Shown: one piece after another, positions 1 through 64,000 of the stretch
Layout: the number at the start of each line of letters is the position of its first letter
Position numbering within the stretch: the stretch's first letter is position 1
Assembly (NCBI RefSeq): GCF_026571515.1
Contig: NW_026862321.1
Coordinates: 1-64,000, forward strand
Length of the DNA: 64,000 nucleotides
DNA from: Ruditapes philippinarum
Lineage: Eukaryota
Reading direction: 5' to 3'
The notes under the pieces: model-generated
Seen by the model: only the letters and a program-made list of their open reading frames with translations
What the model was told of the DNA's origin: nothing
Database searches by the model: none
Translations under genes and position numbers: made by a program

Positions 1-3000
1 TGGGTGAAAAAAAAATCATGTAAAATTTTAAATGAAAATTGAATTTTCCTGTTTATTATATATTTTTTTCCTCATTTTGCCTATGAGTAGGGAAAAGTTT
101 TTCCCCTTTTTTTTTTTTTTTATTAAACTTAATTTTTGAATAAAGTTGTCCCCCATGACACCCGTTTAAAAGTACGGAAAATCCATGAAAAAAAAATTTT
201 TTAAGTGGGAAAAAATGGAAAAAAAAAAATACGGGGGTTTTTTTTTTCATCAATATTTTTTCCAAAATTTTCATTCATAATTTTATAATAATAATAAAAA
301 TAATAAATTTCCCCCATTTTTTATAGCCCCCCTTTTCATTAAAAAAGTTTTAAAGGGGCTTAAAATAATTTATATATGTCAAAACAATATTAGAAAATTA
401 AAAATATTTTGCCAAATTAAAATAATTAAAAAATAAAATTTTTGGAAAATTTTTTTTTACATATTTTAATTTCAATATAAAATTAAAGATCCTTAAAACC
501 CCTTTACCCAAAATTTTTGTCATACATTAAAATTGTCTTCAATAATAAAAAAGTGTAAAAAATAATGTCCCCTTTTTAAAATAAAACTATAAATAAATTT
601 AAAAGCTACTTTTTAAAAGCATATTGTTTATTTTCATTGTTTTTTGTATATTTACAACAAAAAAAATATTTAACGATTGATAAAAAAAAGAATACCCGCC
701 GGGCAACCAGACTAAAAGAAAAATTGAACCCCAAAGAAAACCGGAAAGCATGAGTAAAATGCCAAAACCAAAAGGGCCAGGGACCCCAGGGAGTCAGGGG
801 TTAACCCCCCCACAGGGATGGCCCGACCCCCAGGATGACATCACTTTCTATCACCCAAGGGGGAAAGGGCCCCGGCCCCCCCACCCTAAAACTAAATTAA
901 AATTTTTGAAAACTGACCCTCTGCATTTACGATCCCTAATTTTTATAAAACAATGTAAAAAATTTTTATGAATAAAAACAATTTAGTTTTTTTTGTTTTT
1001 TTTTTTTTTAAAAAAAAAAATATTTTTGCCCTTAAAAAAAAGCCCAGAAAAGGGGTTTATAATAATAATAAAATCTTGCCCAAAAACATCGTTTTAAAAA
1101 ATAGAAATACCCAAATTTATTTTTAAAAAAAGTTTTTTAAAAAAAAAAATTTTAATAAAATAATATTCAAATAACAGATACTTCCCTATTCAAAGTTTAT
1201 AAAATTCATTTATAACAGGCACTTTATTATTTTTCCCTAACTAAAAATTTAAGTAGTGTGTTTTAAAAATGTTTTTTTTAAAAATTTCTACTGGGTTTCA
1301 GTTTTTTAGATGACTTGGGAGTTGAATTTCCCTAGCTTAGGGGCTTTATGCCCGAAAAAATCCTTTCCCCCAAATTTCAAATTTAGTTTTTTGGGTTTCC
1401 AAATAATGCAAGGGGATTTTGAAGAAACGCAGATTTCGGGGGAAATGGAATAAAAATTTAATCATTTTTCCCGCCCTATTTTATAAGATTGTTTTTTTCC
1501 CGTGACTTTAAATATTTTAAAAAGATCTTTTAATTACTCTATATTTCGATTTTACAGCCAATGAAGATTTTTTCTCCTGGGGGTAATAGATCTTTCCCAG
1601 AAAACGTTTAATCACCCCGGGCCCAAGTATTTTGGGAAAAAGGGGTTGAAGTTTTTTCATGGTTTTTTGAGTTTTACCAATAGAAGAGCATTGAATAATC
1701 CAGTCTTGATGTCACAGGAAGGGTTTAAAGAGTGTTTTTTTAAACTTTTTCGTTGATAATTTTTTGAATACGTCCTATTTACCCTTTTTTGGGGATACGA
1801 AAATCGCACACGGGGCCCAAAAAATGATGTTCCCAAATTTTAAAACCCCTTTAATCAAGGAAAGCACCCAAATTTCCCTTTCACTTGTGACTGTTTGATT
1901 TCACCTTTTCCCCATTGACAGTTAAAATTTTTTTAAATGATTTGTATTGCCCACCCGACAAAAAACTATAAAGTTTGTTTTTTTCTGAATTCCCGTTTGG
2001 AAATTTTCGTTTTATTTCCCGAAGTTTTTTCTTTTAAAACAGTTTTGGGGGACAGAATCAAGTTTCAAAGTTTAGTTTTTTGGGGTTGTCCAACGGTTTG
2101 AAAAAAAATTAATTTGAGAACGTCAGATAGAATTTACATTTCAGAAACCCTTTTTTTCGACAAATTTCGCCCCACAGGTTTTTTTGAAAAATAGGGAAAA
2201 TTTTGGGTCCCCAAAAAACAACCCCGAGGGACACTGGGATGTTTATATGCCAGGGGCAGATATTCTCCCTCAATAAAAAAACAGTCTGAAAAGCGAACCC
2301 CTGAAAATAAAAAATTTCACCCAAGCCCAACACTTTTCCCGTAAAAAAACCCAAAACCATTCGGTCGATTAAGAAGAAGGGTTTTGGGCAAAACGTGGGC
2401 AAAAGGCCCGCAGATAAATCGAGCATTACTAATATTGTACCTTTTGCCTTTTTTCAAGAAATTGGGGAATGTATTTTGGCCCTTTGGAAAAAGTGCAGTT
2501 TCTTTTGGAAAGGGAAATTTTTCCCGTATGCCCCGATTATTTGGTTTTATGTAGGGTTGTTAAATGTGAGAAAAAATATCAAAAATGACATCCCGCCCCC
2601 AGATTTTAGAATTTTGATCATAATGTTTATTACAATTGGGCTAAAAATTTTTTAAATTTTTTGGATCCAAATTGTTTTTTTTAAAAAAGTGGGCTGATTA
2701 AACGAAGTTTTTATTGCGTGGGGTACGTGGCGGTTTTTAAAATTTATAAGTTTAACTGTGGGGTTAGATATGGTGAAAATTTAAGGTTTTCATTCTTTTT
2801 TGGGAAACCCCAATCCGGGATCGGATCTAGTTCCCCATGATTTATAATGAAATTTTAAATTGAGGTTAAGGAAATTGCTCTTTTGTAATAAAAATTCAAA
2901 ATTTATGAATTTTTCTTTAGGGTTTTTTTATTTGAGTTGGGAAATTTGATTCATTTTTTTATTTAAAAAAATTTATTTTTTAAAAAGTTTTGTCAGAAAC

Positions 3001-5420
3001 TGATTTTTTAATTTTGTTTTTAAAAAAAATCACTAAAAATTTTAGCCCAGTTTTTAGCAGAAGTGTGTGTGGGAGCTTAACTTCAGGTTTTTTTTCCGAG
3101 GAAATGATTTGTTTTCTTTGAAAATTTTTTTTGATCATTACCCCAACCCATTTTTTTGGTTTTCCCTTTTTAATAAAAATTTTGCGAGATCTTTCAAAAT
3201 TTCATCATTTACAACTAAACACTGGGCTTTTTAATTCATTTATCCCACGTTAATTTTGGGTTCCCGCCCCTTTTTTTTCAAGTTTTTCGTTTAAAAGGTT
3301 TTTCCCTCATGTTTTTTCTTTATTTTAACCCCCGGGGATTGGGGCTGAGAACAATTTTTTTTTTTTCTCAATGGGGTTTGTCAAAAAAGATAAAGGAAAA
3401 ATTTTGATATTTCTTTTTATTTCCTTTTTGCCATGCTGTCTGGTTTAGGACCAAAAAATTTAGATAATTTTAATATCTCTTTTTCAATCTTCCCAAAGTT
3501 TAATCACGAGATTTTTTGTATGTGCACTGTTTTAAAACCAATAGGGGGGGTTTCCCAAACATTAACCCTTTTATTAGGGTAGCAAAATGGTCACGTGTTA
3601 CTTTTTTCCGTTTGAAGTTTTAAAACCCGGGTCAGTTTTTTTTAATATAAATACCACATTTTTCCCTTTTTTTTGGGTTTTTGACTACATTTAAAAAAGT
3701 TTTTCCCCTACATGGTCGGTTCAAATTTACTAAAATTTTTAAACCAAAGTGTTTAGGATGGGTAAGAAAAATTTTTGCGCATCACGATTAAAAGTTTATC
3801 AATGTGAAAGTTTTTTATCTCCTAGAAACACTGTGGTTTTTGTCATTTCAGCATATTTTTGACAGAAAATCAGGAAAACTATTTTTCAAGAATTTTTTAA
3901 GTAAATTTTGGCCTTCGTTTTGGATGGGGGGAGGGCTATTTTAAAAAAAAAACCCCCCAAAGGGGGGTTTTAAAAATCACCAACACTAAAGATTTCAGTA
4001 AAGAAAATTTGAATTGTTTTTAAAGTCTCCCCTCTCTTTTCTTTACGGTTTAATTTTTATTTTTTTTGAGGTCCTTTTGAAAATGGGAAAACCACCACCT
4101 TTTCTCTTTAATCCCCAGGAAAAATGAGAGATTTTATTAAACCCTTAGGGCCCAAATTCACTAAGACACACTTTGTCTACTTTACTCCAAGCCAGGTTTT
4201 CCCGTTTTTAAAAACATGTCCCAAGGGCATTTGGAAAAAAATAAAGCATAGATGGGCCCAACGTTTTGTTTTAAACCCATCTGCAGTTTAAACAAAAAAT
4301 ATTTAAAATATAGTTTTTAACCACTGATGTAGTGTTAGAAAAGGTTTAAATTGAATCAAATTTTCCTTTAAAAACTTTCTCCCCGGTTTTAAGTTCAACC
4401 CCCTTAAATTTCTGTTTTTATTCAACGTTAAAGGGTTTTAATTTGATTAAGTTTTTTTTCAGATTATTTTAAAGGGAATTTCCTTTTATTTGATCCCCCT
4501 TCTCTTCTTTTTAAAAAAATTTTTTCCACCCCTTTTGGGAAATTTTTAAAATTGAAAAAGGGTTTTAACCTTTTAAAATTTTAATTGGGGAAACATTAAA
4601 TTAAACCATGTTGTCTAATAATAAAATTTTAAAGCTTTGAAAATAAACATTTTCCCTTTTTCATTCGAAACCAAAAGAATTGGTGGGGGGGGGGTGTGGG
4701 ATAAGCAAAGAAGAAAAATTTTCTGATTGATTGATTGAGTGTTTGGGTTGATTGATTTTTTTTAGACCGGGCGGTCAATGATAAACCACGAAAAATGCCA
4801 AACAAATTTATTTCCCGTAGGGTCTTTTTCCTGAAACAGGGCTCTAATACACTATAGATTTCAAAAGGGGGTTTGGGAACCAGTCCCCAGGGTTTAATTG
4901 AAGAAAATTCTTTTTCTTTTACATTTCCCAGTGTAAGGGACTGATAAATGCGAAATTACCTGGGTTTTACCAGTTTTAACCCCTTAGGGTTTGGTTTTAA
5001 ACAACACTGGAAAGGGTTTTGAAAAAATTTTTCCCAAAATTTTTTTTCCTTTTGGGAAAAACAAAAACCCGGGAAATTTTAGGCAGTGGGGGCAGGGGTT
5101 CAGTTTTGGTTTTTAAAACCCAAAAATGAAAACTTTTTTCGCGCCAAAATTTTTTTTTAAGTTTTAAAAAATTGATGAAAAAAACCAAGAACAATATATT
5201 TTTTGAAAAACCCTTTTTAAAATTTTTTTACCACAAAAAAATTTAAAAAAAATTGTTATTCAAAGGAAGGGAAATAAGGGGGGGGGGGGGGGTTTTTTTT
5301 TTTCCGGGAAACAGGGAATAATTTTCCGGGTTTTTTTCCCCCTTTAAAATTTTAATTTTGCCCCCAATTTTAATTTGCGCCCTATTATTTCATTTTAATT
5401 AAAAACCTAATAAAGGGGAA
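1..5420. other. Low-quality or unpolished consensus block (pervasive homopolymer expansion)
   Basis: Dense A/T/G/C runs, with an abrupt return to normal texture at about 5420. The embedded LINE motifs are intact except for run-length changes. Confidence 0.8.
1240..4300 (-). mobile_element. L2/CR1-group LINE ORF2 (AP endonuclease + reverse transcriptase), frameshifted by homopolymer errors
   Basis: Motifs readable in order on the minus strand despite indels: TETWL (~4200), KGGG (~4095), YRPP (~3930), LGD.NFHID (~3810), EPTH (~3715), DHFA (~3585), ELDPIP (~2825), QSAYR (~2530), ILVMLDLSA (~2420), VPQG..LGP (~2230), FY.D(D)SQ (~2125), VTSRLDY.NALL (~1700), QNT.ARVI / LHWL (~1560-1630), APKL.N (~1340), KTHYF (~1255). 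Confidence 0.8.
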
Positions 5421-5589
5421 ATATTGTATGGACTATTGTATTTTATCCTGATCAAAATAAGTGGATTTATTTCATCCAAAAACTTTCGATTTTAAGACAC
5501 AAATGCAAAATATTGGAGCCCGTGGTATGACAAAAATAACCTGATAGGAATTTTTATCAGGCAAAACCCACTTTATAACATGTGATTAC

Positions 5590-5720
5590 CTCTTTTGTCA
5601 GTGATTTTATCTTGAACTTTAATGATATATAACTGCATAACTTGCTATATAATAAAGGAGAACTACTTTTGAGAACATACAGGGTTTGTTCTACCATATT
5701 TGGCAAACCTTTGGTCATTT
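5590..5720 (-). CDS. Candidate further coding exon (same or neighbouring gene)
   Basis: tctttttttttaaaag|(x)MTKGLPNMVEQTLYVLKSSSPLLYSKLCSYISLKFKIKSLTKE|gtaatc. 131 bp, phase 1 to 0, compatible with a phase-1 upstream donor. Confidence 0.4.
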
Positions 5721-5825
5721 CTTTTAAAAAAAAAGACTTCAAAAATAAATAAAGAAAAAAAACTTTGACAAAAGTTATCCTCTCTCACTGACCACTCTTA
5801 TACCAGGCAATCACTTAACAGGATG

Positions 5826-6400
5826 TGATAATATACAAATATGGACTTTTTAGCTGTTGAATATTATGTGATATGTACTGGAAAAATTAATATTGACCGA
5901 GGCGATAGCCGAGGTCAATATTAATTTTTCAGTACATATCACATCATATTCAACAGCTAAAAAGTATATATCTGTTTTATTATATGATCTATAAATAGCT
6001 TTTATATTGCTTATCACATCTGCCATTGCATACGACGGAAATCATTGTTTTTCAGCTTGTCTACTGTTCCATAATTTGGCCCTTTCCATTGCATGCTAAT
6101 CCCTGTTTTTCTCTAAAATGAAAAGGGTAACTAAAATAGACGAAATTTGACTCTTATGTACACCCATCATAATAATAACAACAAACTTTTTGGCGTGACA
6201 TCACGTCAAAGTCTCGCGTCTTTTAGGGATTTCAGAAATCTATTTTTAGAAGAACAACCGGTGAATATACTCTGAAAATCTATTTTTAGAAAAAAAACAG
6301 TGAATATACTCTGATATTGACCTGTTATTTTTTTACAAAAAGTTGCTTGTTATCCAATCAGGGAAAGGCATTTCAAAGCTATTTATAGATTATATAATAA
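5826..6400. mobile_element. Non-autonomous element: ~160 bp terminal hairpin plus body bounded by ~23 bp inverted repeats (possibly Crypton-like)
   Basis: Hairpin 5826-5984 with core gacc-GA-ggc-gata-gcc-GA-ggtc. Body IR ttattatatgatctataaatagc (5977) / gctatttatagattatataataa (6378-6400). Internal ~38 bp tandem duplication at 6236-6315. Confidence 0.65.
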
Positions 6401-7101
6401 CGACTTATATCCTTTCAATACATTATTTATATACTCTATATAAATTATTAACTACATGTTGGATCGAATATTCAAATAAATCTTATATGTAATGTATTCA
6501 TATTTGACAGGTCAATAAACTCAGACTATAAAAGTATTTCGACCACGTGATTTGATATGTAAAACACAGAGTGTAATCTTTGATAAAGTATATATAATAT
6601 AAATATTTGACATTCAAAAAAAGTCTGTTTCGGTACAATTTTGATTGAAAATGACTGACAACCATGTTAAAATCAAATTATATTAACATACTGGACCCTA
6701 TGTCAACAGGTTGGCATTTTGTACATTCGATTTCTTAAAACATAAGCTTAATAATGCATTGTTAAATTTTATATCTATGAATTTACTAAATTGTGGTAGA
6801 CTTATACTTGATATATTGGGAGAAAAAAGAACTAAGTCATCAACTCCCAGCATTGAATTGCTATTTACATGGTTAGTTAATTGCTAGGTTAGACTGATTT
6901 ACCATATATACATACTATTAAAGAATGATAAATGATGTGTTTTAAAGTAGGCAAATATTCAATTACCAATTTTTATGGCCAAACACGATCACATATTTTC
7001 GGCCCTTTCCATAAGGACCTCGGACACAATTGAATATTATGTCAGAGGGACATTAAACTGGCTTATTGAATATTTGTCTACTTTAAAACACATCATCTAT
7101 C

Positions 7102-8030
7102 GAGTCACCGTACCTGTGCTCGACCAGTCCATTGCTCGACCAATACTTCTTAATTGAAAAAAACCCTCGGAGTTTGTGTGTGCTATTTATAGCTGACATT
7201 TAACATCTACACCACGTACAAGTTAGAACTTGACAATTTTGCAGACGATAATAAACAGTACAAAAATACATGTCTATAATAAAAGTTGCAGTAAAAAACT
7301 ATTAAAAGGACTGAAATAATGATAATTTAGGGCAAATTGGGAGAATGCTTTGTTAAATGTCCTTTGCTCTTATGTTTTTTTATTGAGTTTCATGGGAAAG
7401 ACCCCCACAAATAATCAAAACCCGGCTTCCCATACAAGGCAATGGCTATGAACATGTAAACAGATATGGCAGCTGTCCGGTTACAAATAGGGAACACACC
7501 ACTAAAAGGGCAGACCAACTGTATATTACATCAAGTGTCACACTTTACTATGTTTGCAGTGATAGAATATGAGAATAAGTAATCTCAAACTCCCCAGTAA
7601 AAAAGCAAAAAGGAAAAAAAAACCTCTTTAAATCACTCAATTTGTCAATGTCTAACATTTCCTTCCTATCATAGTTATCTCATATTTACATCCATACTCA
7701 CTAAAACATAAATGTTCCAAAATAGATTTGAAATAAAATTGTTAAACACAAAAAGTCATATCTGTTTTTTCAAAAATAAAAGTTCTGATAAAAATAAAAC
7801 AACCTGGTCGAGCACTGGTTACGTTGCTTGAAAAATATAGTGGTTTTAGGCCCTATGTACAACTCCTTGGTAAATGGTATCCTAATCTGTATCATTAAAA
7901 CGCTTTTGTTTATAATGAGTTTTGAAGGCTAAGCTTTGTAACAAAAATAAGTTTCCGAGCAATCTTTTTGTTTTGAAAGAGTTTTTATGTGATTTTGTGA
8001 AATACTGGTTGAGCACTGGTCCGGTGACTC
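7102..8030. mobile_element. Non-autonomous TIR DNA transposon (~930 bp)
   Basis: Left gagtcaccgtacctgtgctcgaccagt versus right actggttgagcactggtccggtgactc; extra internal copies of the tgctcgacca motif at ~7132 and ~7805. Confidence 0.7.
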
Positions 8031-9271
8031 TAACATATTTCATGTTTATCCTTCATTATCTGATATTTGACAGTTTTCATGCATAATATTAAATGTAAAA
8101 ATATGAAATGTTAAATAACTTTTTTCACGGCTAATTATTAAACTCAAGCCACCTGCATGTTTGAACTCAAGCTCACTAGACTTTGGTTTTTCAGCGTATA
8201 ACTCAGCTTTCAAATATAAATGAGTGGAAAATATCTAATCAAAACCGTTAATAACAGTGAACTATAATTATACATGTATAACATCATATAATATATATAA
8301 GTCACCAATAATTTGAAATAAAATAAAACAATAAATTGTCGTCTGCTATCACTTCCGTGACAAGATAACATATTGTAAAGACATTTTTTAAAACATTCGA
8401 AATATAGAATAAATACATTTCCAATAAATCAAAATCTTACCATTCTATCACTACTTCTAAAGAATTTGCATCAAAAGCAAAAACAAACAAAAACGAAAAG
8501 TGTTTTACAAAAATGTTCCATCTCTGGTGAATATACCCGGACAACTGAAACAAACATTATATATCTATAAATAGAAATTTATTACTTTTTGACAAGCATA
8601 GCCAACCAGGGGAGGAGCCAGGATTAAAGGTAAGACAGTGCATATTATCACGGGGGAGGAACGGTTACACGAAGGGTGGAGTAATTACAATAACAGTTGT
8701 CACGGAGTTTATGGAACTTTTCATATGTGATCTTCTTCGTTGCCATACCTTATTACCTAATTATAATGGAAAGTTGCAAATGTAATGCCCAGGCTTATAG
8801 ATTACACGATTTTCTAAATGTCACGGCCGGAGTTCTTGCGATAACTCTGAAAATGTCCTAGAGTTCTTATGATAACTTTTGTTACTGCCAGTATGTTTCA
8901 AGATTGTGCAATGTTACGGCACGTTTTAGTTATTTTATTTGTCAATAAGTGTGTAAATCATAATGAAGCGTAAAGTACGTAGAACGCTTATCATTTGCAC
9001 AAGCATTTGGTTATATAATGTTGGTTTTGGTTGAACTTCAGTTCAAGAGATAGGTTTTCTTATCTCCGTTTCTTTTTTTTCAATTTATAGAATTTTTTGC
9101 TAACACATGTTTTGTAGACTATAAAAAAGGCTAAATATAGAAGATTAACTTACAAGATAAAAATATGCTTTGAATTCAATACTGGCAGTTTAAGAGAACA
9201 TTAAGTTACAATATGTTATTGATCTGTCGAAACAAATTGCATGTAAATGGTTTGCAGCAAAATATGAAGTA

Positions 9272-9635
9272 GTACCTGCCTATATACCTACCCACCTGCA
9301 TGCCTACCTACCTGACTTCCTACCTGTATGACTACCTACCTGCATGCCTACCTACCTGACTGCATATCTGCCTGCCTACCTGACTGCACACCTGCCTACC
9401 CACATACCTACCTGCCTGCCTACCTACCTGACTGCCAATCTGCTTGCCTGCCTGCCTACCTATCTAACTACTTGTTTACCTGACTGACTGCCTACCTACC
9501 TGCCTGTCCACCTACCTACCTGCCTGCCTGCCTACCTAACCGCCTGTCTGCCTGTCTGCCTTCCTACCTACCTACCTACCTACGTGCCTTCCTACCTACT
9601 TACCTACCTGACTGCCTATACCTACTTTCCACCTA
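9272..9635. repeat. Compound (CCTA/CCTG)n microsatellite
   Basis: Directly visible tetranucleotide array. Confidence 0.95.
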
Positions 9636-9671
9636 AGCCCCCGTACCGGTAACAAATATGCTCCTTCAGCA

Positions 9672-9900
9672 TAATCTTTATATATTATATACTTAATTCA
9701 AACAAACCGAGAAGGAAGTGACGTTATGTCAGTGAGCGACGCCCGTCATGTCATTGTATGTTGTCGTCTGCATCATTCGTTTATTCGTTATTCACTTAAT
9801 CTTTATATACTTAATTAAAACAAACCAAAAAGGAAGTGACGTTATGTCAGTGAGCGACGCCCGTCATGACGTTGTATGTCGTCTTCCGCGTTATTCGTTA
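9672..9900. repeat. ~119 bp tandem duplication
   Basis: aggaagtgacgttatgtcagtgagcgacgcccgtcatg occurs at ~9712 and ~9831 with shared flanks. Confidence 0.9.
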
Positions 9901-10633
9901 GTGTTAACTCCATTAGGTCGATATGCTTTTTTAACATATTTTTCACAGATTTTCGATTGTTTTGTTTTAATTGCCCGGTCCCGTACAGTGACTGTTTTCG
10001 TGCACTGCAGATATTACATGAGAGTAATTGATAAAAAGCAAGAGTTATATATCACTTTAAGGTGAAAACTGCCTCAAATAAGAAAACAAAAGAAAAAGGC
10101 CGTGTGACCGGCGTGACTGTCTTAAAAACGACTCATTATACAGTTACCTTAGTAACGTAAAACCGGCGCGCGACAAAAAATTGGGTAAGTTCATTTATGT
10201 GATGCATCACAGTATCCTTTAAGCACTACACATAAACGTCAAAATTCAGGGAAACTGTGTTTACGTATTCCTGACGTCACTAGAAAATATGACGTCATTT
10301 GCCCTATTGTTACTTTTCCGTGTGGTCGTCAGAGAGTTGACGTTAAATTGGCATTAGGGTCTAGTATTTTTGTAATCTTTTTTTTAAACCAATAAAACTA
10401 TTAAATGGCGCCGTAACTCTTTATAAGTAGTGTTCATAATTTAGTTTGTTACACAACTGGTACTCTACTTTCCTATGATTATATTTTTCAACACATCAAA
10501 ATACAGCTGAAGGGATGGATGTTCAAAACACTTCATGATCTTCAAAATGCAGTGGTCTGAATCATTTGTACAATTCCAAGTGATCTTTACAGGGTTTAAC
10601 GCGCGCCATTGCAGCTGTGATTGTACCATAATT

Positions 10634-10898
10634 ATAGAGGATACTGAATGAGTGTAAGTTCAATACTGAATTTATTGCACGAGTTAAATAAAATTATATT
10701 ATGCGAGCCTCTGGCGAAAATAAAGACCGTTTAAAGTGAAATAAGTCATTTTTCATTGACGCGCCTATATTATATAAAGCGAACATTTAGCGCGTCTTTA
10801 TGTTTGTATAACGCTAATGACGTCACGTCAATATATATACACGGCCGTGCAATACCATATTTACGGAGTCGCAAAATCGGCACGGGTGTGTGATAAAA
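10634..10898. mobile_element. Truncated hairpin-type element (right hairpin arm deleted)
   Basis: Core atgc-GA-gcc-tct-ggc-GA at ~10701; the same left arm (ttcaatactgaa.ttattg...gagcctct) recurs at ~51974-52029. Confidence 0.45.
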
Positions 10899-10901
10899 TC
10901 T

Positions 10902-11571
10902 TTTAATACACTTGTTACTATATATAGTAACAAAATTGCCTATGATTTCAACTGATTATGAGTGTCACGTGACCTATTATAAGTTTGCGGCCCGGGGCCG
11001 AGAACTAGTTATCAGCCCGCAGAACATGTGCACGTGCACAAACTGAAACAATGACGTCACTTTTAACGTCATCAAACAGTTAACTGTAAAAGTGAAAGTA
11101 GGCTGTCAGCACGAATCGCTTTATTTTTATTATGAGACCTTAAGCGTATTAAGTACAAACACATTTTTGTTAGAATATCTACCTACTATTGAAATTTGAA
11201 GAAATAATACGACAAATTCATTCCGAAAAAAAAAGAAAATAAAACTTGCTTCTTGGTTCTACTGCTTTGAACACACAAACAGAAAACATCTCTGTACTGT
11301 ACAGAACAGTAGAAGAGTAGACAAGAATTTCAACGAAAGAACTTCAAAGTCTATTTGTTTTTAGTATGTTTTTGTTATTTTTTTGTTGTTGTTTTTAAAT
11401 GCTACTATTAGATCTACCAAGTGTATTAAAGACTTTAATACACGTCAGCGTAGGGCCGGAAGGTGATAATCGGCCCTGAATGAATAATGGCCCTCGGGCT
11501 AAAGCCCTCGGGTCCATTATTCATTTTGCGGGCCGATTATCACCTTCCGGCCCTCTCCTGCCGTGTATTAA
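10902..11571. mobile_element. Non-autonomous element: IR-bounded body plus 137 bp terminal hairpin (possibly Crypton-like)
   Basis: Body IR tttaatacacttg (10902) / caagtgtattaaa (11418-11430). Hairpin 11435-11571 begins ttaatacacg and ends cgtgtattaa; core ccc-TC-gggc-taaa-gccc-TC-ggg. Confidence 0.7.
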
Positions 11572-11716
11572 CCTCTTATTATTGCTTGTAAAGTGGCATT
11601 TCCTTTTTATGTCATAATTTGTTTTACTGTCAGAAGAGGAAAGATTGATGCAAAGTATCTACATGTGCACAAATATATTGGACAACCCTCGTATATTTTA
11701 GACAGTTTATATTTTA

Positions 11717-11889
11717 NNNNNNNNNNNNNNNNNNNNNNNNNNNNNNNNNNNNNNNNNNNNNNNNNNNNNNNNNNNNNNNNNNNNNNNNNNNNNNNNNNNN
11801 NNNNNNNNNNNNNNNNNNNNNNNNNNNNNNNNNNNNNNNNNNNNNNNNNNNNNNNNNNNNNNNNNNNNNNNNNNNNNNNNNNNNNNNNN
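11717..11889. other. Assembly gap (173 N)
   Basis: Run of n. Confidence 1.
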
Positions 11890-12544
11890 AATTGCCATCT
11901 AATAGTCGATATTTTAAAAAATATAACTAATTCACCTCTACTTGACAACAAAAAGTTACTTTTACACATTATGGATCTCCGTAAGAAAAAAATATTTTAT
12001 ATTGATGTATACATCTTTTAAACCCCAACTATTTCTCGTTTAACAATTTTTTAGCATGACATATTTTCATTTATTGGAAGCTCATTTTATTCTAGCAGAG
12101 ATGCTGCTGAATTTTCCTGTAATTTATTGATACAAGACATTAGTAAACTTGTATATCAAGTTACATTCTATTAAAATAATTTCATGTCTTCAGTTATAAT
12201 GTTTCGGCAGGACCTTTGAAGAAATCGTATGTACATTAAAAAACAAAAACCACCGCCTAGCGGGAATCACACTCGAAATTTTCTTACTCATCGGAGGACA
12301 AAGTAAGGAATACTCCAACAAAACATTAACAACAACATATTGTTACGGACTGGAACGGGAACGGAAAACAGAGAACATGCATGGTCTTTATAGACAAATT
12401 TAGGTATTTATCGGAAATCACATTTTTTAATGAAGGTTTCTCAAAAAGTGGGTGGTCTTAAATCGGCGCTTGTTTCTTACAAAGGTTTGAATGTATGACA
12501 ATTATGGAAAGCTACATGCCTAGCGTATTTAAGTAAAATCTTAC

Positions 12545-12619
12545 TTGTTTTCATCCAGTGATAACGTGTCCAATCAAAAAACCTCTGAAAAATGTTTCCC
12601 TTCTTCTGCCTTGTTTCAT
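12545..12619 (-). CDS. Candidate coding exon 5 of the same gene
   Basis: ttatccttcag|(D)ETRQKKGNIFQRFFDWTRYHWMKT A|gtaaga. 75 bp, phase 1-1, open in the phase required by exon 4. Lies 8.7 kb downstream, so linkage is inferred. Confidence 0.5.
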
Positions 12620-12686
12620 CTGAAGGATAATTGAAACATTAACAATTTAATCAAATCTGTTATAATAATTATGATACATACTTTCC

Positions 12687-12800
12687 ATGATGATAACAGT
12701 AACCATAAAAGTGTGATGTATGGTAACAGTTATCATTTAAGTGTCCTGTATGATAACAGTTACCATTAATTTGTCCTGTATGACAACAGTTACCAATAAG
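12687..12800. repeat. 30 bp minisatellite, about 4 copies
   Basis: gtatgataacagttacca-like unit repeated at a 30 bp period. Confidence 0.85.
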
Positions 12801-13546
12801 GTATTCCGTTTTGTCTCGTTACCGCCCAATGGGCGGGGTCCCCTCGTTACAGATATTCCTATTTTAACCGCAACATATGACATATATTATTAATATATTA
12901 TTCATCTGTTGACCTGTACTTATTTCGAAAATTGACAATTTAGCAATTCAACACATTGATTAGTTGGCGCACTGCATTACCAGTTTATATAACGTGCGAA
13001 ACTACTAATGTCTGATGTAAAATAAATAAATAATAAATACATTTGTAAATAACTAAATAAAGACAATTTATGGAACTTGTGTACACGTAAAATGAAACGT
13101 CACTCTCACATTAGACAAACAGTACTTGTCAAATATTGTTCATGTACATAAGACCTGATATATAAACGACTCAATCATCATCTATAATTGTATAATTTCA
13201 TATTTGGATATTGAAGGAAATATATACACCAGTATTGTCCTGCACTTTATTTACTTTCGTAAAGATCATTGGATAAACACAGGTATCTAACGAATATATT
13301 GCTTCACACGTCGGCGCAGTGTGGTGTGTTGGTAGATCTGAAGGTCTCTGGTTTTTTTCCATGATATGAAGTTTCTTTTCCCCCTTTTTTTAAGGCAGGT
13401 GTGTGTGTGGGGGGGTGATGGCTTTACTTGCAAAAATTAATTTGAAAGCGTTTTAGTACAAGTGGTTAAAAGATTCCTTTTAAGTTTTTTTTATTCACAA
13501 TTATATTTGTTTCATTTCATCATATCATTTTTACTCAAAATTAAAG

Positions 13547-14790
13547 CGCGTTACAGTTATTTGGTCAATTATGCCGATTGCCATCTAAATATCTTGCTAA
13601 ACAGATATTTGTTAATAGATTGATTAGATATGTGAGTATGGATAGACAGAAACATGGATTTATTCCAGACATATATAGATTACTGCAGAAGTATGATCTG
13701 TTGTACGTCATTTATACTTTTATTGATACCGGTGTGTTTCCATCTAAATTAAAATGGAAGAAGATTTTACAGATGAAGGTAATCAATGAATCAACAAAAG
13801 AGTTATTCTTAGAAACGTTAACGCCACAAGTGCCAGCATTAACATTTCTACTTCACCCTTACAAGATTTCCCCTCTGTGGGTTATTATTCGACAAAATCC
13901 GGGTCTAAAATGGGTTGCTGAAATACTTGCCAAGGCAGTTGGACACGGGATGTGTTATTCATATGTGCGTCGTTGTAGCATTTGCAATCTGCTTACAAAT
14001 GACATTACAGAACACCTTATGTGTTTTTGTCACAGGAAAGAGACTGAAAGACGTGCCTTCTGGAACGCTATTATATCAAATTTAGGTTTTGACCAATACA
14101 GCACATTTATTTGCCATAACTACAGATATCAATGTGAAATGTTTTTGCATATCGCATGTAAAATTATTGATAATGTACTTGTCAACTTTCATATTGCTAT
14201 CGCGCTTGCAAAACTTTTATCTTCACGTTAAAAAAAAATAAAAAGAAGCAGGCAATATAATCGCTTTATAGTATATGTAGTATTTTGCTCAGACATAAAC
14301 TGTATAGTTATTTTTTATTTACCTGCATCGTTTTTTTTTCTATGTTTTTTACTTGTTTAAATAATTAAGATCATTGATTTGTTGAGGAATAATGCTTATG
14401 ACATCCGTCTATTGATAGTCATTTATAAAGCATGTACACAAAGACGGTACCTTCACTTTCTCTTAAATTTTCGTTTTTCGATTAAGATTCAGTTATTGGT
14501 ACGGAACTAAGTAACTTTGTTTATTTTTGTCACTGAGGATGAATATAGCAATGTTCATTTTTAAAACGAATGATATAAATCATAGTCTTAACTTTCGCTT
14601 TCGTTTAAGACAACAATTTACACCCATAAGTCATACGTTTACAATTGTAAAAGAATTTCATATTATTGTATCCTTTATATTACAATGTTATGCATTTGTA
14701 TATAATTCTCTTCTGTTGTATGTACATATATATACTTTGTAAATATGTTACGCTCCCAATTTTGGGGGAAAATAAAATATAATATAGATA
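13547..14790 (+). mobile_element. 5'-truncated non-LTR retrotransposon (C-terminal part of ORF2 with CCHC zinc knuckle, plus 3' UTR)
   Basis: Open frame LQLFGQLCRLPSKYLAKQIF...GFIPDIYRLLQKYDL...G.FPSK..WKK...CSICNLLTNDITEHLMCFC to a stop at 14231. The 3' end has a short hairpin (ctcccaattttggggga), AATAAA and short AT-rich repeats. Confidence 0.8.
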
Positions 14791-14822
14791 AATCGTCGCC
14801 CCGTTATTGCGCGGAGTGAGAT

Positions 14823-14863
<41 letters not shown>

Positions 14864-15075
14864 CGCGCAGCGAAAACAAGCTCATAAGCAGGGCGCGAAA
14901 CGAGGGAGTGCGCTTATTAGCTAATTAGTTTAATAAATGACACGCGTCGCCCCACGCCCCTGCTAATTAGCGCGTTTTTGCGCCGCGCCCTGGCCATTAT
15001 AACTTATTTATTTTCGGCTTATCGCTTGGCAGGGTCACGGGGCGAAATCACGAATGGCACAAATCAGCCACCATA
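14791..15075. mobile_element. MITE fragment, family ending ...ggcacaaatcagccaccata
   Basis: Same terminus at 50470-50491 and, diverged, at ~59360-59378; GC-rich cgcgccc repeats; 38-nt A run inside. Confidence 0.65.
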
Positions 15076-15157
15076 AATATGACAGGTGGCACTAAATTGT
15101 AACCCTTATTATCGTAAATCAATAGCATGAAATGTCACATGTGCACACATAGATGAA

Positions 15158-15266
15158 TATGATCATGATGATGATGTCGCTGCTGCTCCAGCTGATTATG
15201 ATTATGATGGATGATAATGGTGATGATGATGATGATGACGATGTATATGATGACGTTGATGATGAC
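15158..15266. repeat. (GAT)n microsatellite
   Basis: Directly visible. Confidence 0.9.
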
Positions 15267-15503
15267 CAGGTAAAGGGAAAGCATGACAGGGCCTTCACTG
15301 ACCAGAATTTGGTGTAGCCAAATACACTTCAGTTCTTTTTTTGTTATTTAGCATCCTGTACAACCAGAGAAAATTTTGTAAGCAACTTGTAAACATTGTT
15401 GCCAATAAACAATATATAGCAGATGACAGATTGAGCCCCGTATGGTTATGAAAATGATGTTGAGTTTCAGAACAGTTTTCGTACATTAGCATTTATCAGG
15501 AGT

Positions 15504-16696
15504 GCAATCACCGAAAGCTACTAACACGCTGGCGTGATATCATAAAACTAACATTAAGCGTTAAAATTGTGACATTTAACTGTCCTGAATTTTGTGTGAC
15601 ATTAAGCGTTGAATGTTCAATATTCACCGTCAGGGCAATTGTGACATTGTTAGCCGTCCTTGCGACATTTAGCAGCAATGCGACATTAAACTTTGACAGA
15701 GCATATTTCAAATTCTGAAACATAAATTTTAATGGTCATAATATTTTTGTAGTACCGGACAGTAAAGTTTACTTGTGCGTAAAGTGTAATAATAAAACTG
15801 ATTGGGGTATTTAGCGTTAATTTTGCGACATTAAGGTAAGATCCCCCTTATGCATTACCTCCGCCTTGAAAAGTATTCAAACAGGCCAGAATTACTGTCA
15901 AATGCATTGAAACTAAGGGGCATGGGTTCAAACCCCAGAATGAGCAACATTTATTTCTTTCAATTTTTTTCTTTTAACATTATTCATGAATCTCTCAGAT
16001 CCCTTTTGGAAAGAAAAATCGTTTGATTTTTATTTTATGATTATTGTTGGTATTTTTTAGCTAAATAATGCCAAATTTAATAGCAAATACGATACCTGAC
16101 ATTTTCAAAGTCTAATAAAGTAAAAGGAAAATACTTGTTAAAAGTATTTCATATTTTGCAAGGTCAACCAAAATACATTTAAGAAAACTTAGGCTAACTT
16201 TGAAAACTGCCTGTGATTGTTGTAAATTATAGGTATATTTAGAATAAAAAGTGAGTGGGGCATGGTAACATTTTTATGTAAAAACAATCATTTCACTTGC
16301 GTGAATTGTAACCTGGATATCATTATTTGTTTTTTCACAGTGGTCAATAGGGAAACGTTTTTCATAATGATGATATATTGAAGATTGTTTAGAGTTTCCT
16401 CATTTCTAAAAAGGAGCCCTTCTAAAAGCAAAGTTTTATAACTCATAAACTACAGGTAAACTTTGTTATTATGTTTCATAGTGGTATCCTTTGAGGCATA
16501 TAACTGTCTTATTTTGTTATTTTATAGGTCCTTATAGTGCCCATCAGCGGTGTCTTACCTTTACAGTCCAGACTATTTGTGTGAAAGTGCGACACCTTCG
16601 GCCAGGGTTATTGCGACATTTAGCGTTTATTGCGTCATTTAGCGTCAACCTTGCAACGTTTAAATTCAAAGGCGACGCTACCTTTTAACGGTGCTT
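15504..16696. mobile_element. Non-autonomous DNA element with subterminal gcgacatt(a/t)agcgtt arrays at both ends
   Basis: Motif repeated at 15550-15840 and 16590-16670; imperfect termini gcaatcaccgaaag / cttttaacggtgc. Confidence 0.55.
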
Positions 16697-18689
16697 CAAC
16701 ATCATCCAATCTTAAAGGTACACGCAACTCGATAACGTTTACAACAACTGTTTGAAAATAAAGAACTAAAATGATACACCGTATATCTTAAAAATAAAAC
16801 TTTATGAATTGTTAGCTTTTGTGTTTCATCAAAGATATGTTTGTTGGAATAAAATATAAGGAGATGCTCAGCGCAACGACTCTGAAATAGTAATACTTGG
16901 TCAAAGGACAATTCTTGAAGAAAAATTGAAAAATATCATTATGAACTTCCAACCCAACAATTTAAATGTTTTCCGTTACAATAATAGAGATAAAAATGAA
17001 AATAGAAATACATCAACAACGCGCTTTATTTTTCTCAGTGATGGATAAAGAGGATATTTAATTGTTTTGCATGTATAAAATTGATATTTTTCTATCTTAT
17101 ATGCCGCGTAACGTCGCGCATTCTCCTATATGACTTCTGTAATGATATCTGTTTAACTCTGATACATTAACCTTGACCTTTATATGTTAGCACAATATTA
17201 TTCAATGAATGCCTGAATGGGCAGCTCATATATATAACAGGCGATTCCCGCCATTTACCAGTTCTTAGATTAAACTAGATTAATTCACATCTATGTTCTT
17301 CTTATTAATTTACTTCAGAACTCCGTATAATTACAAGCTGTATGTATACGTACACAAAATAGAAAATATTACAACGTCATCACGTCATAACTACACGTCA
17401 TCAATTTTGAAATAAAGTTCTGTTAATTTTTTTCTAATTTTGTAACACTTTTAACATGATATAAGATGAAATCGACTTTCTTTTCCTAAAGAAGGAAAAT
17501 TTGCGTATGACTGCATTTCTTATTGCCTGTTATTCCATTTAGTTATCCACATTCAGATAATTATAGTCCAGCTACAGCGAAAATTATATTTTATAAATTT
17601 CCCTTGTGCTTTATTAGAATATAATCATCTGGTATATTACAGTAAAACACTGGAAAGCATGACATAAAGTAATAAAGAAAAACAACATAGAATAGGGGAT
17701 GTAACTGCAAACATGTTTATCAGATTAATTGAAAGTGTGTCTATAATCTTATAGCTTCCTACACAAAACAAAAAATGCAAAAAGCATCTTAAATATCTTA
17801 ATGAGATACTTGGACGAAGTAAACCTGGTTAACTTGCATTTGTTCGTTCTTAGTTTTCCATGAAAAACATATAGAAATATGGGGCCATTTTATTGGTCCG
17901 AGGCTTTTGTATGGGGTATGAAGGAAATTGAATAAAAATCATATAACATAGTTTAAAACATATTCCAAATAAAAATTACTGCAGTTTACATTGTTTGCAA
18001 CTAATTACAAGTCTTCATACTGGTTTTTGCCAGGAACGACATGAAGGGAATTGATTGTTGCACATTTGGTTAAAGCGAGAAAATTGGTTGCAAACTTGAC
18101 AAAATGGCTACCGAGTACTCAATATTTACAACACTCGCATGTATTTCTTTTGTAAGTGGGTTTGTATGTGGTTTTGAAAAAAAAAAATATGCCTTTTCCT
18201 TAAAGCAATGTTCCTAATACAATCGGTTTAAGGTTTCAGCTTCCTAGCTTCTTATTTGACAAAGTTATTAAAGAAATAAACTAGTCATGTACATATTTAC
18301 GATTTACAGGTGACAATTCTGGTCGGTTTTCTACTCGTTTTCCACATCTTCAAGGTTAAAAATTCACCAAACAAGAGAAAATCTGTTTCTGGATTGGGTA
18401 AACAGACACTTTTGCAAATAATGATAATGACACACGCTGCCTCTGTTCAATCCCATCACAACCACTTTAGTGAAAATAAATCATTTGACTCCTACTGATT
18501 TTTGGCTAAATTGTAGAGTTATTTATAAACTGAAAGTACAATTTAACAGTTTTATATATTTAACTTAAGATAAAACACACAAAAACATAATTCATATTTT
18601 CATTGGTAACATTGTGTCCATTTTCTAAAGTTGGTTGAATTCAGTGGTGATTTTGTGATTTCTTACTGTAGTAAGATTTTTATTTTAAT

Positions 18690-19770
18690 TCTGATGAAAT
18701 AGCTGATACATTTTTCTTCAACATTATAATGGATTGCCAGCTATCAAAATAATTATGTATTGCAAAATTAAGAAATATCAGTACGTATTGCAAATTAGGC
18801 AAGTAAAAAAAGCTTGTTTTTAAAAATTCGACCATGGTCGAACATCCGAAAACTTGAAAAATAATCATTGAATATTTAGAGCGAAAGCTAAAAGATCAAA
18901 TTCACCAATCTAAGAGCAAGTAATGGAAGTCATATGTTTCATATATAAATGCAAAAATCCCTATAAGGACAGTATGAAATGCAGTTAGACAGAGTAGCGG
19001 TAAATAAAATAATCCCACTGTTCAATTTAAATATAATAACGATCAATATGCTAAGAAACAAAAGGTAATTCAGGAAACAATGGCAGAAACATTAACACAC
19101 AAAAACAAATTTTTCTTCAAAAAAATATTCAAATTAGTTTCTACAGAGTTAAGTTTCTAAAGTTATAGGAAAAGTTCAGAACAAGTAGATTTGACTTCAG
19201 CAAATGACAAAATTCACAATTTTGTCTTTTCTATCGAAGATTTAGTTGATTCTATCAAGAAAACAGCAAGCCCAGATGAAATTTACTATCGATTTCTTAA
19301 ACATCATCCATATCAATCTCTGGAATTACTTCTTAAGATATTTAACAACATTAACTGGTGGATATCCTAATAAATGTAGTTCTAAAGTAGCTGCGGTTAT
19401 CCCAATTCCTAAACCTGAAAGGGATAGCACTGACCCTACAACTTACCTTCAAATGTCACTTACAAGCTACTTACGCAGAACATATGATAGACTGGTAAAA
19501 ATTTCCCTGGTTTGGTATTTAGAAGTTAAAGGAACAACATAAAACAACTACGACAATTAGTAATTTCCATGTTCACCTCGAATCTTTCGTAAGAGAAGCT
19601 TTACTTGACTTCAATTTTATTCAATCTTAAAAAAAAAAGTTTTGATACAGCATAGAAATATGGTATTCCTAAAGATCAAATGTATGCAGGATTAAATAGT
19701 AGACTTCCAATCTTAATTTCTAGCTTTCTTGCCAACATAAACTTTAAAGTAAGACTTGGTTCATCTTCTA
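18690..19770 (+). mobile_element. Decayed LINE ORF2 fragment (I/Nimb/Jockey group RT)
   Basis: RAKAKR..HQSK..WKSYVS.IN, VIPIPKPERDSTDPTTY..MSLTS.L...DRLV...LVWYLE, then F.L.K.FDT..KYGI.KD..AGL.SRLP..ISSFL.N..FKVRLGS; multiple stops and frameshifts. Confidence 0.85.
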
Positions 19771-20469
19771 AAAAGCTTTCTGTCCAATATGCAGCTAGTG
19801 TATCATCAAACAGTAATAGTAAAAGTCCTGCAACACAGACGCAGCTCTTTTAAAACTGGTTACTTAGTAATATATCTTGTCATACAGAAGTACATTGTCC
19901 CCATTATTAAGCATGCGAAGAAGGAGTACAATATCTTTGACAGTTTTCTATTATTATCCATTTTTACAAATATGTTAAGTAAACAAGGGACCTAACTCTA
20001 AATAATTCTTTCAGGTAAATGCCTTAACTCTCGCTCATTATAATTAAGTTTTTCAACATTCCTATCGATACCTTTAGAGCTTTCAAATCATTCTACTTAT
20101 ATGCAAAGAATTGACAAAAAGGCACAACTTCAAATATAGCAGTCAGATTGATGGCCTTTGTATTATACCTAAGACTCGTCATGATAAGCAAGTATTCCAA
20201 TATTTATGTTGGGTAGTGAGCAACATTAAAGTTTTGGCACGAAGATGCAAGGGTTAGAGTTAACCCTAACCTGGCAGTAATCATAACATACAAGTTTAAA
20301 ACAACTGACATAGCAAGACCTCTAGTTTTTCTGTATGTTTAACAAACATATATGTGATTAATATTGTTCATCAACTGAAGCTAATTTAACAATAAGTATG
20401 TTCTATGTAACATGTATGATACAAAATAAACAAGAGGACCCTGTCTTGTATCTTTGGCTGCCTTCCATA

Positions 20470-20575
20470 AGCTAACTAGATAAGATACTCACATGAAATA
20501 ATACAAAGTCTCTGTTGGGATTTAAGCTCAAAAGGATGACGCCATCAGAGGCAAGTCAGTTAAAGTCAGCAACAA
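20470..20575 (-). mobile_element. Degraded SINE-like fragment, homologous to 45280-45370
   Basis: Shares actagataagat.c.cacatgaaa.aat.caa..ctctg..ggga.t.aa with the 45280 copy. Confidence 0.4.
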
Positions 20576-21342
20576 CTGTCCCAGAGTAACATTGTTGAAA
20601 ATAAATACACAAAACCAAAGCCATTAATAAACATATGTTCGAATGTTTATGCCCCATTATTATCCAGTGTCATATGCACTTTGATAATAAAATTAGAAAT
20701 TAACAAGAGTCAGACTTATTGGTAAATTAGATTCAGCTTGTAAAAAATATAAATAACATAATTTTTATTATGCTTATAATTCAAACAGATAAAACAGAAA
20801 TCTTGCTGGAAATTGTTTGCTTATGCTTGTCAGTAATGATTGCTGCCTTGTTGTCTTGGCATCTCCGTGCAAAACGTGTAGCCCATAACCCAAGATTAAT
20901 CATGATATTGCTTTTGGTCCACCCGTGGTCAAGGTCACTATTTATTACGAAAAAAAAGAGTAAAATAGTTTCGGACATTAACTAGAAGTAGGAATGAAAT
21001 ATTGAGACCAAACTTGGTATATAGCAAGCTTATAATCAAGACCTCAATTGGGATTGCTTTTGAAACCCCTTTGTAAATGTCACTGTTGCTAAAACAAATA
21101 GGACGGACCCATACACAGGCGATTGAAATAGGAAAATGGTTTATTTCCTTTGTTATTATTTTTGTTTAAAAGAGTGACAAAGGCTTTTTACTCTATTGTT
21201 ATATAACGAACTATAATTTTTTCTCATTTTTTCTGTTTAGAGTTTGATGACACCTCGCCTGTTTTCGCTATTGCGGAAGCACACACGGACGGAGACCATT
21301 TCTAATATCCGCTTTGCCTTTGGCGAGGAGATATAAGCTTAC

Positions 21343-21412
21343 CTGATTTAGCTTTTTCATATTCTAGTTCTCTTTGTTTAGAAGAATCTTTTTCCTTGAG
21401 TCTTTGTTTCTC
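21343..21412 (-). CDS. Coding exon 4 (23 aa + 1 nt), charged coiled-coil continuation
   Basis: ttttttgttgtag|EKQRLKEKDSSKQRELEYEKAKS G|gtaagc. 70 bp, phase 0 to 1, strong splice sites, composition continues exon 3. Confidence 0.8.
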
Positions 21413-21859
21413 CTACAACAAAAAATAATGATACAAATATTGTATTTTATTCGGTAACTTTCATAAATGTGTTTTATATAAAAAAATATAGGTTTTTTTA
21501 TTCTGTCTAACACACAATGTCCATATTTATCTCAAAAACGTCAAATGTAGTACTGTGACAATTTAGTTTCTTTCATAGAAAATCAACTTTATTGCTAGGG
21601 ACAAATAATTTATTCATGAAGAAAAGTTTCAGACGTTTCTGGTGCAATTGCACATAATTTTATAAAAGATTATTTAAACTTTCTTAAAGATTTGATCTGA
21701 CAGCTTAAATGTTTGAAATAGGATCATTTTGCAAGGTTGTTTACAATTTATCGTATGGTTTATGCCGAAATGTTATTGATATGAACTGTAAATTACAGAT
21801 CTAAGAGAAACCAAAACTTTCCATCAAGTTTATTTTGTCATAAGTATTGTTTTGTCCAA

Positions 21860-22570
21860 GTATGATAATTTTGACCCACGAGCTAAAATTTGAACAATCT
21901 TGGAAGAGGTCTATTACACAATGTTTCATGCAAAATATCTAACATCTAGCCTTTGTCAATTCATAGAAGATGATTTTTATGGTTTATGATAAAATGATAT
22001 TATATACCAAAACCTCCAAGCCTTGACTCTTCACACAAGAAGATTTTTAACTTTTTTTGTTATAATTATGTACATTGTAAAAGTCAAATACCCTCGGGAC
22101 GATGCCAATATTGACCCCAGGACTATAATTTGAAAAATCTTGGTCACAATGTTTCATGCTAAATATCAAATATCTAGCCTTTGTAAAATCAGAGAACCTA
22201 TGATCCCTGGGGAGGGGCCAATTTTGACACTAGAGGCAAAATTTTAAAAACTTTGTAGAGGACCATAGATGATATCATGTACCAAATATCATGGCAATAA
22301 GCCCAGCATCTTTTAGTTTTCGTTCTATATGTTCATAATGAAAATCATTCTCCCCCAGGGCGGGGCCATTTTTACCCCAGGGTTATTATTTGAGCAACAT
22401 TCGCCGATTTTGACATTGGACTGGTGGTTTTCAACAAGGAGATTTTTTAAATTCACTTTATAATCTGTAACACATGCACACACGCACACACGAACACACA
22501 CGCACGTACGCACACCGGCCAACAAGCTGACTCCTATATAAGCCCTTAAACTAAATTCATGGGGGTATAA
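21860..22570. mobile_element. Modular repeat element (internal tandem units + CACA/CACG microsatellite + short terminal IR), HINE/Pearl-like; intronic
   Basis: Repeated ttgacccc.gg...aatttgaa.aatcttgg...atgcaaaatatc..atctagcct units, then a cacacacgcacg tract and a tataagccc...gggggtataa end. Confidence 0.65.
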
Positions 22571-22862
22571 TGCTGATAAATGACCACCTAGTGAGCATTA
22601 TTTTTAGGCCAAAATACAACATCAGTTTATAAGCCGATGGTTCAAGAAATTATTGATGATGCATAGGAGAGAGATGGCCATCACATCGCAAGTTGTGCTT
22701 AGGTAAGACAAAAATGTGGATAACAACAGACAAAGGGCATCGCGAAATCAAAAAAAAGTTTGCTTACCTTATTGTATGCAAGCTTATTAAACATGGCTGT
22801 ATGTACATGTACTGGTATATCAATCGGAAACAAATTTATAAGTAATAAAAACAAAGTTGCAC

Positions 22863-23039
22863 CTCTTTTTCTTGGGTCATCTGTAACTCAAGGTCAGATA
22901 ATTTTTTTCTAAGCTCGTCATATTCCTCTTTAGTTGCAGAATTTTCTGTTGATTTCAAAACTTTTGTCATTTCGTCTTTGATTTGCATCAGAACTTCTTC
23001 AAAGCCGTCAGTAGTAATTATGAAATCCTTCTTTTTCAG
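22863..23039 (-). CDS. Coding exon 3 (59 aa), helical/coiled-coil region
   Basis: tttttcatcag|LKKKDFIITTDGFEEVLMQIKDEMTKVLKSTENSATKEEYDELRKKLSDLELQMTQEKE|gtgcaa. 177 bp, phase 0-0, inside track ORF 22836..23090. Confidence 0.85.
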
Positions 23040-23510
23040 CTGATGAAAAATAACAATTGAGGTATAATTGCAGCTCTTTGATTCATGCAATTTACCCTTC
23101 GATAAAACATAATTTTTAAATATAAGGTCAGACTTTATTTCTGAATTACCACAATTGTTCTTTTTATATCTCGTTATTTTGTGAGGACTTTAAAATCCGC
23201 TTATATAACATGATGTGTAGTATAGATATCTAATAGTCAGACTATACTTCTTACTTCACTTTTTATCTTAATCATAACTCACAGTGAAGGATACGTTGTT
23301 TTTGAGTATATTAACTTTTTATGGGCATGTATATTTTATTTCATTAATTAAATTTATTTAAAGCATTCGTTATTTAAATTTGACTATAATGAAATCATTT
23401 TTAACACTTTGTCAACTACCAAAAGTATGTCTTGATTTAAAGATTTCTAAGCATAACAAAACTTTTTCAGAATTTCAAACTAATAAATGTAATTCATTAT
23501 TTAGGCTTAC

Positions 23511-23669
23511 ATCTTGTAGTTTCCTGACAGCTCGTTGAGCAGCCTGATGGTGTATAAGTTCCTTTCCATCTTGAAGAACTGATAGCATATCATCAATATA
23601 GGAATTTGCTTCCATTTCCTCTAATTCCATACTACTTGAGTGAAAAACGCAATTTCTATACTGTCGTAC
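23511..23669 (-). CDS. Coding exon 2 (53 aa) carrying the HEPN-type RxxxxH motif RNCVFH
   Basis: Manual translation: ttccattcaatag|VRQYRNCVFHSSSMELEEMEANSYIDDMLSVLQDGKELIHHQAAQRAVRKLQD|gtaagc. 159 bp, phase 0-0, in frame with exon 1; matches the recalled CXorf38 segment V.K.RNEIMHSSEM. Not in the ORF track. Confidence 0.9.
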
Positions 23670-24384
23670 CTATTGAATGGAAAACAAAACTAAGTCAAAC
23701 ATACATACTTATACTGTGTTCAGCAATGAAACCAAACAAGACTCTTCAGTTAAGCATTAAAACTGTTAAGCGAGATACGCAATTGCATCTTCTCGGTCCT
23801 TTCCGTTTAACTTCGGATAAGATCCTCGAGCACAAAAGTAAGAATGGACAGAACGGATACGGTGAACAGAATTTATCCAGAAGTTAAACCCGCCTGGTGC
23901 ACAAAGTGACATGCTGATCAACATTTCTGTAAAGTTTGGTGACTCTAACTCAAACACTATAACAGCTATTTGTGACACAAAATGGTAAGGACCCCCACCT
24001 CAAGAATGACGGCATACGAATATAACCGTACCAAACACTTGCAATGGTCCAGCAAACAAAGTGAAGTTTAATGTTGGCTTAAACAATTTACATCGAATCA
24101 CAATAAAATGTGTTGCATAACAAGTTTTTAATCATTTTTATTGTGGCAGATTGTTTATCTCGCCATTTGGCCTCATAGCAATATGGACATAACACCAACT
24201 TATTGCAGTAATGAGTTAAGTCCATTTTAAATTCAATACAAGAGTATATAGCTTTACTGTAAGGTTTAGTATATATTCAGCATCAAAATGAAAGTTTTTA
24301 TTGTCATCTGAGTGCAGTATCGGTTTAATTCGTATAATAATTTCACAAATTGTAATTAAACACAGAGTAAACAAAAAGATTAAC

Positions 24385-24954
24385 CTTTGCGAAAAGATTG
24401 TTTGGTCCTGTTACATTGCATCCAATATGATTATGAAAATATTTGTTATTTATGATAACATGTAGTAACCCCGAGCAGTCAACGTCGACTGCTGATGTCT
24501 TGTCCTTGTACCCAGGAGCATTTATAAAACATTTACATATGCTCCAAGGATCATTTGTCCAATCACGGGCATCGCTGTTTCTCCAAAAAGGTGCCGGTGG
24601 TATTGATGCATGATTCTGTACAATGCTATCATAGATTGCGCCACATACGTTGTTTGGGCAGGGTTTCTTATTATTTGGAAAGCAACAGTTACATTTATCT
24701 TGCTTGTATGGACACACTCCTTTTGAGACTCGGACATGGTCTGGCTGGAGAGTTGTTATCTGACAGATGCCACATGGTACATTTGGTTTAGGAGTCTTTG
24801 TTCCTATAATTTGGTTGATAATATCTTTGTGCTGCTGTTTTCCTATGTCATCACAAAATGGTGCTAGTCCTTCTTTTAGATAACCTAAGCCTAGGCCCGC
24901 CTTGACCCATTGTCGGTATTTGTTGTTCTTTAATTGTATCTCGTGCGCCATCAT
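24385..24954 (-). CDS. Coding exon 1 (190 aa) of a CXorf38/DUF4559-like, HEPN-motif protein
   Basis: ORF MMAHEIQLKNNKYRQWVKAGLGLGYLKEGLAPFCD...FWRNSDARDWTNDPWSICKCFINAPGYKDKTSAVDVDCSGLLHVIINNKYF parallels CXorf38-family motifs as I recall them (Y.NWVKAG, W.N....W..D.WEVAK.F, D...LL..I.). Acceptor ttttcattctag lies just upstream of the ATG (exon starts 24959); phase-0 donor GCA AAG|gttaat at 24385. Confidence 0.9.
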
Positions 24955-25670
24955 GATATCTAGAATGAAAATTTTTAGCTACAAGGAAAATCAATTTAAA
25001 CTACGACTGAAAATAAACAGTTCTATGCCCAAAGTTTATCTGAGTTAATGGACCGTGACCTTTGACTAACAATGAAGACATGGTCACTATCACAAGCTGG
25101 TCATATTGGCCCTAGATCCCTCCCTGAGATTAATAGTTAGAAATGGGCATCATTTCTAAATACAGAATTAAATAACTAGATCACAATGAGACATGTCTGA
25201 CAGTGCTTCAGACAAGATGCGTACCTTTCCAAAATAAATATAGATCATAAACAGCTTTTCAATTATTTGAATAAAACATTCATTTTATTATCACTTTCAT
25301 TGCATGCTTACGCAAACCCAACGGGAAATTTTTGGTTTAAACCTTGCGAATTTGCACCAAAATCAATTAGATAATTTCTATATCTCCGCAGGTGCTGTCT
25401 GTTTGGTAATACATTTCAACGGTGTCTGGTAAAAAGTTGATACAGAGGTATTATCATAATTAACCCTGACAGTTTATTGAACGAAAATTTTACACAGAGC
25501 GGATGTCTAAAATTAAGTTCATCTATTCGCCACAAAACAAACTTTAAGTTATGTTGCAAAAATGATCAACAACGGGAATAACTCTATCTATTTGACTTGA
25601 TTGGTATGGATTTGATGAACGATAAAGTTCCCTTGGTTAGAAGAATTTTTAGACTTGGTACGAATTCAAT

Positions 25671-27470
25671 AACAAGAGCACCGCAAAGGCGGGCTCGAAT
25701 GTAAATTTGTTTTAGAAGTGAAAATAATCTTCCAATTAAAATAGAGACACAATTAAAATATTAAAAATCTGAAAAAAATGTTTTATCCTTATTATCCTAA
25801 CGATACTGTAAAACATCCATGTGGAGAGATTTTTTACCCGTAGTGCATTAAACTTAAATAGAGGTCAACTAGATATGACATATACCAAAAAAATGGCATA
25901 GTAATTATCTACACTTTTTCTTGCTATTAAGGTCAACACATTAACGACATAATATTGCAATGAAAAATATAAACTGTTTTGACGATTAATCATCATAATA
26001 ACTGCCAGTTTTGTAATAAGTGGTCTTTTGTCCAAGAATAAACGAATATCATAAATAAATATCAATGTTATAGCAATGTTGGTAAATTTAAATATTCTGA
26101 CGACCTTACAGGTCAATTAATGGTCAAGGTCATACCAGAATCAGTCAACATATCGGTTTTGTCCAAGTTTTACTCAAATCTGTAAATATCTAATAAAGAA
26201 ATGACAACTTTGATAAATTTTACCGTGAATGTCATGGTCAATTTAAGGTTTTAGGTAATTTTAAAACAATTCATCAAGTAAAATGGGTTCTTTTGTCGAA
26301 GTATTAACCAAATCTGTCAATAAATATCAAAGTTATGACAATTAACGTAAATTTCAATAATTTAACATGGACAGTTAATCTAAATAGAAAAATCAAGGTA
26401 TTAACAGAAGAATTTAACATGTTGTTTTGACATGTGTTCTTTTGTCAAAGTAAAAAACAATCAAATTTGTAACTAAAGATTAAAATCATTGCCAATGTAC
26501 CAAATTTCAATATTGTGACTTTGCAAGGTCACTTTAAGGTCAAGACCACATCAGAATAATACAACATGCATATTTTGTCCTAAGGTTTGTTTTTTTCAAG
26601 AATAAATACAATTTGTAAATAAATAACAATGTTATTACAATTTAACAATATTTTTGACCTTTACTAACTGTGTCAAACTCAAGTGAAGGTCAAGTTTAAT
26701 TTAGTCTTCTTTAATTTTGGTTCCATACATTGTGTCCAACTACGAAGACAATCCATTTATTGCTTACAAAGTTATACTCAATTATAGCAAATGAATAGCC
26801 TTTGAAATAACAATTATATGACGTCAATGACCTCTATAAGTCAATGTCAAGTTTTAAGATAATGTCCTAACGGTAGATGTGCTCAAGTATAAACACATTC
26901 CATTCAAAAATAAATAAAGATATAACCAATTAAATTCAAGTAAAGTTCAATGATTTTAATAATAATCTTCAAGGTCAATGTCATTGATGAGTAAAGGTCA
27001 TAATAAATTGGTTATGTCGAACGATTTCCTTGTGTTTTTTTACCTTAGTGTGAAGACAATCCATTCATAAATAACAAAATTTACATCCAATAAACAAGCA
27101 AAATTAAATGATTATACACTCAAGGCCGTGGTCATTGATTCGCGAAGGTCATAATCAATTTTGTCTACATTAAGGTCTTGTCTGAAGAATTATTGTGTCC
27201 AGCTTTGAAAACATATACAGCTTAAGTCAAGCAAATTATTTGATTTTGAATGTTTGTCATTTATGACTGATTGTCAAGTGCAGTCTTGTCAACTTAAAGA
27301 TCTCGTATGAAAGGTTGTTGTTTCATAATCGAATAGAAGGTAATCCATTGAAAAATAAAACACAAGCTATGATCAATGTTTATGTTTCAGGGTGTCAACC
27401 GCAACATCAAAGGCATAATAACATTAGCATTCTCTCTCTTTTTTCTTTAAAACAAGTCGAGATAAAAATG
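25671..27470. mobile_element. Old modular element with ~145 bp degenerate internal tandem repeats
   Basis: Starts aacaagagcaccgc; recurring tgacct...aaggtcaaggtca...ttttgtccaag.at units. Confidence 0.55.
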
Positions 27471-27818
27471 ACTTTTTGATACAAATTAATTAAAGATTAT
27501 TTTTTCCAGCTGCAAAGTTTTTTTATTCGATAAATTCGTGTAAATTCAATGAACTTGTTGAATAAAACAAATCAAGCCTGCAAAACTGTCGCATAATAAT
27601 TATTATGCCCCGCCCCCTTCGAAGAATAAGGGTATATTGTTTTGCTTATGTCGGTTGGTCAGTCTGTCCGTTGTTTCCGATGTTTATTTTAAATACTATT
27701 TATCACAAAGATTTCATATTTCACATACTGATTGGTCAAAAACTAGTAGATGGCTCCTATTGATTTTGGGGTCACTAGGTCAAGGTCATAGGGGCTTGAA
27801 ATGTCAGAATGGTTTTCT

Positions 27819-30800
27819 AATTTAATATAACCGTATAATCTTATCTAAAGTGCAATTCATTGAACTTAGATTTGTTTCATGTTGCTTTTTCTACCGGATT
27901 CCAACAAGTATTTTTACAAATCTTGCAGCTGGGAGTAAAATCACTTCATTTTTTATCTTATTACTTACATATGCATTACATGGTACACGGATATAAATGT
28001 AAAAATCTCCGGTAATACCATGAGCTTATCTCCTATATGAGTATCTATAATACCCACATCTCTGTCAAAAGCTTCTGTGACGGGCGTATATTGCGACAAT
28101 GATGCCATTGTTTCAAAATAAAATTATCTGTTTTTATATCAGTTGCTGATTCTCACTATGTGCTATAATGTATTGTATATTTCATACAGAAAACTTGTGT
28201 CAGGTACCATTCCGAGTTGCATACTCTTATCAGTCAGTCATGCGCGACCGAAATATATGACCATTTTTTTTTTGGCAGCAACACCTTAATTTTCTTCATG
28301 ATGCATATACAATGTAATTGTCTCATTGGCCTCCCGTGCATCAAAATGGTATCATCACAATTATCGACTTTCGTACATATTAAGTATCATTCAGTGGATC
28401 ACTGTATGCAAAATTAAAAAGTCACTTTTTGAAAATAATAACAGTTAAGGACATAAATGCTGACATGCCCGGGGTACGCACTCTCGGTGCATGCAAGGGT
28501 GTATGGTCCCTCATTAAGCCTAGATTGCATACAAACTTGTATCGAAACTTATCGTATCGTGAGGTAAGTGTATCATTACAACATAGTCGATGCGAAACTG
28601 GTTTCGTATACAGAAAAAAATATTCGAACCAATTTAATTAAAAGAATTGGCAATAAAACCAAGTTTCAACGTGCTTGCTTTTGCTCCTTCTTAACATCAA
28701 TAATAGTCCGTACAAAGATGTCAACTTATATCTTTAGCGTCCGGTTTAATGATAAGTAGTTTCACTTTAATCCACTTAATAACAATTGTGTAGTTTTGTA
28801 TTAACAGGAAAACTTAACTCATTGTTCAGTGTTTGTTCCAAACCGCATTCCAGACTGTGTTAAGTTTCCTTTACAATCGAACTAAAAATAAATTCTGTAT
28901 AAACCAACATACCACTTTGTTTACATTTGCTACTTGTGTCAAAAATTATTCCACATTTAGGACTATGATTTTCAAGTAGATATTTTAACATGCACTAAAC
29001 GCATGTTTTAAAACAAAGATACTTAATGTGCCTTTAAATGTGGTGTTTTATTACCAACGTCTTATATTGTAATTTCAAGAACGGATGAGTTAATATTAAG
29101 AACAATTCTGAAGGTTTCAATTTTTAAGCGGTATGTTGTTTGAATTACATGGTTCAAGCATTTAAGAACACATTAATATAATCTGGGAATTAACAAATTA
29201 ATTTTAGCTTTGTAAACACCTTTGTTTCATTTACTTAACAAGAACTACTACTTAATTTTGTGGTTGGGTATTATATATGAACCAAAATTTAATCATAGCA
29301 CCAATTTGAAGGAGATTTTTATTTTATTTTACATAGCCTCCATAATTTAAAGCATATGACATAATGGGTATACTCCTCAAATGGCAGTCAGGGGAGGTAA
29401 TAATTGCTATGTGAAAAGCCATTCGCATCTTCTCGGCACTTTCCTTCAAATTTCATGCAAGGACCTCGAACACAATAGTAAGAATATATAGAACGGATAA
29501 TGTACTTTGGTCTAACCTACGCTAAGAAACTAAACATGTAAACAAATATATGTAGTAAAAGTCGTAGTTATGTAATACTAATAGTTGCTTCTCTAATTTA
29601 TTCCAGTACATCGGATACAAATCAAACAAAATTTAGGTCATTTCAAGAACTGATATTAAAGTAAACAAAACATTGTTTATATACTTATCGTTATGGTTGT
29701 AGAAATTACAAAATGTCTACCTGTTGACATTAATTCTGATTTGGTAATACTCGTACATTAGTGGGCATTTTCAAATTTATTATGATTGTCAGACATATTT
29801 TCATTCATAGTTGTACGAAAATAGACTTAATTTTCCTTTTAAGGTCAAATATATAAACAAATATTACAATATCTGTTTTTGTGTACATCTAAAAAAACGT
29901 GGTAGAAATGCTTTCAATCCGTATTAATTTAGAGGTTGTTATGAATCCTCGAGGGTTTAAAAAGTGGTTTCCTCGTGCGACCCATATTTGAATAAGAATT
30001 ATTTTAAGTTTTATAGTACAATGTATGTGACATTATTGTTTTGAAATGCTTACACATTTAGCTAACATTAGAAAAATGTCAAAGGAAAGTAGAATATAAT
30101 ATAAATAATGCAAAAACCTCAAAGCGAGCTCTTTGACAGAATGTTTTATATATACAACATCAGTTGCACAATTTTTACTACACATCGCAAACGTCCGGGC
30201 AAAATATTCACTCACACTATTTATTCTATTTGTCTTATTAGTTGCGTTAAGAATTCTTGTTTTGCTTGAATGTATTGTAAATTGTTCCACATACTAAAAT
30301 CAGTCAATTTTTAGGTGTCTTACGAATAAGAAATTAAAAAAAAAAAAAAAAAAAAAACAAAAAAAAAAAAAACAACAACAATGCATTTGGAGTCCCATTT
30401 CGGTGTATTAACTATTTTCGCCAATCTTGATAAATGTATTTATGGTAAAAAGATAGGTTCTCCGAATGTCAGTTTTAAATGAGAACCGTAATGAGACAGG
30501 AAACCAGAAAACTCTTCCCCGGCATGCTTGTACCCTGCTTGTGCCTGTTTGTAAAGCTAGCGTACATTTTCTTAAATATGATCTTGTCCTGTAAATATTT
30601 ATAGTCACACTTAAAATAAAATGTTAAGCAGCCAAATGCGCTCATTCCTTTTTATATTCCAGAAAGAATTGCGGGCATGTTATGTTATACCCACTGTCTG
30701 TCTGTCTGTCCATCAGTCCGTCCGTTAGCAATTTGGTTTCCGGTGCATAATTTAAGTTCCATTTGGCCCACACTATTCTAACTTCATCGGATGATTGTCC

Positions 30801-32117
30801 ATATTAGATAGAAGATCCCTATTGATTTTGGGGTCACAAGGTCAAAGGTCAAGGTCACTATTACCTTTAAACTGAAAACAGTTTCCGGAGCATAACTTAC
30901 ATTCCATTTGACCCACAATATTCAAACTACATATAATGATTGTCCATATTAGATAGAAGACCCCTATTGATTTTAAGGTCACAAAGTTAAAGGTCAATGT
31001 CACTATTACCTTAAAACTGAAAACATTTTCCGCTCCATTACTTAAATAGTAATCAACCGAAAGCTGTTAAACTTTACAGGATGAACAGCCAAGTCAAAAA
31101 CATGACTCCTATTGATTGTAGGGTCATAAGGTCAGAGGTCAGGATCACAATGATCTTTTCACTAAAAATTGTGTTTTGTTTTAGCATAACACAGGTTCCA
31201 TTTGGTTTACAGTGTTCAAACTTCTTAGAATGATTGCCTTTATTTAATAATAGATCCATATCTATATTAGGGTAACAAGGTCAAAGGTCAATATCAAATG
31301 ACCTAAATATTGTTAACAGTTTTACAACTGTCAAACTTCATAGGATGATCACTTATATTGAGTATATTAATTATATGCCCTAAAATATTTGCTTATATAA
31401 TGTTATACCCCTGGCGTCTTCGTGTCGATCCATCGTAGCATTTTTACTTACAAAATAAGAACTTGATCTCGGTGCTTTGGGTGCAAGTTTATATATATGA
31501 AGGTTCTTCAGCCAAAAAGGAGGATTGCTTTTTGAAAGAGGTAATACTTTATCTAATTCCCATGTCTTACAAATGCTTCGTCCTTAATAAAAAAAACAAC
31601 ACTTTCGTGCATCCGCCTAGCGGTGGTCTTGTGTTCAGAATTTGCTTACAGTATATTTGTCTGTCAAATATTTTGCACAATCGGCAAAGTTCGTGCTTTT
31701 TATATTTCTTCATATTATATATATTTTTTGCAGTTATTTATTTTATTGGAACGTATAGTGAAAGGGGAAACAAACACTTTTATGTTTTAAGCCTAACTTT
31801 AACGCTCTAAAATGCAGACAAGCCGGATGTAACACTTTAATAAAATTTATCATGATCTTACTCATCAATGACTCTGACCGTGAAGTTCAAATACTTAAAT
31901 AAAAATCACGCAAGCACACAATGATTAGTGACGTGATATATATTTACATCCGTGTACAATGTATTGCACATGTAAGTTATAAAGTCAAATATGATGTGAT
32001 TTCACTCCCAGCTGCAAGATTTGTATAAATACTTGAAGGGATCCGGTAGAAAAAGCAACATGAACATAAGTTCAATGCATTGTACTTCCAGATAAGATTA
32101 TACGGTTATATTAAATT
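27819..32117. repeat. ~190 bp inverted repeat pair (27819-28007 / 31935-32117) enclosing ~3.9 kb
   Basis: aatttaatataaccgtataatcttatct...catgttgctttttctaccggat...tcttgcagctgggagt is matched by its reverse complement ending cggttatattaaatt at 32117. Confidence 0.85.
30650..31460. mobile_element. Modular repeat element (GTCT/GTCC microsatellite + ~145 bp tandem units), HINE/Pearl-like
   Basis: ctgtctgtctgtctgtcc at ~30694; tttccg...cataa at 30737/30882/31027; gggtcacaaggtcaaaggtca units. A related short fragment is at 27600-27818. Confidence 0.75.
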
Positions 32118-32899
32118 GGGGACTCACATTTTAATTTAAGTGGCATATCTTATATGCCTTTAGCACAGAACCACAAGCATATCTATTTGGTTATGTATTC
32201 CTTAGTAAAGCACGTCATTTTAAAGGACTTTCAGCTACTTTGGCATATATTTTGAAAGTCTTGATTTTTAGAATACAAGCAAATATTCATTTATGTGAAG
32301 TTTGGTCACAATCTAACATGCGGTTAAGGAGATATTATTTTAAAAAGACAATGTAGATTTTATGAAGACTATGCGGACAACTGGCCATGCTTCATACATG
32401 TCATAACATGGCAAGCAAAAGGAAATTAATATTAATGAATGTCCTCCTCAAAAATAACAAAGCTTAAATATTTGATGTTTAACATTACCTAGTTTTCATA
32501 AAGATATAGACTGACACATATGAGAGTATTGTGTAGAACTACATGGCTTAAAACTTTACAGTTCTGAGCTATTATAATGTTGTGGACTGCTACAAATGCA
32601 TTTAATAAAATGATTGTCATCAGTGTTTAACACCGTTTTTTTACATAGATAAGCCTCTGATGGCACATTTGAATATCCTTTTCTCAAAACTAGAGTTTGA
32701 ATGTATATAATGTACAGTCGACTCTCGTTTTTTTTTTTTTTTGAAGTCTTCGGGACTAAAATTGTCGTGATAACGAAATGTAATAATAACTTCTCGTAAT
32801 ACTGACTTTTGGTACTCAGCAAAAGTTATCTGGACTAAAATGGTTATTCCTCGGTGTTAGTTTAGTTAGGTAGACGTTTTGTATAATAACCAAAAGCTT

Positions 32900-33200
32900 T
32901 TATTCTCTACGCCCTGTGCGTGTTCTATCTTAAGTCTTGAAATTGACCTCGGATATTGAGTTTCGTGTATGGACCTTGGTTTTTTGATGATTAAAATGAT
33001 TATCAATTGAGCTACTTTTCTAATACTATAATTTAGCTTCAGTTCTCAAATCTGGTTCATTTGTACACACAGTTTATCATGTTAAAAGGATTTTACTATG
33101 TCTGTCGGTACGGACCTTAATATATAGCTCGTGGGTATCTGTTTACAGCGGCAGAAAGACTGTGCTAAAGTTTCCTCTAAACATCAAAGACCTTTGACGA
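32900..33200 (+). mobile_element. Possible decayed Penelope-like RT fragment
   Basis: Piecemeal reading SYL.LEID ... RGY.LQR..KTVLKF..KHQ resembles the C-terminal Penelope RT region; heavily frameshifted. Confidence 0.3.
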
Positions 33201-33602
33201 TACCCGGTGCTTGGTTCATTATCTTGCATAATTATAGACATGTTTTCTATTTTCCGAAAAGAAATTATGAAAACTTCATATTTTTGTTAGTACCTTTTCT
33301 TATAAAAGCGCATGAACTTACATCGTTATCTATAACGGAACAATGACATCATTCTAAAACGCAATTAATTCATAAAATCCGCGGTGGAATAAGGTCAGTT
33401 CGGGCACACAAATTGTCTTACACGGGATGTTAGAGAGGATGTTTCAGCAACAGAATAGAATATATTCTTGACTTAAATGGAAAAACAAAATATATGATGT
33501 ATGTTATTGTAACTAATTATAATACGTCACAGGATAAGATTGCAATGAAAAGCATTTGGTCCAATTCCTAAGAAGAACGTTCAGTTATACACAACGTACT
33601 TT

Positions 33603-34070
33603 TACGGTAAAAAAGAGTTGACATTTGTGCGTTTTTATTTATCTCGTGTGCACGAGATACTTTGTCATGGCAACGAGGTAATTAGTCGTGCGCATGAAAT
33701 AATTAGGAAGTGCGCACGAAATACTATATCGTGGCCACGAGTAAATAAGTCATGGGAACGAGGTAATAAGTGGTGCGCACTAGATACTATGCCGTGGCCA
33801 CGAATTACTTAGTCATGCGAACAAGATACTATGTTGTAGCCACGAGTTACTAAGCCGTGGGAACGAAATAATCGAGTGGCGCACGATATACTATGTCGTG
33901 GCCACGAGTTACCAAGTCGTATGCTCGAGATACTATGTCGTGGGCACGAGTAACAAAGTCGTGGAACGAGATAGTTAAGTTGCGCGCACGAGATATTATG
34001 TCGTGGCCACGATTTGCTAAGTCTTGCGCACGAGATAATTAAGTCGTGGGCACGAGGCAATATGTAGAAA
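33603..34070. mobile_element. MITE-like element with ~20 bp tandem array of palindromic tcgtg(cg/gc)cacga units
   Basis: Terminus gacatttgtgcgtttttatttatctcgtg matches the reverse complement of 43045-43075. Confidence 0.8.
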
Positions 34071-34559
34071 CGATATAATAAATCAAACAGATTACACAAT
34101 ATCTTTGCATTTTCTTAGTTACCTACAAATGTGCAATAATACAATGCTGACCCTATTTCCTTTGCCTGTCACAGTGTCATATATAAAAAGTTAATTGATT
34201 TGACAATTAATGTTTCACCTAGTGTCATTGTGACACTGATTTTTTTTACCCAATGCCCTCATAAATAAGGGTCATTTATTAATAGGTGAAAGTGATACAT
34301 ACAAGGTAATCAAACCCAATGGATTATATACCCAAGTTATTCTCCGACGAAAATTTTTCATGAAGTGTCATGGGTTACTTTGACCTTTGCCTATGACCTC
34401 AATCTCAATGTAAGCAAATCTCTGGCCATTGGCAATGTTCCTACTAAATGTAATAAACAAGGGCTTTTTTCCTTCAAGTTATCGTTTTATAAGCAAAGGT
34501 TTAACCAGGCCATCAGTATGATTATAATGACATCCCTATCAGAGGATTGTCCTACAAAG

Positions 34560-35200
34560 GGACTAAAATAGTAAAAAATTAAAAATATCATTTATGGGCC
34601 GTTGGATAGGGATTTCCAGATAAGAAACCTTAAAAGATGTCCAACAAAAAAAGAATGTTTTATAGTTTTAAAGAAATTTAAAGTTTCATTTTTTATCTTA
34701 AACCCGGAAGTTTTAAGTTCATATTAAATTTGATTATTTTTTGTTTTTTTAAACATCTTGTGCCCCCATGATTTAATATTTGTTCGATTTACATTGTAAA
34801 TTTGTGCCCACGATTTAAATTTTCTCTGCACATGGGCTAAGAAGCCCCCTGGCCACATTTGTCCCCTAGTCGCAAAACATAAAATTTTTGCGGCTTTTAC
34901 AAAATAAATTTGTGCGCAAAGGGCTAGTAAACTTATGCGCACCAAAACCCTTTTTTCTCGTTCCCCAAATTATAACTTGTGGAACGGCAAAAAGTACCCC
35001 GTGGGGCACGATTTTAGTTACTCCCGGCCCCCGAATAGTTATTTGTGCGCAAACCCCCTTATAAACGGGCATAAGAATCGTGCCCCGCCACCCAATCATC
35101 TCGTTAGTGTCAAGTATCTTAAGTGTCAACCTTCGACCCAAAAGTGCATTACGCAGGTATATATGCATTTTTAAACATCAACCCAACGATCGCACGTTGG
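34560..35200. other. Second homopolymer-corrupted patch containing a copy of the tcgtgcgcacga-array element
   Basis: ttgtgcgcaaa, cgtggggcacga, ctcgttccccaaa: the same units with expanded runs. Confidence 0.6.
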
Positions 35201-37192
35201 GTATTAAAAATAAGATCAATATAAATGAAGTTTAATATTTTGAATTAAAATATCATGTAGTTTATATCATTTGTAAACTAAAAATAAAGAGGGAAGTAGG
35301 CGAAATGTATTAAGTCGGTTCAAAAAGGCAGATATAGATTATTTAGATTTGTTATATCATAAGGTTGCAATTTGCAATTTATAAAATTATGTTTTATTTT
35401 CAATTATTTCTCTTATAGCATAGTTAATTTAAGGTATATAAATTCTTGGTGTGTATTATGTGTTATAATACATTAGATAGCATATTATTTAAGCCTTATC
35501 CATGAACTAGCGTTGTGTGCCGATACTTGTAACACACTTTTCCATATAATTGAAAACCAGTTCCTTATATAATAATGAGACCTATTAAAATCTGAATTTA
35601 CCTTATTTCATGTTATCTTATTAAAGAAGGTAACGTTTTTCAAATAATTAATTATAGTTATTTCAATGACTCAAACAGATTTCAGGCTGTGTCAATCTGC
35701 CACAACTGGGGGAAAATGAAACATGAAGATTGATTCCAAGTTAGATGCAAAATTAAAAGAATACATCATACTCAACAAGATCTTAATTGTATATTTAGAT
35801 GAAATGCACGTCCGGTTATGGCCGAGATTATTTTCAAACATGTATTAATTATATTTAAAAAATACGAAAGTTATCTCGTCTCATTCAAAATGGCAACGGT
35901 TTTGGTGGTACATGAAACTGATACGTTTTGCAAAACCTGAAATAACCCAAAATAACCTGCAAGTTTTCATTGATTCCGAGTATAAACTTCTCTTGTTGTA
36001 AATTAATATTACATTAAATTTTACTCCTATCATTTATTTCTTTTAGTCTCAGGACGGGATCCAAAATGACCACAAATTAAAAGTTAGTCGTTGCAGACAT
36101 ATCAAAGTATATACAATAAAGTATAAAAAATCATTTAAAGCAGCAGTTACTTTCATAAAATAACTTGATTTGATCCTAACACACGCGAAACTCAATCCAA
36201 AATTTACTGTAATGCATTAACTGATGGTGATCATGGTCAATATCATGTAGAGGATATAAATTGTTTTACAAAATTTTGCGAGTATATATGGGGGTCAGGG
36301 CTATTGATGGGGTAGAGCCTCAGGAATAATTTTATTCAGGACAAAAACAATATCACGTAATACAATCACAAATTATCGTTGACAATGCTGGTGTTATTCG
36401 TTACTTAGAAACTGTGTTTATTATAAAATGTTAGATTATTTTGAGATTATCCCTTTATATAACTTGTCCTCGATCCTCAATCCCCGTTCCTCATTTTTAG
36501 CCGCAAATGTAATATGCTCGTAGGCATAACACTTGATTTAATGATGTGTAAAAAACTGTTATTATCAGGTTATTGTATGAAATAGGGTGTGAAAGTAAAA
36601 TTTAGAGTTATTGGAGTTCATTGTTGCTTTCATTATATTTATTTTGCGAAGAAATAATTTATTTTTTGATAGGTGAACTATGTACATAATATATAATAAT
36701 TAATATTGAGATCAGACCCGTAAGAATTTAATATTTAATTTTTCCAGAAAATGTTTTGCTCTCATCTGATTAAACATTATAACATATATTGTATTTGTAG
36801 GTTAAAATACATATTGTTTGTTCATACAAAATGACTAAAATAGACCATGGTCAAAAACTATGTAATCAATGATAAGATTACCCACGAATAAGACCATCCC
36901 GCAATTACGACAATTGTGGGTCCAGTCCCGATGGTGGTCTTAATTTTACATGTATATTGATATTCAAAGTAGTTCAATTAATAAAGCATTAACCAATTAG
37001 AAATCAAACCATTCCTTTTTACTTTATGCTACATCAGAATGTAATGACTCTTGGTAAATTTGCACAGTGATGTATATGGATATCGACTGTCATCTTGAAC
37101 TTCAATGTCGCAGATCAAAAATCAGTCAGTACTCGATGTTCAAGGAGAACTTAGATTATATGGAACCCAAACTGCGTTGATATATAGCATAT

Positions 37193-37321
37193 TAACGCAC
37201 TTTGGGGTCAATTTCTCGATTTTGCCCCCAAAGTGCGTTTGACCCCAAAGTGCACTGTGAAGTTTACCGCACTTTTGGGTCCGACCCCAAAGTGCGTTTG
37301 ACCCCCAAAGTGCGGTGTTAC
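37193..37321. mobile_element. Short MITE built from ccccaaagtgcg units
   Basis: Termini taacgcactttgggg / ccccaaagtgcggtgtta; 6 copies of the motif in both orientations. Confidence 0.75.
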
Positions 37322-38324
37322 AGTGCATACAAATGACATGGATATTAAATAAACGACACATCAATATAACCTAGTGGCTAAGTTTATGGTATTTGTACAA
37401 AACTTACCTCTATCGTCATTCTAAACGACACATTATCTGTTTACGCATAAAGTGTTCCTTTGTTGAGTGGATGAATAATTTCACATATTGAAAACAAAAC
37501 AACATTTATATAATGCCAGAATGAATATAATAGCTAGCACAAAAATGTCATGTTAAAGCCAATAAACTCCCCGTTTGTATAAAAAAATAACTGCCTTAAG
37601 TAAACTGGTTATGTAATTTTAACCACTTTTCAGTGAAGACGCTTTAAATAGTTTATGTAAGTCAAAGCGGATTGGTTAATTTCGCGCAGGACATTATTTA
37701 CTTTTATTAGATCTGCATTTTCAACGAATGAAATAAATTACAAACAAGAGCCATAGCAAATCGGGGGCAACACTCGACATTTTTTCTTATAATGTAAAAG
37801 ACATCGGAGGAAAATTATTTAAATATAGACTACTCCAAACGAAAACGAGCAAATAAAATTATATAAATTTCATATTTGGCCTTAACCGTCAAAGTCATTC
37901 AAAGCAAAGCAAAGAATGAATGCAGTCCTAAGTTGAAAAGAATAATAAAATTGATCACATACCCATGCCGCTTTTACGACATCGTAAAAATGCTATTGCA
38001 TGGCCGTGCTTATATTTTGACAGGAGGTCGTTTGCGTTATACAAACATAGTTTGTATCGTAGTTTGGGAACCTTTCTGTTGAAAATGTATCAGAGTTAAA
38101 TCGTATACATATACATGCACAGTGCGTTAACTGGAGTGCAGGTATTAGTTACCCGCACTCCAGAGCACGCCCATTGATTGGCTTATTTTTTGCAGGGGTT
38201 AACGTATTGGGACCGCAGAGAAAGGAAAAGCGATATAATTATCATATTCAGATGCTCGTTTATTGGTTACTTTTGTTCTAGGGCAACAGGGAATGTTTCT
38301 TTATGTTTGACTATGATACAAAAG

Positions 38325-38419
38325 AGAAAGAACATCAAAACACTCGACATTCTGATTGATACACGGGGGCTACGCCCCCTCGTACAAATTAGATAGATTC
38401 GTGTTTTGATGCTCTTTCT
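38325..38419. repeat. Hairpin with GC-rich mismatch core
   Basis: agaaagaacatcaaaacac ... gtgttttgatgctctttct; core tac-AC-gggggc-tac-gccccc-TC-gta. Confidence 0.7.
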
Positions 38420-38562
38420 ATTACGTAAATGTTAGCGTTACACTCGTATCGAGAAATCGTTACCTTTTAAAAATCCTATCTCGCGAAATACAAAATCCAC
38501 ATAAAGATACTCTTTTAATAAACCGATTTAATAACAGCAAAGAAATTCTAGAATTTGATGTA

Positions 38563-38675
38563 GTCTGGGACTTAAGATAACGGGACAAGCAACTCGCGCT
38601 TTCATATCAGTGCCAATGTTGGTGTCCAATTGAAATCGATCGATCGATAAACGCCGTGTTATCTTAAGTCCCAGA
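38563..38675. mobile_element. Small MITE with 18 bp perfect TIR
   Basis: tctgggacttaagataac ... gttatcttaagtcccaga. Confidence 0.8.
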
Positions 38676-40621
38676 TGTATTAAATAAATCGTTTTGTTTC
38701 AAATTTTTTTTAAAATTATTATACAATGGAAGGAAACATTTATTTTTGTTTTTAGGCAACACAAGAATAAATGTATCATTATTGAACAGACAACAAAATA
38801 TCCAAGCTTTCTAAGGGAAATACTAGATAATATAGTTACATAATTATATAAAAGTTTGATATTTTATCTTCAACAGATACAAATATAGAATCCAACCGTA
38901 ATTGCATGTGTGATCCATAATGATGTAACTGGCATAATATCCATACTTGGATTACTTGTCTCACAAAGTGAACGAGTGGAATAATTTTCCAGACCAAGAT
39001 CTCATTATGACACTATTTCAATGATTCACACGATGCCATATGAAAGTAAAATATGTACATGGTACATATATATATCTTTATTTTTATCAAGCGTATTATT
39101 TACTTTTTTCTCAAGAAATATAAAGTTGTTATCATGAATCTCTTTCATCGAGCAAATTAAGTAACGACAAGATATACAATATGGAATATGGAATACATAT
39201 GACCATTGACAACAAATCATGCTAAAGATATTTTTAAGAAATATATATTTATGCAAAGTTAATTTTATAGTTTAAATGAAATAACAGCAAATTAGATTCG
39301 GCCATTTTTTAATCTGTTCTGATGAAAACCAAACTAAGCAATTACTGGAAACTCGCTATAACTATGTTCGTTATAAATGAAGTTTTCCGTAGGACTAAAA
39401 TTATCTTCTCATGTTTTAGATGATTGTACTATAAACTAGGCTACATTTTGAAATACAGCGGCAAACATTAAGCCGATCGACAGGGAAGTATATAATTGAA
39501 ATATCTGTTTCGATCGCATGACTTTTGTCATAAATAAAACAACAAAAATAGTTCAAGGAAGAAATTACGTAAATAACATCATAATCACCATTAAAGTTAA
39601 GTTAGAAGTTTCACAATTTAAGTGATTTATAATCATTGGAGTGTTTTCATTTATATGCTATGTATACTAGTATATAGCGACTAAAGTTCCTTAACCTGCA
39701 CGCCTACAGATGAGCCAACATGTTTCAAGAAAATCAAACTTGAGAAAACTATATTAAACTTTTAAGGAACTTATATTCAAGTAATAATAAACATTTTATA
39801 TGCTTAACTGACTGATTTTGCAGTATCACCTTACACCATATTTCTAGTGCGTGACTAACGTAGTAAGAGCTATTATTGCATCTTTATATCCTTTTGGTTA
39901 TTTTCATGGATTGTAGGTGCAGATTTCCATGTGCAAATTATTTCTTTGTTTACTTCACAAATTTGACTTAAAAATTCAGTTTTGAAATTTCCTTTGACAA
40001 TTAGGTATGCTGCTTTAAAGGAAGAATCTAGAACCTTATTTTCCTGTGATAAGTACAATATTCGGGTTTATGTAAATTGCAGCCAAATTGATTAAAAACC
40101 TCCTTAGCGCAATAATTATATAGCCGCATGTATTGAACGATGAATTTTGACACATTTTTTTACAATCTGTATACAATAATTTATCGAAAGCCATTGTGAA
40201 AAAAATCGGCAGCAATGGACTTAAGAAAGTATTTTCGGAATAATTGCACAGACAAAACAACAATCTGGTTCGGACCGATGATAGATGGCTTGGACATGTA
40301 CATGTATATGGACAGTTTGTACTTTCAAAGGCCCATCTATGAACAAACTCAATCAAACCGAGTGTTGAACATTTATTTTTGCCGTCTTGCACGTTCTTTA
40401 GGGTTTTTATCACAGCCTACATTTAAACTGGATAAACTATTTCAAGAATCTGCAGTAGTATGGGCAAATTTCCAAACTTATATTAAATAAAATTCTTCAT
40501 AGTTAAATATTGAAATGCTTGTAACAAATTCTAGCGATTTCATTGGTTCAAAAGTGTTGAATTTTCTAAAATTTGTATCAGTTTTAAATATATCATATCA
40601 TGATGATATGAACACAAATAG

Positions 40622-40836
40622 TAAATAAAATCTTGATTGGTACTAAATTAAATCTTGATTGGTACTAAATAAAATCTTGATTGGTACTAAATTAAATCTT
40701 GATCAATACTAAAATTTTTAATTATATCTTGGTTGGTACCAAAGTGAATCTTCATTGGTACTTAATTAAATTTTTATCGGTACTATATGAAATCTTGATT
40801 AGTTATAAATTAAATCTTGATTGGTACTAAATTAAA
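40622..40836. repeat. 21 bp minisatellite (aaatcttgattggtactaaat)
   Basis: About 10 copies directly visible. Confidence 0.9.
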
Positions 40837-41624
40837 GAAAATAGTAAAACGTGCAACACCAGTCTTTCAGAAATAGAACTAAGATCAGGAAAGCACGTAA
40901 AGGCAAAAGATAAGAATCAATTAACCAACTATTTATTTTTCAATCCTCTCGTTTGTTAATTTGGAAAAGAATCTTTGAGCAGTGACACATTTATTTCTGA
41001 GCATGACACTTTTAAATCACATAAATGGTTTAAGGGACACATTGTGCTGATTGTTACATCCACAATTCTTGTCACATGCTTTCATCATCATAAGATGAAT
41101 AATTTTGATATTTACGTATCACACGAATTAAGAAATTTAAACGGAAAAATCAAAGCCATGACAGAAGCAAAATAATGACGAAAAGAATACGGTTTGTTAC
41201 AAGATGAAGTTGATATCAAATATTGTTTAAGAAAAAAATGTGATTGTTAAAGTTTAACCCGCATGGATCTCAAAATTGAGCATCGGCAAAAATGGATGTG
41301 AAGGTTCGCTGATCCAGATGTGCATATTTACACTATATGTGAACATTAGGACAGGTCAACCACAGGATTTATTTTCGACTTTTAAAACATTTAATTATCG
41401 TGTAAAATTTCTTTTGAAGAAAATCAAAATGTAATTATACCGATCTAACTTTTCTCTTTATTTACCTATTTTATTTCAGTCTTTGTATTCTTTCTTTTTC
41501 GGTTATGGTTTGTCATTGTAGAAAATGACATTAACTAAACAGACTCAAAATACACGCTTTATACGGATCCTTACAATCCAAAAGATGCTGAACATTCAAA
41601 CAATCCCTTAAAAACATATATTAC

Positions 41625-42340
41625 TATTGTGACATTACATTATGCCATGTTTATCATACCATTACATGTTTTGAGAGTAATTTTTAAGTACATGTATATC
41701 TTAATATTACAATTTTTTTCCTTTGTAATTTTTAATACATCATAAATTACATTTTTGTGATGTAATTAAGAGTACATCATAACATTTCATTTTTGCGTTG
41801 TAATTTGAATTACATCATAACACATTGAATTGTTTTGATCATATCAAAACATTACATTTTTGTGATGTACATTTAATATATCATAACATTACTTTTTTGC
41901 GTTGTAATTTTTATTACATTATAACATTACATTTGTGTGATCGATGTCATTTTAAGAATACCATAATATTACATTTTTGCAATGTTATTTTAAATATATC
42001 ATTGGTTTTGTATTTCGATATATTACACAGGTTTTTTGTTTGATATTTCTTTGCCATTTAGTATATATATTTAGTATATTATGATATTACATTCTTGTGT
42101 TTTATTTTTACTTACATTATAACATTACATTTGTGTGATCGATGTCATTGGAAGTATATTATAATATTACATTTTTGCGTTTTAATTTTAATTACATTAT
42201 AACATTACTTTTGTGTGATCGATGTCATTTTAAGAATACCATAATATTACATTTTTGCAATGTAATTTTAAATATATCATTGGTTTTGTATTTCGATATA
42301 TTACACATGTTTATTGTTTGATATTTCTTTGCCATTTACC
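41625..42340. repeat. ~35-38 bp minisatellite (cataacattacatttttg...) with a ~180 bp higher-order duplication
   Basis: The block ...gtgtgatcgatgtcattttaagaataccataat...ctttgccattta occurs at ~41885-42060 and ~42165-42338. Confidence 0.85.
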
Positions 42341-42702
42341 AAGTACGTGCACATTTCCTAATTCTCGTTAACATATGGTTAAAACCACTTAAGTTTTAGT
42401 TGTTATTTACCTACATTATAATCAAAAGCATCTTTCTATAACTTGAAAAAAATCAAATGTACTAAAATCGCTTTTCAACTGAACAAATAAAATTACATCT
42501 GCAAATTACCAGTGATTCAAATTCAAATAAAACAACACAAGACACATTTAAACAATAAACAAGTACGAACAATATCAAGACTCTTTTTATTTGAAAATTT
42601 CCTTTATTCTGAGAATGGCAGTTTGTTCAACAATTTTAAAGCCGATTACACGTGACGTTTTTTTTCTTACTTGAAATGTCCGGTGTATAATGAACACGAA
42701 GA

Positions 42703-43075
42703 TGACATGTGTGTTTTTTTATTTATCTAGTTCGCACGAGAATAATCCGATTGATTAATTATCTCGTGCGCACAACTTAGTAACTCGTGATCACGACATA
42801 GATAGAATATCCTGCGCACCACTTAATAATCTCGTTCCCACGACTTAGTAACTCGTGGCATAATAATTTGTTCGCACAACTCAGTAACTCGTGGCTACAA
42901 CATAGAATCTCGTAAGCACCACTGAATTATCTCGTTCCCTCGACTTAGTAACTCGTGGCCACGACATAGTATCTGGTGTGCACCGCTTAATTATCTCGTG
43001 CGAACGACTTAGTAACCCGTGGCCACGAGCAGAGTATTTCGTTTACACGAGATAAATAAAAACGCACAAATGTCA
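42703..43075. mobile_element. TIR element with internal ~20 bp ctcgtg..cacga tandem array
   Basis: TIR tgacatgtgtgtttt..atttatct / agataaataaaaacgcacaaatgtca. Confidence 0.8.
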
Positions 43076-43459
43076 CCTTTGTTACACCATACTTTAGTTA
43101 CAAAACGGGATTGGAAATATATAATATACCTAATTCATAGCATTAGTCTCATGTGATAAATTTCAGATAATTCGCTAACTTTTTAAAAAAATGCGTCCTA
43201 GTTTACGTGATACCTTCCTTATAATATTTATAAGACGCAGTTAATACTTTCAGATATATCATCCTGGACATACAATAGCAAAAGAGGAATACTTAGAAAA
43301 TATCTTAATACAGGAAAGAAATACAAGTGTGAAACGTGACTTTACACACATATATTATTGTTTAAATAAGCAAACCCGAGTTTCAGATTCATGGTGAAGA
43401 AATAAGGCGTCGGTTTAAAAAAAACGGAAAAAGAGAAGATATGTCGACTGATAATCATC

Positions 43460-43790
43460 CTTAAACCCTCACAACGCCAAATATCTTAGACGAAATTGTC
43501 CAATCTGAATTCTTGAGAAACCCATTTATTATTTTAGGGAGATTTACAGAATAGATACAGATGTGTCGGCTGATCTTGGCCTGCAGGGATCGCACGGGCA
43601 GTATTAGTTGTCGCCAGCGGGTTAAATGTTAAATTATTGATGAGACTTAGCTTTTAACCTACTGAATTTCATTAATAGAAATTTGGAACTGTCCGTTATC
43701 AATTTTAGGGGATATCAATATGAGCCATAAGTGAGACAGCATGACTTGTTACATCACATTCACTTCCAGCACCATTTAGGATGAATATAA
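43460..43790. mobile_element. Two adjacent degraded copies of a TTAA-ended MITE
   Basis: Both contain ...attttagggga.at... and end cc agc....ttaa/ttagg; similar internal layout. Confidence 0.4.
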
Positions 43791-44732
43791 TTTGAAAAGC
43801 GCTATTGTAAAAGTGTTTGGCCATTTGAGTTATCTTAACCTCTACCTATCTATCTTAAATAGACTCCTGAACATCAGTCGCATTTGTTCGGCTCTTTCCG
43901 TCAATCTTCGGACAAGGAGTATCTCTACATACGGCGGATACGATTCTTGGTAATTTGAATACCGGGGTATAAGTAGAATCTATCAATGTGTTGGATAGAG
44001 GATAGGGAAATCCAAACCTGAAGACACAGACTTTCGGCAAAATTGCCTTTCCGATAACTGTCAAACTATTATAAAATTAATTTCCCCTTGACCATCATAA
44101 TCACAATTAAAGTAATAAAAGGGCACTGGGTTGTAATTTTGTTCATGGTCATAAAGAGGAGATTATTTAATGAATATTTGATCAATCAATTTTGACGAGA
44201 CAAATGTGCCGCACGCCTGTGTCGCAGGACTATCTTATTCTTATCACTAAAATGGATAGTATACAATAATGGTCTATTCAAAAAGTGTTTATTTTTAAAT
44301 AGGAGCTAGATCTAGTTGATAAAACGGAGAGTATCTGATAATTTGATTTGAAATATCCGATTCCCAATTCTAGAGTTAGTTCCGTTGTAATCTATAAGAC
44401 ACGCTGATACATATATCTACCTACCTACAGGTTGAACAGATCGACCAACCAAACTACCAACGACCGACCAAACTGACTGGACGACTAACCCCATTTATAA
44501 GAGGAAGCCATGTTAAGATGGCAGATACACTTTAAAATAAAGTTATTAATCCATGCTGCCATTAAGTAAACAATTGTCGTATATTTTCTTAAATTATCAG
44601 AGTATTAATTACTTCAAACTTGATAATATATGTTCAACCTTCAATTCTTTATATATGTTTATTTGTATTGTTTTGCTTAGATAATGATCAAAGACTGACA
44701 ACGTCAGTGAGTTTTGGAATGTTTGTGAAGTT

Positions 44733-45250
44733 AATACGTGCATTATTTCAGGCACTAATAAAGTAAAGGTAATGTAATATGGCAACATCCCAGCTCTGCT
44801 ACATATACGTGCATTATTTCAGGCACTAACAAAGTAAAATTAATATGTCGTTTTCAAGCTTTGCTTCGTATACGTGCATTATTGCAGGCACTTATAAATT
44901 AAATGTAATATGGCGACTTTCCAGCTTTGCAACATATACGTGCATTTTTTCGGGAACTTATAAAGTAAAGGTTTTATGTCGACATTCCAGCTATGCTACA
45001 TATACGTGCATTATTTAAGTTACTAATAATACAGGCACTAATAAAGTAAAGGTAATATGGTGATTTTAAAGCTTTTCTACATATACGTGTATTATTTCAG
45101 GCATTAATTAAGTAAAGGTAATAGGTCGACTTTAATTTCCAGCTCTGCTACATATACGTGCATTATTTCAGGCACTTAAAAAGTAAAGGAATATTGCGAC
45201 TTTCCAGCTTTGCTTCATATACGTGCATTATTTCAGGCACAATCAGGCAC
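44733..45250. repeat. ~63-70 bp minisatellite (atacgtgcattatttcaggcactaataaagtaaagg...ccagctttgctacat)
   Basis: About 8 copies. Confidence 0.9.
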
Positions 45251-45279
45251 CTAAATAGAACTACCAACGTTCCCTAAAC

Positions 45280-45370
45280 TTACTAGATAAGATTCCTTAC
45301 ATGAAAGAATCCAATCCCTCTGGCGGGACTCAAACCCACAGCAGTGAATGGCAAATGTTTTGACGTCGTC
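45280..45370 (-). mobile_element. tRNA-derived SINE head fragment
   Basis: Minus strand reads gggtttgagtccc (B-box-like); second diverged copy at 20470. Confidence 0.45.
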
Positions 45371-47176
45371 ATCTTTATAACTACCTCCTAAATACTGTAA
45401 TATTTGTCAAAAAGTAGCAAAATGTAAAGAAAGTGTTTTTTTATTATCGTACAAAATTACTGGTAATAGTTTTTAATATGCATATAAAGAAAAAGATATT
45501 TAAACTAAAACCAATGTGTAAAAGAGCACACACATTTTAACAGCTGGCATTTTTGCGGCTTAATGGGTCTTTAAAGACCAAAAGTAAAACTGATCTGAGT
45601 GTTCTGTGTCGAGATTCACATACACAGAAATGTCATTGTAATATTACAAAATACTGGATATATATTAATAAGAGAGTCAGAAATGAAACAGGATAGCGTT
45701 TTAGAAACACTTTTAACCTGGACAAAGCCACTTTAGGGAACTTTAGGGAAAATTTCAGAATAAAAAGTGACTAAGAAGCTGATGTGCCATGTGATTCAAA
45801 TGTCGCCAGCAAGTTAAATGTAACAAAAGTACATAGACAAAAAACTACAAGAAACAACCAGATACAAATTATTCAAATCGTGTCCATGACAATTCTTACC
45901 TAACGATCTTCATACGTATGTAAAAGCTGTCAACAAGGAACATTGTCTGTCACCAAGGAACATTGTCTGTTATCAAGGAACATTGTAAAGATTTATAGTA
46001 TCCCATTTACGATAATGATTACACCTGTCGACAAATCAATGTTTTCATAATTATGTTATTAGAGCCGTGCTATGACATTTCCAACATAGTGGTCGAATTT
46101 GACAATTTACCTTTTTCAAATTGCAATCTTTTCTTGATCATTCAAGACAAATATAATATTTTTGACAATTAACAACATAGCTTACATATTTATTAATAAT
46201 CATTTTACACAAACTTTGATCAAGAGTGCCGTATCAAATTACAGCTTTCGGATACAATACATGTACAATCATAACACAACCTGTCCATAATAACCCACTG
46301 TGTACTACAACTACAAAATGATTAATAAAAAAAACACGAAGGGCGCGATTTATTGACGGAAAAGATTATTTCATTTGAATATGATTGCATTGCGAAATTG
46401 TCCAGTTCGCTATTCATTGTACATTCTTTTTTATAGTAATTAAGTGGATTGTAAGAGCCATTTGCAATGTGTAAATGACTTCCTATGTTCACTTCCTATT
46501 ATTTACGTTTAAATGCATTTTCCAAATTGTTATGACAATAAGTATGGATCGTGAGGCATGCTGCTTTAACGATATCATAACACTATGTTTAACGATGGTA
46601 TTTCAAGGAAATTATGATATTGCTTTTTCTGATGTAATTTTAAGAATAACTTTGATTGCTTTCTCTTGATATACAAAGGTTTGACGGGATTATTCACCAC
46701 ATAACGGCAATTTTACTATTACAGAAAATAGCCCATTTAGTCAGAAACACTCATTTAATACTCATGATTTATATTATGTATTATTAGCATATTTCAGCTA
46801 GTTAAGATCTCCTAAATTTATATAAAGCAGGACGGGATTTTAACAACTACAAGTGTCTGACGCGCACATCCACTTCACAAAACAATCGTTTAATGATTCT
46901 CTTAAATTATATATTTAACAATGATATCAACGTGCTGCGATACCTTTTTTATTCTATTTACATTATATTGTTTATTTCAATTTTTATATACTAGTCGCGA
47001 CAATTGATAAAGGGAAAAACTTAAAAAACATCTTGAATCTGGTTTAATTGAATTGTTAAACTGTTTTCAGTAAGTTAGCCCTGTTACAAGGTCAATATCA
47101 AAAGTCGTTTGAATAGATAAAATTTGTTTTGTCTACTCAGAATTGTCCTTATAGCACTACTTATAATGTATTAAGT

Positions 47177-47400
47177 GATCTCGTGCGCACGACTTAGTAA
47201 CTTGTGCTCCCGACTTAATTATCTCTTGCGCCTACATAGTAACTCGTGCTCACGACAAAGTAACTCATGCGCACGACTTAATTATCTCTTGCTCACGACA
47301 TAGTAGTTCGTGCGCATGACATATTATCTCGTTTGCACGACTTAATAACTCGTGCGCACGACATTGAATCTCGTGCGCGAGATCAATTAAAACACGCACA
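47177..47400. mobile_element. Partial copy of the tcgtgcgcacga-array element
   Basis: About 10 units, ending gagatcaattaaaacacgcaca, similar to the 43050 terminus. Confidence 0.75.
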
Positions 47401-49479
47401 TACACACAATTTTGCTAGTCCGTTAACTTCGGAACAACTCGCCGAGTAATCATAGTTAGAGTTTATCCGGAGACTGTCGGAAATAGCCGGACACTGTCGG
47501 AAATTGCCAATATGTTGCTATTGTTTGCAGGTGAAATTCTTTAAATCAGAAGTTCTTACTTTCTCGCCATTTGAACAATATAACAGATCTTCCACGGCTG
47601 CACAAAAAAACTCTCCATGCTTCTTTAAAAGAAGCAAACTTCACTTGTTTTTTTTTATATACAGATAGCACAAAAAAAGAAATCTGTGACTCACAATATC
47701 AATAAATATAGTAAAGGTCTTTACTATGTTTGTTCTTATGAAATTTAAGAAACACAATTAAAGCTCATGAAATGATATCATTTTATATTCATCAAAACTT
47801 GTTTTACTTTTGGTATCTTATTACATTTACCAGAATAACTAATTGCCCCAAAAGATGAACTTTGCTTCCTTTGCTCTTTTGAAATAGCTACTAATATAGT
47901 GAGTTAGTATTTTGTATGGAAGTCAAAATACTACAATGTACTTTGTTTACATTTTGCTACCTTTACAACACACAACACATCATTGCTCATTCCTTGCTAA
48001 TTTCTGCAGCCTTTTCACATCTTAGATCCTATATCTTCATTATCAAAATATCAACAAACACATATCTGACTTTTCTAAAGAATTAAGACATTATTAATTT
48101 CTGAAGCATAATGTGCCTTTAAAGGACACTTTAAACATTCAACATATTAACATTTATATATACATGTATTAACATATACGAAACAAGTAAGATGTCCGGA
48201 TGTATTTATAAGCATGTATTACTATAATCAGTATTATTAAATTCAATCAAAGTGTTTCAATCACTCATTTCCTTTTTTCTACATATTTTGTTTCCTTCAC
48301 TAGATAGAAATGAGCAATTTTACGTTAATTAGATACCAGTTATGTTTAAAGGGAGGATACATGATCATTATACTTGTAATAATTCATTTTAATTAGTTCC
48401 CTTACTATTTAACTGTGTGATTTTCTCAAAGCTTATAATGATTTTGAAAACTTTGATCGGAAGATCATACAAATTATGAATAATAAGTATGTTACTTTGG
48501 TAATTTTGCTCCCTGTTCTATTATTCTAAATGCTTGCCGAGACTCGGTACAATCTGAACTCGGTCTTAAGACCAAACACTAAGACAAGTGTTGTGCTTTG
48601 TTGCATGGTCTCTTTAGATCAAGTAGTTCAGAGTTACTGCCCCTTTATGACAGATAAAAGGTTATACTCTTATAATATATCTAACATATCAAGCATAATA
48701 TGGTTGTGTAATTTCCTTTCTTATTTTAAAGATCTTAACACATGTATAGACCCTTATAAAGTAAGAATTATGAGAATGAAATATAAAAGAAATCTTGAAA
48801 TGAAATCATAATCATGTTACTATCAATTGTAAAACGTTTTTAAAAGAATTGTGTTTTATTATATTTTTCTTATGTCAAAAACTTTAGATTTAGTTTGTTT
48901 CAAAGTGTTTGACAACAAGGAAAATTTACAATTTATTGCGAAAATATGAAATAAATTCTTAATGAATGCGTCTTTTTTACATCATAATGTATGGTAGTAA
49001 ACAGTCCATATTTTTGGATAGTAAGTTAAAATCAAAACCAAGCATGGAACATGCCTTTTATTTCACTAAAATTAAGTGCATACAATTTAATTTTAATTAT
49101 TCCAAACAATTCAGAACAAATTGTGCATTTACCTGTATTAAGTAGTTCATGCATTAAAAGAATGAAAACTATTTTGCTTCCGCCATTACACTATAAGTTT
49201 AGCCCAACGAGATGTTAATCCAACAAACGGATAAATCAGCAGATTCCGGGATTGATTTATACTGGGTCCTTTTCAAAACAAAAATAATTAAAAAGGTTTG
49301 CCTTCCCGATCTGTATGCGATGTTTAGTCAAACATAGTCACGTTTACGATTGATAAATTCAATCTTGAGAACATCTTGTTAACAAGATTCTGAACAAAAT
49401 ATATGGAAATCAAAGTACAATATAAAATTTATACCTCAGATATAAAGAAGAATATGTGTATCTTTTTATTTTAAAGATT

Positions 49480-49830
49480 GAAACATTTGGTAAGTCCAGT
49501 ATATGATGACTTTACCAAATACACACTTGAATTAAAGGACTCATCTAAAACGTATTTCAACAAATAAACATTGATGTCTCAAACAAATAAAATAAATAAA
49601 TAAAAATCACTAAAATATCCATGATCGAGCTGACAGTTTGTTCTGAAAAAGGTTCAAAATAATACCTTTTGTTGCCTTTATCTTCAGCTTTAAATCTGTA
49701 TAAATGTTCTTCTGTAACAATAAAGATTTATCATCAAGATTTAAACTACATAAATATTATAACATGTATAAAGATATCATTTCTTAGACTGCTTAAAACT
49801 CAATTGGGAAATGTATGACACTCTTAAGCA
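49480..49830 (+). mobile_element. Possible decayed Penelope-like RT fragment
   Basis: Piecemeal Y.LELKD ... RYH.LRLLKT..GK.Y similarity; weak. Confidence 0.25.
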
Positions 49831-50261
49831 TGTGGCAACCAAATGTTTTAGGAATGTTAACATAATTATGTTACTGATTTTTTTAGGAGATCTATAAATA
49901 TCTATTTTGAGTGCATTGCTGAAGAATTATGCACGGTTTAAGTTCAAATGCGTTAGGCATATATGCCTGAATGATTTATTACAAAACATTTGAACGATAA
50001 CCCATGGATAATTATACTAATATATACATAGCTCTTAAAGTCAGGAGTTTCATACTAATACGTGTACATGCATGTACAAATCAAAATCCCATTTGGCGAT
50101 AATATATTTTTGACTTCATATTTACAAGGAGGGTTATTCGCATATAATACAGAAACAGTAAAGAAACCTCAAAATATCTTCCGGGTTCCTCCTGGTATAC
50201 CTCAAATACACTATGCATTCGAGAAACAATATTGATTATACTCATGCTTTAATTTACTAAA

Positions 50262-50491
50262 TACCCGCCGTTTTATTTCTTAAATTTCGCTCCGCGCCCC
50301 CGCCGTTTTATTTCTTACATTTCGCTCCGCGCCCCCGTGGGACGACGTTTTATTTATTAAACTTCTACCCGCGCCCTCGCTAATTCGCCTGTATTCGCTC
50401 CACGCCCCCATCATTTTTACTTGTTAATTTTCGACTTTTCGCTTGGAGGAGTCGCGGGGCGAAACGCAAATGGCACAAATTAGCCACCATA
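50262..50491. mobile_element. MITE fragment with ~34 bp internal tandem (cgccgttttatttctta.atttcgctccgcgcccc), same family as 14791-15075
   Basis: Ends ggcgaaacgcaaatggcacaaattagccaccata. Confidence 0.7.
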
Positions 50492-52029
50492 GCTTTCATT
50501 AATGCATACAAAAGTTTAATAACATAACCTTCAGAAGACATCTAACTTGTGAAGGGAGAAAACTGGTATAAAAATATGACACTGGGAAAAGCAAGACTTG
50601 TCTCCCTTCCAATAAACTGCATTAATGAAATATTTTATATATATTATTATACTATAATACAAGAGAAAAAAGATATATTTTCATGCTCATTAATCTTGAA
50701 ATATGAACCGATCCTCAGACCAGGCGTTGTTTCTCTCTTAATATTAGTTGTCTCCTCATTGATGATTCAGAAATTTCATGAAATTAGAAGTCGGTACTTA
50801 CGTAGAAATTGGAAATTACAGGAAAGCGTGTTAAAGCATATTTAACTATTGTAAAACCGTACTATGAAACTATGATATATCTCCATTAATCATCGATTAA
50901 ACATGAACAAGTAAAGTCAGTAAAACATAAATAATAAAAAAACAACAGAAAGACTTAAATAAAAGTTAAAATTATACGGACCACACCCATTTATACTGAT
51001 AGAAGTAAAGACCCGGATGCTGGATACAAGGATTAAAGAATATGACAAAAATGGAGTAATGATTCAAGAAACTAAAATAAAAATAACAAATATGTTTCTA
51101 TTTATACATTATTATGAAATGGCTGCTATTTATCGAGCAAAAAAAAAAAAAAAAAAAAATAAGAAGGGAAAAAATGATAACACACCAATTTTTACAGCTA
51201 GATTTATAAGGCCTTGATTAGCTCAGCTTTAGGATGCAACCCTTTTTCTACAATCCATGCCTGTATTTTGAAAATTATTTATTGGTATTGTTGTATTAAT
51301 ATACCGTGAAGCTGTTTGAAATAAACTATATTTATTATAAACTAAATTAATATAAAACCTTTAATAAATACACTTTCTTAAAAAAATACACTATATATCA
51401 ATATATTTAAGTGTGCGTTCAATGATAAGAACTGAACGCCTTATTGTTTGAACATATCTTAAAGATATACTATGCTCATCTTTTAGTAAAAGAATTTAAT
51501 CACAGAATTTTTTTGAAATCTATAAAATTCTCACTGAATGTGTTTAATTTAAATAAATGAATCAATAAACTATGTATGAGAAGCGTCATTCAGAATATCG
51601 GGTCAAGTAAAGTTGGTCTTTTCTTTAAAAAACTGCCAGTTTTTTTAATGACACTATATATTTATATTGTTACCACCAATAGATTTTAGAGTTGTAAACA
51701 TAAAATATCTATATTGTATGAAGTCGAAACCTGTTAATTTTATGTTTACAAAGAGACTGTGTAGCAATTATCAATATTTTTGAATATCAAATTTGAGCAT
51801 AGTATATCTTTGTGTTTAACAAACAAACAAACAAACAAATGAAAACCTTAGAAACAAACTTATTAACTTCATTGCACTGGGCGGATACATACATCTGGAG
51901 CGTGGTGAAAACCATTACTTGCGCATTATCATTCGGACATTTTGACTTCTTTGTGACAGATATAGGTTATAGGTTCAATACTGAAATTATTGATCAAGTT
52001 GAATGAATTAATATATTATACGAGCCTCT

Positions 52030-53232
52030 AACACTTGACTGAAAAATCATTCATACTGAAGTCAAACTGACTTATCATCCATACCGACGCAGGACTGACT
52101 AATAATTCATGCAGACGCAGGACTGACTAATAATTCAAGAACTCATATAACTGACTTTTCATTCATACTGACGCTGGACTAAATAATCATTCATACAAAC
52201 GATGGACTGAATAATCATTCATACCGACGCATAACTGGCTAATTATTTATACCGACAGAGGACGGTATAAATATCCATACTGACGCAAGACTGTATATTC
52301 GTTCGTACTGAAGCAGGACGGTCTAATTATTTCATTCTAACACTAGACTGACTAATTATTCAAAACCGACGCAGGACTGAACAAATCGTTGATATTGGCG
52401 GTTGATTCACTTATCATTCATACTAACGCCAGACTGACAAATCATTCATACTGACGCATGACCTGAATAAATCATTCATAATAACAATGGACATAATAAA
52501 TCATTCATATTAACGATGGACAGAAACATGTATTCATACCGAGGCTATTGACTGACTAATACATTTTATACTGACGCCTGACTGAAATTTTAATCAATTC
52601 ATATTAACGATGAAACAGAATATTTATTCATACCGAGGACTAGACTGGGACTAATCATTCATAACTAACGATATAAACTGAAATAATCGTTTATACTTTG
52701 GCGCTGGACTGACAAAAATAATTCATACTGACAAAGGAACGGAATAATAATCTATACTTGAAGCTAAAGACTGACTAATCGTTCGTACTGTCTGAAGCAA
52801 GAGACTTGACAACTGTACAGAATAATCATTCATACTGACACTGGACGGAATAATCATTCATACTGACACTGTACAGAATAATCATTCATACTGACACTTG
52901 AATGAATAATCATTCATACTGACACTGGACGGAATAATCATTCATACTGACACTTGACTGAATAATCATTCATACTGACGCATAACTGAAAAATCATGGA
53001 TACTGGTGCTTGACAGACTAATCTTTCATACTAACGTAGGACTGACTAATAATACTGGCTTATCATACTGACGTTGTACTTTTCAATCATTCATACTGAC
53101 ACAGAACTGATTCATACTGGTGCTGGTTCTATACTGTTATTGTACTAACTATTTTTACACTGGACGATATACTGACGCTTGTCTAATATAAAATTTATAC
53201 AATTCTCTGTTCTGACGCTGAACTGACCAATC
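52030..53232. repeat. ~26 bp minisatellite (ataatcattcatactgacgc.ggactga), ~1.2 kb
   Basis: Contiguous degenerate units; most homogeneous at 52820-52980. Confidence 0.95.
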
Positions 53233-53237
53233 CTTCA

Positions 53238-53437
53238 TACTGTGTTGTTGCAGTTAACCGTAACTGTGTTGCAGCGGTTAACAATAATTGTGTGGCAGCG
53301 GTTCACCATAACTGTGTTGCATAATTCAAACGCAACTGTGTTACAACGGTTAACAACATCTGTGTCGCATGGGTAAACTGTAGCTGTTTTGTATGTGTTA
53401 GCCGTAACTCTGTCGCAAGGATTCACAGTACTTGTGT
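53238..53437. repeat. 24 bp minisatellite (aactgtgttgcagcggttaac...)
   Basis: About 8 copies; explains the repetitive ORF 53235..53426. Confidence 0.85.
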
Positions 53438-54356
53438 CAAATAAAGAAATAGTACAGGTTTATCCTGTTTTTTTTACCTTAATTGAGCATCAACCAGCGA
53501 ATTTTTCGAATACATGTGCACGAGACACACATTAACTGTGTCGACTTTGTGAAGTCATTTGAGAGATAAGATGAGGCATTGCTAAATCATTGAATGGATT
53601 AGTATTTTCCTGGAAATTCAGCGTGGCACTATTATGTTCGCACTTTTGTTTTCCTTTTTTATATACTTCGATTTAAAAAATGATCAAGGGATGAATGGTT
53701 TTTGTTAAAGCTGCATGCCTCAAGAGGAGCTTAAATATTGATAATCAAACATGACTGTGATAAATTTTTTTCATATTTAAAAAAAGGGTAAAAATATTCC
53801 ACATTCAATTAACACTTTATATGTTATGTGCGATTAATGACCTCTTTTTGTTAATTTACGTGTATTGTAAGTGTCGTTCTAAGCGCAATTTGCACAGTAA
53901 AAATTACATTTTTGATCAATTCACAATATTTTACTTTCAAAATACATTTTCAAAATTTTACTAAAAGTTTGCATGAATTTGGAGACATTCTGCTTTAATT
54001 GTATCTTTAAACAGAACATTGTTGTAATACAGGTGTGTATGCCAAACTTAACGTGCGTGAATTCGGTCAATTGTACCACTTATCAGAAATTATTAGTAGG
54101 TATGTGTAGACAGATATATAAATAATCGTATCAAGATTTTGATTATATACAAGCAGTTTAAGTTCATGGTCATACCCCCCAAGTTCGCCTCATTTTTTTT
54201 CACAAGTTTTAGTCACCCTTCTTAAAGCGTCTTTTCGTTGAAGAACTTCTGGCCACTTTTAGACTAGTAATCTAAGTAAGCGCTAGCCGCGCATGGTAAA
54301 ATTCCATAAGGTGCAAGAACAATGGATTCGCAATTGTTTTTACATGTAGTTTTACT

Positions 54357-56515
54357 GTATCACGCCCGTTTAACTCACAACGAGTGAAAAATGTCCGTCG
54401 GTAAAAATGTTGTGAGCAACTTTCCGTTCCTCGTTCCAGCACCAATCTTTGACGTGTGACAACGATAAACAAGGTGGAGTTTTTCTATTTAATTTTTTTG
54501 AGATTACAGACATTTATGTAAAAATATCGAAATGCAAGTTACTAGCAATTGTTTTCCGAGTTATGCACCATGTAAAGTGGATATTGCCTGTTGGTTTGGA
54601 CAATTTGATTTGGAAAGTACCGTGCGACGCAGTCATCACTCTGAGTAGCTGAAAACTGGAGACCAACTTCTCTTTAGACCTAATTTAACATTGAAAACGT
54701 CGATTCTGGTGACGTTTTGTGCATTCTAACCGAAAACAGATGCCCACAAGTCTTTAGCGTAAATTATTATCTGAAAGTCTTCATAGAAACGAAGATATAC
54801 ACTTTTTTGCTTTAATCCTCGTTGTGAGCATCATAACCTCGTTGTGAGCAAATCAATCGCAGTGCGTGTATGGTTTTAATATGTAATTTTTAGATGGTGA
54901 AAATATAATAGCAATTAAAACGTTTTTGCACAGCAGCATTTCTTTGCAAGACGTTTGTGCATACCCAAAAGGAGGCATATTAGTTTTGAACTGTCCGTCT
55001 GTCAGTCCATCAATCTGTCCGAAAACTTTAACATTGGCCACAACTTCCTTATTAGTAAAACGGGATTTTGATCATATTTGAACACAACATCCCTTAGTAC
55101 CTTCCTACGGACCTGTATTTTTTTACCTTGACCCCTGAATGACCTTTTACCTTGAAGGTCAAATTGTCCAAAAACATTTAAGAATTGGCCATAATGTCCT
55201 GGCATAATGTTTAGGCACAACACATTTTTTGACAGGGCCTTTCAACTATCCTATAATTCTTTTGACCTTGACCCCTGAATGACCCTGACCTTGAAGGCAA
55301 ATTGTCCAAAAAATTAAAAATTGGTCATAACTTCCTTATTAGTATACAGATTCATACTCATATTTGAAACATCACCACTTTAGGCAAGACCTTCAAACTG
55401 ATCTGTACTTTTTTACCCTGTTACCGTGAATGACCTTCTAGAACATCCAAAAACTTTAACATTGGTCATAACTTCTTTATAAGTAAGTGGAATTAATTCA
55501 TATTTGGACACAATGCCCCTTTTGACAAGACCTTCCAGCTGACCTATATTTATTTCTCCTTGTCCTTGAATTACCTTCACCCTTGAAGATCTAATTGTCC
55601 AAAAACAAATAATCTATCTGGTCTATAAATTAAAAGACAAAGCACCACTTCAGGGGCATTGTCAACTTACCGTGATAGTCTTGTTTTACATAACTTGGTC
55701 AGTCTTCAGCTCAGGATAAACACATGTATGTGTGTTTCACACAGATTGTGAAATTGTTGAAAAATATTCATAAACATCCCGTGATGTTCACTCGTGCCAC
55801 ACTAGAGTAAATACGCAAATAAAATACATGATTTACCTCAAATGATTAGTTCTTTCTTGTTAATCTGATGACTTGTGAATATGAAGAATAATTTTCAAAA
55901 AAGAAAAAGAAAACTATTGCAAAGAAAAACTATTGTACAAAAACGTTTTGATTGCTTTTTGGTAGATTGAAAATTGTATTCTTGCCATTTGAATTACATA
56001 TTAAAACCAGACAAGCACTGCGCTTGTCTTGCTCACAACGAGGTTATGGTGCTCACAACGAGGATTAAAGCAAAAAAAAGAGTATATCTTCGTTTCTACG
56101 AAGACTTTCAGATAATAATTTACGCTGAAGACTTGTGGGCATATGTTTTCGGTTAGAATGCACAAAAACGTCACCAGAATCGACGTTTTTCAATTTTAAA
56201 TTAGGTCCAAAGAGAAGTTGTCTCCAGTTTTCCAGCTACTCCGAGTGGACTGCGTCGCACGGTATTTCCATCAAATTGTCCACCAACAGGCAATATCTTT
56301 ACATGTGCATACTCGGAAAACACATCGCTAGCTAACTGCATTCCGATATTTTTACATAAATGTCTGTAATCTTCAAAAAATTATGAAAAACTCACCTTGT
56401 TTATCGTGTCACTCGTCTATAGATTGGTGCTGACAACGAGGAACGGAAGTTGCTCACAACATTTTTACCGATGGACATTTTTCACTCGTTGTGAGTTAAA
56501 CGGGCGTGTGTATAC
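54357..56515. mobile_element. Foldback-type element with ~590 bp inverted arms (54357-54950 / 55915-56515)
   Basis: cacgcccgtttaactcacaacgagtgaaaaatgtcc... is the reverse complement of ...ggacatttttcactcgttgtgagttaaacgggcgtg; similarity continues across both arms. Confidence 0.9.
54952..55686. mobile_element. Nested modular element (GTCC/GTCA microsatellite + ~145 bp tandem units), HINE/Pearl-like
   Basis: ctgtccgtctgtcagtcc at ~54991; aaactttaacattgg.cataac units at 55023/55171/55309/55450; ends ggggcatt...tcttgtt. Confidence 0.75.
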
Positions 56516-57362
56516 CCTCTGCGCTTGAATGAATCCACGCTGGTTTTGGAAACGTACTTCGCCGCAAGCCATATCGATATTGAGGAAATAGTACATAATG
56601 AATCCTTCCGCAGCCATAAAGTAGTTCTTGTTTCCGTTTCACAGTATTTCGATGCAATGTCTCTGTCGGAAATGAAAAAAAAAATGTTTTGACGGCGTTG
56701 TGCATCTGCGAGAAATTGAAAGTTTAACTTTTGATTATTTTAATGATACTTGATTTCATTTATTCTGGAAAACTTAACATTTCTACGGAGAACACGGATT
56801 TACTGCACGAGTTGACTCTGTTTCAAATCAAAGTTCTGTATAAAAACGCGAAGCATTTCTGATTGTTCATTTTGCCAATGAAAACTGTAATAGTCCGTTG
56901 AGAGTGTCGGAAACGCATGAGTGTCAAAACTGGCCAAGAAATCTTGATATGTGATCCTTGAAAACTTTACAGATGTATGTCAAACTGAAGACATTAAAGG
57001 GAGACACAGGCAAAATTATCATTTCTTCGTTTTGAATGTTTCATTCATTATTCTGTAAATACATGTGTCCTCAAAATGAATACACTAGGCAGCCACAGGA
57101 ACAACACTTTACTTCGTATAAAAAATAAAATGGTAGTTTCCCAACTCGACCCACCTGGATTTCACAATAGTTGTCACAGTGAACTCTGTAAATTAAACTT
57201 TAAAGAACATGTCAAATTAATGACTTAGGCTTATTTTAATCATACAATATCCGTAAGATCTGTTATTGTAACTTCAAGGGTTTGTTCAAGTCACATGACT
57301 TGTTTTAAAACTACTCGATGGTTCTGTCGGCGTCTAAGTTTCTTTTAACATATACGGATATA

Positions 57363-57604
57363 TTTGAGCCGCGTCATGACAAAACCAACATAGTGCGTTT
57401 GCAACCAGCATGGATCAAGACCAGCCTGCGCATCCGTGCAGTCTGATCAGGATCCATGCTGTTCTCTATCAGTTTCTCTACTTGTCATAGGGCTTGTAAG
57501 CGAACAGCATGGCTCCTGATCAGACTGCGCGGATGCGCAGGTTGGTCTGGATCCATGCTGGTCGCAAACGCACTATGTTGGTTTTGTGGTGACGCGGCTC
57601 ATTT
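57363..57604. mobile_element. Near-perfect palindromic MITE (~240 bp)
   Basis: tgagccgcgtca..acaaaaccaacatagtgcgtttgc.accagcatggatc... is mirrored by ...gatccatgctggtcgcaaacgcactatgttggttttgt..tgacgcggctca; fragment at ~46062-46093. Confidence 0.92.
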
Positions 57605-59769
57605 ATGCTCCAAACCCAAATTATATAAAATTTAAACAGAAACTCATATTGGGACTAAAATATGTCATTTTCGCGTGGTTTGAGATATGATCATTTTTTA
57701 TATGTTGTCATTCATTTGCCATCAAATCGCTAAATGCGTTGTTCATGGAGAAAATGTTTGAAATAATAAACGACGACACAAGTTACAAATATAGAAATTG
57801 TCGGCGATTCTGTTTCCCGGGAGTATCGATTTAGAATAAATTATAAAAAGAGCAGATAACTCTTACAAACATACTGGCACATTCAATAGATACAACGCAA
57901 GAACGATAAGTATATCACAAATATATGACGTGTTTTAAACTATACATAATACACGTAGATGTTCAATTCCTCTTTCTTTAATTACAGTTTACAGCTGCAT
58001 GCCTACTGGCCGCTTATTTGCATGCATGTTTCGAACAATTTTTTGTTTTGTATTTGGTTTTAAAAGATTTCATGTCCCGTTTGCATTTTTGTTGACATGA
58101 TAGTAATTTAAATGTTAAACCATTTTAAAAATTTACACGAAAATTATAATAAAATGAATCTGGAGGCATGCTGTTTTGTATAATTATGTAAATCTCCGAG
58201 AAAGTAAACGAAGACATGGAAAAATCGTGCACTTTTTCACAGAAAAATGTTCTATTACTTTCAGGGGTCTAATACCGATTCGTCATAAAAAGTTTCTTAG
58301 ATATGACAAAGAACAAGTAGATAAAAAAACACACAGTTTTAGATACTAATTCATGTTTCGCCTTATTAACTTAATCAGTTGATAAATTACAAAGGAAATG
58401 TTTTAAATGTCACACAGATGTCTACGTTAATAGACGCCACATTCGATGAGTAAAAGAAACGTTAAAGTAATATATTAATAAATAAAACGTCTATTACTGT
58501 TTTATACAATAAACTCGTGCATGTGTATATATAGACGTTATTATCATATACAAAAGAATTACATGAAATAACTGGGTCAAAAGTTACATACATTTTCAAA
58601 GGGAAACTATTCTAGTCAATATATTCAACAAGTATGAAAATAACAGTTCCTTATGTCAAAGTTTAAAATTTTAATCAAATTTTGAAATCGGATTTGTTTA
58701 AAATTGAACATCAGTGATTTAAATTACAAATTGTTGTCAGACATATTTTCAAGCATAAGAGTACCGGAACAGACATTAGCTGTCAAATATATACATTTGT
58801 TTTACATTATCTCTGTTTCTGTTTACATCTGAAACCGCGTGGTAGAACTACTTTCAATCCGTATTGTTTCCGAGGATATTATAGATAATAGTCGAGGCAG
58901 TTCCGAATGACCATAGCTTCTACAAAACAACAGGTAATTTGGTGTATTCTTCAGTTTTGAACGGATTTTACGTGCTTGAAAAGTATTGATATTCATTCGA
59001 AGTCTTTACATTGCGAATAAAAATTTTACATAATGTTTTCAAAAATGGCTAACTCAATTGATAGAATACGAGATAGTTCGTTAATAGTCAATGGCCGCAT
59101 TTTGCCAGCAGTGATTGTAAAGGTGAGAATTCATATCTAAATATGATTATTACAAGGATAAAGACTTTATTAAAAGACATATTGTCACCAAATACAACAG
59201 ATGAAATACAAATAGGCGACCGATTTAACGTGTCATATTGTTGCCCTGCTTTCGCCATGAAAATCCGAAAAAAGCGAAAACTCGGAGAGACGACAAAGTC
59301 AACTTTTTCGTCCATCCTTTTTCGTATTTTGGAGGCAAAGAAGCGATAACACAACACTGTGTAAATCAGCCAGCGTAACTATCAGTATCCTATCAGTAGC
59401 AGACGATAGGTCAGTGTCGTAGTTCTCTTGCATGTTTATTCAGTAAAATTACCCCTTTTTACTGGCAAAGTCATCTCTAGAATTACAGGGATTATCTCAA
59501 TGGTGCCAGCTATGGGGAATGTTTGCAAACTGATGACAGAGCTATAGAAACCAGGTCATCTAGGGATTCAGTTATAAATATTTGTATTAATGTTCTCAAG
59601 AGCTTTCTTTCTGGGAAAATCAGTTCAAGGAAACACCTGTGAAGTATCACTTTACTCACAATGGATCAGATTTTGTTACATTTTAGACGCAAGTATTGTG
59701 ACATGTTTTCTTTTGCTTAACCTATCTCTATAGGTACTTTCATAATTCAGCCATTTCTACTTTTATATC

Positions 59770-60585
59770 ATATACTTAATTGTGCTGCGAGCTTGTTTGT
59801 TCGGATTCTGATACCTAAGTACTTTTATTAATTGACAAGTGTTTAATGTAAACCCAATCTCTAAGTGCTTTCATAATTTCTTACATCTAAATACATTTAT
59901 TAATCGACCATATTACGAAACCTATCAATAAATAATTTCTTAATTCAGTTAGTTTGTCTGGATTTATTTAATGTGCTGCGAGCTTGTTTGTTTGTTTCTG
60001 ATATTCATGCACCTTTCATATGTCCTTTCATAATGAGACCAACCTGATTGTTAGATTCATATAATTATCTATTTATACTTTTATGAAGCGGCCAGTTTTT
60101 GTTGTGACATTTATTTCGAGCTACTTTTATATTACGGTCGACTTTTTTTCTAAACAATAACCATGAGGTATGTGCACGTGCTAGTTGTTGGGGTTCATAC
60201 ATTGTACTTCCATAATAAATCCACCTTTACAGTATTGTTGCACCGTTTTGTATCTGCACATTGCACATTGCGACCACCCTTACATCTTGTGAGCCCAAAT
60301 ACAAGTTCTACTTTCATTATGAGGCCGACCTGATTGATACATATATCTATGTACTTCTATCAAGCTGCCTTTTTTATTTTTGAATTTATTTAAAGTAATC
60401 TTAGTTATTGGTCAGCTCTTTCTTTTAGCTCTTCTTCCTTAACTAAGCTTCATATAATTTATCCATGTGGTTCTACTTCATACACTATACCTTCACAATA
60501 ACTCAACTTTAACAGTATTGGCATTTTACATCTGCAATGAACGACCACTCTTACATCTTGAGAACTCAAATACAAGTTCAATACT
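59770..60585. repeat. Old degenerate tandem duplications
   Basis: tgtgctgcgagcttgtttgtt at 59781 and 59972; cgaccac.cttacatcttg...caaatacaagttc at 60271 and 60542. Confidence 0.7.
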
Positions 60586-62204
60586 ATGTTATATTTACCT
60601 TCTGGACTAACTATTACTAGGAGTACCACATGATAATCATTGCCCAAGACGGAGTCTAACACTGGATAGCTAGATACAGCTGTTGAAAGACTTTTATACC
60701 CGAAGGTTACCTAACAATGTTACAGAAACAAATCACAACTAAACAACCAATTAAGTTTCACACTTTTATTTTCTTAAATATGGGCTATTATATTATATAA
60801 ATAGTTTACATTAATACAAGAATTAAAATAATATGTCGTAAACATATTATAAATTGCTAAACTCAGTTCTGACAGTTTGTTCACATATAGCAACAATATG
60901 TACTTTTGCAAAGTTATTTCTCTTCACTAAATAATGCATACATATTGCAGTTACATCATAATACTAATATTTTCAAATAATTCAAATAAGATAGTCAAAT
61001 ATATTTATAGTATTTTCAATAGTCACTAACTACAAAAAAGTAAGGTATAAATTGTAAGAATACCTAGAAAATATCATTTTATCAACTTCTGTAAATCTTT
61101 CAACGTTATCCAGCTTTTATAATAAAATCATTATATCATGAACTTTTTTTTCAAATAGTTTTTATCATTACAAACTAGACACACCCTGTCCTAATGCCCT
61201 GTTTACCGCTTTGCCAAAAGAATATAATGAAGTTTTATTTTAATACATCATATACACTTAAGCTTGTGTTCTAGACAATAACAAATAATAAACTATTTAC
61301 AAATGGTTATGAAATAATTACTGCATAAACCTGAATAAAATATATGTTCCCAAGACGTATCTTGTAGATACCTTCATCTGCATATATTTTGTGGTAAAAA
61401 GTAATATATAAAATACAATGTATTACAATTGGCAATGAATTAAATTTATGAAATATAGTGCATTGCAACTTTAACCAATGGCAGCGAACAAAAATTAAGC
61501 ATTACAAATTACAAGGTCTATCATCACAAAAATATGTACAAGTATAAAAGAGTATGGTTTTATACACTATATTTCCTAATTGAGGTTTATATATCTATGT
61601 AGGTTTAAGGTCTTTACTTCTACCATTTTGTAAATTAAGCACCAGACAAGCTTCTGACGAAACGTCACGAAAGTAAATATGAAAAAGTACAAGGCAATTA
61701 CTCTAAACATATGCATATCAAAGTAGTGTGTCTGAAGTACTTATCATTTTTGCGTTCTATTCATCTATGCAATTTATGTAACTTTTCCCGTTATGTTCCG
61801 CACCACCATTATATTTACTAAGTGCAAAGAATAGTTACTCCAACATTATGCAATACAGAGATAGTATCTTCAACACAGCACTCATTATATCATGAAGTTA
61901 AATCTGATGCATTTTAAGTTATGCTTTAGACAAAAAATAAATAAAAAAGTACACTAAACAGTCAATCTAAAATTTAAAAGAGTTACGGTTCTTGGTCACT
62001 GCACATTATCTTTATCAGGTTTATGTGATAGTCGAAAAGAAAAGTAAACACGGTTAGTAAGTCGAACGGACAGACAAGATGATTCCAGTATACAGACACA
62101 TTAAAACTTCACTGATGTAATTGTATTTTTTGTGAATAGGGATGTTCGGAATACAAAATGTTTATCTTTGTTAATTATACAAATTGGTATAATGACATAT
62201 ATAT

Positions 62205-62806
62205 ACAAAAAGAGCGATCAGTGATCACATGTGTCGCCTCATGATAGCTAATTTCATGTTGGGACAAATTTTGTGACAGACGGACAGACAGACGGATAGT
62301 GCACAACTAGACATGGTACTGATCATTCCTGTAAAGTTTTGATAAAATTGCACCAGTAGTTTATGAGGAGTATTCCGGACAAGCTTTTGTGTATCTGGCA
62401 ACACACAGAAAAACACCTTTTTATCAAAGGGCCATAACTCGGCCAAAAAACATTCAACCGAAAAACCCGTGCAATATGCGCAAGGACTTGAGCTACAGAT
62501 CAATCCTGTAAAGTTTCACTGAAATTGCATTAGTGGTATAAGAGAAGTAGTCCGGACAAACTTTAAAAATAAAAATTATTAAAGGGCCATAACTCTAACA
62601 AAAATCATTGAACCGAAAAATGCTGACAATATGCACAACTAGACTTGGTACTAATCATTCCTGTAAAGTTTGGATGAAATTGTACCAGTAGTTTATGAGG
62701 AGTAGACCGGACAAGTTTTGTGACGGACGGACAGACGAACAGACAGACAGACGGCGGAGAAGTGATCCCTATATGTCGCCACTACTCCGTAGAGGCGACA
62801 CAAAAA
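62205..62806. mobile_element. Modular element (~155-175 bp tandem units + GACG/GACA microsatellite), HINE/Pearl-like
   Basis: gcacaactagac.tggtact.atcattcctgtaaagttt units; gacggacggacagac tract; terminal tgtcgcc...ggcgaca IR then aaaaa. Confidence 0.8.
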
Positions 62807-63572
62807 GGAAAACCAGTTAAAGTAACAAAACGTACATTGCTGAACTGAAAGCCAACACTTTTGAGCAAATTGAATAGATAAAGAGACTATACCAAAACAA
62901 AATGTCTTAGGTTTAAGCCTTTACCTTAAGAGGACAATATCCTAAAAGATGTTCCCTTTAAGCCGATACAAATGAAAATATAAATAAATACCGACTGCAA
63001 TGCATGATTTGAACAAAATGCTACAAACAAAATATGAAGGTTTTTAAGCCTTGCTCTTCTGTGATCGTAACTTTTTCAAAATAACAATTTTATAATTCTT
63101 TGCTTAGGCAGACAGAGCACATAATGAATGCACTTTATTGAAAAACTATGCATATATATTAACCAAAAGTAAGCGATAAGTGCTTCAGCTGTTTTACGTC
63201 TTACATACATGTATCAGTTACTTACATTATAAATAAGTGTTATTCTTGTTTCAAAACAAAACAAGACAAAAAATATGAAAATAGTCATTTTGCAACTTTA
63301 TGTTATTAATAATACCATTCCAAACAACAGCATATCAAATAGTGTATTAATTAAAAAATATATATAAACTAATAAAAAGACAAATCACATAAACGAAGGC
63401 ACAAGATTGTAATTTACAGTACTATACTGCAACAGTAACAGTCTATATAACCAGGCTGAATCAAATCATTACGTCACATGGTTATGCTACATGATGACGT
63501 CACATAGTGAGCGGCAATGAAAAATACATGAAGACGGGGAAAAGTTAAAAAATCTGAAAACATGATTGAACA

Positions 63573-63690
63573 TAGTTGACGGGATGGAGAAGTTTTATCC
63601 AGTTCGCCGAGAAAGTAAATCTTGGCTCGTAAGCTCACCAAGATAAACTTTCTCGATCACCGGATAAACTTTCTCCATTCCAACTCTCTA
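63573..63690. repeat. Long hairpin with TC/TC (GA/GA on minus strand) mismatch core
   Basis: atggagaagttttatcc...gagaaagtaaatcttgg-c-TC-gtaagc-TC-a-ccaagataaactttctc...ggataaactttctccat. Confidence 0.75.
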
Positions 63691-64000
63691 TAAAGCCATA
63701 TAATGAAACGATATAACACATTTGTTATAAAACTATGACGTGACGTCATTTTGGTTTATATATACAAGAAAGCATAAAAGCGGAATAATGTTAACTAACG
63801 TTACCATGTGAAACGTTCTTATTTTGGATATGTGATAAATATGATAATATATTATTTACTTATAAATGAAATATTGAGATATTGTGATGAAATAAAAATG
63901 CAAACTTTCATTTTTCTATATTGTCAATGTATTAACTTCACTGCAGTTAGCTACTCGATGAAAATATATCCTGTTTTTTTAATAGAAACAAAACTTGACT

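What the first reader, a model, noticed from the sequence alone, without database searches (positions are those of the whole stretch)
5826..63690. Unrelated long hairpins share one strand-specific core: stem, tandem GA/GA mismatch, short GC stem, 3-4 nt loop
Seen: 5826-5984 (gacc GA ggc gata gcc GA ggtc, + strand), ~10701 (gc GA gcc tct ggc GA, + strand, truncated), 11435-11571 (ccc GA gggc ttta gccc GA ggg, - strand), 38325-38419 (tac GA gggggc gta gccccc GT gta, - strand, one change) and 63573-63690 (ggt GA g ctta c GA gcc, - strand). The arms are unrelated, yet the mismatch identity and position are kept. Established: tandem sheared G.A pairs are stable in DNA while the complementary TC/TC is not. 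Strand-specific imperfect hairpins are what integron IntI (attC) and IS200/IS605 or REP HUH enzymes recognise. Inference: a structure-encoded recognition site of a mobile system acting on single-stranded or cruciform DNA, possibly non-autonomous tyrosine-recombinase (Crypton-like) elements. No enzyme gene is in this window.
Basis: partly seen in the sequence, partly recalled or inferred. Interest (0 to 1): 0.72.

Follow-up and report, generated by a model that had tools for sequence, protein, structure and literature searches.

The report
Self-splinting hairpin ends of Crypton transposons
The five hairpins are one end of five unrelated, gene-less jumping elements that likely belong to the Crypton (tyrosine-recombinase) group, and their shared one-strand G·A mismatch and end-joining layout suggest that they would move as a folded single DNA strand, a route not yet shown for these animal transposons.

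Summary
All five sites exist; other copies restore the missing arm at 10717 and the decayed tip at 63630. The conserved unit is CGAG opposite CGAG, on the strand that carries the hairpin at the element's start (4 of 4 elements with mapped ends). Each hairpin caps a multi-copy, non-coding element.

In E1, E3 and E4 the hairpin's second arm runs on into a segment complementary to the far end, so one folded strand would splint both ends together. In a homologue of E1 the ends are imperfect 5-bp direct repeats, one fixed and one variable (1 of 11 full copies identical). That fits tyrosine-recombinase insertion, not target duplication. One related contig (L141) carries the same tip beside a broken DUF3504/CryptonA recombinase gene.

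Verdict: non-autonomous CryptonA-type elements (about 85% for E1, less for the others). Movement as a folded single strand is inferred (about 55%) and untested. No genome was available, so there is no genome-wide test and no parent element from this species. The scan noted the same hairpins before in coral DNA; I found no paper describing them.

The parts
5829..6399 (+). E1, complete non-autonomous element (571 bp) between two TAATA cores (5829-5833, 6395-6399)
   Evidence: multi-copy; homologous family
5834..5980 (+). E1 terminal hairpin; tip 5897-5914 with GA at 5899-5900 opposite GA at 5911-5912, GGC/GCC stem, GATA loop
   Evidence: covariation
5949..6012 (+). E1 internal complementary segment: reverse complement of the joined far end plus near end
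   Evidence: I11; 0 of 500 shuffles
6365..6400 (+). E1 far end, pairs with 5977-6012; a CCAAT-like word lies just upstream
   Evidence: (I11)
10633..10897 (+). E2, very high-copy element; tip 10703-10717; right arm and complementary segment deleted in this copy
   Evidence: loose ends at 10633/10634, 10717 and 10897; one search finds no end-pairing segment here (36 of 500 shuffles)
10900..11579 (-). E3, element abutting E2; hairpin 11429-11577, tip 11491-11512; segment 11400-11439 pairs with the far end 10893-10932; the joined ends read as a 9-bp inverted repeat around a 6-bp spacer
   Evidence: I5, I17; 6 of 500 shuffles; joint 10632-11579
38050..38424 (-). E4, older element; hairpin 38317-38427, tip 38360-38384 (GA opposite GT), second GA/GA at 38340-38349 with 38397-38404; far end about 38051-38064 matches the complementary segment
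   Evidence: I8; far end alone 22 of 500 shuffles
63573..63690 (-). E5 hairpin of a low-copy old family; tip 63624-63639, second GA/GA at 63601-63609 with 63655-63663; far end not found
51965..52030 (+). E2-family fragment with half of the tip, cut by a 28-bp array
37943..38049 (-). E2-family far end next to E4; E4 appears inserted into this copy

Best explanation
The hairpins cap one end of several unrelated, multi-copy, gene-less elements that are likely non-autonomous CryptonA-type transposons, and one strand of each is predicted to fold so that both element ends lie side by side on an internal splint, where a Cre-like tyrosine recombinase supplied from elsewhere would cut and join them. 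Shown: the hairpins, the CGAG/CGAG loops, their fixed polarity, the end-complementary segment (E1, E3, E4), the fixed/variable 5-bp cores, arm covariation, and one relative with a broken DUF3504 recombinase gene. Inferred: (1) when the GA strand is transiently single-stranded (for example during replication), the sheared G.A pairs and the short GC stem nucleate folding on that strand, while the other strand has a TC/TC bubble at the same place; (2) the stem zips down to the complementary segment, which pairs with both ends and rebuilds a double-stranded site with a bulged core; (3) the recombinase joins the ends to release a single-stranded circle, the donor survives through the other strand, and copy number rises; (4) the folded circle recombines with a TAWTA-like double-stranded target by one strand exchange resolved by replication, leaving one target-derived and one element-derived core.
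For: Design shared by sequence-unrelated families. Spacing between the two CGAG words differs among families (10-17 nt) and the inner and outer stems change while pairing holds, which fits a structure better than a duplex binding site. All GA/GA loops of an element lie on one strand. Polarity in the metagenome family: 94 normal, 3 flipped, 13 undetermined of 110. Joined ends match the reverse complement of the internal segment, with the same bulge at the core in the window's E1 and in 4 of 5 metagenome copies tested (the fifth keeps the bulge but has lost the lower mismatch). Left core variable in 91 copies (TATTA 57, TAATA 14, CATTA 9, others), right core TAATA in 15 of 15, identical in 1 of 11 full copies. 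Arms: 50 cells changed on both sides, only 3 of 64 pairs with a one-sided (wobble) change, 0 of 500 shuffles. L141: tip at 5-32, reading frame 858-556 on the other strand matches P0003 (E 6e-27), which matches P0008 (E 4e-26; DUF3504 E 9e-11, Phage_integrase E 6e-7). A profile of 120 such proteins hits only L141 (E 2e-20) among the window and 110 loci. R-K-H-R-H-Y is kept in 31 of 31 full-length rows, and the fold is closest to Cre. Tandem GA-AG stacking in DNA is unusually strong (PMC8163305, passages). Active Cryptons excise cleanly yet gain copies (PMC9977147, passages).
Against: The enzyme link rests on one contig from another animal and concerns the E1 tip only; E2-E5 are tied to Cryptons by design alone. 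L141's far end is weakly placed (61 of 1000 shuffles). No recombinase relic lies in the window, and no parent from this genome was seen. The folding program gives the two strands nearly equal energies (E1 -57.2 vs -57.3; circles E1 -98.2 vs -99.2, E3 -119.4 vs -113.6, E4 -50.1 vs -50.7), so strand asymmetry rests on published sheared-pair data, not on my computation. The end-complementary segment was not found for E2 (deleted here), E5, L158 or L166. Two-sided changes in palindromes can also arise by arm-to-arm copying, and tip invariance in the 110 loci is built into the search. The recombinase fold is nearer Cre than the integron integrase (rank 46). The E2 end-to-start joint in run X9 reads as a tandem insertion, not as proof of a circle. 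The published model is a double-stranded circle (PMC13565253, passages).
Confidence: 0.58

Rival explanations
1. They are non-autonomous Cryptons that move as ordinary double-stranded circles. The hairpin acts as a cruciform or protein landing site in duplex DNA, and the GA/GA loops only tune extrusion or are direct-repeat binding words.
For: This is the standing model (PMC3212892 and PMC13565253, passages). The enzyme fold is Cre-like. E3's joined ends form a loxP-like site of two 9-bp arms and a 6-bp spacer without any folding.
Against: It does not explain an internal copy complementary to the joined ends with a conserved bulge, the one-strand polarity of all GA/GA loops, the variable CGAG spacing, or the tolerated core mismatch in 10 of 11 insertions.
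Confidence: 0.22
2. They are rolling-circle (HUH) elements of the Helentron/Helitron2 or Replitron type, whose terminal hairpins are read on single-stranded DNA.
For: Helitron2/HINE elements have a 5' hairpin and asymmetric inverted repeats and insert in T-rich DNA (PMC4067079 and PMC3627910, passages). An earlier scan note filed a GA/GA hairpin under Helentrons.
Against: Here the far inverted repeat reaches the terminus, with no hairpin behind it, and the two ends pair with adjacent parts of an internal segment. The ends show a 5-bp core rather than T strings or CTRR. The one enzyme relic found with the tip is a DUF3504 recombinase.
Confidence: 0.07
3. The palindromes are kept by arm-to-arm copying and the GA/GA tip is a neutral inheritance from one ancient Crypton ancestor, with no present role.
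For: Template switching gives two-sided changes without selection; the three flipped tips show that such events occur.
Against: Copying would erase the mismatch, yet it persists while both flanking stems change, and extra CGAG/CGAG loops occur at different depths in E2, E4, E5, L158 and L166.
Confidence: 0.08
4. The structure works as RNA (a structured non-coding transcript or SINE-like unit), where tandem G.A pairs are also stable.
For: Tandem GA pairs are common in RNA (own knowledge); the fold is the same under RNA rules.
Against: G-T/G-U wobble changes are rare (3 of 64 pairs); there is no Rfam match; the ends look like recombination products; in L141 the GA strand is antisense to the recombinase gene.
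Confidence: 0.05

Closest known systems
CryptonA DNA transposons of animals and their non-autonomous derivatives (PMC3212892: passages and supplement 1; Eulor5/6 and salmon Crypton-N elements in PMC5753468: passages, figure not seen)
   Same: DUF3504/phage-integrase-family recombinase in a relative; short gene-less derivatives of 0.3-0.9 kb; no target site duplication; short terminal direct cores, one from the target (as for CryptonF/S in PMC9977147 and PMC13565253).
   Different: Those papers report no terminal repeats for animal Cryptons ('n.d.' for all 8 CryptonA rows of supplement 1) and do not mention hairpins, GA/GA loops or an internal end-complementary segment; the model there is a double-stranded circle.
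[quoted passage not shown]
   Same: Tyrosine-recombinase elements with an internal segment complementary to the start of one end and the end of the other.
   Different: DIRS have a reverse transcriptase and an RNA stage. Here no RT was seen, and the complementary segment is the lower arm of a terminal hairpin.
Integron attC sites and CTX-phage integration by XerC/D (PMC4792948, abstract; PMC3053210, PMC5027507 and PMC3442271, search listings only)
   Same: A recombination site formed by a folded single strand, strand choice by unpaired features, one strand exchange resolved by replication (here inferred).
   Different: Those are bacterial. The enzyme here is Cre-like in fold rather than IntI-like, and the conserved mismatch is a sheared GA/GA near the tip, far from the cut site.
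Helentron/HINE and Helitron2 (PMC4067079 and PMC3627910, passages)
   Same: Non-autonomous, terminal hairpin, asymmetric inverted repeats, AT-rich targets.
   Different: No hairpin after the far inverted repeat, no T-string ends, a much longer hairpin, and a recombinase rather than a RepHel relic.

Membership tests
CryptonA (non-autonomous) | Autonomous partner encodes a DUF3504-type tyrosine recombinase | tested here: inconclusive
   Met for one relative with the E1 tip (L141); no parent from this genome, and none for E2-E5
CryptonA (non-autonomous) | No target site duplication; short terminal direct cores, one fixed and one target-derived | tested here: met
   E1 homologues: right core fixed in 15 of 15, left variable, 1 of 11 full copies identical; window E1 has TAATA at both ends
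CryptonA (non-autonomous) | Interspersed, multi-copy, no coding capacity | tested here: met
   many contigs with distinct flanks; 144 frames, no transposase
CryptonA (non-autonomous) | Terminal sequence similarity to catalogued Crypton consensuses (Repbase, Dfam) | not testable with these tools
   No repeat library is held; supplement 1 of PMC3212892 lists names and lengths only
Helentron/Helitron2 (HINE) | Far subterminal inverted repeat 20-60 bp from the end, followed by a stem-loop | tested here: not met
   The far repeat reaches the terminus in E1, E3, E4 and 13 metagenome copies
Helentron/Helitron2 (HINE) | TT target with strings of T at both ends | tested here: not met
   5-bp TAWTA core pattern instead
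Helentron/Helitron2 (HINE) | RepHel partner | tested here: inconclusive
   None among 144 window frames or the 60 longest of 128 flank frames; no RepHel profile was run over all frames
DDE-type MITE | Terminal inverted repeats at both ends and identical target duplications | tested here: not met
   The ends pair with an internal segment; flanking 5-mers identical in 1 of 11
DIRS-derived element | Reverse-transcriptase partner, ITRs plus internal complementary region | tested here: inconclusive
   A complementary segment is present; the only enzyme relic is DUF3504-type; no RT linked
Integron attC-like single-strand site (works like) | Recombination on a folded single strand with strand bias | not testable with these tools
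   Needs biochemistry; sequence anatomy only

The most novel reading that the evidence does not exclude
Animal CryptonA transposons move by peel-and-paste with a Cre-fold tyrosine recombinase. One strand, chosen by sheared CGAG/CGAG loops, folds into a rod whose lower arm splints both element ends, is released as a single-stranded circle and integrates by one strand exchange. This would be an integron/CTX-like, structure-encoded recombination route in animal genomes, and a possible origin of the DIRS internal complementary region.
Probability: 0.45. Interest if true: 0.82.

Novelty: new variant of a known kind. Interest (0 to 1): 0.62.

Why it matters
How Cryptons transpose has not been shown by experiment (PMC13565253, passages), animal Cryptons were described as lacking terminal repeats (PMC3212892), and active Cryptons both excise and multiply (PMC9977147). 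The anatomy here gives exact ends, a 5-bp core, a splint segment and a strand marker, that is, a defined substrate for a first reconstitution. It also gives a structural signature by which abundant unclassified invertebrate repeats could be assigned. If the single-strand route is right, folded-strand tyrosine recombination is not confined to bacteria, and a compact recombinase with a structure-defined site could be a useful tool.

Tried and rejected
No whole genome is held, so the genome-wide test was not run. Tip search in viral contigs: 12 loci, none with long arms, most in coding-like GC-rich DNA; E3-type pattern: 0 loci. Tip search in prokaryote genomes: 121 loci, none with long arms, 46 of them a Rhodobacter-type repeat. 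Pfam on 144 window frames: no recombinase, HUH or transposase. Pfam on the 60 longest of 128 flank frames: none of DUF3504 or HUH type; the L141 relic was too short for that cut and was seen. DUF3504 search by handles: metagenome loci not held; 0 of 5 bacterial genomes. The L141 pieces alone: no informative Pfam hit and no word-index homologue; the Atlas gave only leads (Phage_int_SAM 10% and 51% of members, QRICH1 60%). CryptonA-encoding loci in viral contigs: none. Far ends of E5, L158 and L166: not significant (293, 71 and 56 of 300 shuffles). Rfam: none. Energy difference between strands: not reproduced by the folding model. No RNA holder was listed for the stretch used, and no RNA run was laid. 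Rejected: DDE MITE (no target duplication), Helitron1 (ends do not fit TC...CTRR as given in PMC3627910), assembly artefact (family seen in 4 runs and in other animals), chance.
Full report
Setting. The window is 32% GC, repeat-rich animal DNA (a DUF4559 exon at 24346-24978 and a BTB exon at 56495-56689). That it is a bivalve is my impression from recalled repeat types, not a result. No whole genome is held, so copy-level evidence comes from contigs of four public runs of the same species label and from 110 metagenome loci found with the E1 tip: 106 from assemblies Ga0224510/11, 2 from Ga0307984, and 1 each from two other records.

Observation. All five sites are real. E1 (5826-5984) and E3 (11435-11571) are near-perfect 70-bp stems with a CGAG/CGAG loop under a short GC stem. 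E4 has GA opposite GT at the tip and a second GA/GA lower down. E5 has GA/GA at the tip and lower down, and other copies show a 2-bp GC stem with a TTTA loop. E2 lacks its right arm in the window, but 99-138 contigs per run continue behind 10717 with that arm, which adds a second CGAG/CGAG loop. The elements are unrelated by blastn. Short chance hairpins show no GA/GA excess (13 of 1000; 1.2% expected). Long hairpins do: of 101 found in the window and flanks, 89 belonged to the searched family and 4 more were arrays; the 8 left held 5 clean 2x2 loops, 3 of them CGAG/CGAG (E3, L158, L166). Ten Markov controls gave no long hairpin. The sample is small, and the hairpin at 57360-57606 has no such loop.

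What the hairpins are part of. Each lies at one end of a dispersed element. Loose ends put E2 at 10633-10897 (125-212 contigs per run at either end where listed). E1 runs 5829-6399, E3 about 11579-10900 and E4 about 38424-38050. On the GA strand the hairpin comes first in 4 of 4 elements with mapped ends; E5's far end was not found. In the metagenome set polarity is normal in 94, flipped in 3 and undetermined in 13 of 110. The three flips differ from each other and may be real inversions or assembly errors. A joint from 10632 to 11579 in 4 of 4 runs (one contig each) lacks E2 and E3 together, but may come from another copy of a host repeat.

The ends. The lower arm of the hairpin continues into a segment complementary to the far end. 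The joined ends align with the reverse complement of that segment in E1 (far end alone: 0 of 500 shuffles), E3 (6 of 500), E4 (22 of 500) and 5 of 5 metagenome copies tested (0 of 500 each), with the same one-base bulge at the core in E1 and those copies. E2's segment is deleted in this copy (36 of 500). In the homologous family the right core is TAATA in 15 of 15, the left core varies (TATTA 57, TAATA 14, CATTA 9, others 11 of 91), and the two are identical in 1 of 11 full copies. That is one element-derived and one target-derived core, as described for CryptonF and CryptonS (PMC9977147, PMC13565253; passages), and not a target duplication. E3's joined ends read as 9-bp inverted arms around 6 bp, close to the recombinase-site plan given in PMC3212892 (passages: 11-13 bp arms, 6-8 bp spacer).

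Covariation. Among 6 E1-type sequences (two from one family) 33 of 64 pairs changed on both sides (50 cells), 3 pairs show a one-sided change, and 0 of 500 shuffles and none of the slid controls approach this. Tip invariance in this set is built into the search and is not evidence. Across families the inner stem (2-6 bp), the loop (3-4 nt) and the CGAG spacing (10-17 nt) all differ while CGAG faces CGAG, which favours structure over a duplex binding site.

The enzyme. None is in the window. L141 has the E1 tip at 5-32, an arm 97% like L189's, and on the other strand a frame at 858-556 with one stop that points toward the hairpin. It matches P0003 (E 6e-27), which matches P0008, a 434-aa DUF3504 plus Phage_integrase protein with 271 relatives; the few named ones are from corals, molluscs and a hydrozoan. 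A profile of 120 of them finds only L141 among the window and the 110 loci (E 2e-20; next best 0.34). The catalytic R-K-H-R-H-Y set is kept in 31 of 31 full-length rows, and the model (pLDDT 78) is closest to Cre, with QRICH1 at rank 5 and the integron integrase at rank 46. L141's candidate far end at 1189-1211 has the TAATA core but is weak on its own (61 of 1000). So L141 is probably an internally deleted CryptonA. This is a single case from another animal, and it concerns only the E1 tip.

Mechanism. Shown: the anatomy, polarity, cores, covariation and one enzyme relic. From the literature: tandem GA-AG steps stack far more strongly than canonical steps (PMC8163305, passages; the Py-GA-Pu context rule is my own knowledge); integron integrases and XerC/D on CTX phage recombine a folded single strand by one exchange plus replication (PMC4792948, abstract; PMC3442271, listing); DIRS elements have an end-complementary internal region (PMC6681497, passages). 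Inferred: the GA strand folds from the tip, the lower arm splints both ends, the recombinase releases a single-stranded circle and the donor is kept, and integration needs only a loose 5-bp core. A mismatch near the tip would also damp cruciform extrusion in duplex DNA while costing the GA strand little (inference). Against this, the folding program sees no consistent strand difference, no circle was observed, and the standing model is a duplex circle (PMC13565253).

What is known. CryptonA and its non-autonomous derivatives are described (PMC3212892, PMC5753468; passages), but without terminal repeats or hairpins; PMC13465315 (passages) calls the repeats of fungal relatives variable or poorly conserved. 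Searches for Crypton with hairpin, with single-stranded, for the tip strings, for bivalve libraries and for Eulor hairpins listed nothing that describes this design; I read only the passages named. Repbase, Dfam, figures and most subscription papers could not be seen, so these families may be catalogued and their palindromes noted there. This scan has noted the same GA/GA hairpins on coral and other DNA. Those notes agree with my reading but are not independent evidence; a look-up for the end-splinting segment returned nothing.

Verdict. A real feature: non-autonomous CryptonA-type elements (about 0.85 for E1, about 0.7 for E2-E5). Single-strand movement is inferred (about 0.55). New variant of a known kind; interest 0.62.

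Noticed in passing
L014-L132 (46 of 121 loci; e.g. L019:6001-6024): A multi-copy intergenic repeat, nearly all in Rhodobacter, Gemmobacter and Paracoccaceae genomes, begins with almost the same CGAG/CGAG tip but without long arms, followed by further GC-rich hairpins; REP- or MITE-like.
   Followed up: no
window 10633-11579 and 37943-38424; L166 about 2500-3050: Elements of this kind insert at or into each other: E2 abuts E3's far end, E4 sits in an E2-family copy, run X9 has an E2 end-to-start joint, and a second GA/GA family lies just past the far end of an E1-type copy in L166.
   Followed up: partly
L156, L163, L207: Three copies have the tip inverted relative to the body, with different crossover points; real spacer inversion or assembly error.
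   Followed up: partly
window 57360-57606: A 108-bp inverted repeat (91%) with nested internal palindromes and no GA/GA loop; related pieces in L157; probably a different MITE.
   Followed up: no
window 6927-7101: 54-bp inverted arms around a branched 67-nt centre; multi-copy; no clean GA/GA loop.
   Followed up: no
window 33635-34055, 42696-43082, 47151-47386: Three copies of a 21-bp-unit array with inverted halves and terminal inverted repeats.
   Followed up: no
window 6350-6358; L141 about 1000-1180: CCAAT-like words lie just inside the far end of E1, of the metagenome family and of L141, upstream of the recombinase start; possibly a retained promoter.
   Followed up: no
window 22839-24978 (-), 56495-56689 (+), 13545-14228 (+): Exons of a DUF4559 gene, a BTB-domain exon, and a 228-aa open frame with no Pfam hit that looks like a LINE tail.
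   Followed up: no
L215:431-494: A second hairpin in an E1-type element repeats the arm sequence but has a single A.A mismatch instead of GA/GA.
   Followed up: no

What the first reader, a model, noticed from the sequence alone, without database searches (positions are those of the whole stretch)
21343..24954. Spliced CXorf38/DUF4559-like gene with an intact HEPN RNase motif fused to a coiled coil: candidate invertebrate immune ribonuclease
Seen: four exons join in frame (190+53+59+23 aa), and exon 2, absent from the ORF track, carries R-N-C-V-F-H. Established: RxxxxH is the catalytic signature of dimerisation-activated HEPN RNases (RNase L and IRE1 KEN domains, Las1, Cas13, bacterial toxins). 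Recalled rather than searched: CXorf38 has the equivalent RNEIMH. Inference: the coiled coil directly after the domain could drive dimerisation, making this an uncharacterised, probably lineage-expanded RNase effector.
Basis: partly seen in the sequence, partly recalled or inferred. Interest (0 to 1): 0.75.

Follow-up and report, generated by a model that had tools for sequence, protein, structure and literature searches.

The report
Clam immune receptor with RNase head
These four exons encode a domain predicted to cut RNA; they are very likely only the front of a longer clam immune-receptor (NLR) gene cut off by the end of the contig, and the layout is already on record in clams, although its RNA-cutting activity is untested and the heads appear to be swapped between receptors.

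Summary
The four exons are real and join into 325 open codons with an intact RNCVFH motif. The domain is DUF4559/CXorf38, a Swt1-like HEPN. The gene is not finished: exon 4 ends in a phase-1 donor. The closest paralog (87% identical, ungapped) continues into a NACHT-LRR exon. The window's intron 4 is collinear with three paralogous introns up to about 370 bp before their NACHT exon, and the contig ends there. So this is very likely the RNase head of an NLR, switched by NACHT oligomerisation rather than by the coiled coil alone. The genome holds at least 150 copies of exon 1, and dN/dS is 0.17-0.29. The layout is in print: CXorf38-NACHT was predicted in 2013, and 45 of 99 NLRs of another clam carry DUF4559. 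The scan also noted other HEPN-NTPase genes before. Not found in my searches: heads and NACHT exons have discordant trees (AU p=1.7e-54). The head is a phase 1-1 cassette found before NACHT or Roc-COR exons. One NACHT type carries either intact or degenerate heads. RNase activity, dimerisation and the exon junctions in RNA were not shown.

The parts
24385..24959 (-). Exon 1: N-terminal HEPN helix, Cys-rich (predicted zinc-binding) insertion and the helix with conserved D159. ATG at 24954; the ATG shared by all paralogs is at 24951.
   Evidence: Pfam DUF4559 E 1.4e-10. An AG acceptor lies 8 nt before the shared ATG in 12 of 12 copies examined, which gives a phase-1 5' boundary.
24643..24774 (-). 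Cys-rich insertion, residues 61-104 (C61, C64, H73, C81, C88, C90, C99, C104)
   Evidence: These cysteines are kept in 86-87 of 87 close homologs; C61, C64, C99 and C104 in 145-151 of 145-151 distant rows. 'Zn ribbon inserted into HEPN' is the published description of CXorf38. Metal binding is inferred.
24478..24480 (-). D159, likely equivalent of human CXorf38 D134 (proposed His-Asp dyad)
   Evidence: D in 85 of 87 close and 144 of 151 distant rows. Equivalence is inferred from the Pfam profile position and the preprint; no direct alignment to the human protein was made.
23511..23669 (-). Exon 2: HEPN catalytic-type motif and following helices
   Evidence: DUF4559 profile positions 152-198, E 0.014, continuing exon 1 (48-141); splice sites
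23640..23657 (-). R195-N-C-V-F-H200 motif (R-phi-xxx-H)
   Evidence: R 86 of 87, N 85 of 87, H 86 of 87
22863..23039 (-). Exon 3: helical linker and start of the coiled coil
   Evidence: 80% identical to P0001 243-301; heptad score; helices in the AlphaFold model of paralog P0073
21343..21412 (-). Exon 4: end of the coiled coil, ending in a phase-1 GT donor
   Evidence: Donor in the same place in 8 of 8 copies examined. The NACHT exons of 7 of 7 paralog loci examined begin with a matching phase-1 acceptor.
1..21342 (-). Intron 4 (inferred), about 21.7 kb, running off the start of the contig. Contains no NACHT exon and no second HEPN head.
   Evidence: tblastn of 72, later 242, proteins finds nothing outside 21000-25100. 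The window starts at base 1 of contig G000:C10808.
8..17048 (-). Blocks collinear with the intron just before the NACHT-LRR exon of paralogs. The last block ends 369-377 bp before that exon in C7104, C4801 and C5313.
292..4617 (.). About 4.3 kb present here and absent from the three paralogs, inside the error-rich contig end (likely an inserted element)
   Evidence: Flanks map to adjacent paralog positions with a 7-bp overlap; homopolymer inflation at 1-5500

Best explanation
The four exons encode a CXorf38/DUF4559 domain with an intact HEPN-type motif plus a coiled coil, and are very likely the effector head of a clam NLR (HEPN - coiled coil - NACHT - LRR-like) whose single large NACHT exon would begin about 370 bp beyond the contig end; the receptor is predicted to cut RNA once NACHT oligomerisation pairs the heads. 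Steps: (1) exon structure, motif and family: shown. (2) Splicing on to a NACHT-LRR exon: inferred from paralogs and collinear intron DNA. (3) Resting state with the active site partly blocked by downstream helices: inferred from a model of human CXorf38. (4) Ligand sensing by the C-terminal repeats, nucleotide exchange and oligomerisation: inferred from the general NLR/STAND mechanism (established knowledge). (5) Two RNxxxH motifs form one composite site that cuts host or pathogen RNA, ending in antiviral arrest or cell death: inferred from other HEPN RNases, untested in this family. The head is a phase 1-1 cassette that has been exchanged between different NACHT exons in this genome; tree discordance and shared intron DNA are shown, and intronic recombination is the inferred cause.
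For: 45 of 72 longer homologs carry Pfam NACHT, 14 of the top 18; all 72 carry DUF4559. The closest, P0001 (1128 aa; DUF4559 E 4.8e-18, NACHT E 1.5e-7), is 87% identical without gaps, and its gene on G000:C3769 has the same four exons followed by one 805-aa exon. Of 12 close paralog loci examined, 7 had enough contig downstream, and all 7 have a same-strand NTPase exon after exon 4: NACHT at 1.7, 3.9, 4.9, 32, 38 and 54 kb, Roc-COR at 41 kb. The other 5 run into a contig end 12-25 kb after exon 4. Window 17048 to 8 is collinear with the pre-NACHT intron of C7104, C4801 and C5313, stopping 369-377 bp short of the exon. Window 8-291 scores 178 bits against C5313, against at most 60 in 30 shuffles. 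The 7 best non-self hits of window 7000-7600 all lie 1.3-5.6 kb upstream of a same-strand NACHT exon. dN/dS on exons 1-2 is 0.17-0.29 against 6 paralogs. Pfam HEPN_Swt1 hits 23 of 70 family members at E up to 0.05, best 1.5e-4. The AlphaFold model of the domain in paralog P0087 has pLDDT 95.5, and the Swt1 C-terminal domain aligns over 116 of its 136 residues. Published assignment of CXorf38 to HEPN, with NACHT fusions. On the NACHT tree the window's head clade needs 7 changes and is rejected as a clade, AU p=1.7e-54.
Against: The NACHT exon itself is not in the contig, so it was not seen. The nearest relatives' NACHT exons are often damaged: frameshifts in C5313, a 1.5 kb interruption in C4801, intact in C7104. 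The stretches used for collinearity contain dispersed repeats: 40 of 40 scored candidates matched the last 280 bp, and about 31 of 39 hits of window 7000-7600 are 76-79% repeat copies with no NACHT match. C8738 shares the intron down to window 8031 and then leads to Roc-COR. Intron read-through would give a 339-aa short form, and such models are annotated for paralogs (P0002, P0073, P0015). Structural matches to HEPN are only Z 4.8-5.4, below unrelated helical bundles at up to Z 7.6, and HEPN_Swt1 stays under its curated cut-off. The first residue of the motif is G in 28 of 135 distant rows, so the fold persists without the catalytic Arg. No spliced RNA read was seen at this locus. Long-intron joins in paralogs are gene models, not transcripts I saw.
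Confidence: 0.6

Rival explanations
1. NLR head without catalytic output: the HEPN domain serves as an RNA-binding or protein-recruiting adaptor (like DEATH/CARD heads), and the motif is kept for binding or structure.
For: 43 of 133 distant rows lack the R...H pair, 18 of them in NACHT proteins. The same NACHT exon type carries a degenerate G-for-R head on C7104 and C8738. No experimental RNase result for CXorf38 appeared in my searches.
Against: R, N, H and D are near-invariant in this subfamily under purifying selection. The 2013 analysis classes CXorf38 as active, and a residue-function model ranks D134 first and marks RNEIMH.
Confidence: 0.18
2. One reading: a stand-alone HEPN plus coiled-coil RNase (339 aa by read-through into intron 4, or because the downstream NACHT exon is broken), dimerised by the coiled coil or recruited to NLR oligomers in trans.
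For: Read-through gives a stop 12 codons after exon 4. Several annotated paralog models end this way. Vertebrate CXorf38 is not reported with NACHT. Related NACHT exons are often broken.
Against: All 5 apparently solo loci examined lie 12-25 kb from a contig end, and all 7 with more sequence have an NTPase exon. The phase-1 donor is conserved in 8 of 8 copies. The window ends at the pre-NACHT intron. The monomer model folds the coiled coil back as a hairpin at pLDDT 54-79.
Confidence: 0.15
3. A recently disabled copy: an intact-looking head attached to a broken or unreachable NACHT exon, one of many dying duplicates in a birth-and-death family.
For: Close to no RNA depth on the exons in 4 runs, of which only 4-12% was read. 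A 4.3 kb insertion lies near the 3' end of the intron. Many NACHT copies have short open frames.
Against: No stop or frameshift in 325 codons, intact splice sites, dN/dS 0.17-0.29. Pairwise dN/dS cannot exclude a very recent loss.
Confidence: 0.07

Closest known systems
DUF4559-NACHT NLRs of the clam Corbicula fluminea (45 of 99 NLRP-like genes; PMC8298618, section read)
   Same: Same domain pair, same lineage-specific expansion in a clam.
   Different: That paper lists the domain without calling it HEPN or an RNase; the section read says nothing on motif status or head exchange. Table S19 was not seen.
CXorf38 family of Swt1-like HEPN domains (Anantharaman et al. 2013, PMC3710099, passages; TAMALE preprint 10.64898/2026.05.28.728550, passages)
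   Same: Zn ribbon inserted in HEPN, R-N-x-x-x-H motif, conserved Asp upstream; NACHT and DEATH fusions reported in cephalochordates and cnidarians; predicted immune RNase.
   Different: Vertebrate members are reported with dsRBD, not NACHT. Here the family is expanded to at least 150 copies and joined to several NACHT types and to Roc-COR.
DZIP3/hRUL138-like HEPN-NACHT proteins of pearl oyster (more than 50; PMC9646362, passages) and cnidarians (PMC8260672, passages)
   Same: HEPN head on NACHT-repeat receptors, large expansions, Rx4-6H kept.
   Different: A different HEPN family (PF18738). No PF18738 hit for the close paralogs scanned.
RNase L / IRE1 KEN domains and Las1 (recalled; named as HEPN)
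   Same: Dimerisation-dependent composite HEPN site is the working analogy.
   Different: Their switch is a (pseudo)kinase or partner kinase; here it would be a STAND NTPase.

Membership tests
CXorf38 / DUF4559 (PF15112) | Pfam score above the curated cut-off | tested here: met
   Exon 1 alone 41.7 bits against 27; exon 2 continues the profile
CXorf38 / DUF4559 (PF15112) | Cys-rich Zn-ribbon insertion inside the HEPN | tested here: met
   Seven conserved Cys and one His in residues 61-104; metal binding itself not tested
HEPN RNase superfamily | R-phi-xxx-H motif, conserved | tested here: met
   R195-N196-H200; both R and H in 85 of 87 close homologs and 90 of 133 distant rows
HEPN RNase superfamily | HEPN helical fold | tested here: inconclusive
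   Model of paralog P0087, pLDDT 95.5. Swt1 C-terminal domain Z 5.4, rmsd 3.3, 116 aligned; AF_0298 HEPN Z 5.3, rmsd 3.2, 98 aligned; sacsin HEPN Z 4.8, rmsd 4.2, 101 aligned. Unrelated bundles reach Z 7.6. Pfam HEPN_Swt1 below cut-off in 23 of 70.
HEPN RNase superfamily | Two motifs form a composite active site in a dimer | not tested
Modelled for truncated human CXorf38 in a preprint.
HEPN RNase superfamily | Metal-independent RNA cleavage | not testable with these tools
   Needs a bench assay
NLR (NACHT-type STAND receptor) | NACHT domain in the same polypeptide | tested here: inconclusive
   Not in the contig. Present in the closest paralog and expected about 370 bp past the contig end.
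NLR (NACHT-type STAND receptor) | C-terminal LRR or other repeat sensor | tested here: inconclusive
   LRR_14 E 0.059 in P0003, E 2.7e-7 in the distant P0070, none in P0001
NLR (NACHT-type STAND receptor) | Ligand-induced oligomerisation activates the head | not testable with these tools
   Inferred from the general STAND mechanism
DZIP3/hRUL138-like HEPN (PF18738) | Pfam PF18738 match | tested here: not met
   No hit for the window exons at E up to 1, for P0001, P0003, P0004, P0070 and P0073 at E up to 0.5, or for P0087 at 0.05. The ESM Atlas lists look-alike clusters where 11-38% of members carry it.

The most novel reading that the evidence does not exclude
Clams run a mix-and-match family of hundreds of NLRs that execute directly by RNase: a phase 1-1 HEPN cassette is swapped by intronic recombination among NACHT-LRR and Roc-COR sensor exons, and the same sensor type is fielded with either a catalytic head or a pseudo-RNase head, giving killer and regulator (or decoy) versions that co-assemble.
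Probability: 0.25. Interest if true: 0.78.

Novelty: new member of a known kind. Interest (0 to 1): 0.42.

Why it matters
The best-studied animal NLRs signal through death-fold adaptors (established knowledge). A head that itself cuts RNA would make these clam receptors work like bacterial STAND-nuclease defence proteins or RNase L, and would give a test case for the enzymatic activity of human CXorf38, for which my searches found no assay. The layout was predicted in 2013 and counted in another clam in 2021, so this gene alone is not a surprise. What the session adds is DNA-level evidence for exchange of heads between sensors and for catalytic versus degenerate heads on one sensor type. It also adds a practical warning: many annotated solo 'CXorf38 homolog' models in this fragmented genome are likely NLRs cut by contig ends.

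Tried and rejected
RNA evidence: no RNA holder was listed for the stretch. Four raw RNA runs of the same species label were dominated by repeat reads, and no exon joint appeared among the 15 joints shown. No second lay was obtained, so what follows exon 4 in transcripts stays open. The complex predictor was not available, so there is no verdict on dimerisation. Foldseek against the PDB gave no match at E up to 0.001 for either model. The first wide VIA search was filled by the coiled-coil hairpin. No solved relative by sequence. A homopolymer-compressed search of the noisy contig end gave mostly noise; plain lenient BLAST with a shuffle control was used instead. I looked for a garbled NACHT exon inside window 1-5500: the flanks map upstream of the exon, so I rejected this. 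I looked among 20 pre-NACHT regions for a contig that continues the window's end and found none. No alternative phase-1 exon of 55 or more codons turned up on the minus strand in 5800-21300. The first NACHT tree had gappy rows; it was rebuilt around Walker B with 25 of 26 rows (P0032 dropped, no Walker B match). No upstream coding exon was found. The DZIP3-type HEPN label was rejected. Paper searches (listings, plus passages of seven papers) showed no assay of CXorf38-family RNase activity and no report of head exchange in clam NLRs. The library lacks most subscription journals, and no supplements were read.
Full report
Observation. The four minus-strand exons are at 24954-24385, 23669-23511, 23039-22863 and 21412-21343, with AG/GT boundaries, and join to 325 codons without a stop. 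RNCVFH is residues 195-200. Exon 1 scores 41.7 bits on Pfam DUF4559 (cut-off 27), and exon 2 continues the profile. The nearest named proteins come from Ruditapes philippinarum and Mercenaria; P0001, named as R. philippinarum by its source, matches G000:C3769 at 96-100% over all exon hits, so the genome is that clam or a very close relative. The join points are supported by ungapped alignment to annotated paralogs (87% to P0001), not by RNA reads.

The gene is unfinished. Exon 4 is 70 nt and ends in a phase-1 donor, conserved in 8 of 8 copies examined. 45 of 72 longer homologs carry NACHT. In P0001 the same four exons are followed by one 805-aa NACHT-LRR-like exon, and 7 of 7 NACHT exons examined start with a phase-1 acceptor. 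The window begins at base 1 of its contig and holds no NACHT. I fetched the downstream DNA of 12 close paralogs. Seven had enough contig, and all seven have a same-strand NTPase exon: NACHT at 1.7, 3.9, 4.9, 32, 38 and 54 kb, Roc-COR at 41 kb.

Where the missing exon should be. Window 17048 to 8 aligns in order to the intron upstream of the NACHT exon on C7104, C4801 and C5313 (67-95% in polished sequence, 65-81% in the error-rich end). The last block ends 369, 375 and 377 bp before those exons. The 8-291 block scores 178 bits against at most 60 in 30 shuffles. That block is a repeat, but its two closest other copies also lie about 370 bp before a NACHT exon. The seven best non-self hits of window 7000-7600 all lie 1.3-5.6 kb before a same-strand NACHT exon; the remaining hits are mostly weaker repeat copies. 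I put the chance that this copy is laid out as an NLR gene at about 0.85. Whether its NACHT exon is intact is unknown: of the three nearest, one is frameshifted, one interrupted and one intact.

The head. R195, N196 and H200 are kept in 86, 85 and 86 of 87 close homologs, D159 in 85, and seven cysteines of a 45-residue insertion in 86-87. Among distant representatives (best 150 of 795 hits), 90 of 133 rows covering the motif keep R and H, and 65 of 150 carry a NACHT-like region by a local profile. dN/dS against six paralogs is 0.17-0.29. Pfam HEPN_Swt1 hits 23 of 70 members weakly. A confident model of the domain in paralog P0087 (pLDDT 95.5) retrieves the Swt1 C-terminal domain, AF_0298 HEPN and sacsin HEPN, but only at Z 4.8-5.4, among unrelated bundles. 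The fold test is therefore consistent but inconclusive. Anantharaman et al. (PMC3710099, passages) place CXorf38 in the Swt1-like HEPN group, with a Zn ribbon insert and NACHT and DEATH fusions, and call it active. A 2026 preprint (passages) gives human 162-RNEIMH and D134, and models the downstream helices as blocking the site until removed. A 2025 paper on CXorf38 has no mention of HEPN or nuclease in its main text.

Expansion and exchange. The genome search returned its maximum of 150 scored matches both for exon 1 (474 candidates) and for one NACHT exon type (480 candidates); some may be alleles. On the head tree, 26 Ruditapes NLRs fall into two fully supported clades (14 and 12 rows). On the NACHT tree of 25 of them the label needs 7 changes, no fewer than shuffled labels (118 of 500 as low), and the window's clade is rejected (AU p=1.7e-54). 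At DNA level, C7104 shares the window's pre-NACHT intron but carries a head only 32% identical, with Gly in place of the catalytic Arg; a second gene on C8738 is similar. 28 of 135 distant rows have this Gly. An acceptor 8 nt before the shared ATG in 12 of 12 copies makes the four-exon head a phase 1-1 cassette, the symmetric kind favoured in exon shuffling (established knowledge). Misassembly or misjoined gene models could add to the discordance. Domain shuffling in NLRs as such is known (listings; not read).

Mechanism, committed. Resting monomer with an occluded HEPN site; ligand sensing by the C-terminal repeats; NACHT oligomerisation; the coiled-coil linker lets heads pair; a composite RNxxxH site cuts RNA. 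Only the anatomy is shown; every functional step is inferred. Confidence 0.6. Rivals: non-catalytic adaptor head 0.18, stand-alone short RNase 0.15, dying copy 0.07.

Known or new. DUF4559-NACHT genes are 45 of 99 NLRs in Corbicula (PMC8298618, section read). DZIP3-type HEPN-NACHT expansions are described in pearl oyster and cnidarians (passages). HEPN and STAND domains occur in oyster TRADD-N proteins (PMC8195603, passages). Earlier notes of this scan record HEPN-NTPase genes in other genomes and one in this genome; they did not change my reading. Supplements that could bear on novelty (Corbicula Table S19, Additional file 1 of the 2013 paper, the preprint's supplement) were not seen. Verdict: a real, intact-looking new member of a known but untested kind; interest 0.42, carried by the untested RNase output and the head-swapping pattern.

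Noticed in passing
G000:C7104:20589-22828 and G000:C8738:111246-114397: Divergent DUF4559 heads (about 32% identical to the window's) with Gly in place of the catalytic Arg, upstream of the same NACHT exon type; candidate pseudo-RNase NLRs.
   Followed up: partly
G000:C8738:28242-32985 and 74087 onward: A near copy of the P0002 head is followed 41 kb later by an 837-codon Roc-COR open frame instead of NACHT; P0031 and P0049 also combine DUF4559 with Roc.
   Followed up: partly
window 1-5500: Homopolymer-inflated, apparently unpolished sequence at the contig start; any ORF reading there is unreliable.
   Followed up: yes
window 292-4617: About 4.3 kb absent from three paralogs, with a 7-bp overlap of the flanks, which suggests an inserted element; not identified.
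   Followed up: partly
window 13545-14231 (+): 228-codon open frame inside intron 4 on the opposite strand; no Pfam hit at E up to 1. It resembles the 3' end of a LINE ORF2 (recalled, not tested).
   Followed up: no
window 22050-22400 and 10630-10900: High-copy repeats that attract most RNA reads laid on the region.
   Followed up: no
proteins P0110, P0114, P0124, P0128, P0147, P0160, P0164: Distant relatives put the same head on nSTAND3-ankyrin, Death, Roc, kinase, immunoglobulin, B-box and SF1-helicase proteins.
   Followed up: no
proteins P0017, P0018, P0019: Close paralogs with long Pro/Thr-rich N-terminal extensions joined at the head's 5' boundary.
   Followed up: no
window 25000-64000: No open frame over 126 codons and no match to the stored proteins; many short tandem repeats.
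   Followed up: partly
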